Part shown: one piece after another, positions 1-64,000 of the stretch | How the letters are laid out: every line of letters begins with the position of its first letter | How positions within the stretch are numbered: the stretch's first letter is position 1 | Origin: Candidatus Poriferisocius sp. | GTDB taxonomy: Bacteria; Actinomycetota; Acidimicrobiia; Acidimicrobiales; Bin134 | Assembly (NCBI RefSeq): GCF_965202595.1 | Contig: NZ_OZ241836.1 | Span: forward strand, 1,104,357-1,168,356 | Length of the DNA: 64,000 nucleotides | Direction: 5' to 3' | Position numbers and translations under genes: made by a program | The notes under the pieces: model-generated | What the model saw: only the letters and a program-made list of their open reading frames with translations | Told to the model about the DNA's origin: nothing | The model's database searches: none

Positions 1-9
1 AGGAGTCAT

Positions 10-543
10 TTACGAGGGAACTCCCAGCGAGTTCAGCAGCGTTGGCCAGAAATCGTGGGCGATCTGGCGCACGTCTGGCTCGGGGCGCGTGTCAAGTGGG
101 TAGGGCAACACACACAGTCGCAAGCCGGACCGGCCCAGGTTGCGGGCCATGATCCCGGCCAGCGGCACGAACTCCTCGGTAACGACGGCGACCGCCGTCT
201 TGCCCCTGGACGCTATCGCGACTGCGTCGTGGACGGTCCAGGAGGTGCAGCTTCCTCAATTGCCAAGGCCGACGATGGCGATGTCCACATCGGTGGCGAA
301 GTTGTCCAGCTCCACCAGAACCGCGTCCTTGAGCTTGACATCCTGGCGGGATTCTGAGCACCACGGCATCACCTCGGCACCAGCCGCGGTCAGCTTGTGG
401 GTCCACTCCTCGGTGGTCCACAAAAACGAGCGCCAGGTGAGGTCGTAGCGGATGCCCACCCGCTTACCGATCAGCGGACCGGCATCGGGGCCCCGGTCCG
501 GGTCAATAGCCTGCGGGACTGCCGTCGGATCCAGTACCAACAT
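10..543 (-). CDS. UGSC-family selenoprotein; in-frame TGA at 256-258 read as selenocysteine
   Basis: Track ORF 256..543 stops at TGA after ...DIAIVGLGN. The same frame continues GSCTSWTVHDAVAIASRGKTAVAVVTEEFVPLAG... to TAA at 10-12, giving the N-U-G-S-C motif. It is a paralog of 13710..14258, which has TGA at the same motif position. Confidence 0.8.
205..242 (-). other. candidate SECIS-like stem-loop downstream of UGA 256-258
   Basis: On the minus strand, CCTGGAC (242-236) pairs with GTCCAGG (211-205). There is an inner CGAC-GCA-GTCG hairpin. The structure begins about 14 nt after the TGA. Hand-folded only. Confidence 0.3.
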
Positions 544-579
544 GCCAGCAGATTAGCGTCTAGGAGCTGAGATGGGGTT

Positions 580-1389
580 CTACCTTCCGGTGAAGTTGGG
601 GGGTCGGCCCTGGTGGCGGGATGCGGCCCATTCCCGAAAGTCGGCCGAGCGGGATGACAACTCCATGGCGAAGGCCTCGTCGCCCAGATGAGACTCCAGG
701 CTTCTACCGGAACTGCGGCTGATGAGGGTTTTGGTCAGCCCGATGGACACGGTGGCCGAGGCCGCCAACCGGGTGGCCAGCGCCAAAGCCTCGGCATCGA
801 CGTGGTCGGCGGGAACCGCTTGATGGATAAGTCCCCAAGCAGCGGCGTCGGCTCCGGAAATCTCCTCGCCCAGCATCAACATCCGTTTGGTCCGGCTGAT
901 CCCGGCCAAACGGGGCAGGAGCCATGACATCCCACTGTCGGGGGTAATGCCCATGGAGGTGAACGGTGCCCGTAGCCGGGCATCCTCAGCAGCTACCGCG
1001 AAGTCGCAGGCCAGTACCAGGCTGAGGCCCAGACCCACAGCCCATCCCTGTATCGCGCCCACGATGGGTACCTGCACCTCCAGCATCACCGGGATGAGCC
1101 GGTTCACCAGATAGGGCATGCGGCGGGAGATGCTGCCCGGTCGGGGCCGGGGGCCACTTCCGATCCGACCGGCCAGGTCGAAGCCGCTGCAAAAGTTGTC
1201 GCCCTCGGCATTGAGTAGTACTGCCCGAACATCCTCGTCGGAGCCGGCGGCTTCCAGGGTGTCGATAAGTGTGAGAACGATGTCGTCGGTCAGTGCGTTG
1301 CGACGCTGGGGACGGTCCAGGGTGAGGATCAGCAGCGGTGGGGACGAGACCACTCTCAGTCCCTCCGGTGGGTTGGGGTAGGGCTTCAT
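580..1389 (-). CDS. enoyl-CoA hydratase/isomerase (crotonase) family protein
   Basis: The 269-aa C-terminal part of track ORF 580..2025 has crotonase-like segments LTLDRPQRRNAL, NFCSGFDL and GWAVGLGLSL. The ATG at 1387-1389 overlaps the TGA of the upstream mini-ORF (ATGA). Confidence 0.85.
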   Translation of the reverse strand: MKPYPNPPEGLRVVSSPPLLILTLDRPQRRNALTDDIVLTLIDTLEAAGSDEDVRAVLLNAEGDNFCSGFDLAGRIGSGPRPRPGSISRRMPYLVNRLIPVMLEVQVPIVGAIQGWAVGLGLSLVLACDFAVAAEDARLRAPFTSMGITPDSGMSWLLPRLAGISRTKRMLMLGEEISGADAAAWGLIHQAVPADHVDAEALALATRLAASATVSIGLTKTLISRSSGRSLESHLGDEAFAMELSSRSADFREWAASRHQGRPPNFTGR

Positions 1390-1468
1390 GATCGGTGGTG
1401 CTCCGAGCGTAGCAACCCGACCGGTTTCACCGCCGGGGGGTAGGGCTTCATGATCGGTGATGCTCCGG
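1375..1468 (-). repeat. 62-bp junction duplication (about 1.5 copies) creating a 21-aa linker ORF at 1386..1451
   Basis: GGGGTAGGGCTTCATGATCGGTG[G/A]TGCTCCG occurs at 1375-1406 and 1437-1468. Both copies carry the ATCATGA stop/start overlap. The linker ORF reads MKPYPPAVKPVGLLRSEHHRS. Confidence 0.9.
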
Positions 1469-2752
1469 TTCTGCGCCTTCGCCGGTTTCCATGGCCGCGA
1501 ACCGCTCCACCAGAGCTTCCAGCGCTTCCGCCGAAGTCGAGGCTCCGCCCGGGGCGTTGGGAAGCCGGACCGGCCCGTGCTCCCGGCTGGGCAGCAGAAC
1601 GGTGGCATGCCCCGGGGTTGTGGTCTCGCCCCGCTGGTTCTCCCCCCAGATATCCAGATCCACTGCCGGGAGGTCGCCACCGGCCAAGTACTTGCGAGCC
1701 ACCCGACCTCGCATCCAGTGGGTATCGCCCACATAGTTGAATCCTCGGAACTGGCAGTCCAACCGCCACAACCAGGCATCGTCACCCATCCAGTCGGTGC
1801 ACAGGTGAGTAAGCCAGCATTCCCGCATTCGCCCGTAGTCGTACACCGCGGGACTACCCGCTCTCTCGGCCCACTCGGGATCCCAGTGGACCCGCTGCTG
1901 CACATCGGGGACACCGAGGGCATCGGGTCGGAAAAAGCGGGGCACCCGCCGGCGCTGCTGGTACCCCAGGCGCAGGGCTTTGACCCCGTAGAGCCCCATA
2001 CCCATGCCCGCGTGCCAGCAAACAATGTCGGTCACCCGCAGTGGCCCCTTCACCAGAGGAGCAAGCTCGTCCCCCACCTCGGTGTCCTCATACCACCGGG
2101 GTTCCGCGCCCCGGCGGTTGCCGGGTTCGGCGGCGTAGGCCTCGTCAATGCGAGCCAGTTCATCGGTGCCATAGGGTTCGATCAGGCTCTCCCGCTCATG
2201 GCGGGTGGCCTGGGCCTCGGCCCGATCGGTGCGGATCATGAGCCGGTACTGGGCTGACAGCACCGGCCCTCCGCCGGCTGCGAACACCTCGGCGGTCCAT
2301 TCGTGGATCGCTCGATTAGCGAACCGGCTCCGCTTGTCGTGAACTCCGACCAGCGCGTTGCGCCGGGTAACCCGGGTACCGGGTCGCAGGGGTTGCCACC
2401 ACTCCCGGTGGCTGGCCGAGTAGTGGGCCTGCGCTCCCCTGAGTGGATCTCCCCTGAGTAGGGCGGCGGTTTTCGGATCCAGCCGCTCCACCTCGTTCTC
2501 GCCGATCAGCGTATCCCCGCCCACCATCGGCGGCGGGGCGATGGGTCCGCCCCACACGGTCCCCAACCCGTACTCGGGGTCGCACCACAGGGGATTGTCG
2601 TCACCGTAGGCTTCGGCCACCTGCCGGAAAGCATCCTCGTTGGGTACCTGGAAACGGGGTGGTTGGGGATGGGGCGTGGCTGAGCCTATGCGGCTCCGAA
2701 GCGCCGCCACCGCTTCGTCGGTTATGCCACCAGGGTGTCGTCCATCGTTCAC
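1448..2752 (-). CDS. MaoC/FAS1-like (double hotdog) acyl dehydratase family protein
   Basis: From track ORF 1448..2893. The sequence (DDNPLWCDPEYG..., a long two-lobed dehydratase-like protein) matches what I recall for the MaoC N-terminal plus MaoC dehydratase families. Start is uncertain: GTG 2752 or ATG 2836. Confidence 0.6.
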   Translation of the reverse strand: MNDGRHPGGITDEAVAALRSRIGSATPHPQPPRFQVPNEDAFRQVAEAYGDDNPLWCDPEYGLGTVWGGPIAPPPMVGGDTLIGENEVERLDPKTAALLRGDPLRGAQAHYSASHREWWQPLRPGTRVTRRNALVGVHDKRSRFANRAIHEWTAEVFAAGGGPVLSAQYRLMIRTDRAEAQATRHERESLIEPYGTDELARIDEAYAAEPGNRRGAEPRWYEDTEVGDELAPLVKGPLRVTDIVCWHAGMGMGLYGVKALRLGYQQRRRVPRFFRPDALGVPDVQQRVHWDPEWAERAGSPAVYDYGRMRECWLTHLCTDWMGDDAWLWRLDCQFRGFNYVGDTHWMRGRVARKYLAGGDLPAVDLDIWGENQRGETTTPGHATVLLPSREHGPVRLPNAPGGASTSAEALEALVERFAAMETGEGAEPEHHRS

Positions 2753-2891
2753 GAAACGAGAGTAGCCCTGAAGAGTAGCCCGCGAACCGGTTCGCGGGGG
2801 TGAGGGCGGATTCTTCGATGGCAGTGATCTCGCCATCAAGGGGTTGGCTTCGAACCGGTTCGCAGGGGTGGAGCTGAGCCAAACTGATTCC

Positions 2892-3695
2892 ATGGGCTAT
2901 GAGACACTGATCGTGGAGCGCCGCGGCCGGGTGGGGTGGTTGATCAACAACCGGCCTGACCAGCTCAACGCCATGAACTCCTTGATGCGAGATGAGTTGG
3001 CCGAGGCCTGGCTGGCGCTCGACCGGGATCCGGAAGTGCGGGTGATTGTCCACACCGGGGAGGGGCGGGCCTTCCAAACCGGGGTGGACGTGACAGAGCT
3101 GGCCACCGACGGGCAGGGCATGGAGCGTTACCGGGAGTCGGTGGAGAACTTCGATCTTCACTTCACTTCTTGGCATCAGCAAGTGCGAAAGCCGGTGATC
3201 ACCGCAATCAACGGCATCTGCTGCGGGGGTGGATTCCACTGGGTGGCCGATGCCGACATCGCCATTGCGGCATCCGATGCCCAGTTTTTCGATCCTCACG
3301 TTTCTGTGGGACAGGTAGTGGCCCTCGAAGCCATCGCGCTGCTCAAGAAGATGCCGGCCGAGGCGGTGATGCGTATGGCCCTGATGGGGGTCCACGAGCG
3401 AATGGGGGCTCAGCGGGCCCACGAGTTGGGAATGATCAGCGAGGTGGTGGATCCGCCCGAGCGGCTGCGGGAGCGAGCCGGGGAGATCGCCGAGGCCGTT
3501 GCCCGCAACTCCCCCTCGGCCATGGCGGCCACGAAAAAAGCTCTTTGGGATGCTCTGGAGCATGGCCTCACCACCGCCTGCCGGGTTGGTGCCTCCCACA
3601 TGACGGGGATGTGGGGTCATCCCGACCAGATCGAGGGGCCGGCCGCCTTTACCGAAAAACGCGAACCCGAATGGGTGCCCCTCGACCCGATTTAG
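2892..3695 (+). CDS. enoyl-CoA hydratase/isomerase family protein
   Basis: MGYETLIVERRGRVGWLINNRPDQLNAM..., CCGGGFHWVADADIAIA, and a C-terminal FTEKREPEW typical of crotonases. The internal ATG of track ORF 2844..3695 is chosen as start. Confidence 0.85.
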   Translation: MGYETLIVERRGRVGWLINNRPDQLNAMNSLMRDELAEAWLALDRDPEVRVIVHTGEGRAFQTGVDVTELATDGQGMERYRESVENFDLHFTSWHQQVRKPVITAINGICCGGGFHWVADADIAIAASDAQFFDPHVSVGQVVALEAIALLKKMPAEAVMRMALMGVHERMGAQRAHELGMISEVVDPPERLRERAGEIAEAVARNSPSAMAATKKALWDALEHGLTTACRVGASHMTGMWGHPDQIEGPAAFTEKREPEWVPLDPI

Positions 3696-3768
3696 GGTAG
3701 ATATTTGGGTGGATAAGTCCCCATGGGAACGATTATCGGCCAGGAGATTCGGTTCGGCCGGGGAAGGG

Positions 3769-5580
3769 CTACCTACCGGGTCGGCGTTTCTGGACGCGGG
3801 CCCATTCGTCGCGCAGACCTACGGTGCGGTGGAACCGATCGGGGGCCTCGGGGTCGCGGGCGAAATAGCCGAGGCGCTCGAACTGGACCACCTGGCCGGG
3901 GGCGATGTCGGCCATGGCCGGCTCGAAGCGGGCCGTCTCCACGAGGCGGATGGAGTCGGGGGCCAGCGAGTCCATCGGATCGGTGCCGTCGGCACCGGGG
4001 TAAGGGTGGGTGAACAGGTGCTGGTAGAGCAAGGCCTGGCCGCGGTGGGCGTGGGCCGCGGATACCCAGTGGATGGTGGCCCGCACCCTGCGCCCATCGG
4101 GGGCTTGGCCCGATCCGGTGTCGGGGTCGTAAACACAGCGGACCTCGGTCACCCTGCCGTCTATGTCGGTTTCCACCCCGGTGCAGGTTACGAAGTAGCC
4201 CGATCTCAGGCGGACTTCCCGGCCGGGAGCCAGCCGGTAAAATTTGGGGGGCGGATCGAGCATGAAGTCGTCCCGTTCGATGTAGAGGACTCGTGAGAAC
4301 GGGACCTGCCGGGTACCCGCCGAGGGATCCTCGGGGTTGTTGGCGGCCTCCCGCATCTCCGTTTGGCCCTCGGGATAGTTTTCGATGACCAGCCGTAGCG
4401 GGTCGAGCACCGCCATCCGGCGCAGAGCCACCGCGTTCAGCTCCCGGCGGACGAAGGATTCCAGCAGCTCCACCTCCACGGTGCCGTCCACCCGGGCCAC
4501 CCCGATGTGGCGGCAGAACTGCCGGATTGCGTTTGGCGGGTAGCCCCTCCGGCGCAGACCTTGAAGGGTGGGCATGCGGGGATCGTCCCACCCGGATACA
4601 TGGCCTTTTGACACCAGCTCCGAAAGGCGACGCTTGGACAGCACGGTGTGAGTCAGGTTCAGGCGGGCGAACTCTGTTTGCCGGGGGCGATCCCCGGGCA
4701 GGTCGAGATGTTTTAGGAACCAGTCGTACAGCGGGCGGTGGGCATCGAACTCCAGGGTGCAGATCGAGTGGGTCACACCCTCCAGGGCATCGCTCTGGCC
4801 GTGGGCCCAGTCGTAAGTGGGATAGATGCACCATCGGTCGCCGGTGCGGTGATGGGTCTGGTGGCGAATGCGGTACAACACCGGGTCGCGCATGAGCATG
4901 TTCTCATGGGCCATGTCTATTCGGGCCCGCAACACCCGCTCACCGTCGGCGAACTCGCCGGCCCGCATGCGACGGAACAGGTCCAGGTTCTCATCAACCG
5001 TCCGGTTCCGCCAGGGGCTGTGGGTGCCCGGTTCGGTGAAGCTGCCTCGGGTGGCCGAGATGGTCGCCGCGTCCTGGTCGTCCACATAGGCCAGCCCGGC
5101 CCGGATCAGGTCTTCCGCCCAGTGGTAGAGCGGCTCGAAGTAATCGGAGGCGTAAAGGGTGCCCCGATCGGATTGGTAACCCAGCCAAGCCAGGTCGTTC
5201 TCAATGGCGGCGACGAAATCGGATCTCTCGGTCTCGGGGTTGGTGTCGTCCAGGCGGAGGTTGCAAGTGCCGTTGAACTCGCCGGCCAGGTCGAAGTTCA
5301 AACAGATGGACTTGGCGTGGCCGATGTGGAGATAGCCGTTGGGTTCGGGGGGGAACCGGGTCTGCACCCGACCGGCGAAAGTTCCCTCGGCGATATTCCG
5401 GTTGACCAAGGTGCGAATGAAGTCGCTGCGTTGGCTCGACTTGCCATCAACGAAGTCGCTGCGTTGGTTCGACTTGGTATCAATGAAGTCGCTGCGTTGG
5501 CTCGACTTGGCATCAACGAAGTCGCTGCGCTCGCCCGGTTCGGCATCCCCGGTGCTCCCCGCGCGGCTCATGGGCCCCAT
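3769..5580 (-). CDS. glnS: glutamine--tRNA ligase with repeat-bearing N-terminal extension
   Basis: PEPNGYLHIGHAKS (HIGH) and VLSKRRL (KMSKS-like) class I motifs, with GlnRS-like sequence throughout. ATG at 5580 (MGPMSRAG...). The rest of track ORF 3769..6348 overlaps the divergent amidohydrolase gene. Confidence 0.9.
   Translation of the reverse strand: MGPMSRAGSTGDAEPGERSDFVDAKSSQRSDFIDTKSNQRSDFVDGKSSQRSDFIRTLVNRNIAEGTFAGRVQTRFPPEPNGYLHIGHAKSICLNFDLAGEFNGTCNLRLDDTNPETERSDFVAAIENDLAWLGYQSDRGTLYASDYFEPLYHWAEDLIRAGLAYVDDQDAATISATRGSFTEPGTHSPWRNRTVDENLDLFRRMRAGEFADGERVLRARIDMAHENMLMRDPVLYRIRHQTHHRTGDRWCIYPTYDWAHGQSDALEGVTHSICTLEFDAHRPLYDWFLKHLDLPGDRPRQTEFARLNLTHTVLSKRRLSELVSKGHVSGWDDPRMPTLQGLRRRGYPPNAIRQFCRHIGVARVDGTVEVELLESFVRRELNAVALRRMAVLDPLRLVIENYPEGQTEMREAANNPEDPSAGTRQVPFSRVLYIERDDFMLDPPPKFYRLAPGREVRLRSGYFVTCTGVETDIDGRVTEVRCVYDPDTGSGQAPDGRRVRATIHWVSAAHAHRGQALLYQHLFTHPYPGADGTDPMDSLAPDSIRLVETARFEPAMADIAPGQVVQFERLGYFARDPEAPDRFHRTVGLRDEWARVQKRRPGR
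5416..5540 (-). repeat. 33-bp in-frame tandem repeat (about 3.8 copies) in the glnS 5' coding region
   Basis: AATGAAGTCGCTGCGTTGGCTCGACTTGCCATC-type units encode (K)SSQRSDF(V/I)D four times, immediately upstream of the conserved catalytic core. Confidence 0.9.
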
Positions 5581-5652
5581 CTTTGACCGATACCGGACCG
5601 GCCGGCAAGGTGTTTTATTTCTATGAGCGGCTGATTGGTGCGAAACTTGGGT

Positions 5653-6795
5653 ATGGCCTATTCGATCATCGACGTCGACACCCACATCACCGAGCCGGCC
5701 GACACCTGGACCAGTCGAGTTGCCGCCCGCCACCGTGACCGCGTGCCTCGAGTGGAGGTGATCGATGGTCGCCAGATCTGGTTGCTGGGCGATGACCGCA
5801 TCGGGGCGGTGGGCCCGACCGCTCCGGCCGGTTGGCCCAAGCCCATGCCCGACTCGCCGGCGGGCTATCACGAGGTGCATCCGGCGGCCTACGATGCCGA
5901 CGCTCGCTTGAAGCTGATGGATCGGCGGGGGGTATGGGCCGAGGTTCTGTATCCCAATGTGGGCGGGTTCGGTGCCCAACGGTTCTTGTCGATTGCCGAG
6001 GCCGATCTGAAGCAATCGTGCGTTCGGGCCTACAACGACTTCCTGGTGGAGTGGTGCAGCGCCGATTCCCGGCGGCTCATCCCGTCGATGGCCACCCCGT
6101 TCTGGGATGTGGATGGCGCGGTGGCCGAGGTGGAGCGGTGTGCCGCTATGGGCTACCGGTCGGTGAACTTCACCGGCGAGCCCCAGGTGTTCGGGCTGCC
6201 GTACCTGGGTGAGCCCCACTGGAACCCATTCTGGTCGGCGGTGTGCGATAACGACATGGTGGTGTCCTTCCACATCGGTAGCGGTGAGTTCAACTGGGAC
6301 CACACCCGGGTGGAGCGTCGAGGTTTCGCCGAGGCCTACGCCCTGCAATCGGTGGATCTTTTCACCAAGAACGGGATCCAGGTGTGCGATCTGTTGCTAT
6401 CGGGCGTGCTGCCCCGCTTCCCGAAGCTGCGGGTGGTGTCGGTGGAGTCGGGGATCGGCTGGCTACCGTTCATGCTGGAAGCGCTGGACCACCAGTTCAT
6501 TGAGGGGGGTGGTCCGAGGGAGCGGCCCGAGTTCGACAAGCTGCCCAGCGAGTACTTCGCGGAGCAGGTGTACACAACGTTCTGGTTCGAGGAGTCGGCC
6601 CCCCAGGATTTGCTGGGAAGCAGGATCCCGCTGGACAACGTGCTGTTCGAGACCGACTTCCCCCACCCCACCTGTCTGTACGACAACGTGCAGGAGAAGA
6701 TTGCGGCCAGCATCGGCCACCTGCCCCCCGAAGCCCGCCATCAGCTTCTCTGGGGCAACGCCGAGAAGCTCTACCGGGTACAAGCACCGGCCTGA
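5653..6795 (+). CDS. amidohydrolase-2 family metal-dependent hydrolase
   Basis: MAYSIIDVDTHITEP... N-terminus and ...FETDFPHPT near the C-terminus are typical of the ACMSD-like amidohydrolase_2 fold. Confidence 0.8.
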   Translation: MAYSIIDVDTHITEPADTWTSRVAARHRDRVPRVEVIDGRQIWLLGDDRIGAVGPTAPAGWPKPMPDSPAGYHEVHPAAYDADARLKLMDRRGVWAEVLYPNVGGFGAQRFLSIAEADLKQSCVRAYNDFLVEWCSADSRRLIPSMATPFWDVDGAVAEVERCAAMGYRSVNFTGEPQVFGLPYLGEPHWNPFWSAVCDNDMVVSFHIGSGEFNWDHTRVERRGFAEAYALQSVDLFTKNGIQVCDLLLSGVLPRFPKLRVVSVESGIGWLPFMLEALDHQFIEGGGPRERPEFDKLPSEYFAEQVYTTFWFEESAPQDLLGSRIPLDNVLFETDFPHPTCLYDNVQEKIAASIGHLPPEARHQLLWGNAEKLYRVQAPA

Positions 6796-6985
6796 TAGGT
6801 GTGGCCATGAGCGATCAATGGGACATAATTTCCAGCCACTACAGCAACCAAAAGTTGCTGCCTGATAGGTGATGACCATGAACGATCAATGGGACCGGCA
6901 AGCTGGTGTGGCCATGAGCGATCAATGGGACCGGCAAGCTGGTGTGACCATGAGCGATCAATGGGACCGGCAAGCCGATGTGGTG
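6791..6985 (+). repeat. compound junction repeat: a 70/71-bp duplication plus 36-bp x3 in-frame copies of the downstream start region
   Basis: CCTGATAGGTG..CCATGA.CGATCAATGGGAC occurs at 6791 and 6861. ATGAGCGATCAATGGGACCGGCAAGC units have ATGs at 6878, 6914 and 6950. The ATG at 6807 opens a 21-aa ORF that stops at 6870-6872. Confidence 0.85.
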
Positions 6986-8386
6986 GTGCTGGGTATGGGC
7001 GCGGCCGGATGTGCCGCCGCCATCGCCGCAACCGATGCGGGAGCGTCGGTTCTCCTGCTGGAGAAGATGCCCGAGGGCCGGGAGGGAGGCAATACCCGCA
7101 TCTCCGGAGGCATCTGGTTCAATAGTCTCGACCCCGACGGGATGGCGGTCTATCTGCGGTCGTTGTGCGGCCCTTATACCTTGCCCGAGCCGGTGGTGCA
7201 GGTGTGGGCCCAGGAGACCTACAAGAACACGGAGTGGCTGGAGAGCCTGGGTGTGACCCCCGGTGTTCATGCCGACTACCAGCCCGAGTATCCCGAGATG
7301 CCCGGTGCCGAGTTCTACGGAGGTTACCTGGGGGTAAACGGGGAGATGGGTCGGCAACTGCTGTTCAAAGCACTGTCGGCCGCCGTGCGGGACCGGGGGG
7401 TGGAAGTGCTGCTGGACACCCCGGCCAAAGAGTTGGTGACCGGTGAAGACGGCTCAGTCATCGGGGTGGTGGCCTCCTCTGGGGGCGCGCCGCTACGGGT
7501 GGGGGCCCGCCGGGGGGTGGTGCTGGCCACCGGTGGCTTTGAGAACAACCCGGAGATGGTGCGCGATTACCTGCAATTGCCCGGTTCCCCGGTGTGGGGG
7601 TCACCCGCCGGCACCGGTGACGGTATCAAGATGGCCCAGAAGGTCGGTGCCGATCTGTGGCACATGGACAACATGGCGGCCACCCTCGGCCTGGCGGCCG
7701 ATGGGTTCGAGGCCGGCATGTACGTAATGTTCATCTTCTCCCAGGGTTTCATATGCGTGGGCAACGACGGGCGACGACCCCATAATGAGATCCCTCCCCA
7801 AGGGCATGGCCACGGGCTGATAAATGGTGCCTACGAGCTGTTCCAGCGACGGCCCCTACAGGTGGTGTTCGACGAAGCCACCCGGCTCGCCGGCCCCATC
7901 TCACCCCCCAGGGAGATCCTCCCGGTGGGTTGGAACCTGCTCATGGAGGGCTACGAGTGGAGTGCCGACAACTCGGCTGAGATCGACAAGGGGTGGATCC
8001 TCGCCGGCGATACCCCCGCAGAGCTGGCTGAGCGGTTGGGGGTGGATCCCGAAGGGCTGGAGGCATCGGTGGAGGCGTGGAACCAGGCCTGCGCGGCCGG
8101 CCACGACCCGCTGGGCCGTCCCCGAGCCACCCTCACCCCGCTGGAAACACCTCCGTTCTACGGGTTCACCTCGGCCCCGCTTCTGGGTTGGACCAATGGT
8201 GGCCCCCGCCGCAACGAGAAGGCCCAGGTACTCGACCCCTTCGGTGAGGTCATCGGGCGCTTGTACGCCGCGGGCACGGTCAGCTCGACCTATAGCTGGT
8301 GCAAGGATGGTGGTTTCCACATCGGGGACGCTTTGGCCTTCGGTCGGGTGGCAGGCCGCAGCGCCGCCGCCGAAACACCCCGCTGA
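6950..8386 (+). CDS. FAD-dependent oxidoreductase (fumarate reductase / 3-ketosteroid dehydrogenase-like flavoprotein)
   Basis: DVVVLGMGAAGCAAAIAATDAGASVLLLEK dinucleotide fold, GGFENN, and a C-terminal GRLYAAGT motif. The start could be any of the in-frame repeat ATGs at 6872, 6878, 6914 or 6950. Confidence 0.8.
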   Translation: MSDQWDRQADVVVLGMGAAGCAAAIAATDAGASVLLLEKMPEGREGGNTRISGGIWFNSLDPDGMAVYLRSLCGPYTLPEPVVQVWAQETYKNTEWLESLGVTPGVHADYQPEYPEMPGAEFYGGYLGVNGEMGRQLLFKALSAAVRDRGVEVLLDTPAKELVTGEDGSVIGVVASSGGAPLRVGARRGVVLATGGFENNPEMVRDYLQLPGSPVWGSPAGTGDGIKMAQKVGADLWHMDNMAATLGLAADGFEAGMYVMFIFSQGFICVGNDGRRPHNEIPPQGHGHGLINGAYELFQRRPLQVVFDEATRLAGPISPPREILPVGWNLLMEGYEWSADNSAEIDKGWILAGDTPAELAERLGVDPEGLEASVEAWNQACAAGHDPLGRPRATLTPLETPPFYGFTSAPLLGWTNGGPRRNEKAQVLDPFGEVIGRLYAAGTVSSTYSWCKDGGFHIGDALAFGRVAGRSAAAETPR

Positions 8387-8435
8387 CCCAACCCACCAAC
8401 TCTCGACCATTCCCAACCAAAAGGGCCAAATCCAC

Positions 8436-8615
8436 TCAGTTCAACACCAGGCCCTCGAGAGCACCCTCATATCAGTTCAACACCAGGCCCTCGAGAGCAC
8501 CCTCATATCAGTTCAACACCAGGCCCTCGAGAGCACCCTCATATCAGTTCAACACCAGGCCCTCGAGAGCACCCTCATATCAGCTCAGCACCAGGCCCTC
8601 GAGAGCACCCTCGTC
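8436..8615 (-). repeat. 36-bp x5 tandem copies of the BVMO 3' terminus, each including the stop codon
   Basis: TCAGTTCAACACCAGGCCCTCGAGAGCACCCTCATA occurs four times (8436, 8472, 8508, 8544), followed by the real end TCAGCTCAGCACC... at 8580. Each copy reads ...GALEGLVL(N/S)-stop on the minus strand. Confidence 0.95.
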
Positions 8616-10385
8616 GCGCCAGGTTCTCAGTAGCTTGAAGAACTCCTGGGCACCGCCGCCGTAGGTGCCACCGAACCAGCCGGGGCCTTCGTCGGGCTTG
8701 CCTTCGTTGTTGTAGTAGCCAGGGGTGCATGACTCCAGGAAACCGGCCCGGCGGTAGGCCGATTCGAGGATGAGCCGTACCCAGTCGGCCTCGGCCTGCT
8801 CGGTGGGCTCAACGGTTTCGGCACCGGACGACAGCACCTGGTTGATGATGTAGGCCACGTGTTGACTCTGCTCGTTGTAAAGCTCGGTGAAGTTGGGGGA
8901 AACCCCCGACTGGATGCCGCCCATGTGAAGCAGGTTGGGGTATCCCCGGCTGATTACACCGTGGAAGGTGGACATGCCGTCGCTCCACCGCTCGGTCAGC
9001 GTAACTCCGCCCCGGCCGTGGATGTCGCAGCCGGCCCGGTGGGAGTAGTCGGTGCCCACCTCGAACCCGGTGGCGAATATCAAGCAATCCAGCTCGTACT
9101 CCCGGCCGCCTGCCACCACCCCAAGGGGGGTGATGCGCTCAACCCCCCGGCCATCGGTGTCCACCAGCGTGACGTTGGGACGGTTGAAAGTGGGTAGGTA
9201 GTCGTCATGGAAGCAGGGGCGCTTGCAGAATTGACGGTAGTAGGGCTTGAGCGCTTCGGCGGTGGTGGGATCTTTCACCAGCTCGTCAACTCGTGACCGG
9301 ATCTGTTCCATCTTCTGGAAATCGGCCAGCTCCATGGCTTCGGCCACCTCTTCGGGGGTGCCGAGGCGCGCACTCTCCCCCAGCGCGGTGAGGTTGCGCA
9401 GGATGTCGGTCCAGCCGTCGCTGACCAGATCCTCCTCCTGCATGCTGCCGGCCACGATGTGGCCGAAGTTCTCGATACGGTGTTGTTGCCAGCCGGGTTC
9501 CAGGGTGGTGGACCACTCCGGGTCGGTGGGACGGTTGCCCCTCACGTCGATGGACGACGGGGTTCTCTGGAATACGTAAAGGTGCCGGGCGGCCTCACCC
9601 AGATGGGGGATGCACTGCACCGCGGTGGCTCCGGTGCCGATCACCCCGACCACCTTGCCGGACAGCTTGGTCAGGTTCCCGTTGGTGTTGCCCCCGGTAT
9701 AGCTGTAGTCCCACCGGCTGGTGTGGAACGAATGGCCCTCGAAAGTCCCGAGGCCGCTGATGCCCGGCAGCTTGGGCCGGCTCAGCGGACCGATGGCCAT
9801 CACCACGAACCGGGCCCGCATCCGGTCCCGGTGGTTGGTGTGCAGCACCCACCGGTTGCCGGCCTCATCCCAGTGCATCTCGTGTACGCGGGTGCCGAAG
9901 CAGGCATCCCGGTACAGGTCGAAGTGGCGGCCGAGTGATTTGCAGTGCTCCAGGATTTCGGGACCGTAGGAGTACTTCTCCTTGGGCATGTAGTCCAGTT
10001 CCTCCAGCAGGGGCAAGTAGATGTACGACTCGATATCGCATTGCACTCCGGGGTACTGGTTCCAGTACCAGGTGCCGCCGAACTCGGCTCCGGTCTCGAT
10101 CATCCGGATGCTCTCCACCCCGTGCTGGCGCAGTCGCGCTCCCGCCAGCAAACCGCTGAAACCGGTGCCGATTATGGCTACATCCACCTCATCGGTGAGC
10201 GGGGCCCTGGTGATGCCGGCATCCGCGGGATCATCCAGATAGCGGGAGAACTTCCCGTCCGTAGCTACGTACTGGTCGTTGCCGTCGGCCCGCAGGCGCT
10301 TGTCCCGTTCCTGGCGGTACTTGTCCCTGAGGGCGCTGGGATTGAAACCCATTTGAGTGGCGGTGGAGGAGAGGTCGCGGGTCAT
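8580..10385 (-). CDS. Baeyer-Villiger (flavin-containing, NADPH-dependent) monooxygenase
   Basis: Contains GTGFSG and GTGATA Rossmann motifs and the BVMO fingerprint FEGHSFHTSRWD. Confidence 0.85.
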   Translation of the reverse strand: MTRDLSSTATQMGFNPSALRDKYRQERDKRLRADGNDQYVATDGKFSRYLDDPADAGITRAPLTDEVDVAIIGTGFSGLLAGARLRQHGVESIRMIETGAEFGGTWYWNQYPGVQCDIESYIYLPLLEELDYMPKEKYSYGPEILEHCKSLGRHFDLYRDACFGTRVHEMHWDEAGNRWVLHTNHRDRMRARFVVMAIGPLSRPKLPGISGLGTFEGHSFHTSRWDYSYTGGNTNGNLTKLSGKVVGVIGTGATAVQCIPHLGEAARHLYVFQRTPSSIDVRGNRPTDPEWSTTLEPGWQQHRIENFGHIVAGSMQEEDLVSDGWTDILRNLTALGESARLGTPEEVAEAMELADFQKMEQIRSRVDELVKDPTTAEALKPYYRQFCKRPCFHDDYLPTFNRPNVTLVDTDGRGVERITPLGVVAGGREYELDCLIFATGFEVGTDYSHRAGCDIHGRGGVTLTERWSDGMSTFHGVISRGYPNLLHMGGIQSGVSPNFTELYNEQSQHVAYIINQVLSSGAETVEPTEQAEADWVRLILESAYRRAGFLESCTPGYYNNEGKPDEGPGWFGGTYGGGAQEFFKLLRTWRDEGALEGLVLS

Positions 10386-10405
10386 GGCTCACTACGATAG
10401 GGTTC

Positions 10406-10864
10406 ATGTCCTTCGAGGCCCGATTTGATCTACGAGGAGTTGACTGGACCCACATGGAGGGAGGTCCGGAGTTCGACTATCCCATCGAATACGATGTGGC
10501 TGTCCTCGGCTCGCAGCCAGATCATGGTTCACTCGACCTGCTGGTGCGGTTCGCCCCCAATTCCCACTGCCACTTCCACCGCCATGTGGCCGCCACCCGC
10601 ACCCTGGTGCTCCAGGGTGAGCATCACGTTTTCGATGTCGAGCCCGGCGGCGGGATCGTCCACAAGGTCAAGCCCGCTGGTACCTATGGCCAGAGCCCCG
10701 GTGGGGAGGTTCACATGGAGCGGGGCGGGCCCGACGGGGCCATCGTACTGTTCGCCCTGCACTCCCCCACCGGCGTGCTGTTCGAGTCGCTCGACAGCGA
10801 CCGCAACATCATGGCCGTTTCCACCATCGAGTCGATGGCCGAGGGGCCTCTCATGGGCGGCTAG
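10406..10864 (+). CDS. small cupin-like hypothetical protein
   Basis: A 152-aa ORF with an HCHFHRH...GEHH His-rich beta-barrel-like core. No confident family assignment. Confidence 0.45.
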   Translation: MSFEARFDLRGVDWTHMEGGPEFDYPIEYDVAVLGSQPDHGSLDLLVRFAPNSHCHFHRHVAATRTLVLQGEHHVFDVEPGGGIVHKVKPAGTYGQSPGGEVHMERGGPDGAIVLFALHSPTGVLFESLDSDRNIMAVSTIESMAEGPLMGG

Positions 10865-10865
10865 C

Positions 10866-10956
10866 CCGAACTTGTTGGATCGCGGACCTCATCGGATTAC
10901 CGAACTTGTTGGATCGCGGACCTCATCGGATTACCGAACTTGTTGGATCGCGGACC
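10866..10956. repeat. 34-bp tandem repeat (about 2.7 copies) starting 2 nt after the cupin stop codon
   Basis: CCGAACTTGTTGGATCGCGGACCTCATCGGATTA occurs at 10866, 10900 and 10934 (partial). It lies between convergent genes. Confidence 0.9.
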
Positions 10957-11004
10957 GGATACGAATCGCGATACCGGTGCTCGCCTGCGCTATCCGGTTC
11001 TTTC

Positions 11005-11472
11005 CTACCGCCGGGCGAAACCCGCGGTCACCGCCCTAGCTGTGGTGGCCAGCAGGGTCGGGGCAATGGGAAAGCAAGAGTTGGGGGTTCCCGCCGCGGC
11101 CCACACGGTGTCGTAGGCCAGCAGATCCTCGTCGATCCAGGTGGGCAGCGGGTTTACATGCCCGAACGGAGGGGTGCCCCCGATGGCAAAGCCGGTGGCC
11201 GACCGAACGGTTTCGGGGTCGGCCAGGCTTATCCGACCCCCGACCAGCGCTCCCAGGCGGTCGGTGTCCACCTGGTTGGTTCCCGAGGTGAGGGCCAGAA
11301 CCAACCGGGACGGAGAGGCGAACACCAGTGACTTCACGATCTGGCCCAAATCGCATCCCACGGCGGCAGCCGCATCGGCCGCCGTCCGGGTGCTCGCCGG
11401 GTACTGCACCAGTGCTACCGGAACCCCGAGTTCCCCCGCCGCCGCCCGGAACCGCTCGATTCCATCAGCCAT
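11005..11472 (-). CDS. YbaK/EbsC-type aminoacyl-tRNA editing (deacylase) domain protein
   Basis: A 155-aa protein with ...IVKSLVF...LTSG...GGTPPFGH..., typical of the YbaK/ProX fold. It overlaps the upstream MBL gene by 8 nt. Confidence 0.7.
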   Translation of the reverse strand: MADGIERFRAAAGELGVPVALVQYPASTRTAADAAAAVGCDLGQIVKSLVFASPSRLVLALTSGTNQVDTDRLGALVGGRISLADPETVRSATGFAIGGTPPFGHVNPLPTWIDEDLLAYDTVWAAAGTPNSCFPIAPTLLATTARAVTAGFARR

Positions 11473-12349
11473 GGCTGGTCACGGTTCCGGGGGAGGATCC
11501 CGGTGCGGGGGCTTGGAACACCCAACGGTTGCCGGTGCGGGACAGGTGGCCGCAACCGGGGCCGGCGAAGTGGGTGCCGAGGATGAGCACGCCGGAGTCG
11601 GCGTAGCGTTCCCGGAACTCCACCCGGGTGGCGGAGGCTCGTGACGGATCGTCGTCGGCGGTCATGATCCAATCCGGGGCGGCGAACTGCACCGGATGGT
11701 GGACCAGGTCACCGGTGATTACCGCCTCCTGGCCCCGGGATGAGATTTGGACGCTGACATGGCCAGGGGTATGGCCCGGCGTGGGCATGAGGCGGATCTC
11801 GCCGGTGACCTGGTGGTGACTGTCCACGAGGTCGGCCAAGCCGGCCTCCATTACCGGCTGCACAGCGTCGCCAAAGGTTACCGCTGCCCCCTCCGCCCCG
11901 GAGTCCCAGTAGTCGTACTCGGTGCGGTTGAACAGGTAGCGGGCGTTGGGGAAGGCCGGCACCCACTTGGCATCCACGAGGATGGTATTCCAGCCCACAT
12001 GATCAAAGTGCAGGTGGGTGCAGAGCACCACATCGATATCGGGGGGTTCATACCCGGCGGCGGCCAACTCGTCGAGGAATCCGGTGCCGAGGTGGCTCAT
12101 CTGGGGAACCATCTCGATGGGCCGGTTGCCGATGCAGGTGTCCACCATCACGGTTTGGCCCTCGGACTCCAGTACCAGGGCGTGAATGGACAGCGGCAGG
12201 TTGCCGGACTCCTCCATGAAGTGGGGTTTCAACCAGTCGGCGTTGGCCTCGAACACTGCCATGTCGGGGTTCGTGTACATGCCGGTGGCGGGGACGCTTT
12301 GCAGGGTCTCCCGTATCAGGGTGACCTTCACGTCACCGATTGGCATCAT
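11465..12349 (-). CDS. MBL-fold metallo-hydrolase (lactonase-like)
   Basis: Contains the HLHFDHVGWN zinc-binding motif and a downstream TPGHTPGH. Confidence 0.8.
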   Translation of the reverse strand: MMPIGDVKVTLIRETLQSVPATGMYTNPDMAVFEANADWLKPHFMEESGNLPLSIHALVLESEGQTVMVDTCIGNRPIEMVPQMSHLGTGFLDELAAAGYEPPDIDVVLCTHLHFDHVGWNTILVDAKWVPAFPNARYLFNRTEYDYWDSGAEGAAVTFGDAVQPVMEAGLADLVDSHHQVTGEIRLMPTPGHTPGHVSVQISSRGQEAVITGDLVHHPVQFAAPDWIMTADDDPSRASATRVEFRERYADSGVLILGTHFAGPGCGHLSRTGNRWVFQAPAPGSSPGTVTSHG

Positions 12350-12422
12350 GTCCGGGTGACCTTCACATCACCGATTGGCATCATGTCCGGGTGACCTTCA
12401 CATCATCAATTGGCATCATGTC
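12321..12422 (-). repeat. 35-bp x3 duplication of the MBL start codon region, creating two 12-aa ATGA-coupled uORFs
   Basis: ATGATGCCAAT(C/T)G(G/A)TGA(T/C)GTGAAGGTCACCC units have ATGs at 12419, 12384 and 12349. The upstream copies read MMPI(D/G)DVKVTRT-TGA, with the TGA overlapping the next ATG. Confidence 0.9.
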
Positions 12423-12525
12423 GGCCATGCTCATCCTCCAAAGATTATGCACTGGCCACCGGGGGCGAGCCATCGTGGATGGGAGGATGGGCAGGTTCGT
12501 ATGGTTATGAATGTTATGGGTATGA

Positions 12526-13599
12526 ATGGGTGAGGATGAGCCGGTGATCGCCATGCCTGCTGTTCAAACCATCGAGGAATGGGTGGAGCTGGCTCATACC
12601 GAGGGGCTGACAGACGGGTTGCCGGTGTATCCCCCCACCCGAGCCGCGGTGGATGCCCTGGTGATGGCCTCGGGCCGGGATCCCGGCCTGTTGCTGGGAG
12701 CCATCCCCCCGAGGGGCGGGGCGGCCACTGTAGAAGTATTGGCCGCCAACGCGGCCATGGCCGGATGCCGGCCCGAGCATTTCGAGGTGGTGCTGTCCGC
12801 CGTCGAGGCCATGCTGGAGGATCGTTTCAACCTGCGAGGGGTGGTCACCACTACCCACCCGTGCTGGCCGTTGATCATCGTGTCGGGACCGGTGGTCGAG
12901 CAGTTGCAAATGGCGCATGCCGAGTCGGTGTTCAGCGGTGGTGGAGCTCACGCCGGTGCGGCTATCGGCCGGGCGGTCAAGCTCATCTTGTGGAACGTGG
13001 GGGGAGCCACTCCCGGCGAGCCGGTCAAGGAGGTTTTGGGGCATCCCGGCCGTTATGCCTTCTGTGTAGCCGAGTCACCGGCCGGCCCGTGGCCTCCCTT
13101 GCACCAGGCCCGGGGGATAAAAGCCGGCAGCGGGGTAACGGTGTTCGCTTGCGAATCCCCCACCAGCGTGGCCCTGTGGGGAACGGACGACACCCCGAGC
13201 AATCGCCTGGCCCAGTTGGCCGATGCCATGGCCCTCAAGGGGGGCAACAACACCCACACCATGGGCGAGATCCTGGTGATCTTCACCCCCAACGAGGCCC
13301 GTCACCTGTTTGAGCAAGGTTATGACCGGGAGGCGGTGCAACTGGATCTGTGGCAGAGGGCCCGGCGGCGAATCGGGGATCTGCTGGCCCCGGGACTCCC
13401 TCCCTACAACTGGTGGCCGGCCTGGGTGGATGCCGGCGACCCCGACACGCTGGTTCCGGTGACCGAGCGACCCGAGGACATCCACGTGGTGGTCACCGGG
13501 GCCGAGTCCATACCCTGGATGGCGGTGTGCGCCGGCTGGGGAAACCTGGGAGGCCATGCCGTCAGCCGGGCGCTCGACGAGGGCACCGGGCAGGATTGA
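12526..13599 (+). CDS. conserved hypothetical protein (357 aa) immediately upstream of a UGSC selenoprotein gene
   Basis: A clean 357-aa ORF with high-GC third positions. I recognise no family. The ATG at 12526 is preceded by a 15-bp x2 ATG-rich repeat at 12501-12530. Confidence 0.5.
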   Translation: MGEDEPVIAMPAVQTIEEWVELAHTEGLTDGLPVYPPTRAAVDALVMASGRDPGLLLGAIPPRGGAATVEVLAANAAMAGCRPEHFEVVLSAVEAMLEDRFNLRGVVTTTHPCWPLIIVSGPVVEQLQMAHAESVFSGGGAHAGAAIGRAVKLILWNVGGATPGEPVKEVLGHPGRYAFCVAESPAGPWPPLHQARGIKAGSGVTVFACESPTSVALWGTDDTPSNRLAQLADAMALKGGNNTHTMGEILVIFTPNEARHLFEQGYDREAVQLDLWQRARRRIGDLLAPGLPPYNWWPAWVDAGDPDTLVPVTERPEDIHVVVTGAESIPWMAVCAGWGNLGGHAVSRALDEGTGQD

Positions 13600-13725
13600 A
13601 AGCAGTTGGTTGGGTGATCAACAAGGTCGGGGGGGGGGGGGCAAGTGATCGGGGCCAGAGAAGTGCAGGCGTTCTGGCGTGAATTGAAAGTGTTCGGCAA
13701 GATCGGGGGATGCAAGTGATCGGGG
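13595..13725 (+). repeat. diverged duplication of the stop/start junction between the hypothetical gene and the UGSC gene, containing a G13 tract
   Basis: ATTGAAAG...CAAGTGATCGGGG occurs at about 13595-13654 and about 13683-13725. In the upstream copy, the GGGGGATG of the real start is replaced by a G13 run at 13629-13641. Confidence 0.75.
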
Positions 13726-14258
13726 AGTTGGTGGATCCTCGAGGAGTGGTGATGATCGGCGGGGCCGGGTTGGCCGCCCGGCGGGGCCATACCCGGGGAC
13801 CGCTGATCATCGGGTTCCTGGTCAACGAGTTCAATCCCTCGTCAGGGCCCGACTTCACCCGTTATACCGAGGTGCTGGAGCAAAAGTTCCGGCATCGTCT
13901 GGACGTGACCGCGGTGATCCGCCGGCACAAGCCGCTGCTCAGTCGACCGGCGGGTGATGAGATGCTGGCCTCGTTCCGGGCCTGCGCGGGGGTGGTCAAC
14001 GGTCTGGCCAAATGAGGCTCATGCACGTCGGGCAGTGTGCTCGATGCCGTGAACCTGGAGAAGTTGGGCATCCCCACCGTAACTTTGGTCACCGAGCCGT
14101 TCACCGTGGCTGCTGGCACCGTGGCCCGATCCCTGGGCATGCCCGATGTTCCCCGGGTGGCGGTACCCCATGATTATCTCACCGAGAGCGACGGCACCAT
14201 TGCCAGAAAACTCGAGCCCCTGGTGGATCGAATCCTGGATCAACTGCTGATCCGCTGA
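13710..14258 (+). CDS. UGSC-family selenoprotein; in-frame TGA at 14013-14015 read as selenocysteine
   Basis: Track ORF 13710..14015 ends ...VVNGLAK-TGA. The same frame continues GSCTSGSVLDAVNLEKLGIPTVTLVTEPF..., which is track ORF 14037..14258. This gives K-U-G-S-C, with architecture parallel to 10..543. Confidence 0.8.
14016..14048 (+). other. candidate SECIS-like imperfect hairpin immediately 3' of UGA 14013-14015
   Basis: In GGCTCATGCACGTCGGGCAGTGTGCTCGATGCC, the core GCACGT pairs with GTGTGC (with G-U pairs) around a 6-nt G-rich loop, and the outer GGC pairs with GCC. Hand-folded only. Confidence 0.3.
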
Positions 14259-14277
14259 CCGGATTGCCCGGCGGTGC

Positions 14278-14357
14278 TGCTGTCTGGTGGTTTCGCTGTC
14301 CGGCGGTTTCGCTGTCCGGCGGTTTTGCTGTCCGGCGGTTTTGCTGTCCGGCTGGTT
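14278..14357. repeat. 16-bp x5 tandem repeat filling the convergent intergenic gap
   Basis: GCTGTC(C/T)GG(C/T)GGTTT(C/T) units lie between the UGSC stop (14258) and the dioxygenase stop (14364). Confidence 0.9.
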
Positions 14358-14363
14358 GGGCGA

Positions 14364-15572
14364 TCAGCCGTCCAGAGCCTGCATTTCCTCAGGGCTGCGG
14401 ATGCGGCCGCCGTCGCGGAAGAGGATGTCGTTGTAACCCTGGCCGGGGGGAATGAACTCGGCCCAGAGGGCCTTGTGGTAACTGATGTAGACCGTCCGGC
14501 GTCCCCCCGATTTGGGGGCAGCGGTGGGAGGAGGGGCGGCGTGCATGGTGTGGCCGAAATGGACGGTGACATCGCCGGGTGAGGCGTTGATGGCCACCGT
14601 GGGCCAGTTGTCGCGAACCTGGCGGGACCGGTTGGTGGAATTGTAGGAACCGGCCAGGAAATGAAGTCTGCCGTTGTCCTCGTTGCATTCATCGAGCTGG
14701 ATACCCACGTTGGCCGTGGGGCAGGTTATGGAGTGTCCCCCGGTGCCGCAGTCCCGGTGCCAGGGCAGGTCCGCCAGCCCCTCCACGATCCGGGGCAGCT
14801 TGATGACCACCGATACGCCATCACCCCTTTCGGGATAGGCGGCGAGATCATCCCCGGCCAGCGCGGCGATGGCATCCAGCCGACGATCGTCGGTCAACCC
14901 GAACATCAGTTCACTGCGGTCATCCATATGGGTGACCCGGCAGCACACCTCCTCACCGTCGGCGTTCACCGCCCACCAGGAACGGTGATCATCGGGGGTG
15001 GCCAGACTCCTCAGACGCTCCACCTCCTCCCGCAGATCCTCCACCTCCCCGGCGCTGAAGACCCCCCGGATGTGGAGGAATCCAGCTTCGGTTAGGAACC
15101 GGCGCATCTCCTCGGGATCATCGTCGGGAGCAAAGCTGCGGTCCAGGTCCACTGTGGGGGTCCATCCCTCATACAGGGGGCGGCCGTGGTACATGGCCAG
15201 CAGCACCGGCTCGAAGTCCTCGAACAGTCCGAAGTCGCCCCGAACCATTACTGCGGCCTCGGCATATAGCAGGCCGACCCAGGTCCACAGCTCGGCCACG
15301 TAGTTGCACCAATCCTGCTCGCTCACCTCCACCACTACATCGGCGTCGTCGCCGGGTCGGATCTCCACATCATCCTCGCCGACTATGTAGGTCACCGAAC
15401 GCCCGTCGATCAGCCGCCACGCGAAGCTCTTGGCCAGGGCCCCGGCTCCGATGCCGGCGGCCAGAGGCCCGTTGCCCGCAACCAGGCGTCGAGGCAACTC
15501 AACGGTGTGGAAGGAGTCGAAGTCCAAGGAGTCGAAAAAAGGAAGTCGAGGTGCGTGTTCCACAACAGCCAT
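14364..15572 (-). CDS. phytanoyl-CoA dioxygenase (PhyH) family Fe(II)/2-oxoglutarate oxygenase
   Basis: The C-terminal half carries a WHRD...H (LPWHRDCG ... VHFGHTMH) facial-triad-like pattern typical of PhyH. The N-terminal approximately 150-aa domain is unassigned. Confidence 0.65.
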   Translation of the reverse strand: MAVVEHAPRLPFFDSLDFDSFHTVELPRRLVAGNGPLAAGIGAGALAKSFAWRLIDGRSVTYIVGEDDVEIRPGDDADVVVEVSEQDWCNYVAELWTWVGLLYAEAAVMVRGDFGLFEDFEPVLLAMYHGRPLYEGWTPTVDLDRSFAPDDDPEEMRRFLTEAGFLHIRGVFSAGEVEDLREEVERLRSLATPDDHRSWWAVNADGEEVCCRVTHMDDRSELMFGLTDDRRLDAIAALAGDDLAAYPERGDGVSVVIKLPRIVEGLADLPWHRDCGTGGHSITCPTANVGIQLDECNEDNGRLHFLAGSYNSTNRSRQVRDNWPTVAINASPGDVTVHFGHTMHAAPPPTAAPKSGGRRTVYISYHKALWAEFIPPGQGYNDILFRDGGRIRSPEEMQALDG

Positions 15573-15682
15573 GGAGGCACTCTACCCAAAACTACCCCCT
15601 ATCCAAGCAACCCCTTGGGTAGGGCCCTGCCGGCGGGGACCATGACAGGGAGGCTAGGTCAAAAGGCCGTAGGGTGGTGGGG

Positions 15683-16405
15683 ATGGCTGAACAGGGTCAC
15701 CGGTTAACTGGCTGGGCCGGTCGAGACGAAGAGGCTCCGGCTCTGGTACCCGCGGCCACCGTGGTGCTTTTGAGAGACGCTCCTGGCGGCTTGGAGACCC
15801 TGATGATGAGGCGCAGTTCCCGGCTCAGCTTCGTCGGTGGAATGTGGGTGTTCCCCGGCGGCCGGGTGGACGACGGTGATTACCCTGCCGACCAACCCGA
15901 CGACATTTTGCGGGCCAGCCAGGCGGCCGCGGTGCGGGAGGCTGCCGAGGAGGCCGATCTGGCTGTCGCCGCCGACCAGCTTGTGCCCTATTCCCATTGG
16001 GTGCCCCCCACCACGATTCCCAAGCGATTCGCCACCTGGTTTTTTCTTGCCCCCGCACCCGCTGGTGCGGTGACCGTGGACGGGGGCGAGATAAAGGAGC
16101 ACGCCTGGTGGCATCCGGCCGAGGCCCTGGACCGCCATGCCGCCGGGGAGATCGAGATCGTTCCTCCCACCTACATCACCATCATGGAATTGGCCGAGCA
16201 CCCCACTGTCGCCGATGCCCTGGCTGCTGCTCACCGCCGGGCCGAAAACATCCCTCACTACGTTACCCACATCGCACTGGACGGAAAGGTTCCGGTGTCG
16301 TTGTGGCACGGCGATGCCGGATACGACACCCATGATCCCGGTGTTCCCGGCTCCCGTCACCGGCTCACCCTGGCGGAGGGTGGTTGGCGGTTCGAGCGGA
16401 CATGA
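15683..16405 (+). CDS. NUDIX hydrolase
   Basis: Nudix box GGRVDDGD...AAVREAAEEADL. The TGA at 16403-16405 overlaps the ATG of the next gene. Confidence 0.8.
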   Translation: MAEQGHRLTGWAGRDEEAPALVPAATVVLLRDAPGGLETLMMRRSSRLSFVGGMWVFPGGRVDDGDYPADQPDDILRASQAAAVREAAEEADLAVAADQLVPYSHWVPPTTIPKRFATWFFLAPAPAGAVTVDGGEIKEHAWWHPAEALDRHAAGEIEIVPPTYITIMELAEHPTVADALAAAHRRAENIPHYVTHIALDGKVPVSLWHGDAGYDTHDPGVPGSRHRLTLAEGGWRFERT

Positions 16406-17853
16406 GCGATTGCGTTCCCCTCCAAGCAGTGGCCCCCCGCCGGGCCGCGAAATTACGGGCAAAGCGGTGGCGTATCGCGAGTTGCGTTCCCCTCCAAGCA
16501 GTGGCCTCCCGCCGGGGGGTGGTTCTGTTCACGGCCGCCGTGGTTATGGCGATCATCGGTGCCTGCGGGTCTGGTTCCCCCGGCTCCCCCGGCTCCCCTG
16601 CCGCGGTCACACCTCCGGTAGTCTCCGAGCCCGGATTCGCGGTCACGCCGTACCCTGATCCCGGTTCGGTTGTCCATGCCGACCCGGTTTACCGGCTGGA
16701 CGGCAACCGGATAACAGAAGGCTCCGGGTTGGGTACCGGGTTCATTAACCAGGTCACTACCAAGGACTTGAGCCTGGATGATGTCCCCACCTGGATAACC
16801 GGGGCCAGTACCCCGGCAGGGGATGTCTGGGTGGTAGCCCTGGCTGACGGAACGACAGTGGGCTACCGCGTACCGGTTGGTGGGCAGCCGGTGGAGATCG
16901 ACATTGTCGGCGACCGGCTGAACCCCGGCCAACCGCCGATGCTGGCCATCCAGGGAAACTCGGTGCGCTTGGCCACCACCCCGGCCAACGCACTGTCCAG
17001 CGGTGTCCCGGTGTATCTCAACCAGGACCGCACCGCCTATGTGGACAACCTCCAGCGGTTCACCGTCCTGGAGGCCGACGGCACGCTGTGGCGCCCCGAT
17101 CTGGAAGTGCTGCCCGACACCCGGATGGTTCAGGTCAGCCCGGAGAAAGTGCTGTTACTGGCCGGACCCACCAACCGCTATCCCCATTCCGCCCTGGGTG
17201 ACAACCTGGAGGCCACTTCGGTGGTGGCGGTCACGGTTGGGGTGAACGAGCTCGAAACCATCTACCGATCCGGGGATGATGTCATCGAGACCATCGCCCC
17301 CCTGCTGGCCGATGTGGACGGGGACGGGATCGATGATGTGGTGCTCACCGTCAGCAACGATGCCGGAATCAGGATCGTGGTTGTTTCGAGCACCGGCGGA
17401 GGCGTGGTGGCAACCAGCGATCCCACCGACCGCCTGCTGGGCTGGCGGCAGCTCATCGCGGTGGGACCGCTGGGACCCGACGGGGGGACCGAGATCGCCG
17501 AGATCCTCCATCCCAGCACCGATGGCTCGGTAAGGTTCCTCAAGCGGAACGGACCCGGCCTGGATGTGGTCGCCCAGAAAGTTGGCTATCGATCCCACGA
17601 ATTCGGAACCCGCAACCTCGAGCAAGCCCTGGTTGTAGACGCCGATCGGGACGGCCATCCGGAAGTGGTCGTTCCCACCCTGGACCGGCAATCCATGGCC
17701 GGGGTGCGTCACGCCCCCGATGGGGCGGCGGAGATGTGGGTTCGCCCTCTGGGGGGGACGCTGGCCACCAACATCGCCGCTCTCACCCGTCCCGACGGTA
17801 CCTTATCCCTCGCAGCCGGAACCCGGGAAGGTTCGCTGCGTATATGGCAATGA
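16402..17853 (+). CDS. secreted lipoprotein with FG-GAP/VCBS-like repeats
   Basis: Lipobox-like ...VVMAIIGAC followed by GSGSPGSPGSP. Contains DVDGDGIDDVVL and DADRDGHPEVVV Ca-binding-like repeats. The N-terminus contains a 72-bp in-frame duplication. Confidence 0.6.
   Translation: MSDCVPLQAVAPRRAAKLRAKRWRIASCVPLQAVASRRGVVLFTAAVVMAIIGACGSGSPGSPGSPAAVTPPVVSEPGFAVTPYPDPGSVVHADPVYRLDGNRITEGSGLGTGFINQVTTKDLSLDDVPTWITGASTPAGDVWVVALADGTTVGYRVPVGGQPVEIDIVGDRLNPGQPPMLAIQGNSVRLATTPANALSSGVPVYLNQDRTAYVDNLQRFTVLEADGTLWRPDLEVLPDTRMVQVSPEKVLLLAGPTNRYPHSALGDNLEATSVVAVTVGVNELETIYRSGDDVIETIAPLLADVDGDGIDDVVLTVSNDAGIRIVVVSSTGGGVVATSDPTDRLLGWRQLIAVGPLGPDGGTEIAEILHPSTDGSVRFLKRNGPGLDVVAQKVGYRSHEFGTRNLEQALVVDADRDGHPEVVVPTLDRQSMAGVRHAPDGAAEMWVRPLGGTLATNIAALTRPDGTLSLAAGTREGSLRIWQ
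16407..16516 (+). repeat. 72-bp in-frame duplication (about 1.5 copies) of the lipoprotein 5' end
   Basis: TTGCGTTCCCCTCCAAGCAGTGGCC(C/T)CCCGCCGGG occurs at 16410 and 16482. It encodes CVPLQAVA(P/S)RR twice. Confidence 0.9.
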
Positions 17854-17981
17854 GCACCTGGCTATCCGGTAGTGCGTATATGGCAATGAGCACCTGGGTA
17901 TCCGGTAGTGCGTATATGGCAGTAAGCACCTGGGTATCCGGTAGTGCGTATATGGCAGTAAGCACCTGGCTATCGGGTAGT
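17838..17981 (+). repeat. 36-bp x4 tandem copies of the lipoprotein 3' terminus, filling the whole intergenic gap to the ATPase
   Basis: GCGTATATGGCA(A/G)T(G/A)AGCACCTGG(C/G)TATC(C/G)GGTAGT occurs at 17838, 17874, 17910 and 17946. Each copy keeps RIWQ-stop, as CAA TGA or CAG TAA. Confidence 0.95.
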
Positions 17982-17993
17982 TTCCCATCCTGA
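17850..17993 (+). other. repeat-encoded 47-aa linker ORF, overlapped at both ends with the flanking genes
   Basis: The ATG at 17850-17852 overlaps the lipoprotein TGA at 17851-17853 (ATGA). The ORF runs in frame through all four repeats (STW(L/V)SGSAYMA(M/V)). Its TGA at 17991-17993 overlaps the ATPase ATG at 17993-17995 (TGATG). Confidence 0.6.
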
Positions 17994-20401
17994 TGGCCTC
18001 TGCTACTGCCTTCGATCCGCAAGCAGGACCGGACCCTGTTCTGGGACTCACCAGCGCCCAGGTGGCGGAGCGGGTTGCTGGTGGGCGCACCAACAAGGTG
18101 CCGGACGCCCCGGTGCGCACGCTGCCTCAGATCTTGCGGGCCAACGTGTTCTCCCCCGTGAACGGCATAATGCTGGTGCTGTTCGCGGCCATTCTGGTGG
18201 CTGGTTTCCCCCGTGACGGGCTGTTCGTAGGGGTGGTGATATCCAACGCCATCATCGGAGTGGCCCAGGAGATTCGGGCGAAACGAGAGCTGGACCGCCT
18301 CGCGGTGCTCAGCGCCCCCAAGGCTCGGGTGGTACGCGACGGGGACATCCACGAGGTTGGGGTTAGCGAGGTGGTGGCCGAGGAGGTCCTGGAGTTGACC
18401 CCCGGGGACCAGGTGGTGGTGGACGGGGTCGTTCTTGCTTCCACGGGCTTGGAGGCCGACGAGTCATTGCTCACCGGTGAGGCCGATCCCATCGGCAAGG
18501 ATGTTGGTGATGAGCTGCTGTCGGGCAGCTTTGTGGCCGCCGGCCACGGGCGGTACCGGGCCACCCGCATAGGGGCCGAGTCCTATGCCAGCTCGCTGTC
18601 GGAGGAGGCCAAGCGTTTCTCACTGGTCAACAGCGAGCTGCGCCGGGGCATCGACACCGTGCTGTGCTGGCTCATAGTCATCATCCCCCCGGCCTCGGCA
18701 CTGCTGATCCTGGTACTGCTCGACACCGAGGACCGTTGGCAGAACGCCCTTCAGGGTACGGTGGCTGCCGCCGTGGCCATGGTGCCCGACGGTCTGGTGC
18801 TGCTCACCAGCCTCTCGTTCGTCGCCGGAGTGGTGGCTCTGGCCCGCCGGCGGGCGCTGGCCAAGGAGCTGGCCACCGTGGAGTTGCTGGCCCGCATCGA
18901 CATGCTGTGCCTCGACAAGACCGGCACCATCACCACCGGCCACATCAGCCTCAGCGGGGTGGAAACCCTGCCCGGCGTGGATCCGGCCGTGGTCGCCACC
19001 GCACTCGGAGCCATGGCCCATGCCGATGAGGCTCCCAACGCCACCATGCTGGCGGTTCGCGATGCTTACCCCACCCCCGATGGCGGTGGCTGGGCACCGG
19101 TGGGAACCACGCCTTTTTCCAGTTTCCGCAAGTGGTCGGCCGTTGAGTTCCGTCACAACGGTGCCTTCTACTTCGGTGCTCCCGACGTTATCGCCGGTGA
19201 CCATCCCGAGGTTATGGACCGGGTGGTTGGACACGCCGAAACGGGACGGCGCACACTTCTGCTGGCTCACGATTCCGAGCCACTCACCGGCGATGCCCTG
19301 CCCGAGAACCGGACACCTCTGGCTTTGATCCTGCTGGAGGACACCATCCGTCCCGACGCTCCCGAGATTCTGGATTTCTTCCGCGAGCAGGGGGTGAATC
19401 TCAAGGTGATCTCCGGTGACCACACCGCCACGGTGGCCGCCGTGGCCCGAAGAGCCGGCATTCCCGACTCCCACGCCTGCTTCGATGCCCGGGATCTGCC
19501 CGAGGACATCGACGAGATGGCCGGCGTGCTGGCCGGCAACACGGTTTTCGGTCGGGTCACCCCCCGCCAGAAGCAAGCCATGGTCAGGGCACTCCAGTCG
19601 AAGGGTCACACCGTGGCCATGACCGGTGACGGGGTCAACGATGTGCTGGCTCTGAAGAACGCCGACATGGGTATCTCCATGGGCAGCGGATCGGCTTCCA
19701 CCCGGGCGGTGGCCCAACTGGTGTTGCTCGACAATTCGTTCGCCACCCTGCCCGAGGTGTTGGCCCAGGGACGCAAGGTGATCAACAACGTGGAGCGGGT
19801 GGCCAACCTGTTCGTGACCAAGGCTTCCTATGCCGTGCTGCTCACGGTGCTGGTGGGGATGTTCACGGTGGAGTACCCGTTCCTGCCCCGCCACCTCACC
19901 CTGGTGGGCACGTTCTCCATCGGCGTGCCCGGCCTGTTCTTGGCCCTGGCCCCCAGCACCGAGCTGATCCGCCCCGGCTTCTTGGTCCGGGTGTTGCGGT
20001 TTTCCCTGCCGGCCGGCGGCCTGGCCGCATTCGCGTCCTTCACCGTCTATGAGATCGCCCGCCGCCACGATGAGGTCACCCTGGGTGAAGCCCGCACCGT
20101 GGCAACGTTCACCCTGCTTGGGGTGGGGCTGGTGATCCTGGTGGTGATCAGCCGCCCGCTGCAACCGTGGAAGATCGGGTTGGCCGTGGCCATGGCCGGG
20201 GCATACATGGTGGTGATGGGGTGGCCGTGGATGAGGGAGTATTTCGCGCTGCACCCTCCCCCGCTCTGGATGTGGGGACCGACCATGGCCGCGGTGGCCA
20301 TTGCCGGTGCCGGTGTGGTCACCATTCCCCGGGCCTTGAGGAGATACCAGGATCGGTTGCCGGGGCCCGGAAGAAGTAGTCGGGGTTACCAGGGGCGTTA
20401 A
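17993..20401 (+). CDS. cation-translocating P-type ATPase (HAD-IC superfamily)
   Basis: Contains the DKTGTIT phosphorylation motif, TGDGVNDVLALKNADMGISMG, TGEADP, and multiple TM segments. Confidence 0.9.
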   Translation: MASATAFDPQAGPDPVLGLTSAQVAERVAGGRTNKVPDAPVRTLPQILRANVFSPVNGIMLVLFAAILVAGFPRDGLFVGVVISNAIIGVAQEIRAKRELDRLAVLSAPKARVVRDGDIHEVGVSEVVAEEVLELTPGDQVVVDGVVLASTGLEADESLLTGEADPIGKDVGDELLSGSFVAAGHGRYRATRIGAESYASSLSEEAKRFSLVNSELRRGIDTVLCWLIVIIPPASALLILVLLDTEDRWQNALQGTVAAAVAMVPDGLVLLTSLSFVAGVVALARRRALAKELATVELLARIDMLCLDKTGTITTGHISLSGVETLPGVDPAVVATALGAMAHADEAPNATMLAVRDAYPTPDGGGWAPVGTTPFSSFRKWSAVEFRHNGAFYFGAPDVIAGDHPEVMDRVVGHAETGRRTLLLAHDSEPLTGDALPENRTPLALILLEDTIRPDAPEILDFFREQGVNLKVISGDHTATVAAVARRAGIPDSHACFDARDLPEDIDEMAGVLAGNTVFGRVTPRQKQAMVRALQSKGHTVAMTGDGVNDVLALKNADMGISMGSGSASTRAVAQLVLLDNSFATLPEVLAQGRKVINNVERVANLFVTKASYAVLLTVLVGMFTVEYPFLPRHLTLVGTFSIGVPGLFLALAPSTELIRPGFLVRVLRFSLPAGGLAAFASFTVYEIARRHDEVTLGEARTVATFTLLGVGLVILVVISRPLQPWKIGLAVAMAGAYMVVMGWPWMREYFALHPPPLWMWGPTMAAVAIAGAGVVTIPRALRRYQDRLPGPGRSSRGYQGR

Positions 20402-20471
20402 AATTGTGGCTGCGGACGAAAAGGGGCGGGTGGTTTACCGGAAGAAGTAGTCGGGGTTACCAGGGGCGTTA
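20367..20471 (+). repeat. 71-bp duplication (about 1.5 copies) of the ATPase 3' terminus
   Basis: CCGGAAGAAGTAGTCGGGGTTACCAGGGGCGTTA occurs at 20367-20400 and 20438-20471. The real stop is TAA; the copy has TAG at the same position. Confidence 0.9.
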
Positions 20472-20481
20472 GGGTCGGATC

Positions 20482-21453
20482 ATGCGTATCGGCATTTACC
20501 TGGATCTGCGGAATCCGCCGGAGTGGCGAAGGCCCTGGCCGGAGTTCTACCGGCAATCGCTGGAGCTGGTCGTCCAGGCCGAGGAGTGGGGTGCCGATTC
20601 GGTGTGGCTCAGCGAGCATCACTTCTTTGAGGACGGCTACCTGCCCCAACCGCTCACCTTTGCCGCGGCGGTGGCGGCCCGGACCCAGCGCATCCGGATC
20701 GGCACCGCGGTGCTGCTGGCCCCGCTGCGCTCGGCCCTCCGGATTGCCGAAGAAGCCGTCGTGGTGGATCAGATCAGCTCCGGCCGGCTGGATCTGGGGT
20801 TGGGCGCAGGATACGTGCACGACGAGTTCGCCGCCTACGGGGCCGACCTGTCCAAGCGCTACACCACTACCGACCAGCGGGTACGAGAGGTGAGGGAGCT
20901 ACTTGAGGATGGTGCAGTCACCCCGCCCCCGGTGCAACGCCCGCTTCCCATCTGGCTGGGTTACAACGGTCCCCAGGGGGCCCGCCGGGCCGGAAGGCTG
21001 GGCTGCGGTTTGCTGTCCATCAACCCGGCATCGCTCGAACCCTACTTGGAGGGTCTGGGCGATGCCGGCCACCACTCGACCGCTGCCCGCATGGCCGGAG
21101 TGGTCAACATGGTGGTGGCCGATGACCCCGATGAGGCTTACGAGCGCATCCTTCCCCACCTGGCTTGGCAGCTCAACACCTACCGGGCGGCGGGGGCCTC
21201 GGGAACCGGCGGGACCCCCAGCCCGCTCACGGTGGAGAAGTTGCGGGAGCGACGCAGCACCATGGGGGTTATCTCCCCGCTGGAGGTTCTGACCCCCGAC
21301 GGTGCCATCGAGCACCTACGCCGCTTGTCCGGGGGCATTCCGATGGTGGAGGCCTACTGCTGGGCCACCATCGCAGGCATGCCCGACGAGCTGGCCCACC
21401 GCCACGTCGAATTATTGTGCACGGTTGTGCGAGAAGGGGTGCTCGATCTGTGA
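20482..21453 (+). CDS. LLM-class (luciferase-like) flavin/F420-dependent oxidoreductase
   Basis: MRIGIYLDL..., WLSEHHF, and RIRIGTAVLLAPLR...GRLDLGLGAGY are typical of the LLM family. Confidence 0.8.
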   Translation: MRIGIYLDLRNPPEWRRPWPEFYRQSLELVVQAEEWGADSVWLSEHHFFEDGYLPQPLTFAAAVAARTQRIRIGTAVLLAPLRSALRIAEEAVVVDQISSGRLDLGLGAGYVHDEFAAYGADLSKRYTTTDQRVREVRELLEDGAVTPPPVQRPLPIWLGYNGPQGARRAGRLGCGLLSINPASLEPYLEGLGDAGHHSTAARMAGVVNMVVADDPDEAYERILPHLAWQLNTYRAAGASGTGGTPSPLTVEKLRERRSTMGVISPLEVLTPDGAIEHLRRLSGGIPMVEAYCWATIAGMPDELAHRHVELLCTVVREGVLDL

Positions 21454-21522
21454 AGGCTGCCCTTGGCCGGGGTAGCCGCTAGCTGGGTGAGGCTGCCTTT
21501 GGTTGGGTCAGGCGCTAGCCGA
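21451..21522. repeat. 36-bp x2 diverged duplication of a convergent stop/stop junction
   Basis: TGAAGGCTGCCCTTGGCCGGGGTAGCCGCTAGC versus GTGAGGCTGCCTTTGGTTGGGTCAGGCGCTAGC. The copies carry the LLM TGA and the peroxiredoxin TAG respectively. Confidence 0.7.
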
Positions 21523-21985
21523 GTTTTGCGACATCGTTCAGTATGTCGGCGGCGTGCTGGGCCAGGTCTTGGCTAGCCAGGTCGTAAGCCCTGGCCACTT
21601 TGCCGTCGGGGGCGATGAGGTAGCTGATGCGCCGGGGCAGGCCGTACTCGTAATACTCCTCGCCCTCGACCCGCTCGGCGTGATAGGCCCGCCCCACCGT
21701 TCGGTCGGAGTCGGAGATCAGCTTGAACGGGAAGCCCTCCCGGCCGGCGAATGCCTTCTGCTCGTCCACGGTGTCGAACGAGGCTCCCACTACCACGACG
21801 TTGGCGGCATCGAACTCCGGGGCTCGGTCACGGAACCCCTGTCCCTGGATGGTTCAACCGGGGGTGGATGCCTTCGGGTACCACCATAACGCCACCCACT
21901 TGCCCCGCAGATCCGAAAGCGACAGATCCTGACCGTCCTGGTCCGGCGCGGTGAACTCCGGCGCCATCGTTCCTACTTGTAACAT
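21515..21985 (-). CDS. Bcp-type peroxiredoxin with selenocysteine (TGA at 21854-21856) in place of the peroxidatic Cys
   Basis: My translation is MLQVGTMAPEFTAPDQDGQDLSLSDLRGKWVALWWYPKASTPG-TGA-TIQGQGFRDRAPEFDAANVVVVGASFDTVDEQKAF..., joined in frame to track ORF 21515..21796. The canonical motif is PK..TPGCT. Confidence 0.85.
21819..21839 (-). other. candidate SECIS hairpin 14 nt downstream of the peroxiredoxin UGA
   Basis: On the minus strand, GGGGTTC-CGTGACC-GAGCCCC forms a 7-bp stem (one G-U pair) with a 7-nt loop containing GU. Confidence 0.4.
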
Positions 21986-22071
21986 GGCTATGTATTCTAC
22001 CTTGACAGCCAGCTAAGCGCTTGCTTGTAACATGGCTATGTATTCTACCTTGACAGCCAGCTAAGCGCTTG
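21976..22071 (-). repeat. perfect 48-bp x2 duplication spanning the ALDH stop and the peroxiredoxin start
   Basis: CTTGTAACATGGCTATGTATTCTACCTTGACAGCCAGCTAAGCGCTTG is identical at 21976-22023 and 22024-22071. Each copy holds both the CTA stop and the CAT start. Confidence 0.95.
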
Positions 22072-23535
22072 CATCTCGCTGTAAGCGTGAAGGCCGTAGA
22101 CACCGCGGTCGCGACCGATGCCGCTCATCTTGAAGCCGCCGAAGGGGGCGTGGGTGTGGGGGGCCAGCGAGTTGAGCCCCACGTTGCCCGATTCGATGCG
22201 CCGGCCGATCTCGAAGGCCCGGGCAGTGTCGCCGGCAAACACGTAACTGAACAAGCCGTAGTCGCTGCTGTTGGCCAGCTCCACGGCGTGGTCGTCACCG
22301 TCGTGGGCCAGCACGACCACCACCGGCCCGAATATTTCCTCCCGCACCACTCGCATGCCGGGGGTGCAGTCCACCAGCAGCGTGGGGGCCACGAAGCAAC
22401 CGGGCCGGTCGGGGCGCTCACCACCGGCCAGCACCGTGGCTCCTTCGGCTCGACCGCCGGCGATGTACCCCTCCACCCGGTCGCGGTGAGCTTCGGTGAT
22501 GACCGGGCCCACCACCGTCCCCCGATCCCGGGCATCACCCACCTTCAGCATCCCGGCCACCGCGGTCAGCTTGTCAACCAGCTCGTCGTGGCGCGAGCGG
22601 TGGACGATCACCCGGGTGGGCGCGGTGCAGATCTGGCCGCTGTGGAATCCCCACACGGTAGCGATGGCCCCGATCGCGGCATCCACGTCGCAATCCTCGG
22701 TGAGAACGCAGGCCCCCTTGCCCCCCAGTTCCATGAGCAGCCGCTTCATGGTGGCCGCCCCGGCCTCCATGATCTTGACCCCTACCGCGGACGAACCGGT
22801 GAAGCTCACCATGTCCACGTCACGGGACTCCACCAGAGCGGCCCCGGTGCCGGCTCCCGGCCCGGTCACGATGTTTATCACCCCTGGCGGGAAGCCGGCC
22901 TCCTCGATAATTCCCACCGCTTTGATCATGGCCAGAGGATCCTGGGGCGCGGGCTTGATGACCACGGTGTTGCCCATGGCCAGAGCGGGGGCGACCTTGC
23001 CGGCCACGTTGACCAGCGGGAAGTTGTACGAGGTTATGCAGGCCACCACTCCTACCGGCTGGCGGATCACGTGGGCCCCGGCCAATCCGCCCGGTCCCAG
23101 CGGGTTGGCCTCCACCGGGTAGGGGGCCAGGGTCTCGTCCAGGTTCACCGGGGTTTGGTACTGGCGGAACCGCTCACCGCACGACGGCAACTGCATGCTC
23201 TCGGTCACGTTTACGGTGGCACCGGTCTCCCCCTGCACCAGACCGGCCAGGCTCCCGATCCGTTCATCCAGCAGGTCGGCGGCCCGGCCCAGCAGGGCGC
23301 ACCGGTCGGCCATCGGCATCGCCCGCCAACCCGGCAGGGCTGCTCGGGCCGCCGCGGCCGCGTCGGCCACCTGCGAGGCAGACGCTTCGGGAGCGTGACC
23401 GATCACTCCGGTGGTGTTGGGGTCCACGATCGGGTAGGTGCCCGCATCCGGGGTCACCCACTCACCCCCGATGAGCAGGCGGTACTCCTCACCGATGTCA
23501 ACCGGTGCCGGCTCGGCTGATTCCATGGGTGTCAC
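22045..23535 (-). CDS. NAD(P)+-dependent aldehyde dehydrogenase
   Basis: ELGGKG, catalytic GQICTAPTR and FTGSSAVG motifs, in a 496-aa protein. Confidence 0.9.
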   Translation of the reverse strand: MTPMESAEPAPVDIGEEYRLLIGGEWVTPDAGTYPIVDPNTTGVIGHAPEASASQVADAAAAARAALPGWRAMPMADRCALLGRAADLLDERIGSLAGLVQGETGATVNVTESMQLPSCGERFRQYQTPVNLDETLAPYPVEANPLGPGGLAGAHVIRQPVGVVACITSYNFPLVNVAGKVAPALAMGNTVVIKPAPQDPLAMIKAVGIIEEAGFPPGVINIVTGPGAGTGAALVESRDVDMVSFTGSSAVGVKIMEAGAATMKRLLMELGGKGACVLTEDCDVDAAIGAIATVWGFHSGQICTAPTRVIVHRSRHDELVDKLTAVAGMLKVGDARDRGTVVGPVITEAHRDRVEGYIAGGRAEGATVLAGGERPDRPGCFVAPTLLVDCTPGMRVVREEIFGPVVVVLAHDGDDHAVELANSSDYGLFSYVFAGDTARAFEIGRRIESGNVGLNSLAPHTHAPFGGFKMSGIGRDRGVYGLHAYSEMQALSWLSR

Positions 23536-23569
23536 CCCTTTCCTGCGAACCGCCGATTCACCGAGAACC

Positions 23570-23685
23570 CTTCGGCCCGGGGACTCTTCGGGTTACGCGG
23601 CGATACCAGAAATCCCAGAAGTGCAAATGCCAACACTGGACCTTCGGGCCGGGAAGTCTTATGGCTACGCGGCGATGCCGAACCT
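23570..23685 (-). repeat. about 72-bp diverged duplication of the amidohydrolase 3' terminus
   Basis: CTTCGG.CCGGG.A.TCTT..GG.TACGCGGCGAT.CC occurs twice. The real end reads GIAA-TAG and the copy reads GIAA-TAA. Confidence 0.7.
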
Positions 23686-24918
23686 GTCCAGCTCGTACAG
23701 ATGGATGGCGTTGCCCCGGAGCAGCTTGTAGATCTCCTCGTCATTGAGCCCGGCCTCGGTGACGATCCTGGTTGCCACCTCCTTGGTGTGGGGGAAAGTG
23801 GAGTCGGCGTGGGGGTAGTCCACCTCGAAGGTGATTTGATCCATGCCGATCAGGTCCCGGTTGCGCAGCCCCACCGCATCGTCGAACATGCAGCCCCACA
23901 CGTGGCCGGCGATGTAGGAGGATGGTGGGTTGGGCAGGTTCACCCCGAATTCGCCGTTGTCGTCATTGATCCGCTCCTCCCACAACTTGTCCATGCGCTC
24001 GATCACGTAGGGCATCCATCCCACCTGGCCCTCGCTGTAAGCCACCCGCAGGCGGGGGTAACGCTCGAACACTCCCGACAGGATGTAGTCGCACATCGAT
24101 CCCATGGCGTTGCTGAAGGTGATGGTGGAGCTGACTGCGAACGGCGCGTCCGGCGAAGTGGTGGGCATCTTGGATGATGACCCGATATGCATGTTCACCA
24201 CCGTCCCGGTTTCCTCGCAGGCGGCGAAGAACGGCTCCCAGAACCGGCTCGGATGGTGGATGGAGGGCAGTCCCAAGTGGAATGGGTTTTCCGAGAAAGC
24301 CACCGAGAAGCTGCCCTTGGCGGCGCACCGGCGGATCTCCTCGGCAGCCAGGTGGGCATCCCACAGCGGGATGATGGTCAGGGGGATCAGCCGACCCCTG
24401 CCGTCACCGGCACACCACTCGTCGATCATCCAATCGTTGTAGGCCTTGACGCACAGGAGGGCCAGCTCCTTGTCCTCACGCTCGTGGAATGTCTGCCCGC
24501 AGAACCGGGGTAGCACGTTGGGGAAGCAGATGGATGCATCCACATGGTTGGCGTCCATGTCCGCCAGGCGTTCCTTCTGCTTCCAGCACCCGGGCAGGAT
24601 CTCGTCGAAGGTCACCGGCGTGTTGGTGAGGGGTTCGAACCCGATGGCGGCCGAGAGTTTGGGGAACGGGTACACCAGATCGTCGTAGAGCCACCAGTCG
24701 CCCCACGTTCCGTCGGGGGCTCCCTTCTCGTAGCTGAACACACCACCCTCGAAGTGGAACTTGGCCTTGTCCCGCTCCACTCGGGGGCAACGGTCGTGGT
24801 ACTTGCGGGGAAGGCGCTCGGTCCACAGGTCGGGTGGTTCCACCACATGGTCATCCACGGAGATGATGCGAGGGATGTCGTGGTCGTCCACGGAGATGAT
24901 GCGAGGGATGTCTGCCAT
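23665..24918 (-). CDS. amidohydrolase-2 family metal-dependent hydrolase
   Basis: IISVDDHVVEPPDLW..., ...FEVDYPHADSTFP, in a 417-aa protein. The N-terminus carries a 33-bp in-frame duplication. Confidence 0.8.
   Translation of the reverse strand: MADIPRIISVDDHDIPRIISVDDHVVEPPDLWTERLPRKYHDRCPRVERDKAKFHFEGGVFSYEKGAPDGTWGDWWLYDDLVYPFPKLSAAIGFEPLTNTPVTFDEILPGCWKQKERLADMDANHVDASICFPNVLPRFCGQTFHEREDKELALLCVKAYNDWMIDEWCAGDGRGRLIPLTIIPLWDAHLAAEEIRRCAAKGSFSVAFSENPFHLGLPSIHHPSRFWEPFFAACEETGTVVNMHIGSSSKMPTTSPDAPFAVSSTITFSNAMGSMCDYILSGVFERYPRLRVAYSEGQVGWMPYVIERMDKLWEERINDDNGEFGVNLPNPPSSYIAGHVWGCMFDDAVGLRNRDLIGMDQITFEVDYPHADSTFPHTKEVATRIVTEAGLNDEEIYKLLRGNAIHLYELDRFGIAA
24850..24915 (-). repeat. 33-bp x2 in-frame duplication in the amidohydrolase 5' coding region
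   Basis: It encodes DIPRIISVDDH twice, immediately after the ATG at 24918. Confidence 0.9.
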
Positions 24919-25018
24919 GGCCACCCAGCTTACCGGCAATAGGGACAATTGGTAATGGGGCCAAAGGGTCAGCGCGTGGCCTAGATTGTTGGGGGGATAC
25001 CAGCAAGGGGGAAGAACC

Positions 25019-26737
25019 ATGTTCGATACCATCATCAAGGGCGGGGAGGTGGTCGATGGAACCGGCGGTTCTCGCTACCGGGCCGATGTCGGTCTGCGGG
25101 ACGGCCGCATTGCTTCCATCGGCGATCTGAGCGAGGCCCGAGCGGCCGGGGTGGTGGATGCCACCGCAAAGGTGGTGTGCCCCGGATTCGTGGATGTCCA
25201 CACCCACCTCGATGCCCAGGTGTTCTGGGACTCCACGCTCAGCCCATCCCCCCTGCACGGGGTCACCAGCGTGATCGGGGGCAACTGCGGGTTCACCATA
25301 GCCCCACTCACCGACGACCCTGCCGACGGCGAATACCTGATGCACATGCTGGCCCGGGTGGAGGGCATGCCCCTGGAGTCGCTCCGGGCCGGAGTGCCGT
25401 GGAACTGGCGCACCACCGCGGAGTACTTCGACGCTTTCGACGGCACCCTCTCCATCAACACCGCCTTCAAGGTGGGCCACTCCGCGCTGCGCCGGGTGGT
25501 CATGGGCCCGGACTGCGTCAAGCGGGAGGCCACCCCCGAGGAGTTGGCCCGGATGCAGGATCTGCTCAGGGCCGGGTTGGAGGCCGGTGCGGTGGGGTTC
25601 TCCTCCTCTTGGGCCCGAACCCACAACGATCCCTTCGGCAACATGGTGCCCAGCCGCTATGCCAGCCGTCACGAGCTGGTGGAGCTGGCCCGGGTGTGCT
25701 CGGAGTTCGAGGGCACCTCGCTGGAGCTGATCCCCTGTGTCGGCCCGTTCGACGACGATGCCGTTTCGCTGATGACCGAAATGTCGGTGGCGGCCCGGAC
25801 CCAACTCAACTGGAACGTGATGACGGTGGCCGCCGGCAACCTGGACGAGTGCTACGCCAAGCTGGAGGCCAGTGATCACGCCCGGACCCACGGTGGCAAG
25901 GTGGTCGCCCTTACCGTGCCGATGGCCTTCTCGGTGCGCCTCAGCATGGCCGGTGGTTTCGTGCTCGATGCCCTGCCCGAGTGGGAGAGCGCCATGCTCG
26001 CTCCCCCCGCCGAGAAGATGGCGCTTTTGGCCGACCAGGCCGAGCGTGACCGGCTGGCCGAGCTGGCGGCCCGGCCCGGCCCCCTTCAGGGTTTGGCCGA
26101 CTGGTCCACCAAGGTCATCTTCGACACCTTTGCCCCCGAGAACCAGCAGTACCGGGGGCAAACGGTGGGCCAGATCGCCGAGGCCGAGGGCAAGAAGCCG
26201 TTCGATGTCCTGTGCGACATTGTGGTGGCCGATGAGTTGAAGACCTCCTTCGGCACCCCACCGCCGGTTTCCTCCGATGAGGATTGGAAGGCCCGCATCG
26301 AGGTCTGGCGGGACGGCCGGGCGGTTATCGGCGCCTCCGATGCCGGTGCCCACCTGGATCTGTTCATGACCGCCAACTACACCACTTCCATGCTGGGCCA
26401 GTGCATGCGGGAGCGGGGCCTCATCTCGATCGAGGAGGCCGTGCACCTGATGACCGATGTGCAGGCCCGCCTCTACGGGTTGCGGGAGCGGGGTCGTCTC
26501 CAGGAGGGCTGGCACGGCGACGTGGTGGTGCTGGATGAGAGCTGTGTGGGCGCCCGGCCCCTCACCACCGTGGCCGACCTGCCCACCGGTGCCCCCCGCC
26601 TCTATGGGGAGGCCGACGGCATTGACCACGTGTTCTGCAACGGGGTTGAGATCGTCCGGGACGGGCAGTTCACCGATGCCCGCCCCGGCCGGCATCTCCG
26701 CAGCGGGAGCGACACCGAGCGCGTCGATCTGAGCTAG
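25019..26737 (+). CDS. N-acyl-D-amino-acid deacylase (D-aminoacylase) family amidohydrolase
   Basis: MFDTIIKGGEVVDGTG...DVGLRDGRIASIG...CPGFVDVHTHLD is characteristic of D-aminoacylases. Confidence 0.8.
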   Translation: MFDTIIKGGEVVDGTGGSRYRADVGLRDGRIASIGDLSEARAAGVVDATAKVVCPGFVDVHTHLDAQVFWDSTLSPSPLHGVTSVIGGNCGFTIAPLTDDPADGEYLMHMLARVEGMPLESLRAGVPWNWRTTAEYFDAFDGTLSINTAFKVGHSALRRVVMGPDCVKREATPEELARMQDLLRAGLEAGAVGFSSSWARTHNDPFGNMVPSRYASRHELVELARVCSEFEGTSLELIPCVGPFDDDAVSLMTEMSVAARTQLNWNVMTVAAGNLDECYAKLEASDHARTHGGKVVALTVPMAFSVRLSMAGGFVLDALPEWESAMLAPPAEKMALLADQAERDRLAELAARPGPLQGLADWSTKVIFDTFAPENQQYRGQTVGQIAEAEGKKPFDVLCDIVVADELKTSFGTPPPVSSDEDWKARIEVWRDGRAVIGASDAGAHLDLFMTANYTTSMLGQCMRERGLISIEEAVHLMTDVQARLYGLRERGRLQEGWHGDVVVLDESCVGARPLTTVADLPTGAPRLYGEADGIDHVFCNGVEIVRDGQFTDARPGRHLRSGSDTERVDLS

Positions 26738-26782
26738 GCAATCTACCCTGGAGGGGATCCGTCCCCCGGGGGACCAGTTTCA

Positions 26783-26810
26783 GCCAATCCATAAACGCCA
26801 ATCCATAAAC
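26783..26810 (+). repeat. 14-bp x2 tandem repeat just upstream of the thiolase RBS
   Basis: GCCAATCCATAAAC occurs twice, followed by AAGGAG and the ATG at 26822. The palindrome GTCCCCCGGGGGAC lies nearby at about 26761-26774. Confidence 0.85.
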
Positions 26811-26821
26811 AAGGAGCCACC

Positions 26822-28024
26822 ATGCCCGAAGCAGTCATTGTTGCCACTTCTCGCACGCCCATCGGGCGAGCCATGAAGGGGTCGCTGGTCGATGTCCGCC
26901 CCGACGACATGTCGGCGTTCATCATCGGTGACGTGCTCGGCAAGGTCCCCCAGATCGAGGGGTCCGATGTCGAGGACATCATGTGGGGCTGTGCCCAGCC
27001 CGCCGGAGAAGCCGGTTACAACATTGCTCGCCTGTCGGGGCTCCTGGCCGGCGTGGATGTGCCGGGAGTGACCGTCAACCGCTACTGCTCCTCCTCGTTG
27101 CAGACCATTCGTATGGCGGCCCACGCGGTGCGCGCCGGCGAGGGTGACGTGTTCGTTTCCGGCGGGGTGGAGTGTGTGAGTCGTTTCGGGGCCGGAGCCG
27201 CCGACCGGGGCGGCAAGAACGCCCTCTTTGCCGAAGCGGAAGCCCGATCCTTGGAGCGCAGCGAGGAGGGAACCCCGGTGTGGTCACCACCCGAGGGGCT
27301 ACCCGACATTTACATCGCCATGGGCCAGACCGCGGAGAACGTGGCCCAGTACAAGGGCGTGAGCCGCCGGCGCCAGGACGAGTTCGGTGTGATGTCCCAG
27401 AACCGGGCCGAGGCCGCCCAGGCGCGGGGGTTCTTCGAGCGAGAGATCACCCCGTACCCGCGGGCCGACGGCTCGCTGGTTAGCGCCGATGACGGCATCC
27501 GGACCGGTACGGTCATCGAGAAGGTGTCCCAGCTCAAGCCGGTTTTCCGTCCCGACGGCACTGTGACCGCGGGCAACGCCTGCCCCCTGAACGACGGTGC
27601 CGCCGCAGTGGTGGTGATGAGCGACACCAGAGCGGCTGAACTGGGCATCAAACCGCTGGCCCGGATCGTGGCCTCGGCGGTGGCGGCGGTGAACCCCGAG
27701 ATAATGGGTCTCGGCCCCATTCCCGCCATAACTCAAGTGCTGGAACGAGCTGGCATGACCATTGATGACATCGATCTGGTGGAGATAAACGAGGCTTTCG
27801 CCGCCCAGGTGATCCCCTCGGCCGATGAGCTGGGTATCGACTATGGCAAGCTGAACGTGAACGGTGGTGCCATCGCCCTGGGTCACCCCTTCGGAATGAC
27901 CGGGGCTCGTATCATGTGCACCCTGCTCAACGGCCTGGAGGATGCCGGCAAGACCTTGGGGATTGAGAGCATGTGCGTCGGTGGCGGCCAGGGCATGGCC
28001 ATGATCGTCGAGCGCCTGAACTGA
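26822..28024 (+). CDS. acetyl-CoA C-acyltransferase (thiolase)
   Basis: NRYCSSSLQ active-site Cys, NEAFAAQ, and C-terminal [14 protein letters not shown]. Confidence 0.9.
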
Positions 28025-28042
28025 GGCACCCGGCTTTTTCAG

Positions 28043-28077
28043 CCCCTGGGGTGTTCGGGCTCTCTCAGCCCCAGGGG
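28043..28077. terminator. GC-rich hairpin between convergent thiolase and SelW-like genes (possible bidirectional terminator)
   Basis: CCCCTGGGG (28043-28051) pairs with CCCCAGGGG (28069-28077) across a 17-nt loop. There is no canonical U-tract after the stem. Confidence 0.3.
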
Positions 28078-28091
28078 TTACGAGCTTGGGG

Positions 28092-28364
28092 CTATGTGCC
28101 GTAGCGGTTCACCCCGGTGGCATACCGGCTGGTGAATAGCTCCAGAATCTCACCGGGTTCGGCGTGCCGGCAGCAGCCGTCCTTGGAGAAAAGCATCTCC
28201 CCATCGACTTCCACATCGAAGATTCCCGATGTCCCCGTCACCAGGGCCAGGTTCTCGATGATGTGCTGGTAGTTACCCAGCAAGTCCTTGGCAGCGCTCA
28301 CGGCGTGCTCCGAATAGTCTCAAGGGACGCAATAGGTGATGGTGATGCGATGCTTTTGAGCCAC
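28092..28364 (-). CDS. SelW/Rdx-family selenoprotein with CxxU motif (TGA at 28320-28322)
   Basis: GTG-AQKHRITITYCVP-TGA-DYSEHAV is joined in frame to track ORF 28092..28301 (...LVTGTSGIFDVEVDGEMLFSK...EPGEILELF). There is an in-frame TAG 12 nt upstream of the GTG at 28364. Confidence 0.75.
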
Positions 28365-28448
28365 GGGAGCAGGCTACCAGCGGGTTCACACGAATGTTTC
28401 CCACCTATGGTTATTGCCCGTCCGCAAATACCTCTCACCTCCCCCGGT

Positions 28449-29213
28449 TCAGTGCAATTCGGGCCACAAATCCAGGGCGGTGCCGCCCAAGAATTGGGCT
28501 TGCTCAGGGGTTGACATGTTCGAGCAGGCCGCCCGAGCCTGGTCCACCAGTTCACGGTAGGGACGGTCGTGGGTCTGGGAGTAGTCGGACCCCCACATGA
28601 TCCGGTCGAGGCCGAACTGCTCGGCCAGCCGTTGCAGCACTGATGCCGGATCGCCCGAATCCAGCACATGAGGGGTGACTTTCAGGTACAGGTTGGGCAG
28701 GTGGGCGTAGTCGCCCATGGTCTCGGGGGCGAAACCGCAGTGATCCAGAGCGAGGGCCACATCAGGATTGGCCGCCAGGGCCTTGCCCAGCGCGGGCAGA
28801 TGATCGGGAACCGTGGCCGCGCTCACCCGCAGGCCCAGCCGCCGAGCCGCGTCCCACGTGGCCTCGTGGTGCAGCAGCCCCTCCCCACCGATGGCGAAGA
28901 GACGTACCCCACCCACTCCAGCGGCGGCCAGAGGGTCGAGTTCGGCGGGATCGTCCACGATGGCCACCGCGCCGAGAATGCCGGGGTGGGCCGACCGGGC
29001 GGCAACGATGTAGGAGTTGTCGGTGCCGTAGGCCCCCTGAGCCTGGACCAGAATCGCCCGATCCACCCCCGCGCCGCCCATCTCGACCCGCAACTCTTCC
29101 ACCGTGATCGGTGCTTCATGCACCCACTCCACCCCCGGATAGTCGCCCACCCGGAGCGGGTACCGCTGATGATCGCCAGAAATCACATGAGTATGGGTGT
29201 CCACTACCAGCAC
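28449..29213 (-). CDS. amidohydrolase family (TIM-barrel metal-dependent hydrolase) protein
   Basis: (V/M)LVVDTHTHVISGD..., ...LDHCGF..., ...MWGSDYSQTH. Confidence 0.75.
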   Translation of the reverse strand: MLVVDTHTHVISGDHQRYPLRVGDYPGVEWVHEAPITVEELRVEMGGAGVDRAILVQAQGAYGTDNSYIVAARSAHPGILGAVAIVDDPAELDPLAAAGVGGVRLFAIGGEGLLHHEATWDAARRLGLRVSAATVPDHLPALGKALAANPDVALALDHCGFAPETMGDYAHLPNLYLKVTPHVLDSGDPASVLQRLAEQFGLDRIMWGSDYSQTHDRPYRELVDQARAACSNMSTPEQAQFLGGTALDLWPELH

Positions 29214-29302
29214 CCGATCAGTCTGCCCGACATGAGGTCATCGGGTTGGGTAATCCCGAGGTCTCCGGGTGTCCACTACCAGCACCCGATCAGTCTGCCC
29301 GA
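29195..29302 (-). repeat. 72-bp duplication (about 1.5 copies) of the amidohydrolase start region
   Basis: GGGTGTCCACTACCAGCACCCGATCAGTCTGCCCGA occurs at 29195-29230 and 29267-29302. Confidence 0.9.
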
Positions 29303-29354
29303 TGCAAACTCGGTAAGAGTTGTACCTAGCTGGTGGGTTCAGCGGGAAGGGTGG

Positions 29355-30290
29355 TTAGGAGATGCGTGCCAGTTGGCGATGGAGCCAGTCCTCCTGGTCG
29401 GCGGTGTAGCGCCGGGCCACCTCGGTGCCGGCGAACAGGGCAACTCCATGGGGGGCACCGGGGTAGACGTGCAACTCGGTGGGGACGCCGGCACCGTAGA
29501 GGCGCATGGCGTAGGTGATGTCCTCGTCGCGGAAGCCGTCCGCACCCCCGACGCAGACGTAGGCCTCGGGCAGCCCTGACAGGTCGGTGGCTCGAGCCGC
29601 GGCCGCGGTGGGCGGGATGTCGTCGGTGCCGTACATAGCGCCGAGATAGCTCTGCCACCCGAATGTGTTGGATGCCTTACTCCACACCAGAAGATCCTCG
29701 AGCCGGCTGGACGGGGTCTGCTGACGATCATCGAGCATCGGGCAGTCCAGCAACTGGAACTGCACCGGCACTTCACCCCGGTCCCGAGCGAGCAGCGCCA
29801 GGGCCGCGCTCAAACCTCCCCCGGCGCTGACACCGGTGATGCCGATCTTGTCCCGGTCTATGCCGATCCCGGTTGCGTTGTCATACGTCCATCTCAAACC
29901 GGTGTAGCAGTCCTCCAGCGGCCCCGGGTACGGGGTCTCGGGAGCCAGGCGGTACTCCACCGAAACCCCGATGATGCCGTACCGCGGACACCACCGGTCG
30001 AACTTGGCATCATCCATGTCGAAGCTGCCCAGAACGTAGCCCCCGCCGTGAATCGAGTACACGCATGGTGCCGGGCCCTCCAGCCCCTTGGGCCGGTGGA
30101 CTCTCACCATCACGCCGGTGGCTTCATCGATCACATGTTCCGTGCGCTCCACCGCATCGCTGAGCTCGGCGAGCGCAAGCCTCGGTCTTTCCCGCAACTC
30201 CGGCAGGATCGCGGCGTTGATTTCCCCAAACGGCACCAAGTCCTTGAGGGGTTCGATTTCCTCGTGCAACGGGATCGTGGCCACGTACAC
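29355..30290 (-). CDS. alpha/beta hydrolase (HSL-type esterase/lipase)
   Basis: Contains the HGGGY oxyanion motif and the GVSAGG nucleophile elbow. Confidence 0.85.
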   Translation of the reverse strand: MYVATIPLHEEIEPLKDLVPFGEINAAILPELRERPRLALAELSDAVERTEHVIDEATGVMVRVHRPKGLEGPAPCVYSIHGGGYVLGSFDMDDAKFDRWCPRYGIIGVSVEYRLAPETPYPGPLEDCYTGLRWTYDNATGIGIDRDKIGITGVSAGGGLSAALALLARDRGEVPVQFQLLDCPMLDDRQQTPSSRLEDLLVWSKASNTFGWQSYLGAMYGTDDIPPTAAAARATDLSGLPEAYVCVGGADGFRDEDITYAMRLYGAGVPTELHVYPGAPHGVALFAGTEVARRYTADQEDWLHRQLARIS

Positions 30291-30316
30291 TCCTTTTTGA
30301 ATTGGGTTGAAGCCTC

Positions 30317-30407
30317 ATGGATATTTGGCCAATGGCTACTTGGCCAATGGATATTTGATCAATGGCTACTTGATCAATAAATACTTGCTCAGCGGCTGGT
30401 TGAGCAA
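30317..30407. promoter_or_regulatory. array of six 8-bp palindromes (TTGNNCAA) at exact 15-bp spacing in a divergent promoter region
   Basis: TTGGCCAA at 30325 and 30340, TTGATCAA at 30355 and 30370, TTGCTCAG at 30385, TTGAGCAA at 30400. This is an AT-rich stretch between the esterase (minus strand) and CoA-transferase (plus strand) genes. Confidence 0.55.
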
Positions 30408-30576
30408 GATAGCCCACCGGCGATCCGGCACTGGTGTGGCCAGGAAGAGCCCGGTTTTGGGTAGTCTGCCGGGCAATGTTGAGGCGTTGCTGGGCAATGG
30501 GCCGGGGCGAGGAGGCGGCATTCGTGGATGGCAGCACCCGATACCGGACAATGTACCGGGGCGACCTCTCGAGCCC

Positions 30577-32997
30577 GTGATCCTCCAGCACTGGCGCGTC
30601 ATTGAGGTGGGCGGGGGCATCGCGGCCTGCTACGCCGGCAAGCTGCTGGCCGACGCCGGAGCCGACGTGATCAAGATAGAGCCCCCCGGTGGCGAACCCC
30701 TGCGCCGGTGGTCGGCCTCGGGTGCCGACCTGGGGAATCGGGACGGTCCCCTGTTCCAGTTCCTGAACACTTCCAAGCGGTCGGTGATCGCCGACTGGGG
30801 TGACCCCGGCATCATCGGGTTGCTGAGTACCGCCGACATCGTCATCGACTCCACCGACCGGGGTTTGCCCCCATCCATCACCGGTACCGCTCGCCGTGCC
30901 AATCCCGCTCTGGTGGTGGTGTCGCTCTCGCCGTGGGGGCGCACCGGTCCCTGCGCCGGACGGCCGGCCACCGAGTTCACCCTCCAGGCCGAGTGCGGCG
31001 GTCTGGGTAAGCGGGGCAACCCGGAGCGGCCCCCGGTACAGTCCGGGGGCGCCATCGGCGAGTGGACCACCGGCATCTACGCCGGAGTGGGTGCGCTGGC
31101 GGCGGCTCGAGCTGCCGGTCGCAGTGGCCGGGGCGACCACGTGGATGTGTCCATGTTCGAGACGATGGTCATGACCATGTGCACCTACGCCTGGATAAAC
31201 AGTGCGTTCACCGGTGACCCCGACCCCGAACGGCCCGGCCGCAACGTGGAGCTACCCTCCATCGAGCCCACCGCTGATGGTCACGTGGGCTTCTGTACGG
31301 TAGCTCGCCAGCAGTTTCTGGATTTCCTGGTCATGATCGAACGCCCCGACTGGCAGGAGGATGAGGAGATGTGCAGCCATGCGGGGCGCTGGAAGCGGCG
31401 GGAGGAGTTCCGGGCCGCCATGCACGCCTGGACCACCCGGCGAACCACCGCCGAGGTCATCGCCGAGGCATCGGCCCGGCGCATCCCGGTAGCCCCCATA
31501 GGCAACGGGGCCACGGTGCCCACCCTGGAGGCGTTTTTGGGCCGGGAGGCGTTCACCGCCAATCCCTCGGGAGGTTTCACCCAGCCGACCGTGCCCTACG
31601 AACTGCACGGCACCACTCCCCGACCCTTCGCCCCGGTCCCCGCTCCTGGTGAGCACACCGGGCAGATCGAGGCTCGCGCTCCCCAACCCGGCAGGGATGA
31701 GCTCGCGTCCCTACCCCTGCACGGTGTCCGGCCGGGTTCGGATGGGATTGAAGTTCCCGGCAGGGATGAGCTCGCGTCCCTACCCCTGCACGGTGTCCGG
31801 GTAATCGACTTCACGGCCTGGTGGGCCGGGCCCATCGCCAGTCACTCCCTGGCCCTCCTCGGTGCCGATGTGGTCAAGATCGAATCCGTGTCGCGACCCG
31901 ACGGGATGCGGTTCGCCTCGGCCCGCCCCCCCACCGAGGACCAGTGGTGGGAGTGGGGCATGGTCTTCCACGGGGCCAACACCAACAAGCGGGGCATCAC
32001 CCTGGATATGCGCTCCCCCCGGGGGGTGGCAATGGCCGAGCGGCTGATCTCCGATGCCGATGTTGTGATCGAGAACTTCACCCCCCGGGTGATGGAGGAG
32101 TTCGGTCTCGACTGGGACCGCCTGTCGTCCATCAACCCGAGGGTGATAATGGCCCGGATGCCGGCCTTCGGGCTCAGCGGGGCCTGGCGCAACAACACCG
32201 GGTTCGCCCAGACCATGGAGCAGCTCACCGGCATGGCCAACATCACCGGCTATCCCGATGAGGATCCCCAGATACCCCGGGGGCCGTGCGACCCGCTGGC
32301 CGGGATGCACGCGGTTTTTGCCGTTCTGGCCGCGCTGGAGGAGCGGGATCGCACCGGTCGGGGCCGGCTGGTGGAGGTAACCATGGTATCCGCCGCCCTC
32401 AATGCCGCGGCCGAGCAGTTGGTGGAGTACTCGGCCCTCGGTCGTCAGCTTCCCCGGCAGGGCAACCGGGGGCCGCGGGCCGCCCCCCAGGGGGTCTACC
32501 CCGCGGCCGGTACCGAGCGCTGGGTGGCGGTGGCGGTGGCCGATGATGCTCAGTGGGAGGCTCTCTGCCACCTGTGCGAGCGCTCGGACTGGGCGAGGTA
32601 CAACACGGTGAGCAAGCGGCGGGCCGCGGCCGATGAGATCGATACCGGGTTGGCCGAGTGGCTGGCCGGAAAGGTTGACACCGACGCGGTAAGAGCACTG
32701 ACTGCTGTCGGGGTTCCAGCCGGCGTTGTGATGCTCCCGGCCGAGATCGGTGATCACCCCCAGCTCCGGGCTCGCTCGTTCATCGAACCCGTCCACCACC
32801 CGGTTTGCGGCGAGGTACCCGCCGCCGGCCTGCCGTTCAGGTTCGATTCGGTACCCGGTGGCTGGATCCGAAGCCCCGCTCCCACCCTGGGCCAGCACAA
32901 TTGTGAGATTCTGACCAAGGAGCTGGGCATATCCCCCTCCGAACTGGCCGATCTGGAGAGCCAGGGCGTTATCGGCACCCGTCCCGTAGGGGTCTAG
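30577..32997 (+). CDS. tandem fusion of two family III (CaiB/BaiF) CoA-transferase domains
   Basis: Domain 1 is ...WRVIEVGGGIAACYAGKLLADAGADVIKIEPPGG. Domain 2 is LHGVRVIDFTAWWAGPIASHSLALLGADVVKIES. The start is uncertain: GTG 30577 is proposed, while the track ORF starts at 30307. Confidence 0.7.
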   Translation: MILQHWRVIEVGGGIAACYAGKLLADAGADVIKIEPPGGEPLRRWSASGADLGNRDGPLFQFLNTSKRSVIADWGDPGIIGLLSTADIVIDSTDRGLPPSITGTARRANPALVVVSLSPWGRTGPCAGRPATEFTLQAECGGLGKRGNPERPPVQSGGAIGEWTTGIYAGVGALAAARAAGRSGRGDHVDVSMFETMVMTMCTYAWINSAFTGDPDPERPGRNVELPSIEPTADGHVGFCTVARQQFLDFLVMIERPDWQEDEEMCSHAGRWKRREEFRAAMHAWTTRRTTAEVIAEASARRIPVAPIGNGATVPTLEAFLGREAFTANPSGGFTQPTVPYELHGTTPRPFAPVPAPGEHTGQIEARAPQPGRDELASLPLHGVRPGSDGIEVPGRDELASLPLHGVRVIDFTAWWAGPIASHSLALLGADVVKIESVSRPDGMRFASARPPTEDQWWEWGMVFHGANTNKRGITLDMRSPRGVAMAERLISDADVVIENFTPRVMEEFGLDWDRLSSINPRVIMARMPAFGLSGAWRNNTGFAQTMEQLTGMANITGYPDEDPQIPRGPCDPLAGMHAVFAVLAALEERDRTGRGRLVEVTMVSAALNAAAEQLVEYSALGRQLPRQGNRGPRAAPQGVYPAAGTERWVAVAVADDAQWEALCHLCERSDWARYNTVSKRRAAADEIDTGLAEWLAGKVDTDAVRALTAVGVPAGVVMLPAEIGDHPQLRARSFIEPVHHPVCGEVPAAGLPFRFDSVPGGWIRSPAPTLGQHNCEILTKELGISPSELADLESQGVIGTRPVGV
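31687..31800 (+). repeat. 69-bp in-frame duplication (45 bp identical) at the inter-domain junction of the CaiB-CaiB fusion
   Basis: CCCGGCAGGGATGAGCTCGCGTCCCTACCCCTGCACGGTGTCCGG occurs at 31687-31731 and 31756-31800. It encodes PGRDELASLPLHGVR twice. Confidence 0.95.
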
Positions 32998-33040
32998 CGC
33001 CAGAAGCGTTATCGGCACCTGTCCGGTTTAGGTCTGGGGA
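32966..33040. repeat. 40-bp duplication (about 1.9 copies) of the CoA-transferase 3' terminus at a convergent junction
   Basis: GCGTTATCGGCACC(C/T)GTCC.G.TT?AGG..TCT... occurs at 32966 and 33006. It lies between the TAG at 32995-32997 and the SBP stop at 33041. Confidence 0.7.
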
Positions 33041-34567
33041 TCAGCCGCTTGCGGCCCCGGGTTTGGATGATTCGGCGGGGTCGGGGCGGCTGGGGCTGAC
33101 TCCCAGCGTGGCCGATGTGGTGAGCTCAACCAGGTTGCCGGCCTCGCAGTCCATGGTGCCCTGGGCGAGGGGGTGGCGGCGCACCCAGCCGCCCGGGGTG
33201 GGGCTCATGAGCACGAAGCACGGTGAGGGGATGCCCTCGGCGGGGTTGGTCGGGCCGTGCAGGCCGTTGCCATCCCACTCGGTGATCGTGCCGGCCGCTT
33301 CGATAACCAGGTCCCGGGTCAGCCCTCCCCCGCTGGTGAACATGGCCTGGTTGACCGCCCGCTCGAACAGCAGTGCCGATGCCCAACTGGAAAGGCCGAT
33401 CAAATCCTTCCCGGCCTCGGGGTTGGCATCGGGACCTACCTGGGTGAGGTAGAACAGGTATTCCACCAGGGCGGCGCTCTCACCGGGTTCCTCAAAGGGG
33501 AGCATCCCGATGCTTACCCATACGTTTGATCCCAGCTCCCCCACATCTTCGGCCCAACCGCGGGAGTAGCAGTCCAGTGAGCAGTGGACGAAGGCCAGCT
33601 CCGCGTCAAGCTCCTCGTCCCCTTCCGGGGGTTCCGGCCCGGGTTGTCCCGCCGGGGTTGCCCCGCCGGCCTCCGCAGGAGGAGAAAGTGGCGGGTCAAC
33701 CGGCTTCGCCCGGGCCTGGAGCAGCTCCAGGAGCCGCCGGCCACCGGCTGACCAGGAGATGGCCCGAACATCGGCCTCCTCCAGCGCGGCTGCTATGGCG
33801 GCGTAGTCCTCGTTGAGGTCAACGGTGGTCCGGAAGGAGAACTCGAATCCTGCTTTGGTGGCCGCCTCGATCTCCCGCTCGGCCCGGTAAAAGGCCACGG
33901 GCAGGTCCAGCACCACCGTGGCTACCGCGGTGGCGGCATCGGGGAAGCGCTCGCTCAGGTAGCGGGCCGGGCCGGCCTGCCCCAGATTGTTGGCGGTGGG
34001 ATTGGAAACGAATGTCACCGGTGACTCCCTCCGGGCCGGACTCAACGCGGCTGCGGGGAAGTCGGGCAGGCGGCAGGACTCTTCGTTCAGTATGTCCACC
34101 CCATCCCCATCGAACCGCGCGTAAGAGCCGACCAGGGCGAAGATGTCGCTCCGGCACGCCTCCTGAATGGCGGCCCGGTGATCGAACACGTTGGCGTTGA
34201 TCAGAACTACCTCTACATTCCGACCCCCGACCCCGCCGCTGTCGTTCACCGATTGGGCCCAGGCTCGCATGGCCAGCCAGGCCGACTCGCTGCCATCGCT
34301 GACCACGTTGCCGGTGCTGGTGTCGGCAATGACTCCAACCCGGATCACCTTATCGCTGATACCGGGGGTCACCGGTACCGCGGTCGGCCCCGGTACCACG
34401 GTGGGTACAGCCGCCGGAGTGGCGGTCGCGGTGGGGGTAACCGGGGACCTCACCACCGGTCCCTGTAGATCGGGGGTTTTGCAGGCCGGGGCCAGCAGGG
34501 CCAGGGCCGCGACCAGCACCCCCAGAACCGGGATCCTCATGAGCAGGCGACCCAACCGCACACTCAA
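33041..34567 (-). CDS. ABC transporter substrate-binding lipoprotein (type I periplasmic binding fold, Liv-like)
   Basis: Signal/lipobox ...LALLAPAC, then IRVGVIADTSTGN...; the overall layout resembles branched-chain amino acid/amide binding proteins. Confidence 0.65.
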   Translation of the reverse strand: MSVRLGRLLMRIPVLGVLVAALALLAPACKTPDLQGPVVRSPVTPTATATPAAVPTVVPGPTAVPVTPGISDKVIRVGVIADTSTGNVVSDGSESAWLAMRAWAQSVNDSGGVGGRNVEVVLINANVFDHRAAIQEACRSDIFALVGSYARFDGDGVDILNEESCRLPDFPAAALSPARRESPVTFVSNPTANNLGQAGPARYLSERFPDAATAVATVVLDLPVAFYRAEREIEAATKAGFEFSFRTTVDLNEDYAAIAAALEEADVRAISWSAGGRRLLELLQARAKPVDPPLSPPAEAGGATPAGQPGPEPPEGDEELDAELAFVHCSLDCYSRGWAEDVGELGSNVWVSIGMLPFEEPGESAALVEYLFYLTQVGPDANPEAGKDLIGLSSWASALLFERAVNQAMFTSGGGLTRDLVIEAAGTITEWDGNGLHGPTNPAEGIPSPCFVLMSPTPGGWVRRHPLAQGTMDCEAGNLVELTTSATLGVSPSRPDPAESSKPGAASG

Positions 34568-34633
34568 TGGTCGCGCGTGTGGGTATGGGTAATCACGAAT
34601 TTGGCGCGCGTGTTCAAAGGCGCCCGATGGGGG

Positions 34634-35947
34634 TCAGGACCGGGCGGCGGTGAACCCCTGATCCAGGTCGGCGATTATGTCGTCCAGCGTCTCGAGGCCC
34701 ACCGAGAGCCGGACCAGTCCGGGATACACCCCTGAGCTGATCTGCTCCTCCTCGGTGAGCTGCGAGTGGGTGGTGGACGCCGGATGGATCACCAGGCTGC
34801 GCACATCGCCGATGTTGGCCACATGGCTGTGCAGGCCGAGCGCGTTCACGAACCTCTCGCCGGCGTCGCGCCCTCCCTTGATGTGGAAGGCGGGTACCGA
34901 CCCGTAACCCTTACCACCGGTGTAGCGGTTCATGCGCTCGTGCCACGGGCTGGACGGCAAACCGCCAAACTGCACCGACTCCACCTGGTCGTGGCCATCC
35001 AGGTACTCGGCCACCGCCAGGGCGTTGGAGAGGTGCCGCTCCATGCGCACGCTGAGAGTTTCCAGGCCCTGGAGGAAGTAGAAGGCGTTCTGCGGGGAGA
35101 TGGCCGCACCGATGTCCCGCAGCAATTGCACCCGGGCCTTGATGATGTAGGAGCCGTGACCCAGTGCAGGCCAGTAGGCGAGACCGTGATAGCTGGGATC
35201 GGGCTCGGTGAAATTGGGGAAGCGGCCGCTGGCCCCGTAGTCGAAGGAGCCCCCGTCGATGATGACCCCGCCGATGGAGTTGCCGTGGCCACCGATGAAC
35301 TTTGTCATGGAATGGACCACGATGTCGGCACCGTGGGCCAGCGGCTGGATGAGGTAGGGGGTGGGCACGGTGTTGTCCACCATCAGCGGGATGCCCTCGG
35401 CGTGGCCCACCGCGGCCACGCCCTCGATGTTGAGGCAGTCGTTCTTGGGATTGCCGATGGTTTCGGCATAGAGCACCTTGGTGTTGTCCCGAATGGCGTT
35501 TCTCCAGGCCCCCAGATCGTCGGGATCCTCGACGAAGGACACCTCGATGCCCATCTTGGGCAGGGTGTAGTGCAGCAGGTTGTAGGTGCCCCCGTACAGC
35601 GATGCCGAGGACACCACGTGGTCCCCCGATTCGGCCAGGTTCAAAATGGCCAGCGTCTCCGCCGCCTGCCCCGACGCCAAAGCCAGGGCCCCGGGTATCC
35701 CTATGGCGGTCTCGGTTCCCCCCTCCAGGGCGGACAGGCGGGCCTCCAGCACCATCTGGGTTGGGTTCATGATCCGGGTGTAGATGTTGCCCACCTCGGC
35801 CAGCCCGAACAGAGCCGCGGCGTGTTCGGTGTCGCGGAACACGTAAGAGGTGGTCTGGTAGATGGGTACCGTCCGAGATCCTGTGGCCGGATCGGGTTCC
35901 TGCCCGGCGTGGATCTGCTTGGTCTCAAAACCCCAGTTATCGCTCAC
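34634..35947 (-). CDS. metY: O-acetylhomoserine aminocarboxypropyltransferase / sulfhydrylase
   Basis: SDNWGFETKQIHAGQ..., PLP-lysine motif SMTKFIGGHG, and C-terminal RLSVGLE. AAGGAG lies 5 nt upstream of the GTG at 35947. Confidence 0.85.
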   Translation of the reverse strand: MSDNWGFETKQIHAGQEPDPATGSRTVPIYQTTSYVFRDTEHAAALFGLAEVGNIYTRIMNPTQMVLEARLSALEGGTETAIGIPGALALASGQAAETLAILNLAESGDHVVSSASLYGGTYNLLHYTLPKMGIEVSFVEDPDDLGAWRNAIRDNTKVLYAETIGNPKNDCLNIEGVAAVGHAEGIPLMVDNTVPTPYLIQPLAHGADIVVHSMTKFIGGHGNSIGGVIIDGGSFDYGASGRFPNFTEPDPSYHGLAYWPALGHGSYIIKARVQLLRDIGAAISPQNAFYFLQGLETLSVRMERHLSNALAVAEYLDGHDQVESVQFGGLPSSPWHERMNRYTGGKGYGSVPAFHIKGGRDAGERFVNALGLHSHVANIGDVRSLVIHPASTTHSQLTEEEQISSGVYPGLVRLSVGLETLDDIIADLDQGFTAARS

Positions 35948-36057
35948 GGTCACTCCTTTTTCTTTTTCTTTCTGGCAACCGCTTGTGGGCAACCGCACGG
36001 ATGCTACGAATACTAACGAAATGCAACCCTCGGGCTGCTAACCGGCCACGGGGCAAA

Positions 36058-37095
36058 TCAGTTCTTTCCCTGGCCCCCGGACACGTCCTGGACGCTCCGC
36101 CGGCCCTCTGAGATCCACGGCATCATGGCTCGGAGCCTCGCACCCACCGCCTCGATGGGATGCTGCTGGCCCTCGGCCTCCATCCTCAGGAAGTTGGGGC
36201 GCCCGCCGCGGCTCTCCGCCATCCACTCCTCGGCGAAGGAACCGCTTTGGATCTCGTCCAGAATCTTCCTCATCTCGGCTCGGGTGTTCTGGTTGATGAT
36301 GCGGTCACCCCGGCTCAGGTCACCGTACTCGGCGGTGTCGGAGATGGAGTAGCGCATTCCCCCGATCCCCTCCTCGTACATGAGATCCACGATCAGCTTC
36401 AGCTCGTGCAGGCACTCGAAATAGGCCACCTCGGGCTGGTAACCGGCTTCGCACAGGGTCTCGAAGGCCGCGGCGACCAGCGAGGTGAGCCCGCCGCACA
36501 GCACCACCTGCTCACCGAACAGGTCGGTCTCGCACTCCTCGGCGAAGGTGGTCTCGATCACCCCGGCCCGGGCCCCACCAATGGCATCGGCATAGGCCAG
36601 GGCCAGTTCCCGGGCGTGGCCGCTGGCATTCTGCTCCACGGCGATGAGGCAGGGCACGCCGCCGCCCTCCACGTAGGTGCGCCGCACCAGGTGGCCGGGG
36701 CCCTTGGGGGCCACCATGGCCACATCCACGCCGCTGGGAGCCGAGATCAGGTTGAATCGCACGTTGAAGCCGTGGGCGAAGAACAGGGCATCGCCCGGCC
36801 CCAGGTGGGGCTCTATGTGGGCCTGGTAGATGTCGGCCTGCTCGGTATCGGGCAGAAGCATCATGATGATGCCGGCCTCGGCCGCCGCCTCGGCCATCGG
36901 CAGTACCCGCAACCCGGCTTCGCCGGCCTTGGCGGCCGAAGCCGATCCCTCCCGCAGGCCGACCCGGACGTCAATGCCCGAGTCCTTCAGGTTCAGGGCA
37001 TGGGCGTGGCCCTGCGACCCGTATCCCAAAATCGCCACCTTGCGGTCGGCGATGCGGGAGCGGTCGGCGTCCTTTTCGTAGAGCACGGTTGCCAT
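36058..37095 (-). CDS. ilvC: ketol-acid reductoisomerase
   Basis: [19 protein letters not shown], with IlvC-like sequence along the full length. Confidence 0.95.
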
Positions 37096-37132
37096 TGGTT
37101 GTCCTCGCAGTTGTCGGTGTTCGGAAGTGGGC

Positions 37133-37192
37133 CCCGGTCAGGGGTAAGGAGATCGGGGGATGAGCCCGGTCAGGGGGTAAGGGGGTCGGGGG
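37133..37192 (-). repeat. 32-bp x2 duplication of the ilvN 3' terminus (both copies keep TGA)
   Basis: CCCGGTCAGGGGTAAGGAGATCGGGGG versus CCCGGTCAGGGGGTAAGGGGGTCGGGGG. Confidence 0.85.
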
Positions 37193-37697
37193 CGGTCTTT
37201 ACCAGTTTGGGCAGCGCCACCTTGCCGGTTCGCTGCACATCCACAATCCCATAGGGTTGCAGAAGATTCTCGAAGTCATCCACCCGGCTGGGCGATCCGG
37301 TGAGCGACACCATGATCTCGTCGTAACCCACGTTGAGCACGGTGGCCTGGAACACCCTAACCAGGTCCAGGATCTGCCCCCGTATGGAGGGGTCGGCCCT
37401 GACGGTGACCATTGTCAGCTCCCGCTCCACGCTGACCGCAGGGTTCAGCTCCCGGATTTCCACCACGTTGATGAGCTTGTCCAGTTGCTTCACCACCTGC
37501 TCCATGGGGGCGGAGTCCACCCCCACCACTATGGTGAGCCGGCTGAACCGCTCGTCGTTGGTGGGAGCCACGGCCAGCGACTCGATGTTGAATCCCCGGC
37601 GGGCGAAAAGTCCAGCCACCCGGGCCAGCACCCCCGCCTTGTTCTCCACGTGGACCACCAGAGTGGTGGTCCCGCCACCGGTCCCGCCACCGCTCAT
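37170..37697 (-). CDS. ilvN: acetolactate synthase small (regulatory) subunit
   Basis: ACT-domain sequence LVVHVENKAGVLARVAGLFARRGFNIESLAV. The ATG at 37697 overlaps the ilvB stop. Confidence 0.9.
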   Translation of the reverse strand: MSGGGTGGGTTTLVVHVENKAGVLARVAGLFARRGFNIESLAVAPTNDERFSRLTIVVGVDSAPMEQVVKQLDKLINVVEIRELNPAVSVERELTMVTVRADPSIRGQILDLVRVFQATVLNVGYDEIMVSLTGSPSRVDDFENLLQPYGIVDVQRTGKVALPKLVKTAPDPLTP

Positions 37698-39433
37698 CGG
37701 GGACGATCCCTTTGGGAGGGATCCACCACCACGTCGCTGTTGGACATGCCGGCCGGGACCATCGGGTAGACGTTCTCGCCGGCCTCGCAGCGGAACTCGA
37801 CCACCACCGGGCGGTCGTCTATCTCGTTGGCCCGGTCGATGGCCGGGGCGACCTCCTCGGGTGATTCCACCCGCAGCCCCACGCACCCCAGGGCCTCGGC
37901 CCACAGCTTGTAGTCGGGCACGTTGCGGGTCAGGTACACCTCGGAGTACCGCTCCCGGTAGAACATCTCCTGCCATTGGCGGACCATTCCCAGGTAGGCG
38001 TTGTTGATGAGGGCGACCTTGATGGGGAACCCCTCGGTGGTCGCGGTGACCAGCTCCTGGGCGGTCATCTGGAAGCATCCGTCGCCGTCCACCGCCCACA
38101 CCATGCGATCGGGGCGGCCCGCCTTGGCCCCTATGGCCGCGGGGATGGCGAACCCCATCGTGCCCAGCCCGCCCGAGTTCACCCAGGTGTAGGGGTGGTT
38201 GAACTTCCAGTACTGGCTGGTCCACATCTGGTGCTGGCCCACTCCCGAGGCCACGATGGTGTCGTCGGGGGTGGCATCGCGCAACTGTTCCAGCACGAAC
38301 TGGGGCTTGAGCAGCTCATCGGGTCCGGACTGCTCGTAGGTAAGCGGGAACCTTTCCTGCCATCCGCTGATGCGGGACCGCCACTGGGTCCGGTCGGGCT
38401 GGCTGCTGCTCCCGCCCAACTCCCCCAAAGCCTTGACCATCTCCTCGATGACCAGCTTGCAATCGCCCTGGATGGCCACGTCGGGGCGGCGCACCTTGCC
38501 CAGCTCCGCGCTGTCGATGTCCACGTGGATGATCTTGGCCAGGGGGGCGAACCCTGCCACCTTGCCGGTGACCCGGTCGTCGAAGCGGGCCCCCAGCGCT
38601 ACGAGCAGGTCGGCCTCCTGCATGGCGGTGACGGCGGTGTAGTTGCCGTGCATACCGGGCATGCCCAGACACAGCGGGTGGTCGTCGGGGAAGCCCCCCC
38701 GGTTCATCAGCGTGGTGACCACCGGGATGCCGGTGAGCTCGGCCAGCTCCAGCAGGGCCTCGGCCGCCCGAGCCTTCAAGATGCCGCCCCCACTGTAGAT
38801 CACGGGACGCTCGGCCTCGCAGATGAGCTTGGCCGCTTGGGCGATCAGCTCGGGGTCGCCGGTGCGGTTGGGACGGTAGCCGGGCAGGTCGTGGCCGTCG
38901 GGGGTGTACCACACCATCGCGGAGCGGGGATTGTTGGGGTCGATGATGTCCTTGGGGATGTCCACCAGAACCGGTCCGGGCCGGCCGGTGGTGGCGATGT
39001 GGAAGGCATCATGGATCACCTGGGGAATGTCGGCCGCCTCGGTCACCAGGTAGTTGTGCTTGGTCACCGACATGGTGATCCCGGTGGTGTCGCATTCCTG
39101 GAAGGCATCGGTGCCGATGGCGGCGTAGGGAACCTGGCCGGTGACAACCACCATGGGGACGGAGTCCATGTAGGCATCGCACAGCGGGGTGACGATATTG
39201 GTGGCCGCCGGTCCCGAGGTGACCATGGCCACGCCGGGGTGCCCGGTGGCGTGGGCGTAGCCCTCGGCCATGTGGCCCGCGCCCTGCTCGTGGCGCACCA
39301 GCACATGGCGGATGGAGGAGTCGATCAGCGGGTCGTAGGCCGGAAGTATGGCCCCACCGGGCAGCCCGAACAAGAGGTCAACCCCCTCGTTCTCGAGGGC
39401 CTTCATCAGCGCTTGGCCACCGTTCATTTTCAT
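37694..39433 (-). CDS. ilvB: acetolactate synthase large subunit (ThDP-dependent)
   Basis: ThDP-binding GGLGTMGFAIPAAIGA...DGDGCFQM, with AHAS-like sequence along the full length. Confidence 0.95.
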   Translation of the reverse strand: MKMNGGQALMKALENEGVDLLFGLPGGAILPAYDPLIDSSIRHVLVRHEQGAGHMAEGYAHATGHPGVAMVTSGPAATNIVTPLCDAYMDSVPMVVVTGQVPYAAIGTDAFQECDTTGITMSVTKHNYLVTEAADIPQVIHDAFHIATTGRPGPVLVDIPKDIIDPNNPRSAMVWYTPDGHDLPGYRPNRTGDPELIAQAAKLICEAERPVIYSGGGILKARAAEALLELAELTGIPVVTTLMNRGGFPDDHPLCLGMPGMHGNYTAVTAMQEADLLVALGARFDDRVTGKVAGFAPLAKIIHVDIDSAELGKVRRPDVAIQGDCKLVIEEMVKALGELGGSSSQPDRTQWRSRISGWQERFPLTYEQSGPDELLKPQFVLEQLRDATPDDTIVASGVGQHQMWTSQYWKFNHPYTWVNSGGLGTMGFAIPAAIGAKAGRPDRMVWAVDGDGCFQMTAQELVTATTEGFPIKVALINNAYLGMVRQWQEMFYRERYSEVYLTRNVPDYKLWAEALGCVGLRVESPEEVAPAIDRANEIDDRPVVVEFRCEAGENVYPMVPAGMSNSDVVVDPSQRDRPR

Positions 39434-39666
39434 GTTATCGCACCAGTATGAACGTTGAGCACCGCCGGTGACAAAACGAATTGGGGTCTATCCCGGTTCG
39501 TTCAACCCACCCACCATCGGGCATCTGGCCATAGCCCGGGCCGCGCCGGCCCAGCAGGGTCTGGATCGGGTGGATCTGGCCGTGTCCCGGGTGGCGCTGG
39601 GCAAAGAACTCGTCGCCCGCCCCGCGGCCTGAACCACCCGATCCAGACCCGATTTTCACGACCGGA

Positions 39667-41343
39667 TCAAGCTTCGGTGACGGCACCTTTTTCGGCACCC
39701 TGGGCCAGGCGGGCGTACTTGGCCAGCACTCCCCGGGTATAGCGGGGTTCGGGGGGCTTCCAGCCGGCCCGGCGCTCGGCCAGCTCGGCCTCGCCGACCA
39801 TCATCTGGATCGAATGGCTGGGCACGTCGATGCAAATGGTGTCGCCCTCGGCTACCAGCGCGATGGGTCCGCCCTCGGTGGCCTCGGGGGCGACGTGGCC
39901 CACGCAGAACCCGTGAGTACCTCCGGAGAACCGCCCATCGGTCACCAGCGCGGTGTCCCCGCCGCGACCGGCCCCCTTCATTGCCCCGGTGATGGCCAGC
40001 ATCTCCCTCATGCCGGGTCCGCCCCGGGGCCCCTCGTAGCGGATCACCACGACGTCACCGGCTTCTATCCGCCCCCCGAGCACCGCGTCCATGGCCGCAT
40101 CCTCGCCGTCGAACACCCGGGCCCGACCCTCGAAGCGGTCGAAGTCGATTCCGGCCACTTTCACCACCGCCCCGTTGGGGGCCAGCGACCCGGTGAGCAC
40201 CGCGATCCCGCCGATGTCGTGAAGCGGATCGCCGAAGCGGTGAATCACCTCCCCGTCGGGGCCGGGGGGGTCGATCAGAGCCAGGTTCTCGGCCATGGTT
40301 CTACCGGTCACGGTTATCTCGTCGCCGTGCAGCAGACCCTCGTCCAGCAGCATCCGCAACACGACCGGCACGCCGCCGATGCGGTCGATGTCGGCCATGT
40401 GGTACTGGCCGTGAGGTTTGGTGTCGGCCAGGTGGGGTACCCGGGCCGCTACCCGGTTGAAGTCGTCCAGCTCCAACTCCACCCCGGCCTCCCAGGCGAT
40501 GGCCAGAAGGTGCAGCACCGCGTTGGTGGACCCGCCCAGGGCCATGGTCACCGAGATGGCGTTCTCGAACGCCGCCCTGGTCATTATCGTGCGGGGTCGG
40601 ATTCCCTGGCGCAGCAGCCCGATCACCGCGGTGCCCGCAGCGTAGCTGTAGTCGTCACGGCGGCGATCCACCGCGGCGGCCGAGGCGCTTCCCGGTAGGG
40701 ACATGCCCAGGGCTTCGCCGATCGAGGCCATGGTGTTGGCGGTGAACATGCCGGCGCACGACCCCTCGGTGGGGCAGGCGTTGCGCTCGATGGCGTCGAG
40801 TTCCTCGCTGTCGATGTCACCCACCGCGTGAGCGCCCACGGCCTCGAACACGCTCACGATGTCGAGCACCCGACCGTTGTGGTGGCCAGGGAGTATGGAG
40901 CCGCCGTAGACGAACACCGAGGGGAGGTTGATGCGGGCCGCGGCCATCAGCATGCCGGGCAGCGACTTGTCGCAACCCGCGAAGCTGACGAAGGCGTCCA
41001 ACCGCTCGGCGTGCATCATCGCCTCCACCGAGTCGGCGATTATCTCCCGGCTCACCAGCGAGGCCCGCATGCCCTCGTGGCCCATGGAGATGCCGTCGGA
41101 CACCGCAATGGTGTTGAACTCGAGGGGGAACCCACCGGCGTCCCGCACCCCCTGCTTGGCCCGTTTGGCCAGCCGATCCAGGGGCAGGTTGCAGGGGGTC
41201 ACCTCGTTCCACGACGACGCCACTCCCACCTGGGGCTTGTTCCAGTCGTCGTCGGTCATGCCCACGGCCCGAAGCATGGCCCGGGCCGGGGCCCGCCCGG
41301 ACCCGTCGGTGACTTCGTGAGACCGGGGCTTCATTTCGCTCAT
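39667..41343 (-). CDS. ilvD: dihydroxy-acid dehydratase
   Basis: [14 protein letters not shown]..., [13 protein letters not shown] 558-aa protein starting from the ATG at 41343. Confidence 0.95.
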
Positions 41344-41415
41344 GACGGCCAACCCCATCTGTCGCCAGCGGGTTGCTGCTCAGCTTCGTGAGACCGGGGC
41401 TTCATTTCGCTCATG
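41313..41415 (-). repeat. 71-bp duplication of the ilvD start region, creating a 24-aa ATGA-coupled uORF (41340..41414)
   Basis: CTTCGTGAGACCGGGGCTTCATTTCGCTCATG occurs at 41313 and 41384. The u[27 protein letters not shown] ends in a TGA that overlaps the ilvD ATG. Confidence 0.9.
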
Positions 41416-41440
41416 GCTACAGGCTAGTTACTGGAGTGGC

Positions 41441-42919
41441 TCAGCTTGGAGGGCAACGGCGGCGGGTGTTCAGAAGTTGGGTTACGGTTTTGCCGTCGGC
41501 TCGGCCTCGGGTGGCTTTCATCACTTGGCCGACGAAGAAGCCGGTGAGCTTGGTGTCACCGTCACGGAAACGGGACCACTCGTCGGGATGGTTGGCGATG
41601 AGGCCGTCCACCAGGGTCTCCAGCTCATCGTCCCCCATGGCTTCGAAACCCAGCGACCGGGCCACCTCCTCGGGTGATCCTCCCTGTTCAACCAGTACGG
41701 AAAGAACCTTCTTGGCCTGGGTTGCGGTCAGCTCCCCGGCATCCTCCATGGCCACCAGCCCGGCCAGAGCCTCGGAGGTCAGATTGCCCGAACCACCGGC
41801 CAGGTTGTGGACGATGTGGGTTATCACCCGTTCGGGTGTTGCTCCCCCGCCGATGGCACCCAGGGCCATGCCGTCCATGGATCGCTCGACGGTCAGCGCT
41901 ATGTGACCGGCATCGGCCGCAGGGACCGCCCGGGCCAGCTCGATCCGGCGGTCGCGGGGCAGGGGGGGCAACTCCCGGCGAATTCGCTCCACCCACCGGG
42001 GGTCGGGGTCGAGAGGCAGCAGGTCGGGTTCGGGGAAGTAGCGGTAGTCGTAGTCCTCCTCCTTGGAGCGCAAAGCGTGGGTGCGCCCGTCGTCCTCGTT
42101 CCAGTGCCGGGTCTGCTGTACTACTGGCCGGCCACTGGTCAGCAGATCGATCTGGCGGCGGGCCTCGTAGTCCACGGCCAGACCCAGTGAGCGCAGGGAG
42201 TTCACGTTCTTGATCTCGCACCGGGTGCCCATCCGGTTGCTGCCCGCCGGCCTGACCGACACGTTGCAGTCAACCCGCAGCGAGCCCTCCTCCATCTTGC
42301 CGTCCGATGCCCCCACCGCCACCAGAATCGAGCGCAGCTCGGCCACGTACTGGCGGGCCTCCTCGGCCGAGCGCAGATCGGGGTGTCCCACGATCTCGAT
42401 GAGCGGCACCCCGGCCCGGTTGTAATCCACCAGGGAGTAGCCGGCCTCATGGATGCGCCCGCCACCCCCGACATGGGTGGTCTTGCCGGTGTCCTCCTCC
42501 AGGTGGGCCCGTTCGATGCCTATGCGCCGCCCCGAGGGCAGCTCCAGCCAGCCATCGACGTTGATCGGTTGGTCGTACTGGCTGATCTGGAAGTCCTTGG
42601 GCATGTCGGGATAGAAGTAGTTCTTCCGGGCGAACACGGATGGTTGGATCCGGCAGTTGAGGGCCAAGCCCACCCGGATGGCCAACTCCACCGCCTTCTC
42701 GTTGAGCACGGGCAGCGAACCGGGCAGCCCCAGCGACACCGGGTCTATGTAGGTGTTGGGGTCACCGCCGAACCGGTTGGGGCTGGCGCTGAACAGCTTG
42801 GTCTCAGTGGCCAGCTCGGCGTGGACCTCCAAACCGATGACCGTCTCCCACGTCACCGGTTCGTTTTGAGTGTTGTTGCTCGTCATCGCCGGTTCGTTTT
42901 GAGTGTTGTTGCTCGTCAT
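41441..42919 (-). CDS. gatB: Asp/Glu-tRNA(Asn/Gln) amidotransferase subunit B
   Basis: [20 protein letters not shown].... The ATG at 42919 overlaps the gatA TGA. The alternative ATG at 42886 lies one repeat unit downstream. Confidence 0.9.
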
Positions 42920-42921
42920 CG
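42856..42921 (-). repeat. 33-bp x2 in-frame duplication of the gatB start ([10 protein letters not shown] twice)
   Basis: CCGGTTCGTTTTGAGTGTTGTTGCTCGTCATCG occurs at 42856 and 42889. Confidence 0.95.
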
Positions 42922-44376
42922 CCGGCTCGCTTCCAGCACGGCGGCGGCTCGGAACATGGTCGGCTCGCCCAGAGCGGGGGCCAGGATTTGTACCCCGATC
43001 GGCAATCCGTCGTCGCCGATCCCAAAGGGAACCGACATGGCGGCCTGACCGGTTAGATTCACCGGCACGGTACACACGTCACTCATGTACATGGCCATGG
43101 GGTCGGCGGTGCGCTCCCCCAGTGCGAAAGCGGTGGTGGGTGATGTGGGGCTCACCAGCAGGTCGAACCGTTCCCAGGCCGAGGCGAAATCGTTGATGAT
43201 GAGCGTGCGCACCCGCTGGGCCTTGCCGTAGTAGGCGTCGTAGTAGCCGGCCGACAGGGCGTAGGTGCCGATAATGATGCGACGCTTGACCTCGTCGCCG
43301 AACCCGGCCGATCGGGTGGCGATGTTCATGGCGGCGGTACTGGGGCCCTCCACTCGCAGGCCGTAGCGAACCCCGTCGTAGCGGGCCAGGTTGCTGGAAG
43401 CCTCAGCCGGGGCGATCAGGTAGTAGGCCGACAAGCCGTACACCGACGCGGGGACACTGGCCTCGCCCACCCGGGCCCCGGCCGATTGCAACGCCTCGAC
43501 CGCAACCCGCACTCGGGCGGCAACATCGGGGGCTATACCGTCTCCGTTCAGCTCGGTCAGAACCCCCACCCGGAGCCCCTCCACCCCGCCGTCCAGCGTG
43601 GCCGAAACCGGGGGTTGGGGCTCATCAATGCTGGTGGAGTCCCGGGGGTCGGGGCCGCTGATCGCATCCAGCACCGCAGCGGCATCGGCCACCGTGGTGG
43701 TGAGTGGGCCGATCTGGTCGAGGGACGAGGCGAAGGCCACCAAGCCGTAGCGTGACACCAGGCCATAAGTGGGTTTGACGCCGACCACGCCGCACAGCGC
43801 CGCCGGTTGGCGAATGGATCCGCCGGTGTCGCTGCCCAGAGCCACCGGGGAGAATCCGGCGGCCACCGCGGCCGCGCTGCCGCCCGACGACCCCCCCGGT
43901 ACCCGGTGAGGATTGCACGGATTACGGGTGGGACCAAAAGCCGAGTTCTCGGTGGAGCTGCCCATGGCGAACTCATCCATGTTGGTCTTGCCCAAAGCCA
44001 CCGCACCGGCTTGTTGCAGCCGCTCAACCACCGTGGCGTCGTAGGGGGGTTCCCAGCCCTCCAGGATGCGGGACGAGCAGGTGGTGGCCACTCCCCGAGT
44101 GCACAGGTTGTCCTTGAGGGCCACGGGTACTCCAGCCAGGGGGCCGGGATCCTTGCCCGCGGCCACCGCGGCATCGATCTCACCGGCCCGGGCCCGGGCC
44201 CGGGCCGCGGTCACCAGGTTGAAGGCCCCGATGTCGCCATCGCCCGCGGCAATGGCCTCCAGGTATTTGTCCACCACCGACCGGGCCGACCGCCGTCCCG
44301 ACCGGACCGCAGCGGCAATTTCTCGCGCGGTCGCGGGGCGCCCCGGTGAGGTCGGTGGGTCACCCAACCCGGTCAC
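42916..44376 (-). CDS. gatA: Asp/Glu-tRNA(Asn/Gln) amidotransferase subunit A
   Basis: Amidase signature [14 protein letters not shown]. Confidence 0.95.
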
Positions 44377-44678
44377 GGAGTCTCGCCCAGAACCGGGGGA
44401 ACTCGGAACTGGCCGCTTTCGACCAGTGGGGCCTGGGCCAGCACCTCGTCGTGATCCGACACCTCGCCCGGGGTGTCGGGACGAAGCCGGTTGGGGATGG
44501 GCAGCGGGTGCATGGTGGGGGCCAGCCCGTCGATGTCCAGGGTTTCCACCTCGGCCACATGGTCCAGCAATTCATCGAGCTGACCGGTGAAGCGGTCGAG
44601 TTCGTCCCCGGTCAGCTCCAGGCGGGCCAAAGCGGCTACTTGAGCACACTCTTTTTGGGTGATGCGTTGTTGCCCCAT
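44373..44678 (-). CDS. gatC: Asp/Glu-tRNA(Asn/Gln) amidotransferase subunit C
   Basis: A 101-aa protein ([28 protein letters not shown]) that overlaps the gatA start. Confidence 0.9.
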
Positions 44679-44785
44679 ACCGAAACGACATCGTACCGCC
44701 CTGCCTGTCCGGGCCCCGCCCCGGAGAGGGGTTAGCCCAATTTGGCTTGGTCACCCGGTTGACCAACCAGCACCAAGCGCCGAAG

Positions 44786-44866
44786 CGGGGAGGGGGAAGC
44801 CGTGATGGGAAGGGGAAACCGGGAGGGGAAGGGGAAGCGGGGAGGGGAAGGGGAAACCGGGAGGGG
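44786..44866 (+). repeat. G-rich purine repeat (about 19-20 bp x3-4; many GGGG/GGGAGG runs)
   Basis: GGGAAGGGGAAACCGGGAGG / GGAAGGGGAAGCGGGGAGG / GGAAGGGGAAACCGGGAGG lie directly upstream of the SCP2-like gene. Confidence 0.85.
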
Positions 44867-44878
44867 TATGTTGCCGGT

Positions 44879-45304
44879 GTGGGGGTGTACCGGTTCCTCG
44901 GTCCGGAGTGGATCCAGGCTGCTCTGGTGTTGCGCGAGGAGCTGGCCCCGGCCGCTCCGGCCTCCGAGCGCAGGGCCAGGGTAAATCTGGTGGTTACCGG
45001 TACCCCTTTCGGCGGCGAGGTTCGGGCCTACATCGACACCGAGGCCGGCGGGCCACTGCCCCTGCCCGGCGAGCTGGAGAATCCCGATGCCACCGTTACC
45101 CTCGACTACCGGTCGGCTCTGGCCGCGTTCGTCACCGATGATCCCGAAGGGGTTGCCCGCGGCTTTCTCACCGGCACCCTCCGGGTGGATGGCGACCTGA
45201 CTCTCGTGCTCACCCTGTTCGGTGAGGGGATGAACGACGAGCAGGCCGCCTTCGCCCGCCGGGCCCAGGCGCGGTTGCGAGCGATCACGATCCTTACTGG
45301 ATGA
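44879..45304 (+). CDS. SCP2 sterol-carrier-like domain protein
   Basis: YRFLGPEWIQAAL...VNLVVTG...ATVTLDYRSALAAF...GTLRVDGDLTL is typical of SCP2 folds. GTG start is uncertain. Confidence 0.55.
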   Translation: MGVYRFLGPEWIQAALVLREELAPAAPASERRARVNLVVTGTPFGGEVRAYIDTEAGGPLPLPGELENPDATVTLDYRSALAAFVTDDPEGVARGFLTGTLRVDGDLTLVLTLFGEGMNDEQAAFARRAQARLRAITILTG

Positions 45305-45450
45305 GTGTGATGCAGGTTCCGAAGTGCATGTTTTACTGGATGAGTGTGATGCAGGTTCCGAAGTGCATGTTTTACTGGATGAGTGTGATGCAGGTTCCGA
45401 AGTGCATGTTTTACTCGGGTCGGGTGATGAGCTTGATGCAGGTTCCGAAG
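45294..45450. repeat. 39-bp x3 copies plus the diverged original, spanning the convergent SCP2 and kinase stop codons
   Basis: TTACTGGATGAGTGTGATGCAGGTTCCGAAGTGCATGTT occurs at 45294, 45333 and 45372. The real kinase end TTACTCGGGTCGGGTGATGAGCTTGATGCAGGTTCCGAAGTCC is at 45411. Confidence 0.95.
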
Positions 45451-47378
45451 TCCACGACCGCGGCTGCGGGTGGGTTGCTGGCCAGTATCTCGGTGTCGTT
45501 CGGCCCCTCGATCTCCCCCGGACACAGCCCCAGGCCCTCCAGGATCTCCGTGGCCTCCTCCACGTTCAGGGTGGCCAGGGGGGGCACCGTAACCTGCTGG
45601 GGGCCATCCGAAACCACCACCGTCACCACCGAGTCAGCGGCCACCTCCGTTCCCGGAGGAGGTTCCACCCTCACCACGAGGCCGGAAGCCACCTGGTTGT
45701 CCTCCACCCGCCACTCCTCCACCCGCAGCCGGAGATCCTCCAGCTTCTCGACGGCCACGGCCCGCGGCGTACCGGTGTCTATTGCCGGCACCACCCGGGG
45801 CACCGGTCCGAGGGATACCACCAGGTCCACCTGGCCTCCCGGCTCGACCTCGGGGAACAGCTCGTCCACTTGGATGATGACCCCCTCGAGCACGATCTCG
45901 TCGTGGCGCTCGACCACCCCTCCCAGCGACAGACCCACCCCGGCCAGAACAGTCTCGGCATCCTGAACCGCTATTCCCACGAGACCGGCGGGGATGGCCA
46001 CCAGCTCGGGACCCAACGACACCCATACCGTTACCGTCTCGCCCCGTTTCAATCCGGTGCCCGGTTGGGGGTTCTGGCTCAGTACTTGGCCGGCCTCCGT
46101 ACCGTCCCGGCGCTGCTCACGGCGGTCGAGCACCCAGCCGAACTCGTTCTCGATACGCAGCAGCCCGGCCTCACCGGTACCAGCCAGATCGGGTACCGGC
46201 CGGGTCTCGGTACTGAACCAGTTGTCCCACGTCATGTAACCCCCGAACCCCACCGCCCCCACGAGCAGCACCATGAGCAGCAGCAGCCTCCGAAACCCCG
46301 CGGGTTCGATCCGGTGGGGGCTGCCGTCCTGCGGTCTCGTTGCCGAAACCGGATCATCAGGGGTGGCAGGCGCGGGTTCGATCCGGTGGGGGCTGCCGTC
46401 CTGCGGGAGCATCACCGCGGTCGGGGTGCCGGTCGTATCCTGGACGATGCTGGAGGCGGTGAAGGCTTCGGCATCAGATCCGGGCAACCCCGGTTCGGGC
46501 ATGTCCGGCAGGGCCCTGGACAGCGGAAGCGGTTCGGGGCGGTGCAGCGATTCCGCCGCTTCCAGAAGTCCGGTGGCCAGCTCGCCGGCGCTGGGACGTT
46601 CGTTGCGGTCCGGCTGCCCGGCCTCCTCCAGGACTCGACCCAGACGGCCGAACTGGCCGCCAAGATCGAGCTGTCGCCCCATCTTGGCCATCTGGGTGTA
46701 TTCGGGATCGTCGGAGTCGAACGGAACCTGCCCCGACAGGACCTCGGTGAGCACCAGCACCAGGGAGTACACGTCGCTCTTGTGGTCCGGGGTCAGGCCT
46801 TGAGTCTGCTCGGGCGGGGCGTAGCGAACCGCGTCCACCCTGGTGAAAACCGATCTCTCCGCCAACATCCCTGCCGTCTCCAGCATCACCCGGGACAGGC
46901 CCAGATCCGCCAGATGAGCCTGGCCTTGGTTGTCGAACAGGATATTGGAGGGTCGGATGTTTTGATGGATGAGCCCTAGCCGGTGTATGTGCTCCAGCCC
47001 GCGGGCAACCTCCAAGCCGACCATCAGGGTTTGGGAGGGCGACAGCAGGTGCCCGGATTCCAGTATTCCCAGCAGGCTTCCACCCTCCAGGTAGTCGGTC
47101 ACCACGTGGAAGCCATAATCGGATTTCCCCCAATCCCGGGTGGCCACGATGTTGGGGTGGGCCACCGAGGCGGTCTCCCGGGCTGCCTCGACAAAGCGGT
47201 CGGCAAGGTTCGGGTCGGTGGCCCATCCTGCGGGCAGAACCTCCGCCGGCAGCAGCTTGACGGCTACCCAGCAGGATTGCGACAGGTCGTGGGCCAGGAA
47301 CACATTGGTGAACCGGCCCGAGCCGATGAACGACACGAGCCGGTAGCGCTTGCCCAGAACTCGACCGATCTCCTTCAT
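45411..47378 (-). CDS. PASTA-domain Ser/Thr kinase homolog (PknB-like) with a degenerate catalytic loop
   Basis: Contains the GSGRFTNV G-loop, VAVK, DLG and APPE, a TM segment, and four PASTA-like units each ending ...SLGP/SDGP. The catalytic loop reads IHQNIRPSN instead of HRDxKxxN. Confidence 0.85.
   Translation of the reverse strand: MKEIGRVLGKRYRLVSFIGSGRFTNVFLAHDLSQSCWVAVKLLPAEVLPAGWATDPNLADRFVEAARETASVAHPNIVATRDWGKSDYGFHVVTDYLEGGSLLGILESGHLLSPSQTLMVGLEVARGLEHIHRLGLIHQNIRPSNILFDNQGQAHLADLGLSRVMLETAGMLAERSVFTRVDAVRYAPPEQTQGLTPDHKSDVYSLVLVLTEVLSGQVPFDSDDPEYTQMAKMGRQLDLGGQFGRLGRVLEEAGQPDRNERPSAGELATGLLEAAESLHRPEPLPLSRALPDMPEPGLPGSDAEAFTASSIVQDTTGTPTAVMLPQDGSPHRIEPAPATPDDPVSATRPQDGSPHRIEPAGFRRLLLLMVLLVGAVGFGGYMTWDNWFSTETRPVPDLAGTGEAGLLRIENEFGWVLDRREQRRDGTEAGQVLSQNPQPGTGLKRGETVTVWVSLGPELVAIPAGLVGIAVQDAETVLAGVGLSLGGVVERHDEIVLEGVIIQVDELFPEVEPGGQVDLVVSLGPVPRVVPAIDTGTPRAVAVEKLEDLRLRVEEWRVEDNQVASGLVVRVEPPPGTEVAADSVVTVVVSDGPQQVTVPPLATLNVEEATEILEGLGLCPGEIEGPNDTEILASNPPAAAVVDFGTCIKLITRPE
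46300..46405 (-). repeat. 72-bp in-frame duplication in the kinase juxtamembrane linker
   Basis: CGGGTTCGATCCGGTGGGGGCTGCCGTCCTGCGG occurs at 46301 and 46373. It encodes PQDGSPHRIEPA twice. Confidence 0.9.
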
Positions 47379-47434
47379 TTCGGGCACGCTTTGAGGGTAC
47401 CGATCTCCTTCATTTCGGGCACGCTTTGAGGGTA
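47365..47434 (-). repeat. perfect 35-bp x2 duplication of the kinase start, creating a 12-aa ATGA-coupled uORF (47375..47413)
   Basis: CCGATCTCCTTCATTTCGGGCACGCTTTGAGGGTA occurs twice. The uORF MKEIGTLKACPK ends in a TGA that overlaps the ATG at 47378. Confidence 0.95.
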
Positions 47435-47521
47435 CTGCCTGCTCGGAGTGGTTCCTGTGACTCGCCCAATCCAAAGTCATCCGGGGTGTATCTCGCCATC
47501 GGTAGCGGGCACACTGAGAAA

Positions 47522-47941
47522 GTGCGGAACTTCAACTTGTTGCGACGGCTACTTCTGGGAGCCGCAGCCCTGGTGGGCATAGCCGCCATCCTGCTGGCGC
47601 TGTTCCTGGCCGACACCGACGACATTGACGTGACCATCTCCGGCAACGCTGCGGTGGACGCGCTCATTCCCCCTCGCAACGCCGAGGTCCTCTCGCAAGA
47701 GACAGTGGGGGTGGATCTCGCCACCGGCTACGATGCCCGCCTGGCGCTCAACGGTGTGAACATTCCCCCGGAGCAGGTACGCCACATGCCCAATATCAAC
47801 CGGTTCACCTTCCGCCCCGATGAGGGGAAGGTGATCGAGAGGCTTCAGGCCGAGCGGAACTGTGTTGAGGTCACCTACTGGCCCCTCGCCGCCGGTCCCG
47901 AGCAGGCCGACACCATCAGTTGGTGCTTCAACGCTTCCTAG
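47522..47941 (+). CDS. hypothetical membrane-anchored protein
   Basis: N-terminal TM segment LLLGAAALVGIAAILLALFLA followed by a soluble domain of about 110 aa. The start is uncertain; the track ORF begins at TTG 47426. Confidence 0.4.
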   Translation: MRNFNLLRRLLLGAAALVGIAAILLALFLADTDDIDVTISGNAAVDALIPPRNAEVLSQETVGVDLATGYDARLALNGVNIPPEQVRHMPNINRFTFRPDEGKVIERLQAERNCVEVTYWPLAAGPEQADTISWCFNAS

Positions 47942-48050
47942 CCGGTTAGGTGTTTGTTTGTCCTCGGGGCTGGTGCTTCAACGCTTCCTAGCCGGTTAGG
48001 TGTTTGTTTGTCCTCGGGGCTGGTGCTTCAACGCTTCCTAGCCGGTTAGG
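47921..48050. repeat. perfect 50-bp repeat (2.6 copies) spanning a convergent stop/stop CTAG junction
   Basis: TGGTGCTTCAACGCTTCCTAGCCGGTTAGGTGTTTGTTTGTCCTCGGGGC occurs at 47921, 47971 and 48021. The plus-strand gene stops in copy 1 (TAG 47939-47941) and the minus-strand gene stops in copy 3 (CTA 48038-48040). Confidence 0.95.
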
Positions 48051-49168
48051 CGCTGGCGGGCAAGGGTGGTGGCCAGGCCGGGGCGGGAGGGGGCGATCAG
48101 AACCGCGGTTGTCTTGATGTCACCGGTACTCGTGTCGCCGGTGGCGCGATTCGCCCGACGGGTGGGTGGGGTCAGGGTGATCGGCTGGGTCATGGCCAGC
48201 TCCAGGATCAAGCCGGCCGCCCCCATGCTCAGGTCCACCGTGTCTGATTCTTGTGGGGCCGCCCCCGTGCTCAGGTCAACTGTGTCTGATCCTTGATCTG
48301 ATCCTTGCGGGGCAGGGCCGAGGACGGCCACCACCCGGCGGCGCAAGAGCAGTGGATCCTGCACCGCGAGATGATCGTGGATCACCACCCCGGCGGGAAC
48401 GAAAACCAGCCATCGCCGGGTTAGTGAGTAGAGGGAACGGGCCCCTACTACTGCCAAAAGCCCGCCCACCACCGTGATTACCACCCCTGCCACCCAGTGC
48501 TCGGCGGCCAGAAGCAGGGGTCCGCTGAGCAAGCCGCCCACGGTGATGGCCGCCGCGGCCGGCACGGGTCCGGCCACCAGCATCGCCGGGGGTCGCAGCA
48601 GCAGCCTGATCTCATCGCCGTAGGAGATCCCGTTCACGAGCACCTGGCCCACCGGAGCGCTGAGCGAGGCTGCGGCCACCGCGGCGGTGATCGCTGCCAC
48701 CAGGGCAACCTCATCCCAGCCGGCCCCGCCCAGTCCGGCCCACACCAGCGCGGCCACCGCCGAGGGCAGCGCCAACCGAACCAGGACCAGCGTCACCGGA
48801 TGAGCCAGCAGGATGCCCACCAGTACCAGTGCCCACAGTACCCATAATCCCAGCGACGAGGTCGATCTCCACGACGGCGATGTTTCGTGCAGGGCATCGG
48901 CCAGAACCGGCCCGGCAGTGAACGGCAACGCCGCCCACCACCCCCGCACCCCCCACACCCACAATCGATCTCCCCGAAGACCCCTCACGGCCCCCACTAC
49001 AGCACCTCCCCCACCCCAGCCCAAACCATCCACACTGCACTCCGTATCAGTAGAGCTCGCCGTTTTGCCGCCGAAGTTGGTAGGTCGGCAGGTGTCGCCG
49101 GTGGTTGCGAGTTGTACTTGAACTGCGATTCGCAGTGCGCTATGTTTGACCCATGAGATTGAAAGCAA
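48038..49168 (-). CDS. hypothetical polytopic membrane protein
   Basis: Track ORF with several hydrophobic helices (LWVLWALVLVGILLA, VALVAAITAAVAAA, VVITVVGGLLAVVGA). The true start is probably downstream of 49168. Confidence 0.4.
   Translation of the reverse strand: MLSISWVKHSALRIAVQVQLATTGDTCRPTNFGGKTASSTDTECSVDGLGWGGGGAVVGAVRGLRGDRLWVWGVRGWWAALPFTAGPVLADALHETSPSWRSTSSLGLWVLWALVLVGILLAHPVTLVLVRLALPSAVAALVWAGLGGAGWDEVALVAAITAAVAAASLSAPVGQVLVNGISYGDEIRLLLRPPAMLVAGPVPAAAAITVGGLLSGPLLLAAEHWVAGVVITVVGGLLAVVGARSLYSLTRRWLVFVPAGVVIHDHLAVQDPLLLRRRVVAVLGPAPQGSDQGSDTVDLSTGAAPQESDTVDLSMGAAGLILELAMTQPITLTPPTRRANRATGDTSTGDIKTTAVLIAPSRPGLATTLARQRLTG
48215..48310 (-). repeat. 42-bp x2 plus 12-bp x2 in-frame duplications near the 3' end of the membrane protein gene
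   Basis: GGCCGCCCCC(A/G)TGCTCAGGTC(C/A)AC(C/T)GTGTCTGAT occurs twice and CTGATCCTTG occurs twice. Together they encode ...SDTVDLS(T/M)GAA... twice and QGSD twice. Confidence 0.85.
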
Positions 49169-49201
49169 CCTTCAAGTCGTTTGGGCGTGACCGCTCCAGC
49201 G

Positions 49202-49224
49202 ACACACACACACACACACACACA
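49202..49224. repeat. (AC)11.5 dinucleotide microsatellite
   Basis: ACACACACACACACACACACACA lies 18 nt upstream of the ATG at 49242. Confidence 0.95.
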
Positions 49225-49241
49225 GCGCGGGGGGAACAGCA

Positions 49242-49658
49242 ATGGCTGACACCTCTCGTGTCTCACTGCGTAGTCCCCGCAGGGTCTTCGCCCTAGCGCT
49301 TACTGCCGCGGTTCTGACTGCCGCTCTCACGGTGGTACCGATCTCCAGCAGTGTTCCCCTGCTTGGCAACTCGGATGATCAGGCTCTGGCCCAATGTTGG
49401 GGGCTTCCCAGTTGGGCGTGTGGAGGGCATGATTTTAGAGACTCCGTGGATTTAGCCAACAAGGTGTTGGATCCCGTTTATGATGCCACTTCCGCGGCTC
49501 GGATGGGGACGTGGCAAACGGTGTGCACGCCACCGGTATCTTTAGGCACTCTGGTAGCTGCCAGCCAGACTGGTTTCCCGAGAATCGCTCAAGGGGCTGT
49601 TCGGTTTGCACCTGCCGCCGCTGTTGTCTGTACAACAATTTGGATATCGTTCTACTGA
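49242..49658 (+). CDS. small secreted Cys-containing hypothetical protein (Tat-like signal)
   Basis: SLRSPRRVFALALTAAVLTAALT resembles a twin-arginine signal. The mature part has 5 Cys. The region has visibly lower GC. Confidence 0.4.
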   Translation: MADTSRVSLRSPRRVFALALTAAVLTAALTVVPISSSVPLLGNSDDQALAQCWGLPSWACGGHDFRDSVDLANKVLDPVYDATSAARMGTWQTVCTPPVSLGTLVAASQTGFPRIAQGAVRFAPAAAVVCTTIWISFY

Positions 49659-49674
49659 ATCAAGGAGAAAGCAC

Positions 49675-49809
49675 ATGACACTGATGCACCATTGGCTGAG
49701 TTGTGTAGCCAGGTTCATCACGCAACCGAGTCATGCCCGCCGAGTGGTGTTCACGGCGGTTTTTGCAGGCGTGATCATCCTGCTGCGGATGATTGGGTTG
49801 CCGAACTAG
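49675..49809 (+). CDS. small (44 aa) single-TM hypothetical protein
   Basis: AAGGAG lies 8 nt upstream of the ATG. Sequence is MTLMHHWLSCVARFITQPSHARRVVFTAVFAGVIILLRMIGLPN. An overlapping frame continues to 49970, so a frameshifted longer gene is possible. Confidence 0.3.
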   Translation: MTLMHHWLSCVARFITQPSHARRVVFTAVFAGVIILLRMIGLPN

Positions 49810-49933
49810 GGTACGTATCCGGCATCTTGGCGAAGGCCGCTGCGTATGCAGGAGCGGTTTTCGCCGAGTTCCGGTGCTTTGTCCGTGAACGCCCCCGTTT
49901 CTTTGCCGAGGCCCGCCCCGACTTCTTCCCTAA

Positions 49934-52813
<2,880 letters not shown>

Positions 52814-53215
52814 TCATGCCCCGATAACGGTCAACCCCAATGATCTGGCGGCTTGTGCTTGGCGATTGTCGAAGGTCAACAGGGTGGTTGCTGGTCCGGT
52901 ACGAAAAGCGGAGGCAAGATGCAGCGCGTCCAGCGATCGGCAAAGGGTTTGCTCTGCGATCCTGGCTGCCTCACTGACGATTACGACATCCAGGCTTACC
53001 ATATGTAATGCATCCAAGTCCTTGAGAAACTGGCTCTTGGCTCTGGCTGCTTCGTCCGGGTGGAGGAGGCGAGTGAGGTTTTGCCTGATCTCTATTTCGG
53101 TCAATCTGGATGTGACCAACACCGGGTCTGCTGCCATCAACTCTTCGGCCAGGTCAGAGTCGTGTTCGGCCACATAGCGCTTCAGCAGAGCGCTTGTGTC
53201 AACATACAAACTCAC
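52814..53215 (-). CDS. vapC: type II toxin, PIN-domain ribonuclease VapC
   Basis: MSLYVDTSALLKRY...DALHLASA.... A 133-aa protein that overlaps the antitoxin by 4 nt. Confidence 0.85.
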   Translation of the reverse strand: MSLYVDTSALLKRYVAEHDSDLAEELMAADPVLVTSRLTEIEIRQNLTRLLHPDEAARAKSQFLKDLDALHMVSLDVVIVSEAARIAEQTLCRSLDALHLASAFRTGPATTLLTFDNRQAQAARSLGLTVIGA

Positions 53216-53466
53216 CCGCGATCCTCATCGAGAACTTCAAGCACCCCTTTTCTGGCAAAAAAGCGCTGTGTCGACTCCAACCCGGAGCGTTTCGAGGGCT
53301 CGATCCAGCCTTCCCGTATCCCTCGTTCTATGGCCGAATAGCCTGGTAGAGGTCCTAGCTGGGCTACCGGGCGGCCTCGATCGGTTATAAACACCGGTTC
53401 ACCCTCGGAAGCAATCCCGATGAACTCGGACAGCTTTGCCTTCAATTCCCTTATACCAACTTCCAT
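53212..53466 (-). CDS. type II antitoxin (Phd/YefM-like)
   Basis: MEVGIRELKAKLSEFI...GEPVFITDRGRPVAQL.... An 84-aa protein immediately upstream of vapC. Confidence 0.8.
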   Translation of the reverse strand: MEVGIRELKAKLSEFIGIASEGEPVFITDRGRPVAQLGPLPGYSAIERGIREGWIEPSKRSGLESTQRFFARKGVLEVLDEDRG

Positions 53467-53550
53467 GTAGTCACATTACAAGAATAACGTGACTACCGCA
53501 ATTTGCAGGCCAATAACCCCCCCTACCCCAGGACTGTTGGTTTCAACAGG

Positions 53551-54660
53551 TCACGCTGCCACCCCGCCGCCTATAACCAGATCACCCTGGTAGAACACCA
53601 GGGCTTGGCCGGGGGCTACTCGCCGCTGCGGCTCAACCCAACGGATCTCGCAACTGCCCCCTCCTCTGCTGGCGGTAACGGTGCCGACCATGGGGGCGGG
53701 GTGCGGGCCGCCTGGTTCGCCCTCCCTTGCTCTGCTTTCCGTAACCGTGCCGACCATGGGGGTACCGTGGGCGCTGGCCTGGATGTCCACCGGGCCGTTT
53801 ACCGCCTCGCCGGTCCACTGGATGCCAATCACGTCCTGGGTGTCGGTGTAGAGATCCTCCCGCCGGCCCAGGGTGATCCGGGCCGAGGCGATGTCCACGC
53901 CGGTCACGTACCGGGGTTCATCGTTTCCGCCCAGGTTCAGCCCCCGGCGCTGTCCGATGGTCACCGCCGGCACCGACTCCACCGAGCCCAGCACCGTTCC
54001 GTCGGCATCGACCACGGTTCCCGGCATCTCGCCCAACCGCCGGGCCAGAAAGCCGCGCCTGCCCCCCGACCGGTTGGCAATGAAACACACATCCTGACTG
54101 TCGGGCTTGGCCGAGTTGCGCAGGCCCAGATCGGCAGCCCGCTCGCGGACCTCGGCCTTGGTCAGGTGACCGATCGGCAGCATCAGCCGGGCCATCTGCT
54201 GCTGGCTCAACATGTATAGCACGTAGGACTGATCCTTGGCCGTGTCCACCCCCCGCTGCACACGGGGCCCGCCGCCGGTGTCCAGCAGGCGAGCATGATG
54301 GCCGGTGGCCACCGCGTCAAAGCCCAGGGCCTCGGCCCGCACCATCAGCTTGTCGAACTTGATGTGCCGGTTGCACTCGATGCAGGGGTTGGGGGTAAGC
54401 CCGCCGGCGTGGCCATCCACATAGGGGGTTACCACCCGCTGCTCGAAGGCATCGCCGAAGTTGAACACGTGATGCTCCAGACCCAGCCGGTCGGCCACCC
54501 GGCGGGCATCCTGCACATCTGACACCGAGCAGCAGCCGGTGTCCGACTCCCCTCCCCACAGCTTGAGGGTGACCCCCACCACATCGTGACCCTGCTCGGC
54601 CAGCAGCCCCGCAGCCACCGACGAGTCCACTCCTCCCGACATGGCGGCCAGAACCCTCAT
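53551..54660 (-). CDS. mnmA: tRNA 2-thiouridine(34) synthase
   Basis: MRVLAAMSGGVDSSVAA PP-loop, and CIECNRHIKF. Confidence 0.9.
   Translation of the reverse strand: MRVLAAMSGGVDSSVAAGLLAEQGHDVVGVTLKLWGGESDTGCCSVSDVQDARRVADRLGLEHHVFNFGDAFEQRVVTPYVDGHAGGLTPNPCIECNRHIKFDKLMVRAEALGFDAVATGHHARLLDTGGGPRVQRGVDTAKDQSYVLYMLSQQQMARLMLPIGHLTKAEVRERAADLGLRNSAKPDSQDVCFIANRSGGRRGFLARRLGEMPGTVVDADGTVLGSVESVPAVTIGQRRGLNLGGNDEPRYVTGVDIASARITLGRREDLYTDTQDVIGIQWTGEAVNGPVDIQASAHGTPMVGTVTESRAREGEPGGPHPAPMVGTVTASRGGGSCEIRWVEPQRRVAPGQALVFYQGDLVIGGGVAA
53675..53762 (-). repeat. 66-bp in-frame duplication inside the mnmA C-terminal domain
   Basis: GTAAC(G/C)GTGCCGACCATGGGGG occurs at 53675 and 53741. It encodes PMVGTVT(E/A)SR... 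twice. Confidence 0.8.
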
Positions 54661-54728
54661 TTCGTCACCTCCGGTACTGGGTGGTGGCTGGGGGTTGCTC
54701 CCTTCGACATGGCAGCCAGAACTCTCAT
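54635..54728 (-). repeat. 68-bp duplication of the mnmA start, creating a 23-aa ATGA-coupled uORF (54657..54728)
   Basis: CGACATGGC(G/A)GCCAGAAC(C/T)CTCAT occurs at 54637 and 54705. The uORF MRVLAAMSKGATPSHHPVPEVTK ends in a TGA that overlaps the mnmA ATG at 54660. Confidence 0.9.
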
Positions 54729-54732
54729 GGCT

Positions 54733-55887
54733 TCAGCCCGGGCCGTGGGCGCGGAGGCGGGCGACCGCGGTGGGGATGGCGGCCAGCGCCCGGTCGATGT
54801 CGCTCTCGGTGGTCTCGTAGCCCAGCGACAGGCGCAGCGATCCCCCGGCCAGCCCCCGGTCGTAGCCCATGGCCGCCAGGACATGCGACGGATCCTGAGC
54901 GCCGCTGGAGCACGACGAGGCGGCCGACGCGTACACCCCGGCATCCTCCAGCAAGAACAGCAGGGCCTCCGACTCAATGCCCTCGAAACACAAATGGACC
55001 GACCCGGCCACCTTGGCCGACCGGTCTCCGGTTTCCACCACCCCTTCCACCGTACCCAGCACCCCGCCGGCCAGCCGATCCCGCAGCCGGGCCAGTCGGA
55101 CCACCTGGTCGTCCCGGTTCTTCACCACGACCTCGGCGGCGGCGGCCATGCCCACGATGCCGGCCGCGTTGTGGGTGCCCGAGCGCAGCCCCCACTCCTG
55201 GCCGCCCCCCAGCAGCAGCGGGGACAGTTCCACCCCGGCGCGCACCACCAACGCCCCTACCCCCTTGGGCCCCCCGAACTTGTGAGCACTCACCGAGATC
55301 ATGCCGGCTCCGGCGGCGGCGGTGGCCACGTCCAGCCAGGGAAAGGCCTGCACCGCGTCGGTGTGCAGCACGGCCCGGGGAGCAGCCGAGCGCACCACCT
55401 CGGCCACCCGGCTCAGAGGCTGCACCATGCCGGTCTCGTTGTTGGCCAGCATCACCGATACCACGGTCACGTCCTCGTCCAGGGCCGCGGCCAGGGCCTC
55501 GCAATCAATGACCCCGGTGCTGTCCACCGCCACCACCCGGCCCCCCAGGTGCTCCACCGGCTCCAGCACCGCGTGATGCTCGATGGCCGAGCACACCGGC
55601 ACCCCGCCCGCTCGCCGGTAACGGCCGACCACGGCCAGGTTGTCGCTCTCGGTGCCCCCGCCGGTGAACACGATCTCACCGGGTTCGGCCCCGAGGGCCT
55701 CGGCCATCAGGTCACGGGCATCGTCAATCCGCCGCCGGGTGGCCCGGGCCAAGCAGTGCGCTCCGGTCGGGTTGGCGTAAAGCTCCCGGTGCAGCGGAGC
55801 CATCGCCTCAGCCGCCTCCCGGCACAGCGGGGTGGAGGCGGCATTATCCAGGTAGGCAACCTCGTCAGGCCCTGCGGATGCATTCAT
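54733..55887 (-). CDS. cysteine desulfurase (IscS/NifS-type, PLP-dependent)
   Basis: SAHKFGGPKGVG PLP-lysine motif and SSCSSG active-site Cys loop. It lies upstream of mnmA. Confidence 0.9.
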   Translation of the reverse strand: MNASAGPDEVAYLDNAASTPLCREAAEAMAPLHRELYANPTGAHCLARATRRRIDDARDLMAEALGAEPGEIVFTGGGTESDNLAVVGRYRRAGGVPVCSAIEHHAVLEPVEHLGGRVVAVDSTGVIDCEALAAALDEDVTVVSVMLANNETGMVQPLSRVAEVVRSAAPRAVLHTDAVQAFPWLDVATAAAGAGMISVSAHKFGGPKGVGALVVRAGVELSPLLLGGGQEWGLRSGTHNAAGIVGMAAAAEVVVKNRDDQVVRLARLRDRLAGGVLGTVEGVVETGDRSAKVAGSVHLCFEGIESEALLFLLEDAGVYASAASSCSSGAQDPSHVLAAMGYDRGLAGGSLRLSLGYETTESDIDRALAAIPTAVARLRAHGPG

Positions 55888-55902
55888 TGGGGGTTCGCTT
55901 TC

Positions 55903-56010
55903 ATACCGGCACCTGCTGAGGTCGCGTAGAAGAGCAGTTCATGTCGGCACTCGTCTAGGTCGAGGAGAAGAGCAGTGTTCGTACCGGCACCCGCTTAGAT
56001 CGCGGGGAAG
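55903..56010 (-). repeat. about 39-bp x3 (two degenerate copies) of the DsbA-like gene 3' terminus
   Basis: ATACCGGCACCTGCTGAGGTCGCG..AGAAGAGCAGT / ATGTCGGCACTCGTCTAGGTCGAGGAGAAGAGCAGT / GTACCGGCACCCGCTTAGATCGCGGGGAAGACCAG (the real end). Confidence 0.65.
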
Positions 56011-56657
56011 ACCAGATCGTCGCGCTGGGAGCGTTTCAGCTCGGCGAATGACGGCCATGAGGCCAGGGTCACCACCGCGTCCCACAGGCGCACCGAATCC
56101 TCCGGCGGCGGGAGTTGACTCACCACCGGTCCGAAGAACGAGGTGGTCCCCCGATCATGGTGAAACGTGATGATCGGGGTGCCCACATCCGGCCCCGTGC
56201 GCCTCAGCGCCTCCTGGGTGGAGTCCCGCAGGGCATCGTCCAACGACTCGTCCCCGGCCCGGCCGGCCAGCTCCCGGGCCACGCCGATTCGCTCCAGCGC
56301 GGCGGCCAGGTGCTCTTCGGAGGCCACCTTGTCCATTGATGAGCGGATGTTGGGGTCGGGGTTCCAGATGGTGTGCCCGTAGGCGGTGTACAGCGGGCCG
56401 ACCGCCGCTGGTCCGTGCTCCTGGCGCACCGCTTGAGCCACCCGCAGCATCCGCCGACCCTTGTGGTGCAGCTCCCGGTAGCCGTCGGGAAAGCCGTCGT
56501 AGTCGCTGTTCTCGTTCAGGATCGACAAGCAGATAAACCGCCAGTCCACCGAATAGTCCCGCTGGCGAACCACCTCGGTCACCCATCGAGAGGTGATCCA
56601 GGCAAACGGGCAGATGGGATCCCAGAAGAACTCGATGTCGGTATCGGCCATGCCCAT
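55995..56657 (-). CDS. DsbA-family thioredoxin-fold protein
   Basis: IEFFWDPICPFAW, with the CPFA motif at the usual CxxC position. A 220-aa protein. Confidence 0.65.
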   Translation of the reverse strand: MGMADTDIEFFWDPICPFAWITSRWVTEVVRQRDYSVDWRFICLSILNENSDYDGFPDGYRELHHKGRRMLRVAQAVRQEHGPAAVGPLYTAYGHTIWNPDPNIRSSMDKVASEEHLAAALERIGVARELAGRAGDESLDDALRDSTQEALRRTGPDVGTPIITFHHDRGTTSFFGPVVSQLPPPEDSVRLWDAVVTLASWPSFAELKRSQRDDLVFPAI

Positions 56658-56680
56658 GATCCTACGGCTCGTGCCGCCAC

Positions 56681-56785
56681 AAACCGGCCATCAAAACCGA
56701 TCCGGCGATCCAGCTAAACCGGCCATCCAGCTAAACCGGCCATCAAAACCGATCCGGTGATCCAGCTAAACCGGCCATAAACTTG
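56681..56785. repeat. 35-bp/17-bp tandem repeats in the divergent intergenic region
   Basis: AAACCGGCCATCAAAACCGATCCGG(C/T)GATCCAGCT occurs twice, interleaved with AAACCGGCCATCCAGCT and AAACCGGCCATAAAC. Confidence 0.85.
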
Positions 56786-56789
56786 GGGG

Positions 56790-57221
56790 GTGGCCAGAAT
56801 CCGGGTATCCACAACCATCGAGGCCCCCCTGGATGCGGTCTGGGAGTATGTGCGTCGCATCGACCGCCATACGGAGTGGATGGCCGACGCCCGGTCGATC
56901 GCCTTCAGCAGCCCTCAAACCGAGGGGGTGGGCACGGCCTTCGAGTGCCTCACCCAAATAGGCCCCTTCCGGCTCACCGACACCATGGTGGTTACCGAGT
57001 GGATCGAAGGGGCCGCCATCGGTGTACGCCACACCGGTCTGGTTGCCGGCGAGGGCCGCTTCACCCTGAGGGCCGCCGGAACCAATCGCACCGAGTTCTG
57101 CTGGGCCGAGGAGTTGCGCTTTCCCTGGTGGATGGGAGGCCCGCTGGGCGACATAATCGGGGCCCGCATCCTCGAATGGGTGTGGCGGCGCAACCTCAAG
57201 ACCCTGCGCAACCAATTCTGA
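56790..57221 (+). CDS. SRPBCC (START/polyketide cyclase-like) family protein
   Basis: (V/M)ARIRVSTTIEAPLDAVWEYVRRIDRHTEWM... is a typical SRPBCC N-terminus. A 143-aa protein. Confidence 0.7.
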   Translation: MARIRVSTTIEAPLDAVWEYVRRIDRHTEWMADARSIAFSSPQTEGVGTAFECLTQIGPFRLTDTMVVTEWIEGAAIGVRHTGLVAGEGRFTLRAAGTNRTEFCWAEELRFPWWMGGPLGDIIGARILEWVWRRNLKTLRNQF

Positions 57222-57239
57222 ACCCACCCCCGCCGGCCC

Positions 57240-57971
57240 TCATGCCCAGCGGGTGGCGGCCCAGAGGGCACCGGCGAAGGAACCGGCAGCGACGACGACC
57301 GCAACCAGCAGGATGATCGCGATGGGGTGGTACTGCCGCCGGAAGGCCTGAGCCGTGGCCATCCCCACGATGAACCCGCCGAGGAGTCCACCGATGTGGC
57401 CACCCAGCGAGATCGACCGAACGAAGAGGCTGATCGCCAGGTTGATGATCAGGATCATCCCCAGCGGGGTCCGGAACAAGCTCACCCCCTGGTTCAGGGA
57501 CAGAGCTGCGTAAGCACCCAGCAGCCCGAAGATGGCTCCCGATGCCCCAGCCACCAGCGCGTCGGGAGTTTCCAGGAGGGCTCCGAACGACCCGCTCACC
57601 AGCGACGAGAAATACACCGCAGCAAACGGGATCCGGCCCAGGGACTGCTCCAGTATCAACCCCAATATGAAGAGCGAGTACATGTTGACCGCCAGATGAA
57701 ACAGTCCATGGTGCAGGAACCCGCCGGTGAACACCCTCCACCACTCGTTGAGCACATCGATGGCTACTCCCCGAGTGGCGGCCTCGAGGATCAGACCATT
57801 TTCGCTTGGTGTGCCGGTAAGGCTGTCCCCCAAGGCCACGCTCGCAATGAACACAGCCACATTGGTGGCAATAAGCATCTGGGTGACGATCACATGGCTG
57901 CTGAACCATGTACCCGTTTGCTGTGGAACCATACCGAAGCAGAGGCTACAGCCCCACCAGCGAGCCACCAC
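57240..57971 (-). CDS. rhomboid family intramembrane serine protease
   Basis: HHGLFHLAVNM, GASGAIFGLLG (GxSG) and GHIGGLLGG. Start is uncertain. Confidence 0.8.
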   Translation of the reverse strand: MVARWWGCSLCFGMVPQQTGTWFSSHVIVTQMLIATNVAVFIASVALGDSLTGTPSENGLILEAATRGVAIDVLNEWWRVFTGGFLHHGLFHLAVNMYSLFILGLILEQSLGRIPFAAVYFSSLVSGSFGALLETPDALVAGASGAIFGLLGAYAALSLNQGVSLFRTPLGMILIINLAISLFVRSISLGGHIGGLLGGFIVGMATAQAFRRQYHPIAIILLVAVVVAAGSFAGALWAATRWA

Positions 57972-58000
57972 TCACCAGATCTAGAGCCACGACCACCCCT

Positions 58001-60082
58001 TTACACAATGCGGAGGTTGTGTCTGCCCCAGCAGGTTATGGTGCCATCGGTGCGTATCCCGCAGGTGTGGACATTGCTGGTGGTGATGGCGGTGAATCGT
58101 CCCTTTGGGGCTTTCGTCTGACCGTATTCGTTGTCTCCCCAGCAGGTGATGGTGTTGTCGGTATGCAACCCGCACGAGTGAGATGAGCCGGCGGTGATGG
58201 CGGTGAATTGTCCCTCCGGCGCTTCGGTCTGACCGTATTCGTTGTCTCCCCAGCAGGTGATGGTGTTGTTGGTGCGCAACCCGCAGGCATGCCACCCACC
58301 GGCGGTGATGGCGGTGAATTGTCCCTCCGGCGCTTCCGTCTGACCGTATTCGTTGTCTCCCCAGCAGGTGATGGTGTTGTTGGTGCGCAACCCGCACGAG
58401 TGCGATGAGCCGGTGGTGATGGCGGTGAATCGTCCCTTTGGGGCTTCCGTCTGACCGTATTCGTTGTCTCCCCAGCAGGTGATGGTGTTGTTGGTGCGCA
58501 ACCCGCACGAGTGCGATGAGCCGGTGGTGATGGCGGTGAATTGTCCCTCCGGCGCTTCGGTCTGACCGTATTCGTTGTCTCCCCAGCAGGTGATGGTGTT
58601 GTTGGTGCGCAACCCGCACGAGTGCGATGAGCCGGTGGTGATGGCGGTGAATTGTCCCTCCGGCGCTTCGGTCTGACCGTATTCGTTGTCTCCCCAGCAG
58701 GTGATGGTGTTGTTGGTGCGCAACCCGCAGGCATGCCACCCACTGGCGGTGATGGCAGTGAATCGTCCAGCCGGGGCCACTGCTTGGCCGGTGTCGTTAT
58801 TGCCCCAGCATTCGATGGTTCTGTTGGTGCGTATCCCGCACGAGTGGTAGCTGCCGGCGGTGATGGCAGTGAATTGTCCTGCCGGTGCTACTGCTTGACC
58901 GGTGTAGTTGTCGTCCAGGTCGCTGTTGCTGCCCCAGCAAGTGATGGTTTTGTCGGTGCGTATTGCGCATGAGTGGTCCCAGCCGGCGGTGACAGCTGTG
59001 AATTGTCCTTCAGGTGCTTCTGCCCGACCACTTAGGTTGCTGCCCCAGCAGGTGATGGTGTTGTTGGTACGCAAGCCGCACGAGTGCAATAAGCTGGCGG
59101 TGATAGCTGTGAATTGTCCCCTTGGTGCTTTTGTTTGGCCAAACTCGTTGCTGCCCCAGCAGGTGATGGTGTTGTTGGTGCGTATCCCGCACGAGTGGTA
59201 GCTGCCGGCGGTGATGGCAGTGAATTGTCCTGCCGGTGCTACTGCTTGACCGGTGTAGTTGTCGTCCAGGTTGCTGTTGCTGCCCCAGCAAGTGATGGTT
59301 TTGTCGGTGCGTATTGCGCATGAGTGTGACGAGCCGGCGGTGATGGCTGTGAATTGTCCCCTTGGTGCTTTTGTTTCGCCAAACTCGTTATCGCCCCAGC
59401 AGGTGATGGTCTTGTTGGTGCGCAACCCGCATGAGTGTAACGAGCCGGTGGTGATGGCGGTGAATTGTCCTGCCGGGGCTACTGCTTGACCGGTGTAGTT
59501 GGAACCCCAGCAAGTGATGGTTTTGTCGGTGCGTATTGCGCACGAGTAGGCCCAGCCAGCAGTGATAGCGGTAAATTGGTTTGATTTAGAAAATTGAAGT
59601 GTGAGTGGGGAGCTGGCTAGCCAGCGGTTGGTGGGGGCGTTAGGGGGGAAGTAGCGGGTTTGGGGTAGCAGGCGCTCACCCCATGTGCCGTCGGGTTGGG
59701 CGGGTTGGAGGGCGAATTCAACTTTGCTGTTTTCCAGCTTGCGGGCAACGATGCGGACCTTTGCAATTCCCACAAGCAGCGAGGAGCTGGCTAGCCAGCG
59801 GTTGGTGGGGGCAGCAGGGGGGAAGTAGCGGGTTTGGGGTAGGAGGCGCTCGCCCCATGTGCCGTCGGTTTCTGCGGGTTGGAGGGCGAATTCAACTTTG
59901 CTGTTTTCCAGCTTGCGAGCGACGATGCGCACCTGTGTCGTGGTGTCATCGTTGGTGGGGTTTTGCGCTGCTGCTGAGGATGGGGCGATTGCCATAACTG
60001 CGGTCAACGACAACGCGGCGACGCAGGCAGCCGCCAACTGCTTCCCCAACACGGTGGGAACTCCGATTTGCCTCTTTGCCAT
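58001..60082 (-). CDS. secreted RCC1-like repeat (beta-propeller) protein
   Basis: Signal peptide, two copies of a module of about 52 aa (VRIVARKLENSKVEFALQPA..DGTWGERLLPQTRYFPP), then about 14-15 units of FTAIT.G..HSCGLRTNNTITCWGDNEYGQTEAPEGQ. Confidence 0.8.
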   Translation of the reverse strand: MAKRQIGVPTVLGKQLAAACVAALSLTAVMAIAPSSAAAQNPTNDDTTTQVRIVARKLENSKVEFALQPAETDGTWGERLLPQTRYFPPAAPTNRWLASSSLLVGIAKVRIVARKLENSKVEFALQPAQPDGTWGERLLPQTRYFPPNAPTNRWLASSPLTLQFSKSNQFTAITAGWAYSCAIRTDKTITCWGSNYTGQAVAPAGQFTAITTGSLHSCGLRTNKTITCWGDNEFGETKAPRGQFTAITAGSSHSCAIRTDKTITCWGSNSNLDDNYTGQAVAPAGQFTAITAGSYHSCGIRTNNTITCWGSNEFGQTKAPRGQFTAITASLLHSCGLRTNNTITCWGSNLSGRAEAPEGQFTAVTAGWDHSCAIRTDKTITCWGSNSDLDDNYTGQAVAPAGQFTAITAGSYHSCGIRTNRTIECWGNNDTGQAVAPAGRFTAITASGWHACGLRTNNTITCWGDNEYGQTEAPEGQFTAITTGSSHSCGLRTNNTITCWGDNEYGQTEAPEGQFTAITTGSSHSCGLRTNNTITCWGDNEYGQTEAPKGRFTAITTGSSHSCGLRTNNTITCWGDNEYGQTEAPEGQFTAITAGGWHACGLRTNNTITCWGDNEYGQTEAPEGQFTAITAGSSHSCGLHTDNTITCWGDNEYGQTKAPKGRFTAITTSNVHTCGIRTDGTITCWGRHNLRIV
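58020..59570 (-). repeat. 111-bp coding tandem repeats (RCC1-like blades), several nearly identical at the DNA level
   Basis: Units such as CCAGCAGGTGATGGTGTTGTTGGTGCGCAACCCGCA... recur between about 58130 and 58740 with very few differences. Confidence 0.85.
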
Positions 60083-60151
60083 GGATCTTCCTCTTTCCTG
60101 GCCATACCGCAGAGCGGCCCAAGTCTAAAGCGTTTTCGATCGGTGTGGAGG

Positions 60152-60415
60152 CTACAGACCTACCGGTGAGCCGTCGCTCAGCAGGGTTTGGCCGATGTTC
60201 ACCACCTCGGTGATCCCTTCCACCCGGTCCTTGAGGATTCGTTCCACCCCGGCTTTCAGGGTGACGGTTGAGGCGGGACAGCTCACGCAGGCTCCCACCA
60301 GCTCTACGGTGACCACGCCGGTGGTCTCGTTCACCTCTCGCAAGTAGATGTCCCCGTTGTCGGCCTGCACCGCGGGGCGGATGGCTTCGATCACCTTGGC
60401 AACGGCCTCCTGCAC
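60152..60415 (-). CDS. NifU C-terminal-like (Nfu-type) Fe-S cluster scaffold domain protein
   Basis: IRPAVQADNGDIYL...GACVSCPASTVTLK, with the CxxC motif. An 87-aa protein. Confidence 0.8.
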   Translation of the reverse strand: MQEAVAKVIEAIRPAVQADNGDIYLREVNETTGVVTVELVGACVSCPASTVTLKAGVERILKDRVEGITEVVNIGQTLLSDGSPVGL

Positions 60416-60620
60416 TCCCCCATTGTCTCAACCAGGGATCGCTTCGCCAACCTCGCCGTCAAACTCCTCAACTATGAGGGCTCCCACCCGCCGAGTCGGG
60501 ACCACCCCTACCCACAGCGTAGAGAATCATACATAGTGCTAGCTATATACCCTCTGACATGGGGTTTTAGCCCTGCGAAAGTGGATGAGGGTGTCTGCGG
60601 GCTGTAGCCGCGCTGCTGTC

Positions 60621-60649
60621 ACACACAAGCTCCGCTACAAATTGTGTGT
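60621..60649 (+). promoter_or_regulatory. inverted repeat upstream of abiEi (candidate autoregulatory operator)
   Basis: ACACACAA (60621-60628) and TTGTGTGT (60642-60649) are separated by 13 nt and lie about 20 nt upstream of the ATG at 60670, in an AT-richer stretch. Confidence 0.35.
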
Positions 60650-60669
60650 CGATATAGTAGTCTGTACGT

Positions 60670-61548
60670 ATGGGTTTGGTCGCTGCGCGTGAACTCTCGG
60701 AGTGGATGATCAGTCAGGAACGCACTTTCGCTTCCGCGGGTGAGATCGCCCGCTGGCTCGGCTGCTCTCAACTTCAGGTTCCGCACCGTCTCCGAGGGGC
60801 GCGACAGGCAGGTGAAATGGTTTGCGTAACCACCGGAGGCTGGGTGCCTGCCCGCAATCATCGAATCTGGGTGGATTCGTTCCTCGACGAAATGATGCGT
60901 TACCTCGGTCACCCCTACTATGTGGGATACCTCACCGCTGCCAGCATTTACGGGGTGACGCATCAAGCGATCCAAACCACCACCCTGGCTACCACCGCTG
61001 CCTTGCGGACACGTAGCATCGGGGTCCACGGAATGCGATTCGCCCGTAAAAATGACTTGGCACGGTTCCCAACCCGGAAGCGTCAGATGGTAACAGGGTG
61101 GGGAAACTCCAAGAAGGCCTTACTGTTATCTACCCCGGAGGTGACCCTGCTGGATTTGATGGAACGTCCAAAACGGCGCGGTGGGCACATTTACTTGAAC
61201 GTGGTGGCCGAGATGCTGGACTCCAGGGAGACCATAGTTCCAGCACCCACCGACCCTGATGCTCCCAAGCTACGCCAAGTGTCCATGGTTGACCCCTACG
61301 AACTGGCAGACGCAGCATATCTGTACGGTCACAGCACACGGCAAAGAGCCGGATACGTGCTAGACGCAATGGCGGATTACATGGGTGTTGAGTTCGACAC
61401 CGACCCGTTGCGATCCACTCTTCCGGTCAACCCACGCCGTGTTCACTATGATACCAATATCGATGAATATGACCGTGAAGAAGGCTGGGTGAAAATAGAC
61501 GACCGTTGGAATGTCACCCAGTGGCGCGAATTCGACCCCGATGTCTGA
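60670..61548 (+). CDS. type IV toxin-antitoxin / abortive infection AbiEi-family antitoxin
   Basis: N-terminal wHTH-like segment plus ...YYVGYLTAASIYGVTHQ.... The stop overlaps the start of the AbiEii gene (TGATG). Confidence 0.65.
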   Translation: MGLVAARELSEWMISQERTFASAGEIARWLGCSQLQVPHRLRGARQAGEMVCVTTGGWVPARNHRIWVDSFLDEMMRYLGHPYYVGYLTAASIYGVTHQAIQTTTLATTAALRTRSIGVHGMRFARKNDLARFPTRKRQMVTGWGNSKKALLLSTPEVTLLDLMERPKRRGGHIYLNVVAEMLDSRETIVPAPTDPDAPKLRQVSMVDPYELADAAYLYGHSTRQRAGYVLDAMADYMGVEFDTDPLRSTLPVNPRRVHYDTNIDEYDREEGWVKIDDRWNVTQWREFDPDV

Positions 61549-62366
61549 TGCTCAACCGTGAGACTATTAAGCAATGGAGGCAGCAGGTTCCCTGGCGTGA
61601 GGCTCAGCAGGTCGAGCAGGATTTGCTACTCGAAGCGGTTTTACATACTTGGGTAAAAGCGGAAGAGGCATTAGACAATTTTGTTCTGATCGGCGGTACT
61701 TGTCTTCACAAATTCCATATAGATAAGCAGCAAGGACGCTACTCTGAGGACATTGATGTCACATACACGGGCGATATCAAGAGGCTATGGGATGTGCTTC
61801 ACTCAATAAGAGATTGTCTGGGCGATCTTGATTTTGAGGAGATTGAAGTGATCCCACCAGATTCAGCGAGGTTCCCGAAGCTGCTGCTTTACTTCACGAA
61901 TATCAATGGAGGTAAGAGGAAGATCAAGTTTGAGATAAACACTGGCTTAGCCGATGTTTTGAGAGGCGAGCAGGTGATGTTGCCGTTATACACCGACTCC
62001 GATTGGATGCGGCAACAGTCATTAATACCGTGCGCTCCACTGCCTTCCATAGCTGCGATGAAAGTCCTTGCTTTAGGCGACCGTGTGAAGCCTCGCGATT
62101 TTTATGATCTTTGGGTCATGCGAGAACAGCTCGGAGTCCTTCACTCCGACCTGGAATGGTGGTTCAGACGAATGAGCCCCTCGGACCTGAAGTTACCTCG
62201 TCGCCATCGTGCTGTGAAACGCAGATTACATAAAGGTGTCGATTGGGGGGAACTGGAGAACACTTTGCCTCAAGGCACCATGCTGGACAAAACCATCAAG
62301 GCCGATATGGGTAACCTGGCTTTGAACACTCTGCACCGGCTACAACCTCAAAACACAGCACAGTAA
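61548..62366 (+). CDS. AbiEii/AbiGii-family nucleotidyltransferase toxin
   Basis: ...FVLIGGTCLHKF...RYSEDIDV...KVLALGDRVKPRDFYDLW... are characteristic nucleotidyltransferase motifs. GC is markedly lower than in the flanks. Confidence 0.8.
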   Translation: MLNRETIKQWRQQVPWREAQQVEQDLLLEAVLHTWVKAEEALDNFVLIGGTCLHKFHIDKQQGRYSEDIDVTYTGDIKRLWDVLHSIRDCLGDLDFEEIEVIPPDSARFPKLLLYFTNINGGKRKIKFEINTGLADVLRGEQVMLPLYTDSDWMRQQSLIPCAPLPSIAAMKVLALGDRVKPRDFYDLWVMREQLGVLHSDLEWWFRRMSPSDLKLPRRHRAVKRRLHKGVDWGELENTLPQGTMLDKTIKADMGNLALNTLHRLQPQNTAQ

Positions 62367-62446
62367 AGATCCCCCAATCCACCGTGCAGAGACTACAAGC
62401 CCACTGGTGAGCCGTTGTTCAGCAGGTCTTTGAGTTAGGACCACCC

Positions 62447-63706
62447 CTACCTGATGCGTAGGTTGGAGATGCCCCAGCATTCGATGGTTTTGTCGGTGAG
62501 CAACCCGCACGAGTAGAACAAGCCGGCGGTGATGGCGGTGAACTCTCCCTCTGGGGCCACTGTCTGGCCGTAGCTGTTGTCGCCCCAGCAGGTGACAGTG
62601 CGGTTAGCGCGCAACCCGCAGGTATGCCCACTGCTGGTGGCTATGGCGGTGAACTGCCCTTGCGGGGCCTCCGTCTGCCCGGACGAGTTGCCTCCCCAGC
62701 AGGCGATGGTGTTGTTGGTTCGCAACCCGCAGGAGTGGTACTCGCCGGTGGCTATGGCGGTGAACTCTCCCTCTGGGGCCACTGCTCGGCCGTATTCGTC
62801 GTCGCCCCAGCAGGCGATGGTGCTATCGGCACGCAATCCGCAGGAGTGGTGCCAGCCGGTGGCTATGGCGGTGAACTCTCCCTCTGGGGCCACTGCTCGG
62901 CCGTATTCGTTGTCGCCCCAGCAGGTGATGGTGTTGTTGGTTCGCAATCCGCAGGCATGCAAATGGCCGGCGGCGATGGCAGTGAATTGTCCTTGTGGAG
63001 CCTCCGTCTGGCCGTATCTGTTGTCGCCCCAGCATTCGATGGTGCTGTTGTGGCGCAAACCGCAGGAGTAATACGGGCCGGCGGCGATGGCGGTGAATTG
63101 TCCTTGCGGGGCCTCCGCCTCGCCGTAGCCGTTGAGGCCCCAGCAGGCCGCGGTGCTGCCGGTGTGCAACCCGCACAAGTGGAACAATCCGGAGCTGATG
63201 GCGGTGAATTGGTTTTGCGGGAGGGTGAGGGGGGAGCTGACCAGCCAGCGGCCGGTGGGGGCACTAGGGGGGAAGTAGCGGGTTCGGGGCAGAAGGCGCT
63301 CACCCCATGTGCCGTCGGGCTGGGCGGGTTGAAGGGCGAACTCAACCCGGCCACTTTCCAGCTTGCGGGCAACGATGCGGGCCGTTGTGATTCCTACGGT
63401 GAGTGGGGAGCTGGCCAGCCAGCGGTTGGTGGGGGCACCGGGGGGGAAGTAGCGGGTTTGGGGCAGAAGGCGCTCACCCCATGTGCCGTCGGGTTGGGCG
63501 GGTTGGAGGGCGAATTCGATTTTGCTGTTTTCCAGCTTGCGGGCAACGATCCGCACCTGTGTCGTGGTGCCATCGCTGGTGGAGCTCTGCGCGGCGGCTG
63601 AGGATGAGGCTATTGCCATAACCACGGCCAACGACAATGCCACCATGCCGGCACCCGCCAACTGCTTCCACAGCACGGTGGGAACCCCGAATCGACTCCT
63701 TACCAT
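62447..63706 (-). CDS. secreted RCC1-like repeat protein (paralog of 58001..60082)
   Basis: Start MVRSRFGVPTVLWKQLAG... with GGAGGAAG 5-6 nt upstream of the ATG at 63706. It has the same two N-terminal modules and about 9 RCC1-like units. Confidence 0.8.
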   Translation of the reverse strand: MVRSRFGVPTVLWKQLAGAGMVALSLAVVMAIASSSAAAQSSTSDGTTTQVRIVARKLENSKIEFALQPAQPDGTWGERLLPQTRYFPPGAPTNRWLASSPLTVGITTARIVARKLESGRVEFALQPAQPDGTWGERLLPRTRYFPPSAPTGRWLVSSPLTLPQNQFTAISSGLFHLCGLHTGSTAACWGLNGYGEAEAPQGQFTAIAAGPYYSCGLRHNSTIECWGDNRYGQTEAPQGQFTAIAAGHLHACGLRTNNTITCWGDNEYGRAVAPEGEFTAIATGWHHSCGLRADSTIACWGDDEYGRAVAPEGEFTAIATGEYHSCGLRTNNTIACWGGNSSGQTEAPQGQFTAIATSSGHTCGLRANRTVTCWGDNSYGQTVAPEGEFTAITAGLFYSCGLLTDKTIECWGISNLRIR

Positions 63707-63908
63707 CAATCTTCCTCCAAATGGCGGTAGCGCAGAGCAGTCTAAATGTAGAACCCCCGGTAGGGAAGCCAGGGAGGGCTCAGTTGGGTGGGGGTCCGGG
63801 GGTCTGGCAGACTCGGAGGTGTGGAAGTGCTGGCCCACCAGGGGGGATGGGACGAGATTCTCCTGCTTGCCGTTCCGCTGGTTCTGCTGGGTGGGCTCTT
63901 GTTCTTGG

Positions 63909-64000
63909 CTAACCGTCGGGCTTCTCGCGGCGGACGTCGGCCCCAAGGTCGCTGAGCTTGCCGACCAGGTTCTCGTAGCCCCGATCGATGTGGTGGGGGT
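63909..64000 (-). CDS. murA: UDP-N-acetylglucosamine 1-carboxyvinyltransferase, 3' end only (runs off the window)
   Basis: The minus-strand frame reads ...HHIDRGYENLVGKLSDLGADVRREKPDG-TAG, which resembles the conserved MurA C-terminus. Confidence 0.55.
   Translation of the reverse strand, partial: PHHIDRGYENLVGKLSDLGADVRREKPDG

Follow-up and report, generated by a model that had tools for sequence, protein, structure and literature searches.

The window, that is, the whole stretch of 64,000 nucleotides analysed here, carries near its first letter a gene of the UGSC family (UGSC-1), whose frame on the minus strand runs from ATG 543-541 through TGA 258-256 to TAA 12-10 and is unbroken apart from that TGA. 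The TGA is preceded by 95 codons, ending in ...IAIVGLGN, and followed by 81 codons, beginning with GSCTSWTVHD..., the predicted peptide across the TGA being IAIVGLGN-U-GSCTSWTVHDAVAIASR. The window contains a single match to the degenerate pattern GLGN-TGA-GSCTxWT, versus 0.00 in 100 shuffles, so that chance is a remote explanation. A split ORF of 177 aa in total with a GLGN-TGA-GSC junction had already been reported in a preliminary description of this DNA, whose coordinates proved exact, and its expectation that standard annotation would truncate the gene is borne out in L001, where the public gene caller stops at the 95-aa product and the remainder is left as a gap. This truncated product is present on at least two assemblies. 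The features at this end of the window are as follows:

1..9, minus strand: first three codons (ATG ACT CCT) of the partner gene, which runs past the window edge
10..543, minus strand: UGSC-1 coding sequence, 177 sense codons, predicted Sec at codon 96, TAA at 10-12 (reading frame and PF24696 match)
256..258, minus strand: in-frame TGA, predicted Sec codon, U of the U-G-S-C motif (Cys column in homologs)
580..1389, minus strand: crotonase (enoyl-CoA hydratase/isomerase) gene, immediately preceding UGSC-1 (PF00378, 150 bits)
1448..2893, minus strand: gene of 481 aa, weakly hotdog/dehydratase-like (FAS1_DH_region/MaoC-N at E = 0.0018, sub-threshold)

UGSC-1 had been taken for the last cistron of its cluster, but the ATG (9-7) of an uncharacterised gene of ~340 aa, here referred to as the partner, abuts its stop codon; the true start of the partner may lie about 25-35 codons further downstream. 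The partner gene corresponds to 10535-11650 in L001 and has more than 2,000 homologs, none of them with a Pfam domain. On the other side of UGSC-1, a crotonase and a MaoC-type dehydratase had been named as neighbours. The crotonase has a PF00378 match, and its adjacency to UGSC is seen only in the Acidimicrobiales clade. The MaoC label for the 481-aa gene was rejected as a firm assignment, since it relies on the single sub-threshold match listed above; no Pfam or NCBIfam model matches this gene at E <= 0.001, and it is found beside UGSC in only two other genomes (L050 and L067).

Further into the window, two more genes carry an in-frame TGA at an active-site position, and one of them is again accompanied by a relative of the partner:

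12526..13599, plus strand: open frame (stop-to-stop bounds), paralog of the partner, directly upstream of UGSC-2 (BLASTP)
13710..14258, plus strand: UGSC-2, second UGSC selenoprotein gene, 182 codons (PF24696, 106.1 bits)
14026..14046, plus strand: SECIS hairpin of UGSC-2, canonical (stem of 9 bp, nt 14-22/26-34)
21515..21985, minus strand: peroxiredoxin (BCP/PrxQ type) selenoprotein gene (AhpC-TSA match)
21819..21839, minus strand: canonical SECIS hairpin of the peroxiredoxin gene (GGGGUUC-CGUGACC-GAGCCCC, -10.5 kcal/mol)

In UGSC-2, the TGA lies in frame at 14013-14015 (...NGLAK-U-GSCTSGS...), and PF24696 covers residues 7-179, across the TGA. In the peroxiredoxin gene, the TGA (21854-21856) occupies the position of the peroxidatic Cys (YPKASTPG-U-T), and the read-through protein aligns to AhpC-TSA positions 1-122 of 124 with 117 bits, versus 56 for the C-terminal fragment; a TxxU peroxiredoxin is listed among the known selenoprotein families (PMC2398784). 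The bacterial SECIS consensus (bSECIS) comprises an apical loop of 3-9 nt, an upper stem of 4-16 bp with a minimum free energy (MFE) of -7.5 kcal/mol or lower, a G within the first two loop positions, typically as G[G/U], and a distance of 16-37 nt from the UGA to the apical loop (PMC13188914). The hairpins of both genes fit this consensus fully: in UGSC-2 a GUG loop puts G23 and U24 in place, 19 nt past the UGA, in agreement with all four bSECIS constraints (PMC13188914), and in the peroxiredoxin gene the loop begins 21 nt past the UGA. The presence of three Sec-type TGAs within 64 kb is indirect support for Sec machinery in the source genome.

UGSC-containing proteins are already in the literature as a family of selenoproteins (PMC1976440, PMC2398784, PMC13188914), with Sec forms that are abundant in aquatic metagenomes (PMC2398784, PMC1976440, PMC13188914); the statement in the preliminary description that this is a curated (seleno)protein family was correct (NF041046, PF24696; PMC2398784). 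Since the family has been in print since 2007-2008, UGSC-1 adds one member to a known family. When the read-through protein was searched against the family models, PF24696, the Pfam model for UGSC, matched with 105.2 bits (gathering cut-off, 25 bits), aligning residues 3-173 to profile positions 2-170 of 172 and thus spanning the TGA, although the equivalog cut-off of NF041046 (UGSC_fam) was missed, with 68.3 bits over profile positions 51-146 only against the 125 required. UGSC-2, with 85.3 bits, also falls under this cut-off. For this reason, both proteins are regarded as divergent subfamily members and, judging from their sequences, are related to the NF041046 equivalog without belonging to it. 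In other respects they resemble the family as defined by Zhang & Gladyshev, by PF24696 and by NF041046 (“UGSC family (seleno)protein”): they share the U/C-G-S-C motif, whose first residue is Sec or Cys, a length of about 175-190 aa and a full-length PF24696 match, and differ from it in their scores of 68 and 85 bits against the 125-bit NF041046 cut-off.

Absence of homology to Cys-type UGSC proteins downstream of the TGA would have spoken against a selenoprotein, but such homology is present. The 81 residues after the TGA match NCBIfam UGSC_fam on their own (E = 1.7e-12), and the TGA column is Cys (CGSC) in all 25 aligned full-length homologs, where the conserved motifs resume after it and GLGN-[TGA]-GSCTSW of UGSC-1 aligns to GL[GA]N-C-GSCT.W. 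Orthologs with the same 177-codon layout and 82-92% identity occur in ~33 Acidimicrobiales genomes. Regarding the literature, no description of the partner gene or of the RNA architecture discussed below was found in the accessible UGSC and SECIS publications; UGSC is absent from the text of the Sargasso Sea paper, and the two “Poriferisocius” papers are coral microbiome studies whose titles and abstracts do not mention selenium.

Were the TGA a true stop, UGSC-1 would have to be a pseudogene, a truncated gene or a pair of separate small ORFs, and its last 81 codons would be untranslated. Standard gene callers do end the gene there, and Sec machinery genes were not seen: selA, selB, selC and selD are absent from the 64-kb window and from the homologous loci examined (SelA, SelB and SelD were looked for by annotating practically every long ORF with Pfam), and ARAGORN reported no tRNA in the window and no tRNA-Sec in the homologous loci examined. 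Against termination, the TGA is retained at the identical codon in 86 species-representative genomes, complete chromosomes included, and in each of them 79-101 in-frame homologous codons follow it without extra stops or frameshifts. Among 32 genomes of the clade, variable sites are distributed over codon positions 1/2/3 as 31/22/77 in the upstream part and as 23/13/51 in the part that lies downstream of the SECIS region, with a synonymous/non-synonymous ratio of 2.4 downstream versus 2.5 upstream; this third-position bias, together with a ratio equal to that of the upstream half, indicates that the frame downstream of the TGA is under purifying selection. Moreover, the family model requires both halves, and a stop would sever the catalytic motif. 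Termination at the TGA is therefore very improbable. Even less credible is that an error in sequencing or assembly turned a TGC or TGT (Cys) into this TGA. A single-base change would suffice for it, and one contig with UGSC-1 is labelled as having 3x coverage, but the same TGA appears in independent assemblies and at the same codon in the 86 species, Sec-form-specific RNA elements accompany it that are missing from Cys-form genes, and there are two further active-site TGAs in the window. Finally, the UGA could be read through without Sec, either by reassignment of the codon or by SECIS/SelB-dependent insertion of Cys via an unusual tRNA. SECIS-dependent recoding by non-canonical tRNAs has been mentioned (PMC13582414). 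This reading is nevertheless highly unlikely: general UGA reassignment was rejected because TGA is the ordinary stop of 21 of the 36 well-supported ORFs in the window, and all three internal TGAs are located at redox-active Cys positions of known selenoprotein families.

Thus, TGA 258-256 in UGSC-1 most likely encodes selenocysteine, and the original proposal of a UGSC-family selenoprotein with Sec at TGA 256-258 is supported by the PF24696 match across the TGA, the Cys column, the conserved TGA, the signature of selection, the RNA elements and the two other genes of the window with a TGA in the active site. The UGA would be decoded by Sec-tRNA(Sec) and SelB, presumably recruited by mRNA structure within the coding sequence. 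Two hairpins follow the UGA:

203..244, minus strand: H1, long hairpin at nt 15-56, the U of the UGA being nt 1 (from folds)
184..199, minus strand: H2, GACGGC-GGUC-GCCGUC, with its loop at 190-193; nt 60-75 in the same numbering from the UGA (from RNA comparison)

The lower stem of H1 is formed by CUCCUGGAC/GUCCAGGGG, and its apical loop is GCA (or AGUC). In the window it consists of a 3-nt loop, a 4-bp apical stem and a 9-bp lower stem (-20.2 kcal/mol, z = -0.8) and is the weakest copy within its clade; of 81 homologous sequences, ~73 fold into a single H1 hairpin whose base lies at nt 10-16 and 55-58, the mean z being -1.9. Within the clade, 97.7% of the cells pair, and covariation is thin, with one compensatory pair. 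H2, in turn, is a 6-bp stem closed by a GGUC tetraloop (-9.6 kcal/mol); it begins 57 nt past the UGA, with its loop 62 nt from it, and its hairpin is unique in the window. RNAalifold, run on the 81 sequences, returned H2 as the sole alignment-wide consensus helix, with all six pairs kept in 77 of them and variants that are exclusively G.U wobbles. H1 was not recovered in this alignment-wide run because its register differs among lineages, and it is seen when each sequence is folded. Synonymous-site entropy drops to 0-0.19 bits at H2, versus 1-1.9 bits elsewhere, and this drop is confined to codons +19 to +23. No covariation was seen in H2 across the aligned sequences, since it is invariant. 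Both H2 and the single long H1 are missing from all five Cys-form genes. Folding of the region after the UGA had been suggested earlier; the single-sequence z-scores of the post-UGA regions are not significant in this GC-rich sequence, which is why the comparative data were relied on. Searches of Rfam (gathering thresholds over the whole window; E <= 10 for positions 1-600) returned no SECIS or other relevant family.

When compared with the bSECIS consensus, both hairpins fall within the limits for loop size, stem and MFE. The loop-G rule agrees with the GGUC of H2 in 77 of 81 sequences, and the GCA loop of the window H1 has the G first but no G/U next. As for spacing, the loop of H1 lies 30 nt from the UGA, inside the range of 16-37 nt, and that of H2, at 62 nt, lies outside unless H1 is counted as looped out. 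In the E. coli fdhF SECIS, a 17-nt upper stem-loop spans nt 15-31, with a bulged U17 and with G23 and U24 in the loop (PMC8659212). H1 is similar to this upper stem in starting 11-12 nt after the UGA, and H2 in being short and GC-rich and in having a GGUC tetraloop that fits the G[G/U] loop motif; conversely, H2 lacks the bulged U, no Rfam family matches, and the invariant GGUC loop of UGSC-1 is separated from the UGA by 62 nt, with a hairpin of ~42 nt in between. The fdhF tetraloop is the same GGUC as in H2, and folding the fdhF 17-mer reproduces the published numbering.

H1 may serve as a spacer, or it may itself be a SECIS stem of the canonical type. That H1 alone is the functional, canonical SECIS (11 nt after the UGA, loop at 30-32 nt) and H2 an accessory that is not the SelB site is possible, if somewhat doubtful; H2 might then, for example, stabilise H1, pause the ribosome or serve another Sec-linked role. 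H1 begins at nt 14-16 in the majority of sequences, exactly where the minimal hairpin of E. coli begins; the distance to the H1 loop, 28-32 nt, is within the accepted 16-37 nt, and an AGUU loop with G-U is present in most members of the clade. By itself, the window copy agrees with the published consensus in its loop distance of 30 nt and in the G at the first loop position, and the compensatory pair points in the same direction, as does the reduced variability of third positions in the clade, where 11 of 25 are variable from codon +1 to +25 versus 51 of 56 later. On the other hand, H1 varies by lineage in sequence as well as in register, thereby escaping RNAalifold, a G is found within the first two loop positions in just 55 of 81 sequences, and in the window its upper stem is broken by two substitutions whereas H2 is perfect. 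The sequence-invariant element is H2. On sequence evidence, it is nearly invariant across phyla, synonymous sites included, and because invariance at the sequence level is what a protein-binding site would show, we prefer to read H2 as the leading candidate for the part of the SECIS that SelB binds. The recoding signal in the clade would then be two-part: 11 unpaired nt, H1 of ~42 nt, 3 nt and H2 of 16 nt. H1 would act as a spacer of variable sequence and fixed position which, once folded, would carry H2 to the ribosomal mRNA entrance; with H1 looped out, ~14 linker nt would separate the H2 stem from the UGA, the corresponding distance in E. coli fdhF being 11 nt. If H2 is indeed the SelB site, a bacterial SECIS can act from much farther away than present models and search programs permit, given an intervening hairpin that shortens the path, and if the two-part SECIS is real, the spacing rule of 16-37 nt used by SECIS search tools is broken by the UGSC-1 clade.

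Regarding the protein, a thioredoxin-like fold has been suggested for UGSC (PMC2398784). An AlphaFold model, made on the Cys-form homolog P0010 (53% identical; pLDDT 94.5) and not on UGSC-1 itself, instead lacks the beta-alpha-beta-alpha-beta-beta-alpha topology and shows a small flavodoxin-like fold of five beta-alpha units, (beta-alpha)x5, which is also the predicted fold of UGSC-1. The best PDB matches of this model in Foldseek are the flavodoxin-like MdaB, NQO1 and WrbA, with a TM of only about 0.5, and no thioredoxin-fold protein is among its top matches; sequence searches of the PDB with the UGSC and partner profiles gave nothing meaningful. In the model, U-G-S-C would lie where strand 3 ends, at the N-terminal end of the next helix, a geometry that would suit a selenol/thiol redox pair cycling via a selenenylsulfide. 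Prx (TxxU) and UxxC/CxxU selenoproteins likewise carry Sec in place of the reactive Cys in a C-x-x-C-type motif, located where a strand passes into a helix, and have plentiful Cys-form homologs; the difference is that UGSC is predicted not to have the thioredoxin fold.

The partner is closely tied to UGSC: 81 of 86 Sec-form loci, and all five Cys-form loci, have one of its homologs downstream of UGSC. The pair thus exists in Sec and Cys forms and across phyla, and it occurs twice in the window, where the product of 12526..13599 is 34% identical to the UGSC-1 partner over 312 residues (E = 2e-35, BLASTP). This paralog has no Pfam or NCBIfam match, and a model of the partner found no significant match in Foldseek (best E = 0.06, TM 0.24). 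UGSC and partner would act together as a two-gene module, which is frequently found amid acyl-CoA or carboxylate catabolic genes. As for the link to acyl-CoA metabolism drawn in the preliminary description, the crotonase adjacency is limited to the clade, but a loose link recurs around Cys-form modules in unrelated lineages. An intact UGSC-1 read with Sec, the partner module and a two-part recoding signal together very probably constitute the best explanation of the locus. A more specific proposal is that the UGSC-1 clade as a whole (more than 80 species of Acidimicrobiia, Myxococcota, Spirochaetota and others) uses the two-part SECIS and that UGSC and its partner form an undescribed two-component redox enzyme of acyl-CoA/carboxylate catabolism; this is put forward tentatively, at somewhat less than an even chance. 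For experiments, the conserved partner gene, the flavodoxin-like fold and the recurrent acyl-CoA/carboxylate neighbours provide leads on UGSC. Standard gene calling cuts short at least three genes in the 64-kb window, UGSC-1, UGSC-2 and the peroxiredoxin, and genomes of Acidimicrobiales and “Ca. Poriferisocius” are affected in the same way by the dozen.

The gene under study, UGSC-1, is interrupted once only, by a TGA that separates 95 codons ending in ...IAIVGLGN from 81 codons beginning with GSCTSWTVHD..., and the frame and U-G-S-C motif agree exactly with the preliminary description.

543-10, minus strand: UGSC-1, from ATG 543-541 to TAA 12-10, with TGA 258-256 as predicted Sec codon

When the 177-aa product is matched with U replaced by C, its residues 3-173 score 105 bits against PF24696, the UGSC family of Pfam (cut-off 25), which bears out the family call, and the 81 residues 3' of the TGA alone match NCBIfam NF041046, 'UGSC family (seleno)protein', with E = 1.7e-12. 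The whole product reaches 68 bits with the latter model, which has an equivalog cut-off of 125 bits; thus, UGSC-1 is a family member by Pfam, but stands outside the narrower NCBIfam equivalog. Among 507 homologs found in a search of 5.8 billion proteins the best is ~52% identical, and no full-length homolog is closer, as would be the case if a TGA likewise cuts short the close relatives. The TGA column is occupied by Cys in all 25 aligned full-length homologs (GL[GA]N-C-GSCT.W), and T122, F125 and LPYPL are strongly conserved 3' of it, so that the homology to Cys forms on which the proposal had been made to depend is present. The 'UGSC-containing protein' has been in the literature as a selenoprotein family since 2007 (PMC1976440), its function unknown, and a 2026 review (PMC13188914) still counts it among the uncharacterised ones; the (seleno)protein status given in the preliminary description matches both papers and the NF041046 title. 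The family is therefore already known, and UGSC-1 is a new member of it.

The exact 95-aa truncated product is called on an ENA metagenome contig and on contigs of >1 Mb, with the second half left uncalled, which is the outcome foreseen for standard annotation. When 185,579 species-representative genomes were scanned, 86 loci showed the degenerate pattern GLGN-TGA-GSCTxWT, mostly from Acidimicrobiia/Acidimicrobiales, including sponge-associated 'Ca. Poriferisocius', the remainder from Myxococcota, Spirochaetales, deltaproteobacterial MAGs and further groups. Barring contig ends, the TGA is followed in all of them by an in-frame homologous stretch of 79-101 codons, and the 177-codon architecture is common to ~33 of the 86, at 82-92% identity (top, OZ220474.1, 92%). 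Across 32 genomes of the Acidimicrobiales UGSC-1 clade, variable sites at codon positions 1/2/3 number 23/13/51 at codons +26 to +81 versus 31/22/77 upstream of the TGA, and synonymous to non-synonymous codon differences amount to 6479:2660 downstream and 9265:3641 upstream; since both patterns match those of the upstream half, the half 3' of the TGA is, by its substitutions, evolving like translated sequence. A sequencing error, once named as what might undo the reading, is contradicted by the several contigs and the 86 species-level loci, and a pseudogene is likewise rejected, given the retained downstream frame and coding-type substitutions. General reassignment of UGA is ruled out because TGA terminates 21 of the 36 Pfam-supported ORFs of the window.

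Two further genes carry an active-site TGA.

21985-21515, minus strand: Prx, a BCP/PrxQ-type peroxiredoxin, TGA 21856-21854 at the peroxidatic Cys (WWYPKASTPG-U-TIQG)
13710-14258, plus strand: UGSC-2, a UGSC paralog, TGA 14013-14015 (...NGLAK-U-GSCTSGS...)

The Prx read-through protein aligns with AhpC-TSA over positions 1-122 of 124 (117 bits, versus 56 bits for the called fragment) and is of the known TxxU Prx selenoprotein type; standard annotation would give a 112-aa C-terminal fragment only. UGSC-2, which emerged when TGAs lying between open frames of high GC3 were scanned for systematically, matches PF24696 over residues 7-179 with 106 bits; a run of ~12 G lies just 5' of it (13631-13643). 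The presence of three active-site TGAs in a 64-kb stretch argues strongly, if indirectly, for Sec decoding in this organism. Neither the window nor the homologous loci examined contain selA, selB or selD; the window has no tRNA gene, and no tRNA-Sec was found in those loci. Overall, the split gene is confirmed and its selenoprotein interpretation upheld, save for the operon details.

According to the bacterial SECIS consensus, an apical loop of 3-9 nt with G in its first two positions, usually as G[G/U], closes a stem of 4-16 bp with an MFE <= -7.5 kcal/mol, and UGA and loop are 16-37 nt apart (PMC13188914). In E. coli, SelB binds a 17-nt stem-loop that starts 11 nt after the UGA and presents a bulged U17 and the loop nucleotides G23 and U24 (PMC8659212). 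The hairpins of Prx and UGSC-2 are of this textbook type, the latter having a 9-bp stem from nt 14 and a GUG loop that supplies G23 and U24. Folding the RNA 3' of the UGSC-1 TGA, as had been advised, revealed two hairpins, although the single-sequence fold of the first is non-significant (nt are counted from the U of UGA).

21819-21839, minus strand: Prx SECIS hairpin, 7-bp stem, loop CGUGACC from 21 nt after UGA, -10.5 kcal/mol
244-203, minus strand: H1, long hairpin at nt 15-56 of UGSC-1, 9-bp lower stem and small apical stem-loop (GCA), -20.2 kcal/mol
199-184, minus strand: H2 at nt 60-75 of UGSC-1, GACGGC-GGUC-GCCGUC, 6 bp, GGUC tetraloop, -9.6 kcal/mol

H1 is stronger in close relatives (-26 to -34 kcal/mol), and nt 4-59 form one hairpin in ~73 of 81 unique Sec-form sequences (base nt 10-16 / 55-58, mean z -1.9), with registers and sequences varying between lineages; the same stretch folds into several small hairpins in five Cys-form genes. 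Within the clade its pairing holds in 97.7% of cells, versus 31-61% with partner columns slid, and covariation comprises one compensatory pair (CG to UA through UG) and several wobble changes. H2, which occurs only once in the window, is the sole RNAalifold consensus helix of the 81 sequences, with all six pairs kept in 77, and its common variants are restricted to A-to-G and C-to-U changes giving G.U pairs. Third-position entropy at four-fold codons, ~1.0-1.9 bits gene-wide, is only 0-0.19 bits at codons +19 to +23 (K-T-A-V-A), which coincide exactly with H2; this invariance is no selection artefact, because the locus search pattern stopped 34 nt 5' of H2. The residues encoded there vary in Cys-form proteins, and H2 is absent from all five Cys-form genes (-0.5 to -5.2 kcal/mol, no GGUC loop). 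It is also missing from four very divergent Sec-form genes, two of which (loci L024 and L047) have a proximal hairpin at nt 21-39, GACCGUG-CGUGA-CACGGUC, with a loop resembling that of the Prx element; the UGSC family thus seems to use at least two SECIS types.

H2 has the features that a hairpin recognised sequence-specifically by SelB would be expected to show; its GGUC is also the tetraloop of fdhF, whose 17-mer reproduced the published numbering when folded. The H2 loop, however, lies 62 nt from the UGA. Folding of H1 would bring its own two ends together and place the start of H2 ~14 linker nt from the UGA, near the 11 nt of E. coli, and for this reason a two-part element, in which H1 would serve to space or position H2, the putative SelB site, is favoured over a single SECIS. 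That H1 is an ordinary SECIS with H2 as an accessory is nevertheless credible, as H1 starts exactly at the canonical hairpin position and satisfies the spacing rule; in the window, however, two substitutions (GUGG to AUAG) weaken its upper stem while H2 is perfect, a single case that leans to H2.

The genes around the two UGSC copies are as follows.

9-7, minus strand: ATG of the partner gene (uncharacterised protein of ~340 aa), abutting the UGSC-1 stop; the gene runs past the window edge (10535-11650 in homologous locus L001)
1389-580, minus strand: crotonase (PF00378), upstream neighbour of UGSC-1
2893-1448, minus strand: 481-aa gene, sub-threshold FAS1_DH/MaoC-N match (E = 0.0018)
12526-13599, plus strand: partner paralog immediately 5' of UGSC-2 (34% identity, E = 2e-35)

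UGSC-1 is hence not the last cistron, contrary to the proposal. Partner homologs follow UGSC in 81 of the 86 Sec-form loci, most others ending at locus ends, and accompany all five Cys-form genes at 50-55% identity. The partner family has >2,000 members, every one 'hypothetical', with no sequence match in Pfam, NCBIfam or PDB and no significant Foldseek match in PDB for its AlphaFold model (pLDDT 82). The 371-codon frame is matched by its homologs only from ~residue 33 onward, so translation may actually begin 3' of the abutting ATG. Because a partner paralog lies directly upstream of UGSC-2, the UGSC-partner module is present twice in the window, in opposite gene orders. Of the upstream genes described earlier, the crotonase is confirmed, adjoining UGSC in the Acidimicrobiales clade only, whereas the MaoC-type assignment is weak, and the 481-aa gene adjoins UGSC only in loci L050 and L067. 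The suggested link to acyl-CoA metabolism does not follow from these neighbours, but is plausible in a loose sense, because Cys-form modules of other lineages are surrounded by crotonase, acyl-CoA dehydrogenases, family III CoA-transferase, AMP-binding ligase, SDRs, TctABC and GntR regulators.

The fold was modelled on a 53%-identical Cys-form homolog rather than the window protein, giving five beta-alpha units (pLDDT 94.5) with the flavodoxin-like MdaB, NQO1, azoreductase and WrbA as top PDB matches (TM ~0.5, E ~4e-4). Strand 3 ends in the U/C-G-S-C motif, which extends into the first turn of the helix that follows; a low-pKa nucleophile whose resolving Cys comes three residues later is usually found in such a setting. 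Our best guess from the model is a selenol/thiol redox couple that would act with or on the partner protein. The thioredoxin-like fold suggested for UGSC (PMC2398784) is unsupported by this model.

Possible novelties are the distal, invariant GGUC hairpin together with the proposed spacer hairpin before it, the obligatory partner and a fold that is not thioredoxin-like; no description of them was found in the UGSC and SECIS literature consulted, and an earlier one is possible. For annotation, at least three genes of the window are truncated, as are orthologs in dozens of genomes.

The window is also dotted with short tandem arrays, at least 13 of them, in which 2-5 copies of a 33-50 bp unit are 91-100% identical; it has some unusual genes as well.

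5419-5529, 6868-6982, 8436-8612, 10866-10956, 12319-12422, 17837-17981, 21976-22072, 24848-24912, 42856-42929, 45294-45415, 47364-47435, 47921-48050, 55900-56015; also 1380-1455, 14268-14357: tandem arrays
3769-6348, minus strand: glutaminyl-tRNA synthetase (GlnRS) frame, preceded by 11-aa repeats SDFxDxKSxQR (33 nt x 3.4, 5419-5529)
49934-52813, plus strand: NAD-dependent DNA ligase ORF, 959 aa, much longer than usual
60670-62366, plus strand: AbiEi/AbiEii pair (type IV toxin-antitoxin / abortive infection)
58001-60082 and 62447-64000, minus strand: two large RCC1-repeat protein genes

Each array has its own unit and all lie at gene starts or ends, several doubling a start codon plus promoter-like sequence, for instance at the Prx start and the hotdog/ECH junction. 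Similar arrays occur in sister genome L050, one of them at the same hotdog/ECH junction, which makes an assembly artefact improbable; L067 lacks such arrays. Another duplication at a gene's 5' end, PRPNDPAEVPDD ... PRPNDLAEVPDD, is internal to the ~35 N-terminal residues of the partner, which are not conserved (L001 10535-10650, just outside the window). The repeats at 5419-5529 sit in an N-terminal extension of GlnRS, a gene that the L001 gene caller splits, calling an opposite-strand ORF over the catalytic domain. In the DNA ligase, ~170 residues separate HHH_5 (to residue 617) from HHH_2 (from 790), which may represent an insertion. Finally, the AbiEi/AbiEii pair lies in a low-GC island (48-57% vs 65%; window G+C 64.8%) flanked by the RCC1-repeat genes with their 111-nt periodic repeats.

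Follow-up and report, generated by a model that had tools for sequence, protein, structure and literature searches.

Four genes within a 28-kb stretch of DNA (positions 10 to 28364, bounded by the stop of the gene UGSC-1 and the start of a SelW-like gene) carry an in-frame TGA at the redox Cys/Sec position of a known selenoprotein family, and we consider it very likely that they are ordinary bacterial selenoprotein genes in each of which one UGA is read as Sec. The stretch is part of the 64,000-nucleotide segment analysed here (the window), which appears to be chromosomal DNA from an uncultured marine member of the Acidimicrobiia that stands close to Candidatus Poriferisocius, a genus found in sponges and corals. 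The selenoprotein status of all four families is already known, having been described since 2005-2008. All are thiol-oxidoreductase-like and none is a formate dehydrogenase (FDH), as a sequence-only reading of this DNA had proposed; Sec decoding is probable at no fewer than three, and probably at all four, of these non-FDH genes. The relevant features, in window positions, with offsets (+) counted from the Sec codon, are as follows.

1..9, minus strand: first three codons of partner-1, with its ATG directly after the UGSC-1 TAA; the 371-aa gene continues outside the window
10..543, minus strand: UGSC-1, a selenoprotein gene of the UGSC family; its 177-aa product has Sec at residue 96, and the stop is TAA
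225..245, minus strand: UGSC-1 hairpin in the register of the family SECIS (+14..+34); deviant, with loop CCG and two broken pairs
256..258, minus strand: Sec codon TGA of UGSC-1; motif U-G-S-C, context LGN-U-GSCTSW
12544..13599, plus strand: partner-2, beside UGSC-2; 351 aa, alternative ATG at 12526
13710..14258, plus strand: UGSC-2, a selenoprotein gene of the UGSC family; its 182-aa product has Sec at residue 102, and its own stop is likewise TGA
14013..14015, plus strand: Sec codon TGA of UGSC-2; context LAK-U-GSCTSG
14026..14046, plus strand: SECIS hairpin of UGSC-2; +14..+22 pairs with +26..+34, and G23-U24-G25 form the apical loop
21515..21985, minus strand: peroxiredoxin gene of the BCP/PrxQ type; Sec stands where the peroxidatic Cys would be, and the protein contains no Cys residue
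21819..21839, minus strand: candidate SECIS hairpin of the peroxiredoxin; 7 bp (+18..+24 with +32..+38), loop CGUGACC with G26-U27
21854..21856, minus strand: Sec codon TGA of the peroxiredoxin; motif T-P-G-U-T, context YPKASTPG-U-TIQG
28092..28364, minus strand: SelW-like (Rdx, SelT/SelW/SelH) selenoprotein gene; starts at GTG and encodes 90 aa with a CxxU motif
28291..28308, minus strand: candidate SECIS hairpin of the SelW-like gene; +15..+20 pairs with +26..+32 (6 bp, one bulge), and G22-U23 lie in the loop CGUGA
28320..28322, minus strand: Sec codon TGA of the SelW-like gene; motif C-V-P-U, context ITYCVP-U-DY

Family membership and the alignment of Sec with Cys are directly supported. 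The four TGAs lie where the sequence-only reading had placed them, its motifs (UGSC twice, TPGUT and CVPU) are borne out by translation and by family profiles, and the matches to PF24696, PF00578, PF10262 and the NCBIfam models extend across the TGAs, in agreement with the structure alignments. UGSC-1 matches the Pfam family UGSC, PF24696, over residues 3-173, on both sides of its TGA (E 5.4e-30), and UGSC-2 does so over residues 7-179 (E 2.8e-30). The two copies reach 105.2 and 106.1 bits in Pfam, where the gathering score is 25, and 68.3 and 85.3 bits against the NCBIfam equivalog NF041046, which is below its cut-off of 125. Their U(C)-G-S-C motifs, LGN-U-GSC and LAK-U-GSC, occupy the same column in 73 family sequences. 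The peroxiredoxin matches AhpC/TSA (PF00578) with E 5.7e-34 and 117 bits (threshold 26). Its P-KAS-T-PG-U segment aligns with the TPGC motif of the BCP structures 5enu and 5iph, the Cys of which we take to be the peroxidatic one; its RRISYLI aligns with their ERSTFLI, including the conserved Arg, and its U falls on a Cys of a 65% identical homologue. The protein scores 105.5 bits against the E. coli Bcp equivalog PRK09437 (cut-off 140) and 50.4 bits against PrxU NF040737, far under the cut-off of 270, so that it lies outside PrxU. The SelW-like protein, in turn, matches Rdx PF10262 (E 3.9e-14, 53.1 bits versus 22.6) and TIGR02174 (40.8 bits, above the cut-off of 34.2), and its CVPU aligns with the CTQC of the bacterial Rdx structures 3dex and 2fa8, with U at the second Cys of CxxC.

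Could the organism simply have given TGA a new meaning, such as Trp or Gly, making these codons plain sense codons? Only the four in-frame TGAs themselves speak for such a reading, and stop-codon usage has already refuted it. TGA is the commonest ordinary stop, ending 24 of the 42 confident window genes, and the genetic code is consequently standard; the sequence-only reading had likewise argued from neighbouring genes that terminate normally at TGA. Extensions obtained by reading through TGA stops are non-coding, and UGSC-2 holds both a decoded and a terminating TGA in one gene.

That the TGAs are sequencing or assembly errors, or that the genes are pseudogenes, is an explanation to which we give very little weight and which has already been largely refuted. 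It draws on the nature of the assemblies, which are low-coverage long-read contigs (names ending in _2x/_3x) with indel differences between samples, and on the public gene calls, which render all four genes as split or short (87+73 aa, 37+93 aa, 69 aa and 95 aa). However, over 8.7 kb the assembly of a second sample differs from that of the window by 15 indels and not a single substitution, and the peroxiredoxin TGA is the same in both; the TGA-truncated products of UGSC-1 (95 aa) and of the SelW-like gene are each recorded on two contigs; all four TGAs sit exactly in the catalytic Cys/Sec column; and the TGA of UGSC-2 is conserved in 15 species with codon-like substitution downstream. The broken gene calls are thus better seen as the mis-annotation that had been suspected from the sequence. 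It recurs in the Ca. Poriferisocius orthologues in NCBI genomes, which are truncated 'hypothetical proteins'; with all four genes mis-called in the public records of the lineage, its selenoproteome is currently invisible in databases.

The comparative support for Sec decoding is decisive for UGSC-2. Its TGA is retained in 15 orthologues of 45-88% identity, and coding constraint persists downstream: relative to seven close relatives, substitutions fall mostly on the third codon position both before the TGA (9, 9 and 26 at the three positions) and after it (11, 10 and 29). Essentially all of the 79 UGSC genes that we examined have at this site either TGA or, in Blastococcus, TAG; the latter matches the published recoding of UGSC genes by tRNASec(CUA) (PMC5330540).

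The RNA downstream of the Sec codon in the UGSC family is itself under selection. In 73 distinct sequences the helix formed by +15..22 with +26..33 has 87.7% of its cells paired, compared with 74% in shuffles; none of 500 shuffles reached this value, and sliding the partner strand lowers pairing to 24-45%. The pair 21-27 covaries, being CG in 37 and GC in 35 of the 73 sequences. G23-U24 is found in the apical loop of 64 of the 73, the same pair as in the loop geometry of the E. coli fdhF SECIS (PMC8659212). Third codon positions have an entropy of 0.5-1.2 bits within the hairpin versus 1.6-1.9 outside, and the loop is encoded in 50 of the 73 sequences by the Ser codon AGT, which makes up 5% of the window's Ser codons.

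UGSC-2 possesses this SECIS, whereas UGSC-1 lacks the conserved loop and two of the pairs, and its status as a Sec-decoded gene is accordingly less certain. It is possible, though in our estimation rather unlikely, that only three of the genes are Sec-decoded and that UGSC-1, its SECIS decayed, is a copy that was inactivated recently or is decoded poorly. The family's four RNA hallmarks, including G15, G18 and the G23-U24 loop, are all gone while the amino acids are kept; the best GU-loop hairpin has only 5 bp; and the changes run toward the codons that the genome prefers (ACC, TCC and ACC at the RNA-constrained positions), as expected if RNA constraint has been lost. Yet no stop interrupts the 81 codons past the TGA, which fit the UGSC profile as far as it extends, the partner gene is intact and directly abuts, the CCG loop occurs in two other family members, and an alternative, longer hairpin of 10 bp with an apical helix (+15..+56, extending to about position 203) is available. 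Continued decoding of UGSC-1 would fit these latter observations.

For the peroxiredoxin and the SelW-like gene, SECIS hairpins built with rare codons are plausible from the sequence; that of the peroxiredoxin is written with the rare Arg codons CGT and CGA. A GU-loop hairpin at +20..30 accompanies three of the four Sec sites and 14% of all window TGAs. None of the four hairpins folded significantly better than shuffles as a single sequence (z from -1.2 to +0.7), and we therefore rely on comparative and codon-usage evidence. Searches of Rfam left all four TGAs unmatched, whether gathering or permissive thresholds were applied. The loci collected from relatives end about 100-400 nt before the peroxiredoxin TGA, or lack it. 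A protein search with concatenated fragments returned only four distant peroxiredoxins, and a scan of JGI metagenomes for orthologues of the peroxiredoxin, the SelW-like protein and UGSC-1 reached at best 45% identity. All matches in both fragment searches were at least 100 aa long, so that the collection searched seems to lack the shorter pieces into which Sec genes are split.

An active Sec machinery (selA, selB, selC and selD) in the host genome is something that we infer; no gene for it was found in the window or in about 81 kb of the contig (record positions 10936-91905 of 99.8 kb); ARAGORN was run on the window, Pfam on all window genes, and the contig flanks were approached via proteins at the window edges, the search covering selA, selB, selD and tRNA-Sec. 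A phmmer search with E. coli SelA, SelB and SelD against all collected loci found selA in one locus and selB in another, neither from a close relative. In these two UGSC-bearing genomes the gene adjoins the UGSC module, and in a third the module is adjoined by tRNA-Sec.

The sequence-only reading had described an unusually dense selenoproteome, embedded among oxygenase and acyl-CoA enzyme genes. Its catabolic setting is real: the neighbours encode enoyl-CoA hydratases, amidohydrolases, monooxygenases, a dioxygenase and a thiolase. The density holds locally for the 28 kb but not beyond, as there is no further candidate in the next 36 kb or in both 10-kb flanks. Similarly, screening the entire window, and every gene that ends in TGA, for read-through recovered the four genes but no fifth candidate. 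Two read-through pairs were rejected as adjacent genes in the same frame, one at 34634 (a homoserine sulfhydrylase, then a lipoprotein) and one at 54733 (iscS, then mnmA). The synteny of the window is actinobacterial (ilvBCD, gatAB, ligA, mnmA-iscS, PknB-PASTA, Rv2466c-like).

Whether the clustering is functional, either as a selenoprotein island or as the sign of a very large selenoproteome of tens of genes, is a question to which we would give a hesitant and on balance negative answer. With random placement in 3.04 Mb, four genes in 28 kb have P<0.02 if the genome holds up to 20 selenoprotein genes, 0.06 if it holds 30 and 0.59 if it holds 60; about 30-60 such genes per 3-Mb genome, or non-random placement, would hence be needed. 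UGSC modules in other genomes also lie among SDR, luciferase-like, enoyl-CoA hydratase, amidohydrolase and dioxygenase genes. Against this, the four genes (10-543 and 21515-21985 and 28092-28364 on the minus strand, 13710-14258 on the plus strand) form no operon or island: they are transcribed as four separate units from both strands, and 6-13 kb of unrelated genes lie between one and the next. The region is uniform in GC content, and the relatives' 21-kb loci, like the rest of the window and its flanks, hold no more candidates. Two of the four genes belong to paralogous UGSC modules, which lowers the effective count, and the window was picked because it looked unusual. Four ordinary selenoprotein genes remain the reading that we prefer.

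Each UGSC gene has a partner gene alongside, and this linkage is directly supported well beyond the window: of 80 genomes spread over many phyla, 76 pair a UGSC gene with a partner of about 350 aa, and about 20 have the two fused into one protein. The pair occurs in Acidimicrobiia, Dehalococcoidia, Methylomirabilota/Rokubacteria, Binataceae and Acidobacteriota, in several proteobacterial classes, and in Bacillus and Blastococcus, as a rule with oxygenase, acyl-CoA and amidohydrolase genes for neighbours; the present genome has two copies of it, which have diverged. Partner-1 (L004:11381-12496) and partner-2 are 35% identical (E 3e-36); the order of UGSC and partner differs between the two window copies, in both of which they are separate genes. 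Profile searches assigned partner-2 to no Pfam or NCBIfam family and found a Pfam domain in none of 689 partner homologues. The structure model of the partner is confident, and Foldseek found no significant PDB match for it (best TM 0.27). Class I fumarate hydratase and cyanuric acid hydrolase were the best, non-significant, Foldseek matches.

Few environmental selenoprotein families are more abundant than the UGSC family, which since its description has been without a known function. The GOS survey reports a 'UGSC/Unknown_1' fusion (Zhang & Gladyshev 2008, PMC2398784), and Unknown_1 is probably the partner family. We put forward, tentatively and with more doubt than confidence, that UGSC and its partner constitute a widespread, obligately Sec-dependent two-component or fused enzyme whose fold has no solved relative. 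If so, co-expression of the pair offers a concrete way toward a first functional assignment for UGSC proteins, and aerobic marine symbionts may employ Sec in catabolism, beyond antioxidant defence. With the near-universal linkage across phyla, a selenoprotein family that had been an orphan becomes a two-gene system open to testing.

These data lend themselves to the following model. A bacterial SECIS hairpin beginning about 11-15 nt past the UGA would recruit SelB and Sec-tRNASec, so that a single UGA per gene is most likely decoded as selenocysteine, while the remaining UGAs of the region terminate translation. The products would be redox proteins in which the reactive Cys is swapped for Sec: a peroxiredoxin with Sec presumably as its sole Cys-type residue, a SelW-like protein probably functioning as a CxxU thiol-selenol oxidoreductase, and two UxxC (UGSC) proteins, each of which may act with the paralogous partner encoded alongside it, a protein whose fold appears to have no known relative.

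How do these genes compare with known systems? As in the described UGSC family (PMC2398784, PF24696, NF041046), the window copies have the UxxC motif U-G-S-C at the same profile position, and Sec forms dominate overwhelmingly, both in the GOS data (255 Sec versus 21 Cys forms; PMC2398784) and in our 79 genes; they differ in scoring below the NF041046 cut-off, in not being fused to the partner and, for UGSC-1, in a non-canonical SECIS. With the Sec peroxiredoxins (GOS 'Prx, TxxU'; PrxU NF040737) the window peroxiredoxin shares Sec for the peroxidatic Cys, PxxxTxxC and the AhpC/TSA fold, but in contrast to PrxU it is BCP/PrxQ-like and has neither a resolving Cys nor any other Cys. The SelW-like protein resembles the Rdx family (PF10262/TIGR02174) in its CxxU after the first strand, its length of about 90 aa and its alignment to 3dex and 2fa8; it carries an extra CC pair (residues 64-65) and scores 63 bits, below the cut-off of 88, against the Campylobacter-type equivalog NF041051. 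The UGSC element has the same UGA-to-hairpin spacing of about 11 nt as the E. coli fdhF SECIS, with G23 and U24 in the apical loop (PMC8659212); unlike fdhF, the hairpins predicted in the window have no bulged U17, and the loop is 3 nt long in those of the UGSC family, against 5-7 nt in the candidates of the SelW-like and peroxiredoxin genes. Several selenoprotein genes also lie close together in the known selenoprotein operons (grdAB, prdBC, frhA-frhD-hdrA, SAO and Tso; reviewed in PMC13188914), whereas those of the window are not co-transcribed and do not belong to one pathway. According to the same review, aerobic bacteria seldom keep selenoproteins and formate dehydrogenase usually sustains the Sec trait (PMC13188914). 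An actinobacterium that is apparently aerobic, rich in oxygenases and related to sponge symbionts, and that has non-FDH selenoproteins, contrasts with this picture; its SelW-like, UGSC and Prx proteins belong to the families that dominated ocean metagenomes.

Our six-frame search of the window located four in-frame TGA codons, and read-through of each yielded a complete protein (U denotes selenocysteine, Sec):

TGA 258-256, minus strand: UGSC-1, context LGN-U-GSC, read-through ORF 543..10, 177 aa
TGA 14013-14015, plus strand: UGSC-2, context LAK-U-GSC, read-through ORF 13710..14258, 182 aa
TGA 21856-21854, minus strand: peroxiredoxin, context TPG-U-T, read-through ORF 21985..21515, 156 aa
TGA 28322-28320, minus strand: SelW-like gene, context CVP-U, read-through ORF 28364..28092, 90 aa

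Judged by their sequences, all four genes are members of families already known to contain selenoproteins. In profile searches, the matches cross the TGA in each case: both UGSC copies match the Pfam family UGSC (PF24696; E = 5e-30 and 3e-30), with GLAK-U-GSCTSGSVLDAVNLEK as the read-through peptide around the Sec of UGSC-2, the peroxiredoxin matches AhpC/TSA (PF00578; E = 6e-34), and the SelW-like protein matches Rdx (PF10262; E = 4e-14), with TIGR02174 also above its cut-off. In solved BCP structures, the Cys of TPGC lies at the position of the peroxiredoxin Sec, and a full-length homologue with 65% identity (P0167; WWYPKASTPGCTIEG) carries Cys there as well. The Sec of the SelW-like protein occupies the column of the second CxxC cysteine of 3dex and 2fa8, two bacterial Rdx proteins of solved structure. 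These data bear out the sequence-only reading that the four TGAs fall on redox Cys/Sec positions. Its claim that neighboring genes terminate at TGA without reassignment of the code holds as well: TGA is the commonest true stop, used by 24 of the 42 confident genes (UGSC-2 itself among them), and the genetic code is therefore standard.

Among named relatives, Candidatus Poriferisocius sp. and MAGs labelled 'Acidimicrobiia bacterium' come closest (83-86% protein identity; Actinomycetota; Acidimicrobiia; Acidimicrobiales; Ca. Hopanoidivoransaceae), and actinobacterial-type housekeeping synteny is found elsewhere in the window (ilvC-ilvB-ilvD, gatB-gatA, PknB with PASTA domains, ligA, mnmA-iscS and an Rv2466c-like protein). 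The searchable literature does not describe selenoproteins in this lineage. Flanks were taken from the ENA metagenome contig ERZ26693861 ctg136603_3x (99,788 bp), which includes the window. A contig from a second sample (L002) reproduces the peroxiredoxin TGA and differs from window positions 15717-24385 by no substitution and 15 indels over 8.7 kb; as the assemblies are low-coverage long-read ones, with contig names ending in _2x or _3x, these indels imply that frameshift artefacts are possible elsewhere in the window. The TGA-truncated products of UGSC-1 (95 aa) and of the SelW-like gene (69 aa) are each recorded on two contigs. The suspected mis-annotation of Sec genes is a fact for these four, all of which are split in public gene calls, and the UGSC-2 orthologues in databases are N-terminal stubs of about 101 aa labelled hypothetical.

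Our scan of a genome collection with the protein encoded beside the UGSC gene as query left 80 loci, 15 of which contain UGSC-2 orthologues; every one of these keeps the TGA, and their C-terminal half is conserved. Substitutions between UGSC-2 and seven close relatives, counted per codon position, amount to [9,9,26] before and [11,10,29] after the TGA. This predominance of third-position changes continues downstream of the TGA, so the stretch beyond it is under coding selection.

A hairpin following the TGA is shared by 73 distinct sequences of the UGSC family (positions are nucleotides relative to the Sec codon). Of the cells in its 8-bp helix (+15..22 with +26..33), 87.7% are paired, compared with 74% in column shuffles, none of 500 of which attains that figure, and 24-45% for slid partners. 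Pair 21-27 is CG in 37 and GC in 35 sequences, and pair 19-29 is UA in 46, GU in 15 and CG in three. The loop carries G23-U24 in 64 of the 73 sequences, as does the SelB-binding loop of Escherichia coli fdhF, and it lies at the identical spacing in the SECIS element of that gene (PMC8659212). Third-position entropy is 0.5-1.2 bits within the hairpin versus 1.6-1.9 bits in its flanks, and the loop is built in 50 of the 73 sequences by the Ser codon AGT, which accounts for only 5% of the Ser codons of the window. The low entropy at synonymous sites and the rare AGT codon show that the RNA is under selection as well as the protein. In Blastococcus sp. CT_GayMR19 (L066:9725-9727), TAG replaces TGA at the Sec position and the hairpin is kept. 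Geodermatophilaceae carry tRNASec(CUA) and UGSC genes with TAG as the Sec codon (PMC5330540); the Blastococcus TAG is consistent with this published UAG-Sec recoding and serves as an independent check on Sec decoding, as the codon follows the anticodon of tRNA-Sec.

Candidate hairpins with a GU-containing loop are also present in the peroxiredoxin (+25..31) and SelW-like (+21..25) genes, and rare codons build them (CGT and CGA, 7% and 9% of Arg codons; GCT, 10% of Ala codons). Hairpins of this kind follow three of the four Sec codons; since 14% of the TGA triplets across the window also have one, this lends only modest support to Sec decoding. UGSC-1 is the weak point among the four. It retains the amino acids GSCTSWTVHD, encoded with ACC, TCC and ACC versus ACG, TCG and AGT in the family, and with these codons the loop reads CCG and two pairs of the helix are broken. 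A longer alternative hairpin can be formed, and the hairpin of UGSC-1 may be functional or a SECIS element in decay.

Each UGSC gene abuts a paralogous ORF; the two products, of 371 aa (partner-1) and 351 aa (partner-2), share 35% identity (E = 3e-36):

Window 1-9, continuing beyond the edge (L004:11381-12496), minus strand: partner-1, starting at the codon after the TAA of UGSC-1
12544-13599, plus strand: partner-2, upstream of UGSC-2

Neither partner matched any Pfam or NCBIfam model, and none of the at least 689 homologues of the family has a Pfam domain; more than 545 relatives are encoded on one-genome-per-species contigs. In 76 of the 80 loci, a UGSC gene lies beside the partner gene on the same strand, in either order, and the U codon of nearly all these UGSC genes is TGA. 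In about 20 loci, L044 and L046 among them, both form a single reading frame broken only by the Sec codon. The module is found in Acidimicrobiia, Dehalococcoidia, Rokubacteria/Methylomirabilota, Binataceae, Acidobacteriota, Alpha-, Beta-, Gamma- and Deltaproteobacteria, Bacillus piscicola and Blastococcus. Its recurrent neighbors encode SDRs, luciferase-like monooxygenases, enoyl-CoA hydratases, amidohydrolase_2 proteins and PhyH/TauD dioxygenases, the gene types that surround it in the window. AlphaFold models partner-2 with confidence (pLDDT 89.5, pTM 0.90), and the model has no significant match in the PDB (best TM 0.27). Invariant His, Cys and Glu residues and Gly-rich motifs in the family look enzymatic. 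Variants of the UGSC motif occur among loci L032, L050, L054, L077, L085 and L040, where several have UGGC, three have UGAC and one has UGSS, and some genomes hold two to four module copies within 20 kb (L021, L025, L026, L032, L050, L064).

SelA, SelB and SelD homologues were not found in the window or its two 10-kb contig flanks, and searches of the window yielded no tRNA and no Rfam match. We infer the Sec machinery of this genome from the TGA and hairpin evidence. In three unrelated genomes, selB (L042:~10100-12659), selA (L052, minus strand, ~12458-15905) and tRNA-Sec (L019:5749-5841) directly adjoin a UGSC-partner module.

The proposal of an unusually dense selenoproteome may hold only locally, in that four Sec genes lie within 28 kb; read-through screens revealed no fifth candidate in the remaining 36 kb, the flanks or the loci of relatives. 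The four genes are separate units on both strands with unrelated genes between them, and this arrangement is not an operon. Nor does it look like an imported island: GC content is uniform over the region, and seven relatives share the gene order that runs from the metallo-beta-lactamase gene as far as the gene for the luciferase-like monooxygenase. Under random placement in a 3.04-Mb genome, the probability of at least four genes within 28 kb is 0.014, 0.06, 0.18 or 0.59 for 20, 30, 40 or 60 selenoprotein genes, values to be read with the window itself having been picked for looking odd; they become much higher when the paralogous UGSC modules are counted as one. Hence, either the genome contains several tens of selenoprotein genes, or their placement is non-random.

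The window also contains many near-perfect tandem duplications (33-50 bp, two to five copies) at gene starts and in intergenic regions (5419-5529, 6868-6982, 8436-8612, 10866-10956, 12319-12422, 17837-17981, 21976-22072, 24848-24912, 42856-42929, 45294-45415, 47364-47435, 47921-48050 and 55900-56015), with repeated N-terminal peptides in GlnRS, an FAD enzyme, GatB and others as a result. Two are reproduced in the second sample; the close relative L111 has three such duplications and a further close relative, L008, has none. The perfect 48-bp x2 repeat at 21976-22072 duplicates the peroxiredoxin start codon together with a -10-like TAGAAT box 7 nt upstream; its upstream copy yields a 6-codon mini-ORF, and the peroxiredoxin gene may be leaderless. 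GlnRS (3769-5400, minus strand) and GatA/GatB (41441-44400, minus strand) are both encoded; the gene calls of the public contig cover no more of GlnRS than its C-terminal 268 aa and have an ORF on the opposite strand in place of the catalytic domain, and GlnRS of the relative L111 has 569 aa. A PIN/PhdYeFM toxin-antitoxin pair (52814-53466, minus strand) is inserted between ligA and mnmA. Two RCC1-repeat (beta-propeller) proteins with 111-bp tandem units (58001-60082 and 62447-63946, both minus strand; 14 and 7 repeats) are encoded on either side of an AbiEi/AbiEii toxin-antitoxin pair (60670-62366), in a stretch with strong skew and a lower GC content (0.56-0.59).

Mechanistically, the hairpin after each UGA would recruit SelB-delivered Sec-tRNASec. 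The peroxiredoxin is predicted to reduce peroxides via a selenenic acid; as it contains no cysteine (21515-21985, minus strand), and hence no resolving Cys, its recycling would depend on a thiol or reductase from outside. For the SelW-like protein, the predicted cycle passes through a Cys-Sec selenenylsulfide, and the UxxC motif of the UGSC proteins would do likewise, acting on or with the partner. Taken together, the observation made by the sequence-only reading is confirmed, and its interpretation is supported only in part. The UGSC-partner module offers a useful starting point for finding out what the UGSC family does, and the four genes are further members of known selenoprotein families. 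A 'UGSC/Unknown_1' fusion is mentioned in the GOS paper (PMC2398784), and Unknown_1 is probably the partner family described here.

Follow-up and report, generated by a model that had tools for sequence, protein, structure and literature searches.

A 64-kb stretch of DNA (hereafter, the window) from a sponge-associated actinobacterium of the Acidimicrobiia, near 'Candidatus Poriferisocius', carries 27 short tandem or gapped arrays between positions 1375 and 56778, most of them at gene boundaries. Our analysis of this window and of a sister genome (about 64 kb per genome) shows that the arrays are genuine locus-specific minisatellites, that they are lineage-specific and derived, and that purifying selection has filtered them by reading frame. 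They probably (about 65%, in our estimate) stem from short duplications that arise unusually often and are then filtered by selection, and not from a mobile repeat family.

Arrays in the window

Arrays were detected by TRF, a repeat search and our own offset scan, all of which were concordant; in the offset scan, five codon-shuffled versions of the window gave 0 arrays. The set consists of 25 arrays with periods of 15–72 above threshold and two degenerate ones (54630 and 55900), and it grows to about 32 when short TRF rows (period 14–24) are included, in line with the approximately 34 arrays between 1375 and 56785 counted in a first-pass annotation of this DNA, whose span agrees with our first and last arrays. 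The three identical cases cited there are exact (21976, 47364 and 47921, listed below). Copy number ranges from 1.5 to 5.6, between-copy identity from 73 to 100%, and array GC (0.59) equals that of other non-coding DNA. Counting window and sister, the load is about 27–29 locus-specific duplications of 15–93 bp per 64 kb, with period peaks at 30–41, 48–53 and 60–72 in the pooled data, to which ten L092 periods of 38–66 were added. Each unit copies the adjoining gene's own terminus, as had been claimed for nearly all of them. The arrays are as follows, with percentages giving identity between copies; in gapped arrays, two copies of A flank a spacer, B.

1375–1467: A(31)-B(31)-A(31), period 62, 97%; the hyp434 stop meets the start of enoyl-CoA hydratase here (ATGA overlap); a 21-codon ORF begins at the distal ATG and ends in a TGA that overlaps the proximal one
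5419–5529: 33 bp x3.4, 91%; in-frame 11-aa repeat (xxKSSQRSDF) at the N-terminus of a GlnRS-like gene (3769–5580, minus strand)
6876–6982: 36 bp x3.0, 94%; an FAD oxidoreductase has its start codon and 12 opening codons triplicated, with an extra detached 27-nt copy at 6798–6824
8436–8612: 36 bp x4.9, 99%; stop and last 11 codons of a flavin monooxygenase (8580–10385, minus strand), filling the convergent spacer; the unit had no match in JGI metagenomes or GTDB representative genomes
10866–10956: 34 bp x2.7, 100%, (A23-B11)x2-A23; begins 2 nt past the Cupin_7 stop, convergent spacer
12319–12422: 35 bp x3.0, 96%; start of a metallo-beta-lactamase-fold gene (minus strand), where mini-ORFs follow one another and each terminates on the next ATGA
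14268–14357: 16 bp x4.6–5.6; convergent spacer between UGSC and PhyH genes
16410–16516: A(35)-B(37)-A(35), period 72; 5 nt past the NUDIX stop (ATGA junction), in frame within the opening ~40 codons of hyp489
17837–17981: 36 bp x4.0, 95%; includes the hyp489 stop (ATGA), with a 47-codon bridging ORF ending at TGATG on the P-type ATPase start
20367–20471: A(34)-B(37)-A(34), period 71, 100%; copy 1 is the end of the P-type ATPase ORF and copy 2 a conserved region upstream of a luciferase-like gene
21976–22072: 48 bp x2.0, 100%; includes the aldehyde dehydrogenase stop, 9 nt upstream of the PrxQ start
24848–24912: 33 bp x2.0, 97%; in-frame 11-aa duplication directly after an amidohydrolase start (minus strand)
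29195–29302: A(36)-B(36)-A(36), period 72, 100%; covers the N-terminus of an amidohydrolase (minus strand) together with its GTG start
30317–30391: 15 bp x5, 80%; start of a CoA-transferase ORF, divergent spacer
31687–31800: A(45)-B(24)-A(45), period 69, 100%; in-frame, in the linker between two CoA-transferase III domains of a fused double CoA-transferase ORF
41313–41415: A(32)-B(39)-A(32), period 71, 100%; covers the start codon and 10 opening codons of ilvD; the 24-codon distal ORF terminates on the proximal ATGA
42856–42929: 33 bp x2.2, 98%; duplicated gatA stop/gatB start ATGA junction, giving an in-frame 11-aa N-terminal duplication; CCGGnGA microhomology at the ends
44788–44866: 19 bp x4.2, 87%, purine-rich; divergent spacer between gatC and hyp141
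45294–45415: 39 bp x3.1, 100%; C-terminus and stop of a PASTA kinase copied between two convergent stops; TTACT microhomology at the ends
46299–46406: A(36)-B(36)-A(36), period 72, 100%; lies in frame within the juxtamembrane linker of the kinase (PQDGSPHRIEPA-PATPDDPVSATR-PQDGSPHRIEPA)
47364–47435: 35 bp x2.1, 100%; covers the true start of the kinase; the 12-codon distal ORF terminates on the proximal ATGA
47921–48050: 50 bp x2.6, 100%, (A30-B20)x2-A30; A carries CTAG, the overlapping stops of two convergent genes
48215–48295: 42 bp x1.9, 90%; in-frame within hyp319
53664–53762: period 66, 1.5 copies, 88%; in-frame in the C-terminal part of mnmA
54630–54749: period 68, about 1.8 copies, 73% (old); junction where a cysteine desulfurase-like gene stops (ATGA) and mnmA starts
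55900–56015: 38–40 bp x3, 73% (old); spacer between a Rv2466c-like stop and an aminotransferase start
56681–56778: 52 bp x1.9, 98%, with a 17-bp sub-period; divergent spacer

Gene boundaries and reading frames

A called start or stop lies inside 15 of the 27 window arrays, compared with a permutation mean of 4.1 (s.d. 1.8, maximum 12; 5000 permutations), and 21 arrays lie within 40 nt of one (permutation mean 6.4, maximum 15). The sister gives the same picture, with a boundary inside 14 of 29 arrays (expected 4.2) and 21 of 29 within 40 nt (expected 6.7), so that the suspected enrichment over permuted positions is borne out in the window and replicated. After the kinase start at 47364 had been reassigned by homology, 22 of the 27 arrays were tallied as boundary or intergenic. 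In the comparison with compact relatives, 23 of 27 arrays count as non-interior, whereas the non-interior share of random positions is 7.9%.

Each of the 12 gene-interior arrays has a period that is a multiple of 3 (7/7 in the window, 5/5 in the sister; chance (1/3)^12), and all five window arrays that span a start with a period of 2 mod 3 are on ATGA starts (p about 0.007 at a base rate of 21/57), where such a period makes the distal ORF terminate exactly on the proximal ATG. Visual reading of the sister sequence added a sixth such case (L082, 14477; period 59). Several arrays recreate the arrangement of small ORFs overlapping flanking stops and starts that had been likened to mycobacterial MIRUs. 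These frame patterns fit purifying selection acting on position-blind duplication.

Sister genome and relatives

The sister, at about 80–92% nucleotide identity to the window, has 29 arrays in 64.4 kb, concentrated at boundaries but mostly at junctions other than those of the window. Density is 3.9 arrays per 10 kb in the window and 4.5 in the sister, and falls to 1.4 (L087), 0.9 (L091), 0.5 (L088) and 0 (L083 and L089) in relatives whose assemblies use the same contig naming scheme, at 61–170x; closer 'Poriferisocius' relatives that came through the same assembly pipeline have 0–2 arrays per 14–21 kb, and 80 other Acidimicrobiia loci average about 0.2 per 10 kb.

Junctions that can be compared are usually single-copy in the other genome (L001, or the array-free member of the sister pair), a comparison that the first-pass annotation had proposed for related genomes. 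The loci at 5419, 12319 and 21976 are single-copy in the sister, and the gatA/gatB junction is single-copy in both L001 and L082. Elsewhere the sister has a plain 53x2 duplication at the hyp434/enoyl-CoA hydratase junction, an additional hydratase gene at the P-type ATPase/luciferase-like junction, a degenerate A-B-A at the position of 31687 and a separate 34 bp x3 array at the junction of 45294. The FAD oxidoreductase has 502 aa in the window versus 477–478 aa (one 481) among the members listed of its 90% cluster (108 members), and the amidohydrolase at 24848 has 417 aa versus 406 aa in the full-length members listed of its cluster (90%, 145 members; two fragments excluded); 40 members of each cluster were read and 15 listed. 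Single-copy junctions in relatives, together with window proteins 24 aa and 11 aa longer than the full-length members listed of their clusters, mark the arrays as the derived state.

Several junctions are nevertheless arrayed in both sister lineages (8–9 seen versus about 8 expected if independent, by our own estimate), and at two of them the copies have lineage-specific substitutions in common. Arrays present in both sisters at the same junctions need either hotspots or old arrays homogenised by concerted evolution. The latter also bears on the earlier suggestion that the process is ongoing, which is plausible, although identical copies can be explained by concerted evolution as well.

Gapped arrays

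In most A-B-A loci A is about 31–36 nt and B about 31–39 nt, and A+B is 69–72 in six window loci; overall, A ranges over 21–47 and B over 3–60. The B spacers show no relation to A or to either flank, and no local template or local k-mer patchwork was found for them. Simple slippage predicts neither the size peaks nor an A-B-A class in which A and B both measure about 31–37 nt, and a spacer unrelated to both flanks is beyond what plain tandem duplication can create.

Origin of the arrays

Boundary enrichment in two genomes, and junctions arrayed in both, could also reflect a mutational mechanism physically targeted to boundaries, such as start- or stop-associated transcription or translation breaks, R-loops or replisome–RNAP collisions. 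In its favour, boundaries make up slightly more of the non-interior sites (19/23, 83%) than the 72% given by uniform placement in a model built on compact TR-free relatives, and the 1-kb non-coding stretch at 48997–50018 has no 30–70 bp array, where about 2–3 would be expected by rough arithmetic. We consider targeting unlikely, however: the excess is not significant (p = 0.35), start and stop offsets within units vary, arrays occur at starts as well as stops and at junctions of every orientation (convergent, divergent, co-directional), in-frame interior arrays occur in linkers, units are no more structured than control boundaries, and junction sharing between the sisters is near independence. 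Positive selection for regulatory devices (uORFs and translational coupling, the uncoupling of genes that overlap, a role as spacers or terminators, phase-variable N- and C-termini) seems quite improbable. Mini-ORFs do join upstream stops to downstream starts (1375, 12319, 17837, 41313, 47364 and 54630), overlapping stops and starts (ATGA, CTAG) are pulled apart, and B spacers have a mild tendency to form hairpins (mean z −0.85), but purifying selection alone would leave identical frame patterns, the genes affected are unrelated housekeeping genes with no functional theme, and the arrays are private to one lineage, with more than 100 close orthologues lacking them. Array GC is that of neutral non-coding DNA, and no copy-number variation was seen between two assemblies of the window organism. 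The first-pass annotation had offered two explanations, mutation targeted to boundaries and selection for variants there. The frame statistics, the fit to uniform placement and the variable offsets favour purifying selection on position-blind duplication instead, and survivorship, rather than targeting, is the best account of why the arrays sit at boundaries.

The gapped class raises the question of integrase-like events, for example off-target Cas1–Cas2 integration, in which staggered cuts ~35 nt apart would take up a foreign or self oligonucleotide B of ~35 nt and A would be duplicated by fill-in. The A and B lengths (mostly ~31–39 nt) suit this, an A+B of 69–72 matches typical CRISPR repeat-plus-spacer sizes, B is without local template, and the other genome has a lone A without B at both 29195 (sister) and L082 16259. 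It is still very doubtful, as lengths vary, A sequences have no common motif, B copies are identical within (A-B)n-A arrays, Pfam annotations reveal no cas gene or CRISPR array in the window or flanks, three B sequences had no match in IMG/VR, and pure head-to-tail arrays of equal unit size would require a second mechanism. An artefact of long-read metagenome assembly or polishing, conceivable because one of the contigs that carry this region is labelled 3x coverage, is extremely improbable: arrays respect reading frames and gene ends, include old diverged members (73–90% identity), are few or lacking in relatives whose contigs are named in the same way (61–170x), and are identical in the second assembly, which differs elsewhere by one homopolymer indel and one SNP. 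A dispersed family (MIRU, REP, MITE or CRISPR) is hardly tenable at all despite the MIRU-like architecture and overlapping unit sizes (33–72 bp). The best unit-against-unit score was 15, compared with shuffle maxima of 13–18 (all-against-all local alignment, both strands), Rfam returned no match, and each unit derives from its neighbouring gene; the earlier statements that no two loci have sequence in common and that no REP, MIRU or CRISPR family is involved both stand.

For the preferred reading, duplication filtered by selection, we infer both a position-blind origin and a molecular route. Short local duplications, with units mostly of 30–41, 48–53 or 60–72 bp, would arise at an unusually high rate in the window and sister lineage irrespective of gene position, likely through replication slippage or template switching, or when staggered breaks are filled in and rejoined, and arrays once formed would go on to expand and contract. 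The filter itself is shown by the data: purifying selection purges nearly all within-gene duplications. Those tolerated are stop-codon units, which leave the protein unaltered while the copy turns into spacer; start-codon units, which add an N-terminal repeat in frame or else create a mini-ORF upstream that terminates on the real ATG (ATGA) and so preserves translational coupling; purely intergenic units; and in-frame units within disordered linkers. Since the ancestral genome was very compact and most adjacent genes overlapped by 4 nt, duplications of 35–70 bp that are tolerated nearly always have to include a gene terminus.

Comparison with known systems

Ordinary bacterial minisatellites or VNTRs, and the close direct repeats that slipped-strand mispairing reportedly produces, offer one comparison. 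The present arrays resemble them in their locus-specific head-to-tail units, some end microhomology, in-frame bias within genes and turnover by expansion and contraction, but differ in a density some 20-fold higher than in 80 related loci, lineage specificity, sharp size classes and a large gapped class whose spacer lacks a detectable template. Defects in flap processing (yeast rad27/FEN1; E. coli polA 5′-nuclease mutants) have a duplication-mutator phenotype, with de novo tandem duplications of ~5–100 bp, flanked by short direct repeats, across the genome. A defect of this kind might produce comparable arrays, but such mutants leave the unrelated B spacers unexplained. Off-target CRISPR spacer integration is said to create 'neo-CRISPR' loci, which share with the gapped arrays the order target duplication, unrelated spacer, target duplication and sizes near repeat plus spacer; here, by contrast, there is no common target motif, sizes vary, no cas context is visible and each event has just two A copies.

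Eukaryotic microhomology or polymerase-theta-type end joining reportedly produces templated insertions and small tandem duplications near breaks, sometimes with filler (PMC5728401, PMC8654963). Local copies of flanking sequence are common to both systems, whereas the filler there is reportedly templated nearby and B is not copied locally and is no local k-mer patchwork either. To our knowledge, Pol theta is absent from bacteria.

A close architectural parallel is MIRU-VNTR of Mycobacterium tuberculosis, which comprises 40–100 bp tandem units that are intergenic within operons, contain small ORFs whose ends overlap flanking stop and start codons, and have empty sites in related species (Supply et al. 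1997, summarised in PMC3184786). The present arrays share tandem units, intergenic position, small ORFs over stops and starts, and empty sites in relatives. MIRUs are one dispersed family of about 40–50 related copies, possibly transposed, with tetranucleotide direct repeats (PMC3184786), unlike arrays that each come from their own gene terminus with no common sequence, often include coding N- or C-termini and belong to an acidimicrobial sponge symbiont. A compact genome combined with tolerated duplications would yield this MIRU-like look, and the arrays extend the VNTR/MIRU-like architecture to one that is locus-specific rather than built from one repeat family.

Arrays and their architecture

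At our threshold, the window contains 25 locus-specific tandem or gapped duplications (hereafter, arrays) with periods of 15-72 bp, on which TRF, a repeat finder and our own offset scan agree; five codon-shuffled controls gave none. Two further degenerate arrays, at 54630 and 55900, raise the total to 27, and about 32 are reached once short TRF rows are counted, a near match to the roughly 34 in the first-pass annotation, whose observation is thereby confirmed. Head-to-tail arrays have periods of 33-50 bp and 2-5 copies (for example, 8436, 17837 and 45294). About one third of the loci are instead gapped, with an A-B-A form in which two copies of a segment A (31-45 nt, 97-100% identical) flank an unrelated spacer B (24-39 nt), giving periods of 62-72 bp and about 1.5 copies. 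(A-B)n-A intermediates occur at 47921, 10866 and 8436, and the B copies within them are identical.

Gapped A-B-A arrays (window positions): 1375, 16410, 20367, 29195, 31687, 41313, 46299, 53664

When the window is pooled with its sister (the closest genome, a 3.37 Mb contig with 80-92% nucleotide identity, 90% in GatA and 93% in thiolase), periods peak at 30-41, 48-53 and 60-72 bp, and none of 20-29 bp is seen in either genome, although that size was detectable. A-B-A periods cluster at 69-72 bp in the window versus 60-66 bp in the sister.

The longest non-coding stretch of the window has no convincing gene and no 30-70 bp array. The 111-bp repeats at 58-63 kb encode eukaryote-like RCC1 proteins of a type typical for sponge symbionts, and are a class distinct from the boundary arrays.

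48997-50018, non-coding stretch of ~1 kb with a single 44-aa call and an (AC)11.5 microsatellite at 49202-49224
58001-60082 (-) and 62447-63706 (-), RCC1_2 repeat proteins with 111-bp (37-aa) repeats, 14 and 6 Pfam matches, sharing a duplicated 174-bp N-terminal segment (59609-59934, 63224-63550)
60670-62366 (+), AbiEi/AbiEii toxin-antitoxin (abortive infection) pair, between both RCC1-repeat genes

Genomic setting and second assembly

The window is bacterial chromosome with a GC content of 65%, and no tRNA or Rfam matches were found in it. Its genes are housekeeping and catabolic, including gatCAB, ilvDBNC, ligA, a PASTA kinase, GlnRS, mnmA and many oxidoreductases; a PhdYeFM/PIN (VapBC-like) pair lies at 52814-53466 (-). 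Close protein relatives come from marine-sponge Acidimicrobiia, several labelled 'Candidatus Poriferisocius sp.', and a 3.04 Mb contig carries the window's proteins. The only other assembly of the organism that we found, a 99.8 kb ENA contig labelled 3x, differs from the window by one SNP (23906) and one G-homopolymer indel (4688), and every array is identical between the two, copy number included. The indel is a G5/G6 difference within the GlnRS-like gene; the extra G shifts the frame in the ENA contig, which explains its odd calls there, a 268-aa C-terminal fragment and a spurious opposite-strand ORF.

Arrays coincide with gene ends

For the boundary tests we mapped the ENA gene calls onto the window and substituted its intact 3769-5580 ORF for the GlnRS call that the frameshift had split. 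A start or stop lies inside 15 of the 27 arrays (permutation mean 4.1, maximum 12 in 5000), and 21 of 27 lie within 40 nt of one (mean 6.4, maximum 15), so the enrichment at gene termini claimed in the first-pass annotation holds in the window. The units copy the local terminus itself, such as the start of an ilv gene, the ATGA junction of gatA/gatB, the kinase C-terminus with its stop, or the CTAG common to two convergent stops. Mini-ORFs overlap neighbouring stop or start codons at 1375, 12319, 17837, 41313, 47364 and 54630.

The arrays also lead gene callers astray. Two lengths, 689 and 655 aa, are called for the kinase, whose true start homology places in the 47364 array, and gatB is called from the upstream copy of a duplicated junction. 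The 31687 array is located within the inter-domain linker of a double CoA-transferase ORF that is likewise called at two lengths, 890 or 853 aa.

30325-32997 (+), 890-aa ORF fusing two CoA-transferase family III domains (NCBI call, 853 aa; sister, 804 aa)

A separate peculiarity of gene calling concerns a peroxiredoxin that callers split into 93-aa and 37-aa ORFs. The sister and one further relative show the identical split, so this is probably a selenocysteine protein.

21515-21967 (-), PrxQ/BCP-type peroxiredoxin with a TGA in frame at precisely the site of the peroxidatic cysteine (WYPKASTPG*TIQG)
28092-28301, Rdx-family (SelW-like) gene close by

A lineage-specific trait with a single-copy ancestral state

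At 80 gatB-centred loci of Acidimicrobiia, 1.3 Mb in all, array density is about 0.2 per 10 kb, versus 3.9 per 10 kb in the window. Three loci sampled in the sister hold 12, 7 and 10 arrays (29 in 64.4 kb). 'Poriferisocius' genomes a little further removed, whose contigs are named in the same manner (61-170x), have 0, 0 and 1 array per 21 kb, and two further 'Poriferisocius' relatives have 2 each. The trait is therefore lineage-specific and no artefact of the pipeline. An assembly artefact is rejected, as the arrays respect reading frame, are identical in the second assembly and are absent from or rare in relatives of the same contig naming.

Single-copy versions were found in an array-less genome at the junctions compared, as the first-pass annotation had proposed to check: gatA/gatB, the kinase start, the ilvD start and stop, the ilvC stop, and the loci at 24848, 29195, 12319 and 5419. 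At 29195 and at 16259 of the sister locus L082, a single A without B is present in the other genome. Protein lengths agree with this: the FAD oxidoreductase has 502 aa in the window versus 477-478 aa (one 481) among listed members of a 108-member 90% cluster, and the amidohydrolase 417 aa versus 406 aa among full-length listed members of a 145-member cluster, the excess in both being exactly the additional repeat copies. Where strain polymorphism was looked for, the cluster members were only alternative gene calls for one genome. Searches of JGI metagenomes and GTDB representatives did not find the unit of the 8436 array.

Both lineages carry arrays at 1375, where the sister's is a plain 53x2 duplication that shares the left edge, and at 31687, where it is a degenerate A-B-A. 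Thus some arrays either arose more than once or are old and have been homogenised, and the earlier suggestion that identical copies mean recent duplication is not secure.

Relation to known repeat systems

MIRUs lie in intergenic positions within operons, have small ORFs overlapping the adjoining stop and start codons, and form one family of about 40-50 related copies (PMC3184786). The arrays resemble them in intra-operon position and in the overlapping small ORFs at the six loci with mini-ORFs, but they lack the shared dispersed sequence family that defines MIRUs: the best pair in an all-against-all comparison of units between loci scored 15, within the 13-18 range of the best shuffled scores. 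The first-pass description of a MIRU-like architecture without a shared family thus stands, and a dispersed repeat family is rejected on the lack of inter-locus similarity and of Rfam or tRNA features. MIRUs also vary in copy number from strain to strain; the two assemblies of this organism have the same numbers. REP and MITE elements, which have a common consensus with terminal or internal inverted repeats, differ in the same way, as the arrays have no shared consensus or Rfam family and no extra structure relative to control boundaries. CRISPR arrays differ in having a common repeat, whereas A is distinct at each locus and B is repeated identically within (A-B)n-A arrays; no gene in the window or its flanks has a cas domain. 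Nor does B behave like a CRISPR or neo-CRISPR spacer: in exact-match searches it has no copy in the window or in 1.5 Mb of related loci, and the three B sequences tested are not in IMG/VR.

Slippage-type minisatellites share the head-to-tail local copies and the single-copy ancestral state, but contiguous duplication cannot explain the A-B-A third, in which B is unrelated to the flanks. The class that fits the arrays best is locus-specific minisatellites, or 'close direct repeats', with a density, lineage specificity and gapped class that are unusual. No description of such a phenomenon was found in the literature searched.

A probable selective filter on reading frame

Arrays inside genes occupy linkers (the kinase juxtamembrane linker, for one) or termini, and all have periods that are multiples of 3 (window, 7/7; sister, 5/5). 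Periods that are not multiples of 3 are confined to boundaries or spacers. The five start-spanning arrays of the window whose period equals 2 mod 3 (62, 35, 71, 35 and 68) all lie on ATGA starts, against a base rate of 21/57 (p ~0.007); duplication of an ATGA start at such a period therefore places the TGA of the upstream ORF over the functional ATG. The sister adds a sixth ATGA case with a period of 59, read by eye. In the 17837 array, a 47-codon ORF links an ATGA stop with a TGATG start.

Gene neighbours in array-free relatives mostly overlap by 4 nt, and 94-98% of the sequence is coding. Observed unit sizes placed randomly in these genomes are non-interior in 7.9% of positions, versus 23/27 observed, and 72% of non-interior positions are expected to span a boundary, versus 19/23 observed (p=0.35). 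Start and stop offsets within units vary, and every junction orientation is hit. These data point to 'not inside a gene' as sufficient to account for array localisation. We therefore favour position-blind duplication followed by purifying selection (probability about 0.65), and the frame statistics and the placement model lead us to put it in place of the mechanism targeted to gene boundaries, or the selection for boundary variants, that had been suggested before. Under the neutral model, ~90% of duplication events are purged.

The gapped class and candidate mechanisms

The size distribution, the A-B-A periods, the B spacers and the cause of the high duplication rate constitute a real mechanistic puzzle. 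B copied from nearby DNA is rejected, as blastn-short against the window yielded nothing but chance matches, none above 13 nt. Alignments of B to flanks, A and reverse complements were not significant, in-register comparison with flanks gave p=0.08 and p=0.74, and B as a patchwork of local k-mers showed no excess after exclusion of the self-copy at 47921. B spacers are mildly hairpin-prone (mean z -0.85), and hairpin-driven slippage is rejected, with units no more structured than control boundaries (z -0.41 versus -0.20, p=0.36).

The idea that A-B-A arrays are scars of whole-gene deletions was prompted by 20367, where a hydratase gene is missing relative to the sister, and by 41313, where MatE is missing and flank homology is ambiguous. 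It is rejected by unchanged gene order at 29195, 31687, 46299 and L082 16259. Relative to the sister, the window has lost genes as listed below; conversely, a DUF222-HNH gene and a type I restriction-modification system of the sister are lacking in the window.

20402-20481, no enoyl-CoA hydratase between P-ATPase and luciferase-like genes, unlike the sister
39468-39632, ~150-bp remnant of a CTP_transf_like gene between ilvD and ilvB
41359-41440, no MatE transporter between gatB and ilvD, present in the sister

A more specific proposal is that the lineage gained a duplication-generating activity with a ~35-nt physical ruler, or lost a safeguard, such that ~35-nt targets are doubled, often with ~35 nt of untemplated or foreign filler, the arrays being the selectively filtered scars of an undescribed bacterial mutational process. 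We consider this unlikely. The ruler could be staggered nicking with fill-in, an integrase-like enzyme (off-target Cas1-Cas2), or slippage in steps set by an SSB- or HU-sized unit. Mechanistic analogues of the arrays, as leads only, are flap-processing mutators, end-joining with templated insertions and off-target Cas1-Cas2 integration. The unusually long LigA is rejected as the cause: its insert is at least partly present in array-free Acidimicrobiia (alignment to residue ~620) and is therefore not lineage-specific.

50018-52813 (+), LigA, NAD-dependent DNA ligase, 931 aa (sister, 970 aa), with an insert of ~268 aa (residues ~479-746) in the helix-hairpin-helix region compared with the M. tuberculosis and E. 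coli enzymes, containing extra HhH motifs

Since the arrays are lineage-specific, it is worth looking for the responsible change in a replication or repair gene. They could also serve as VNTR markers for uncultured sponge symbionts. Here, a duplication process and its selective filter are exposed unusually clearly, amounting to a natural mutational spectrum, with surviving changes showing what is tolerated at gene ends: stop-containing copies, in-frame N-terminal repeats and mini-ORFs ending on ATGA. Array spans make up 24% of the window's non-coding DNA, and the window is 91% coding versus 94-98% in array-free relatives, so the process may illustrate genome growth, and may show a route by which a very compact genome acquires intergenic DNA, uORFs and terminal protein extensions.
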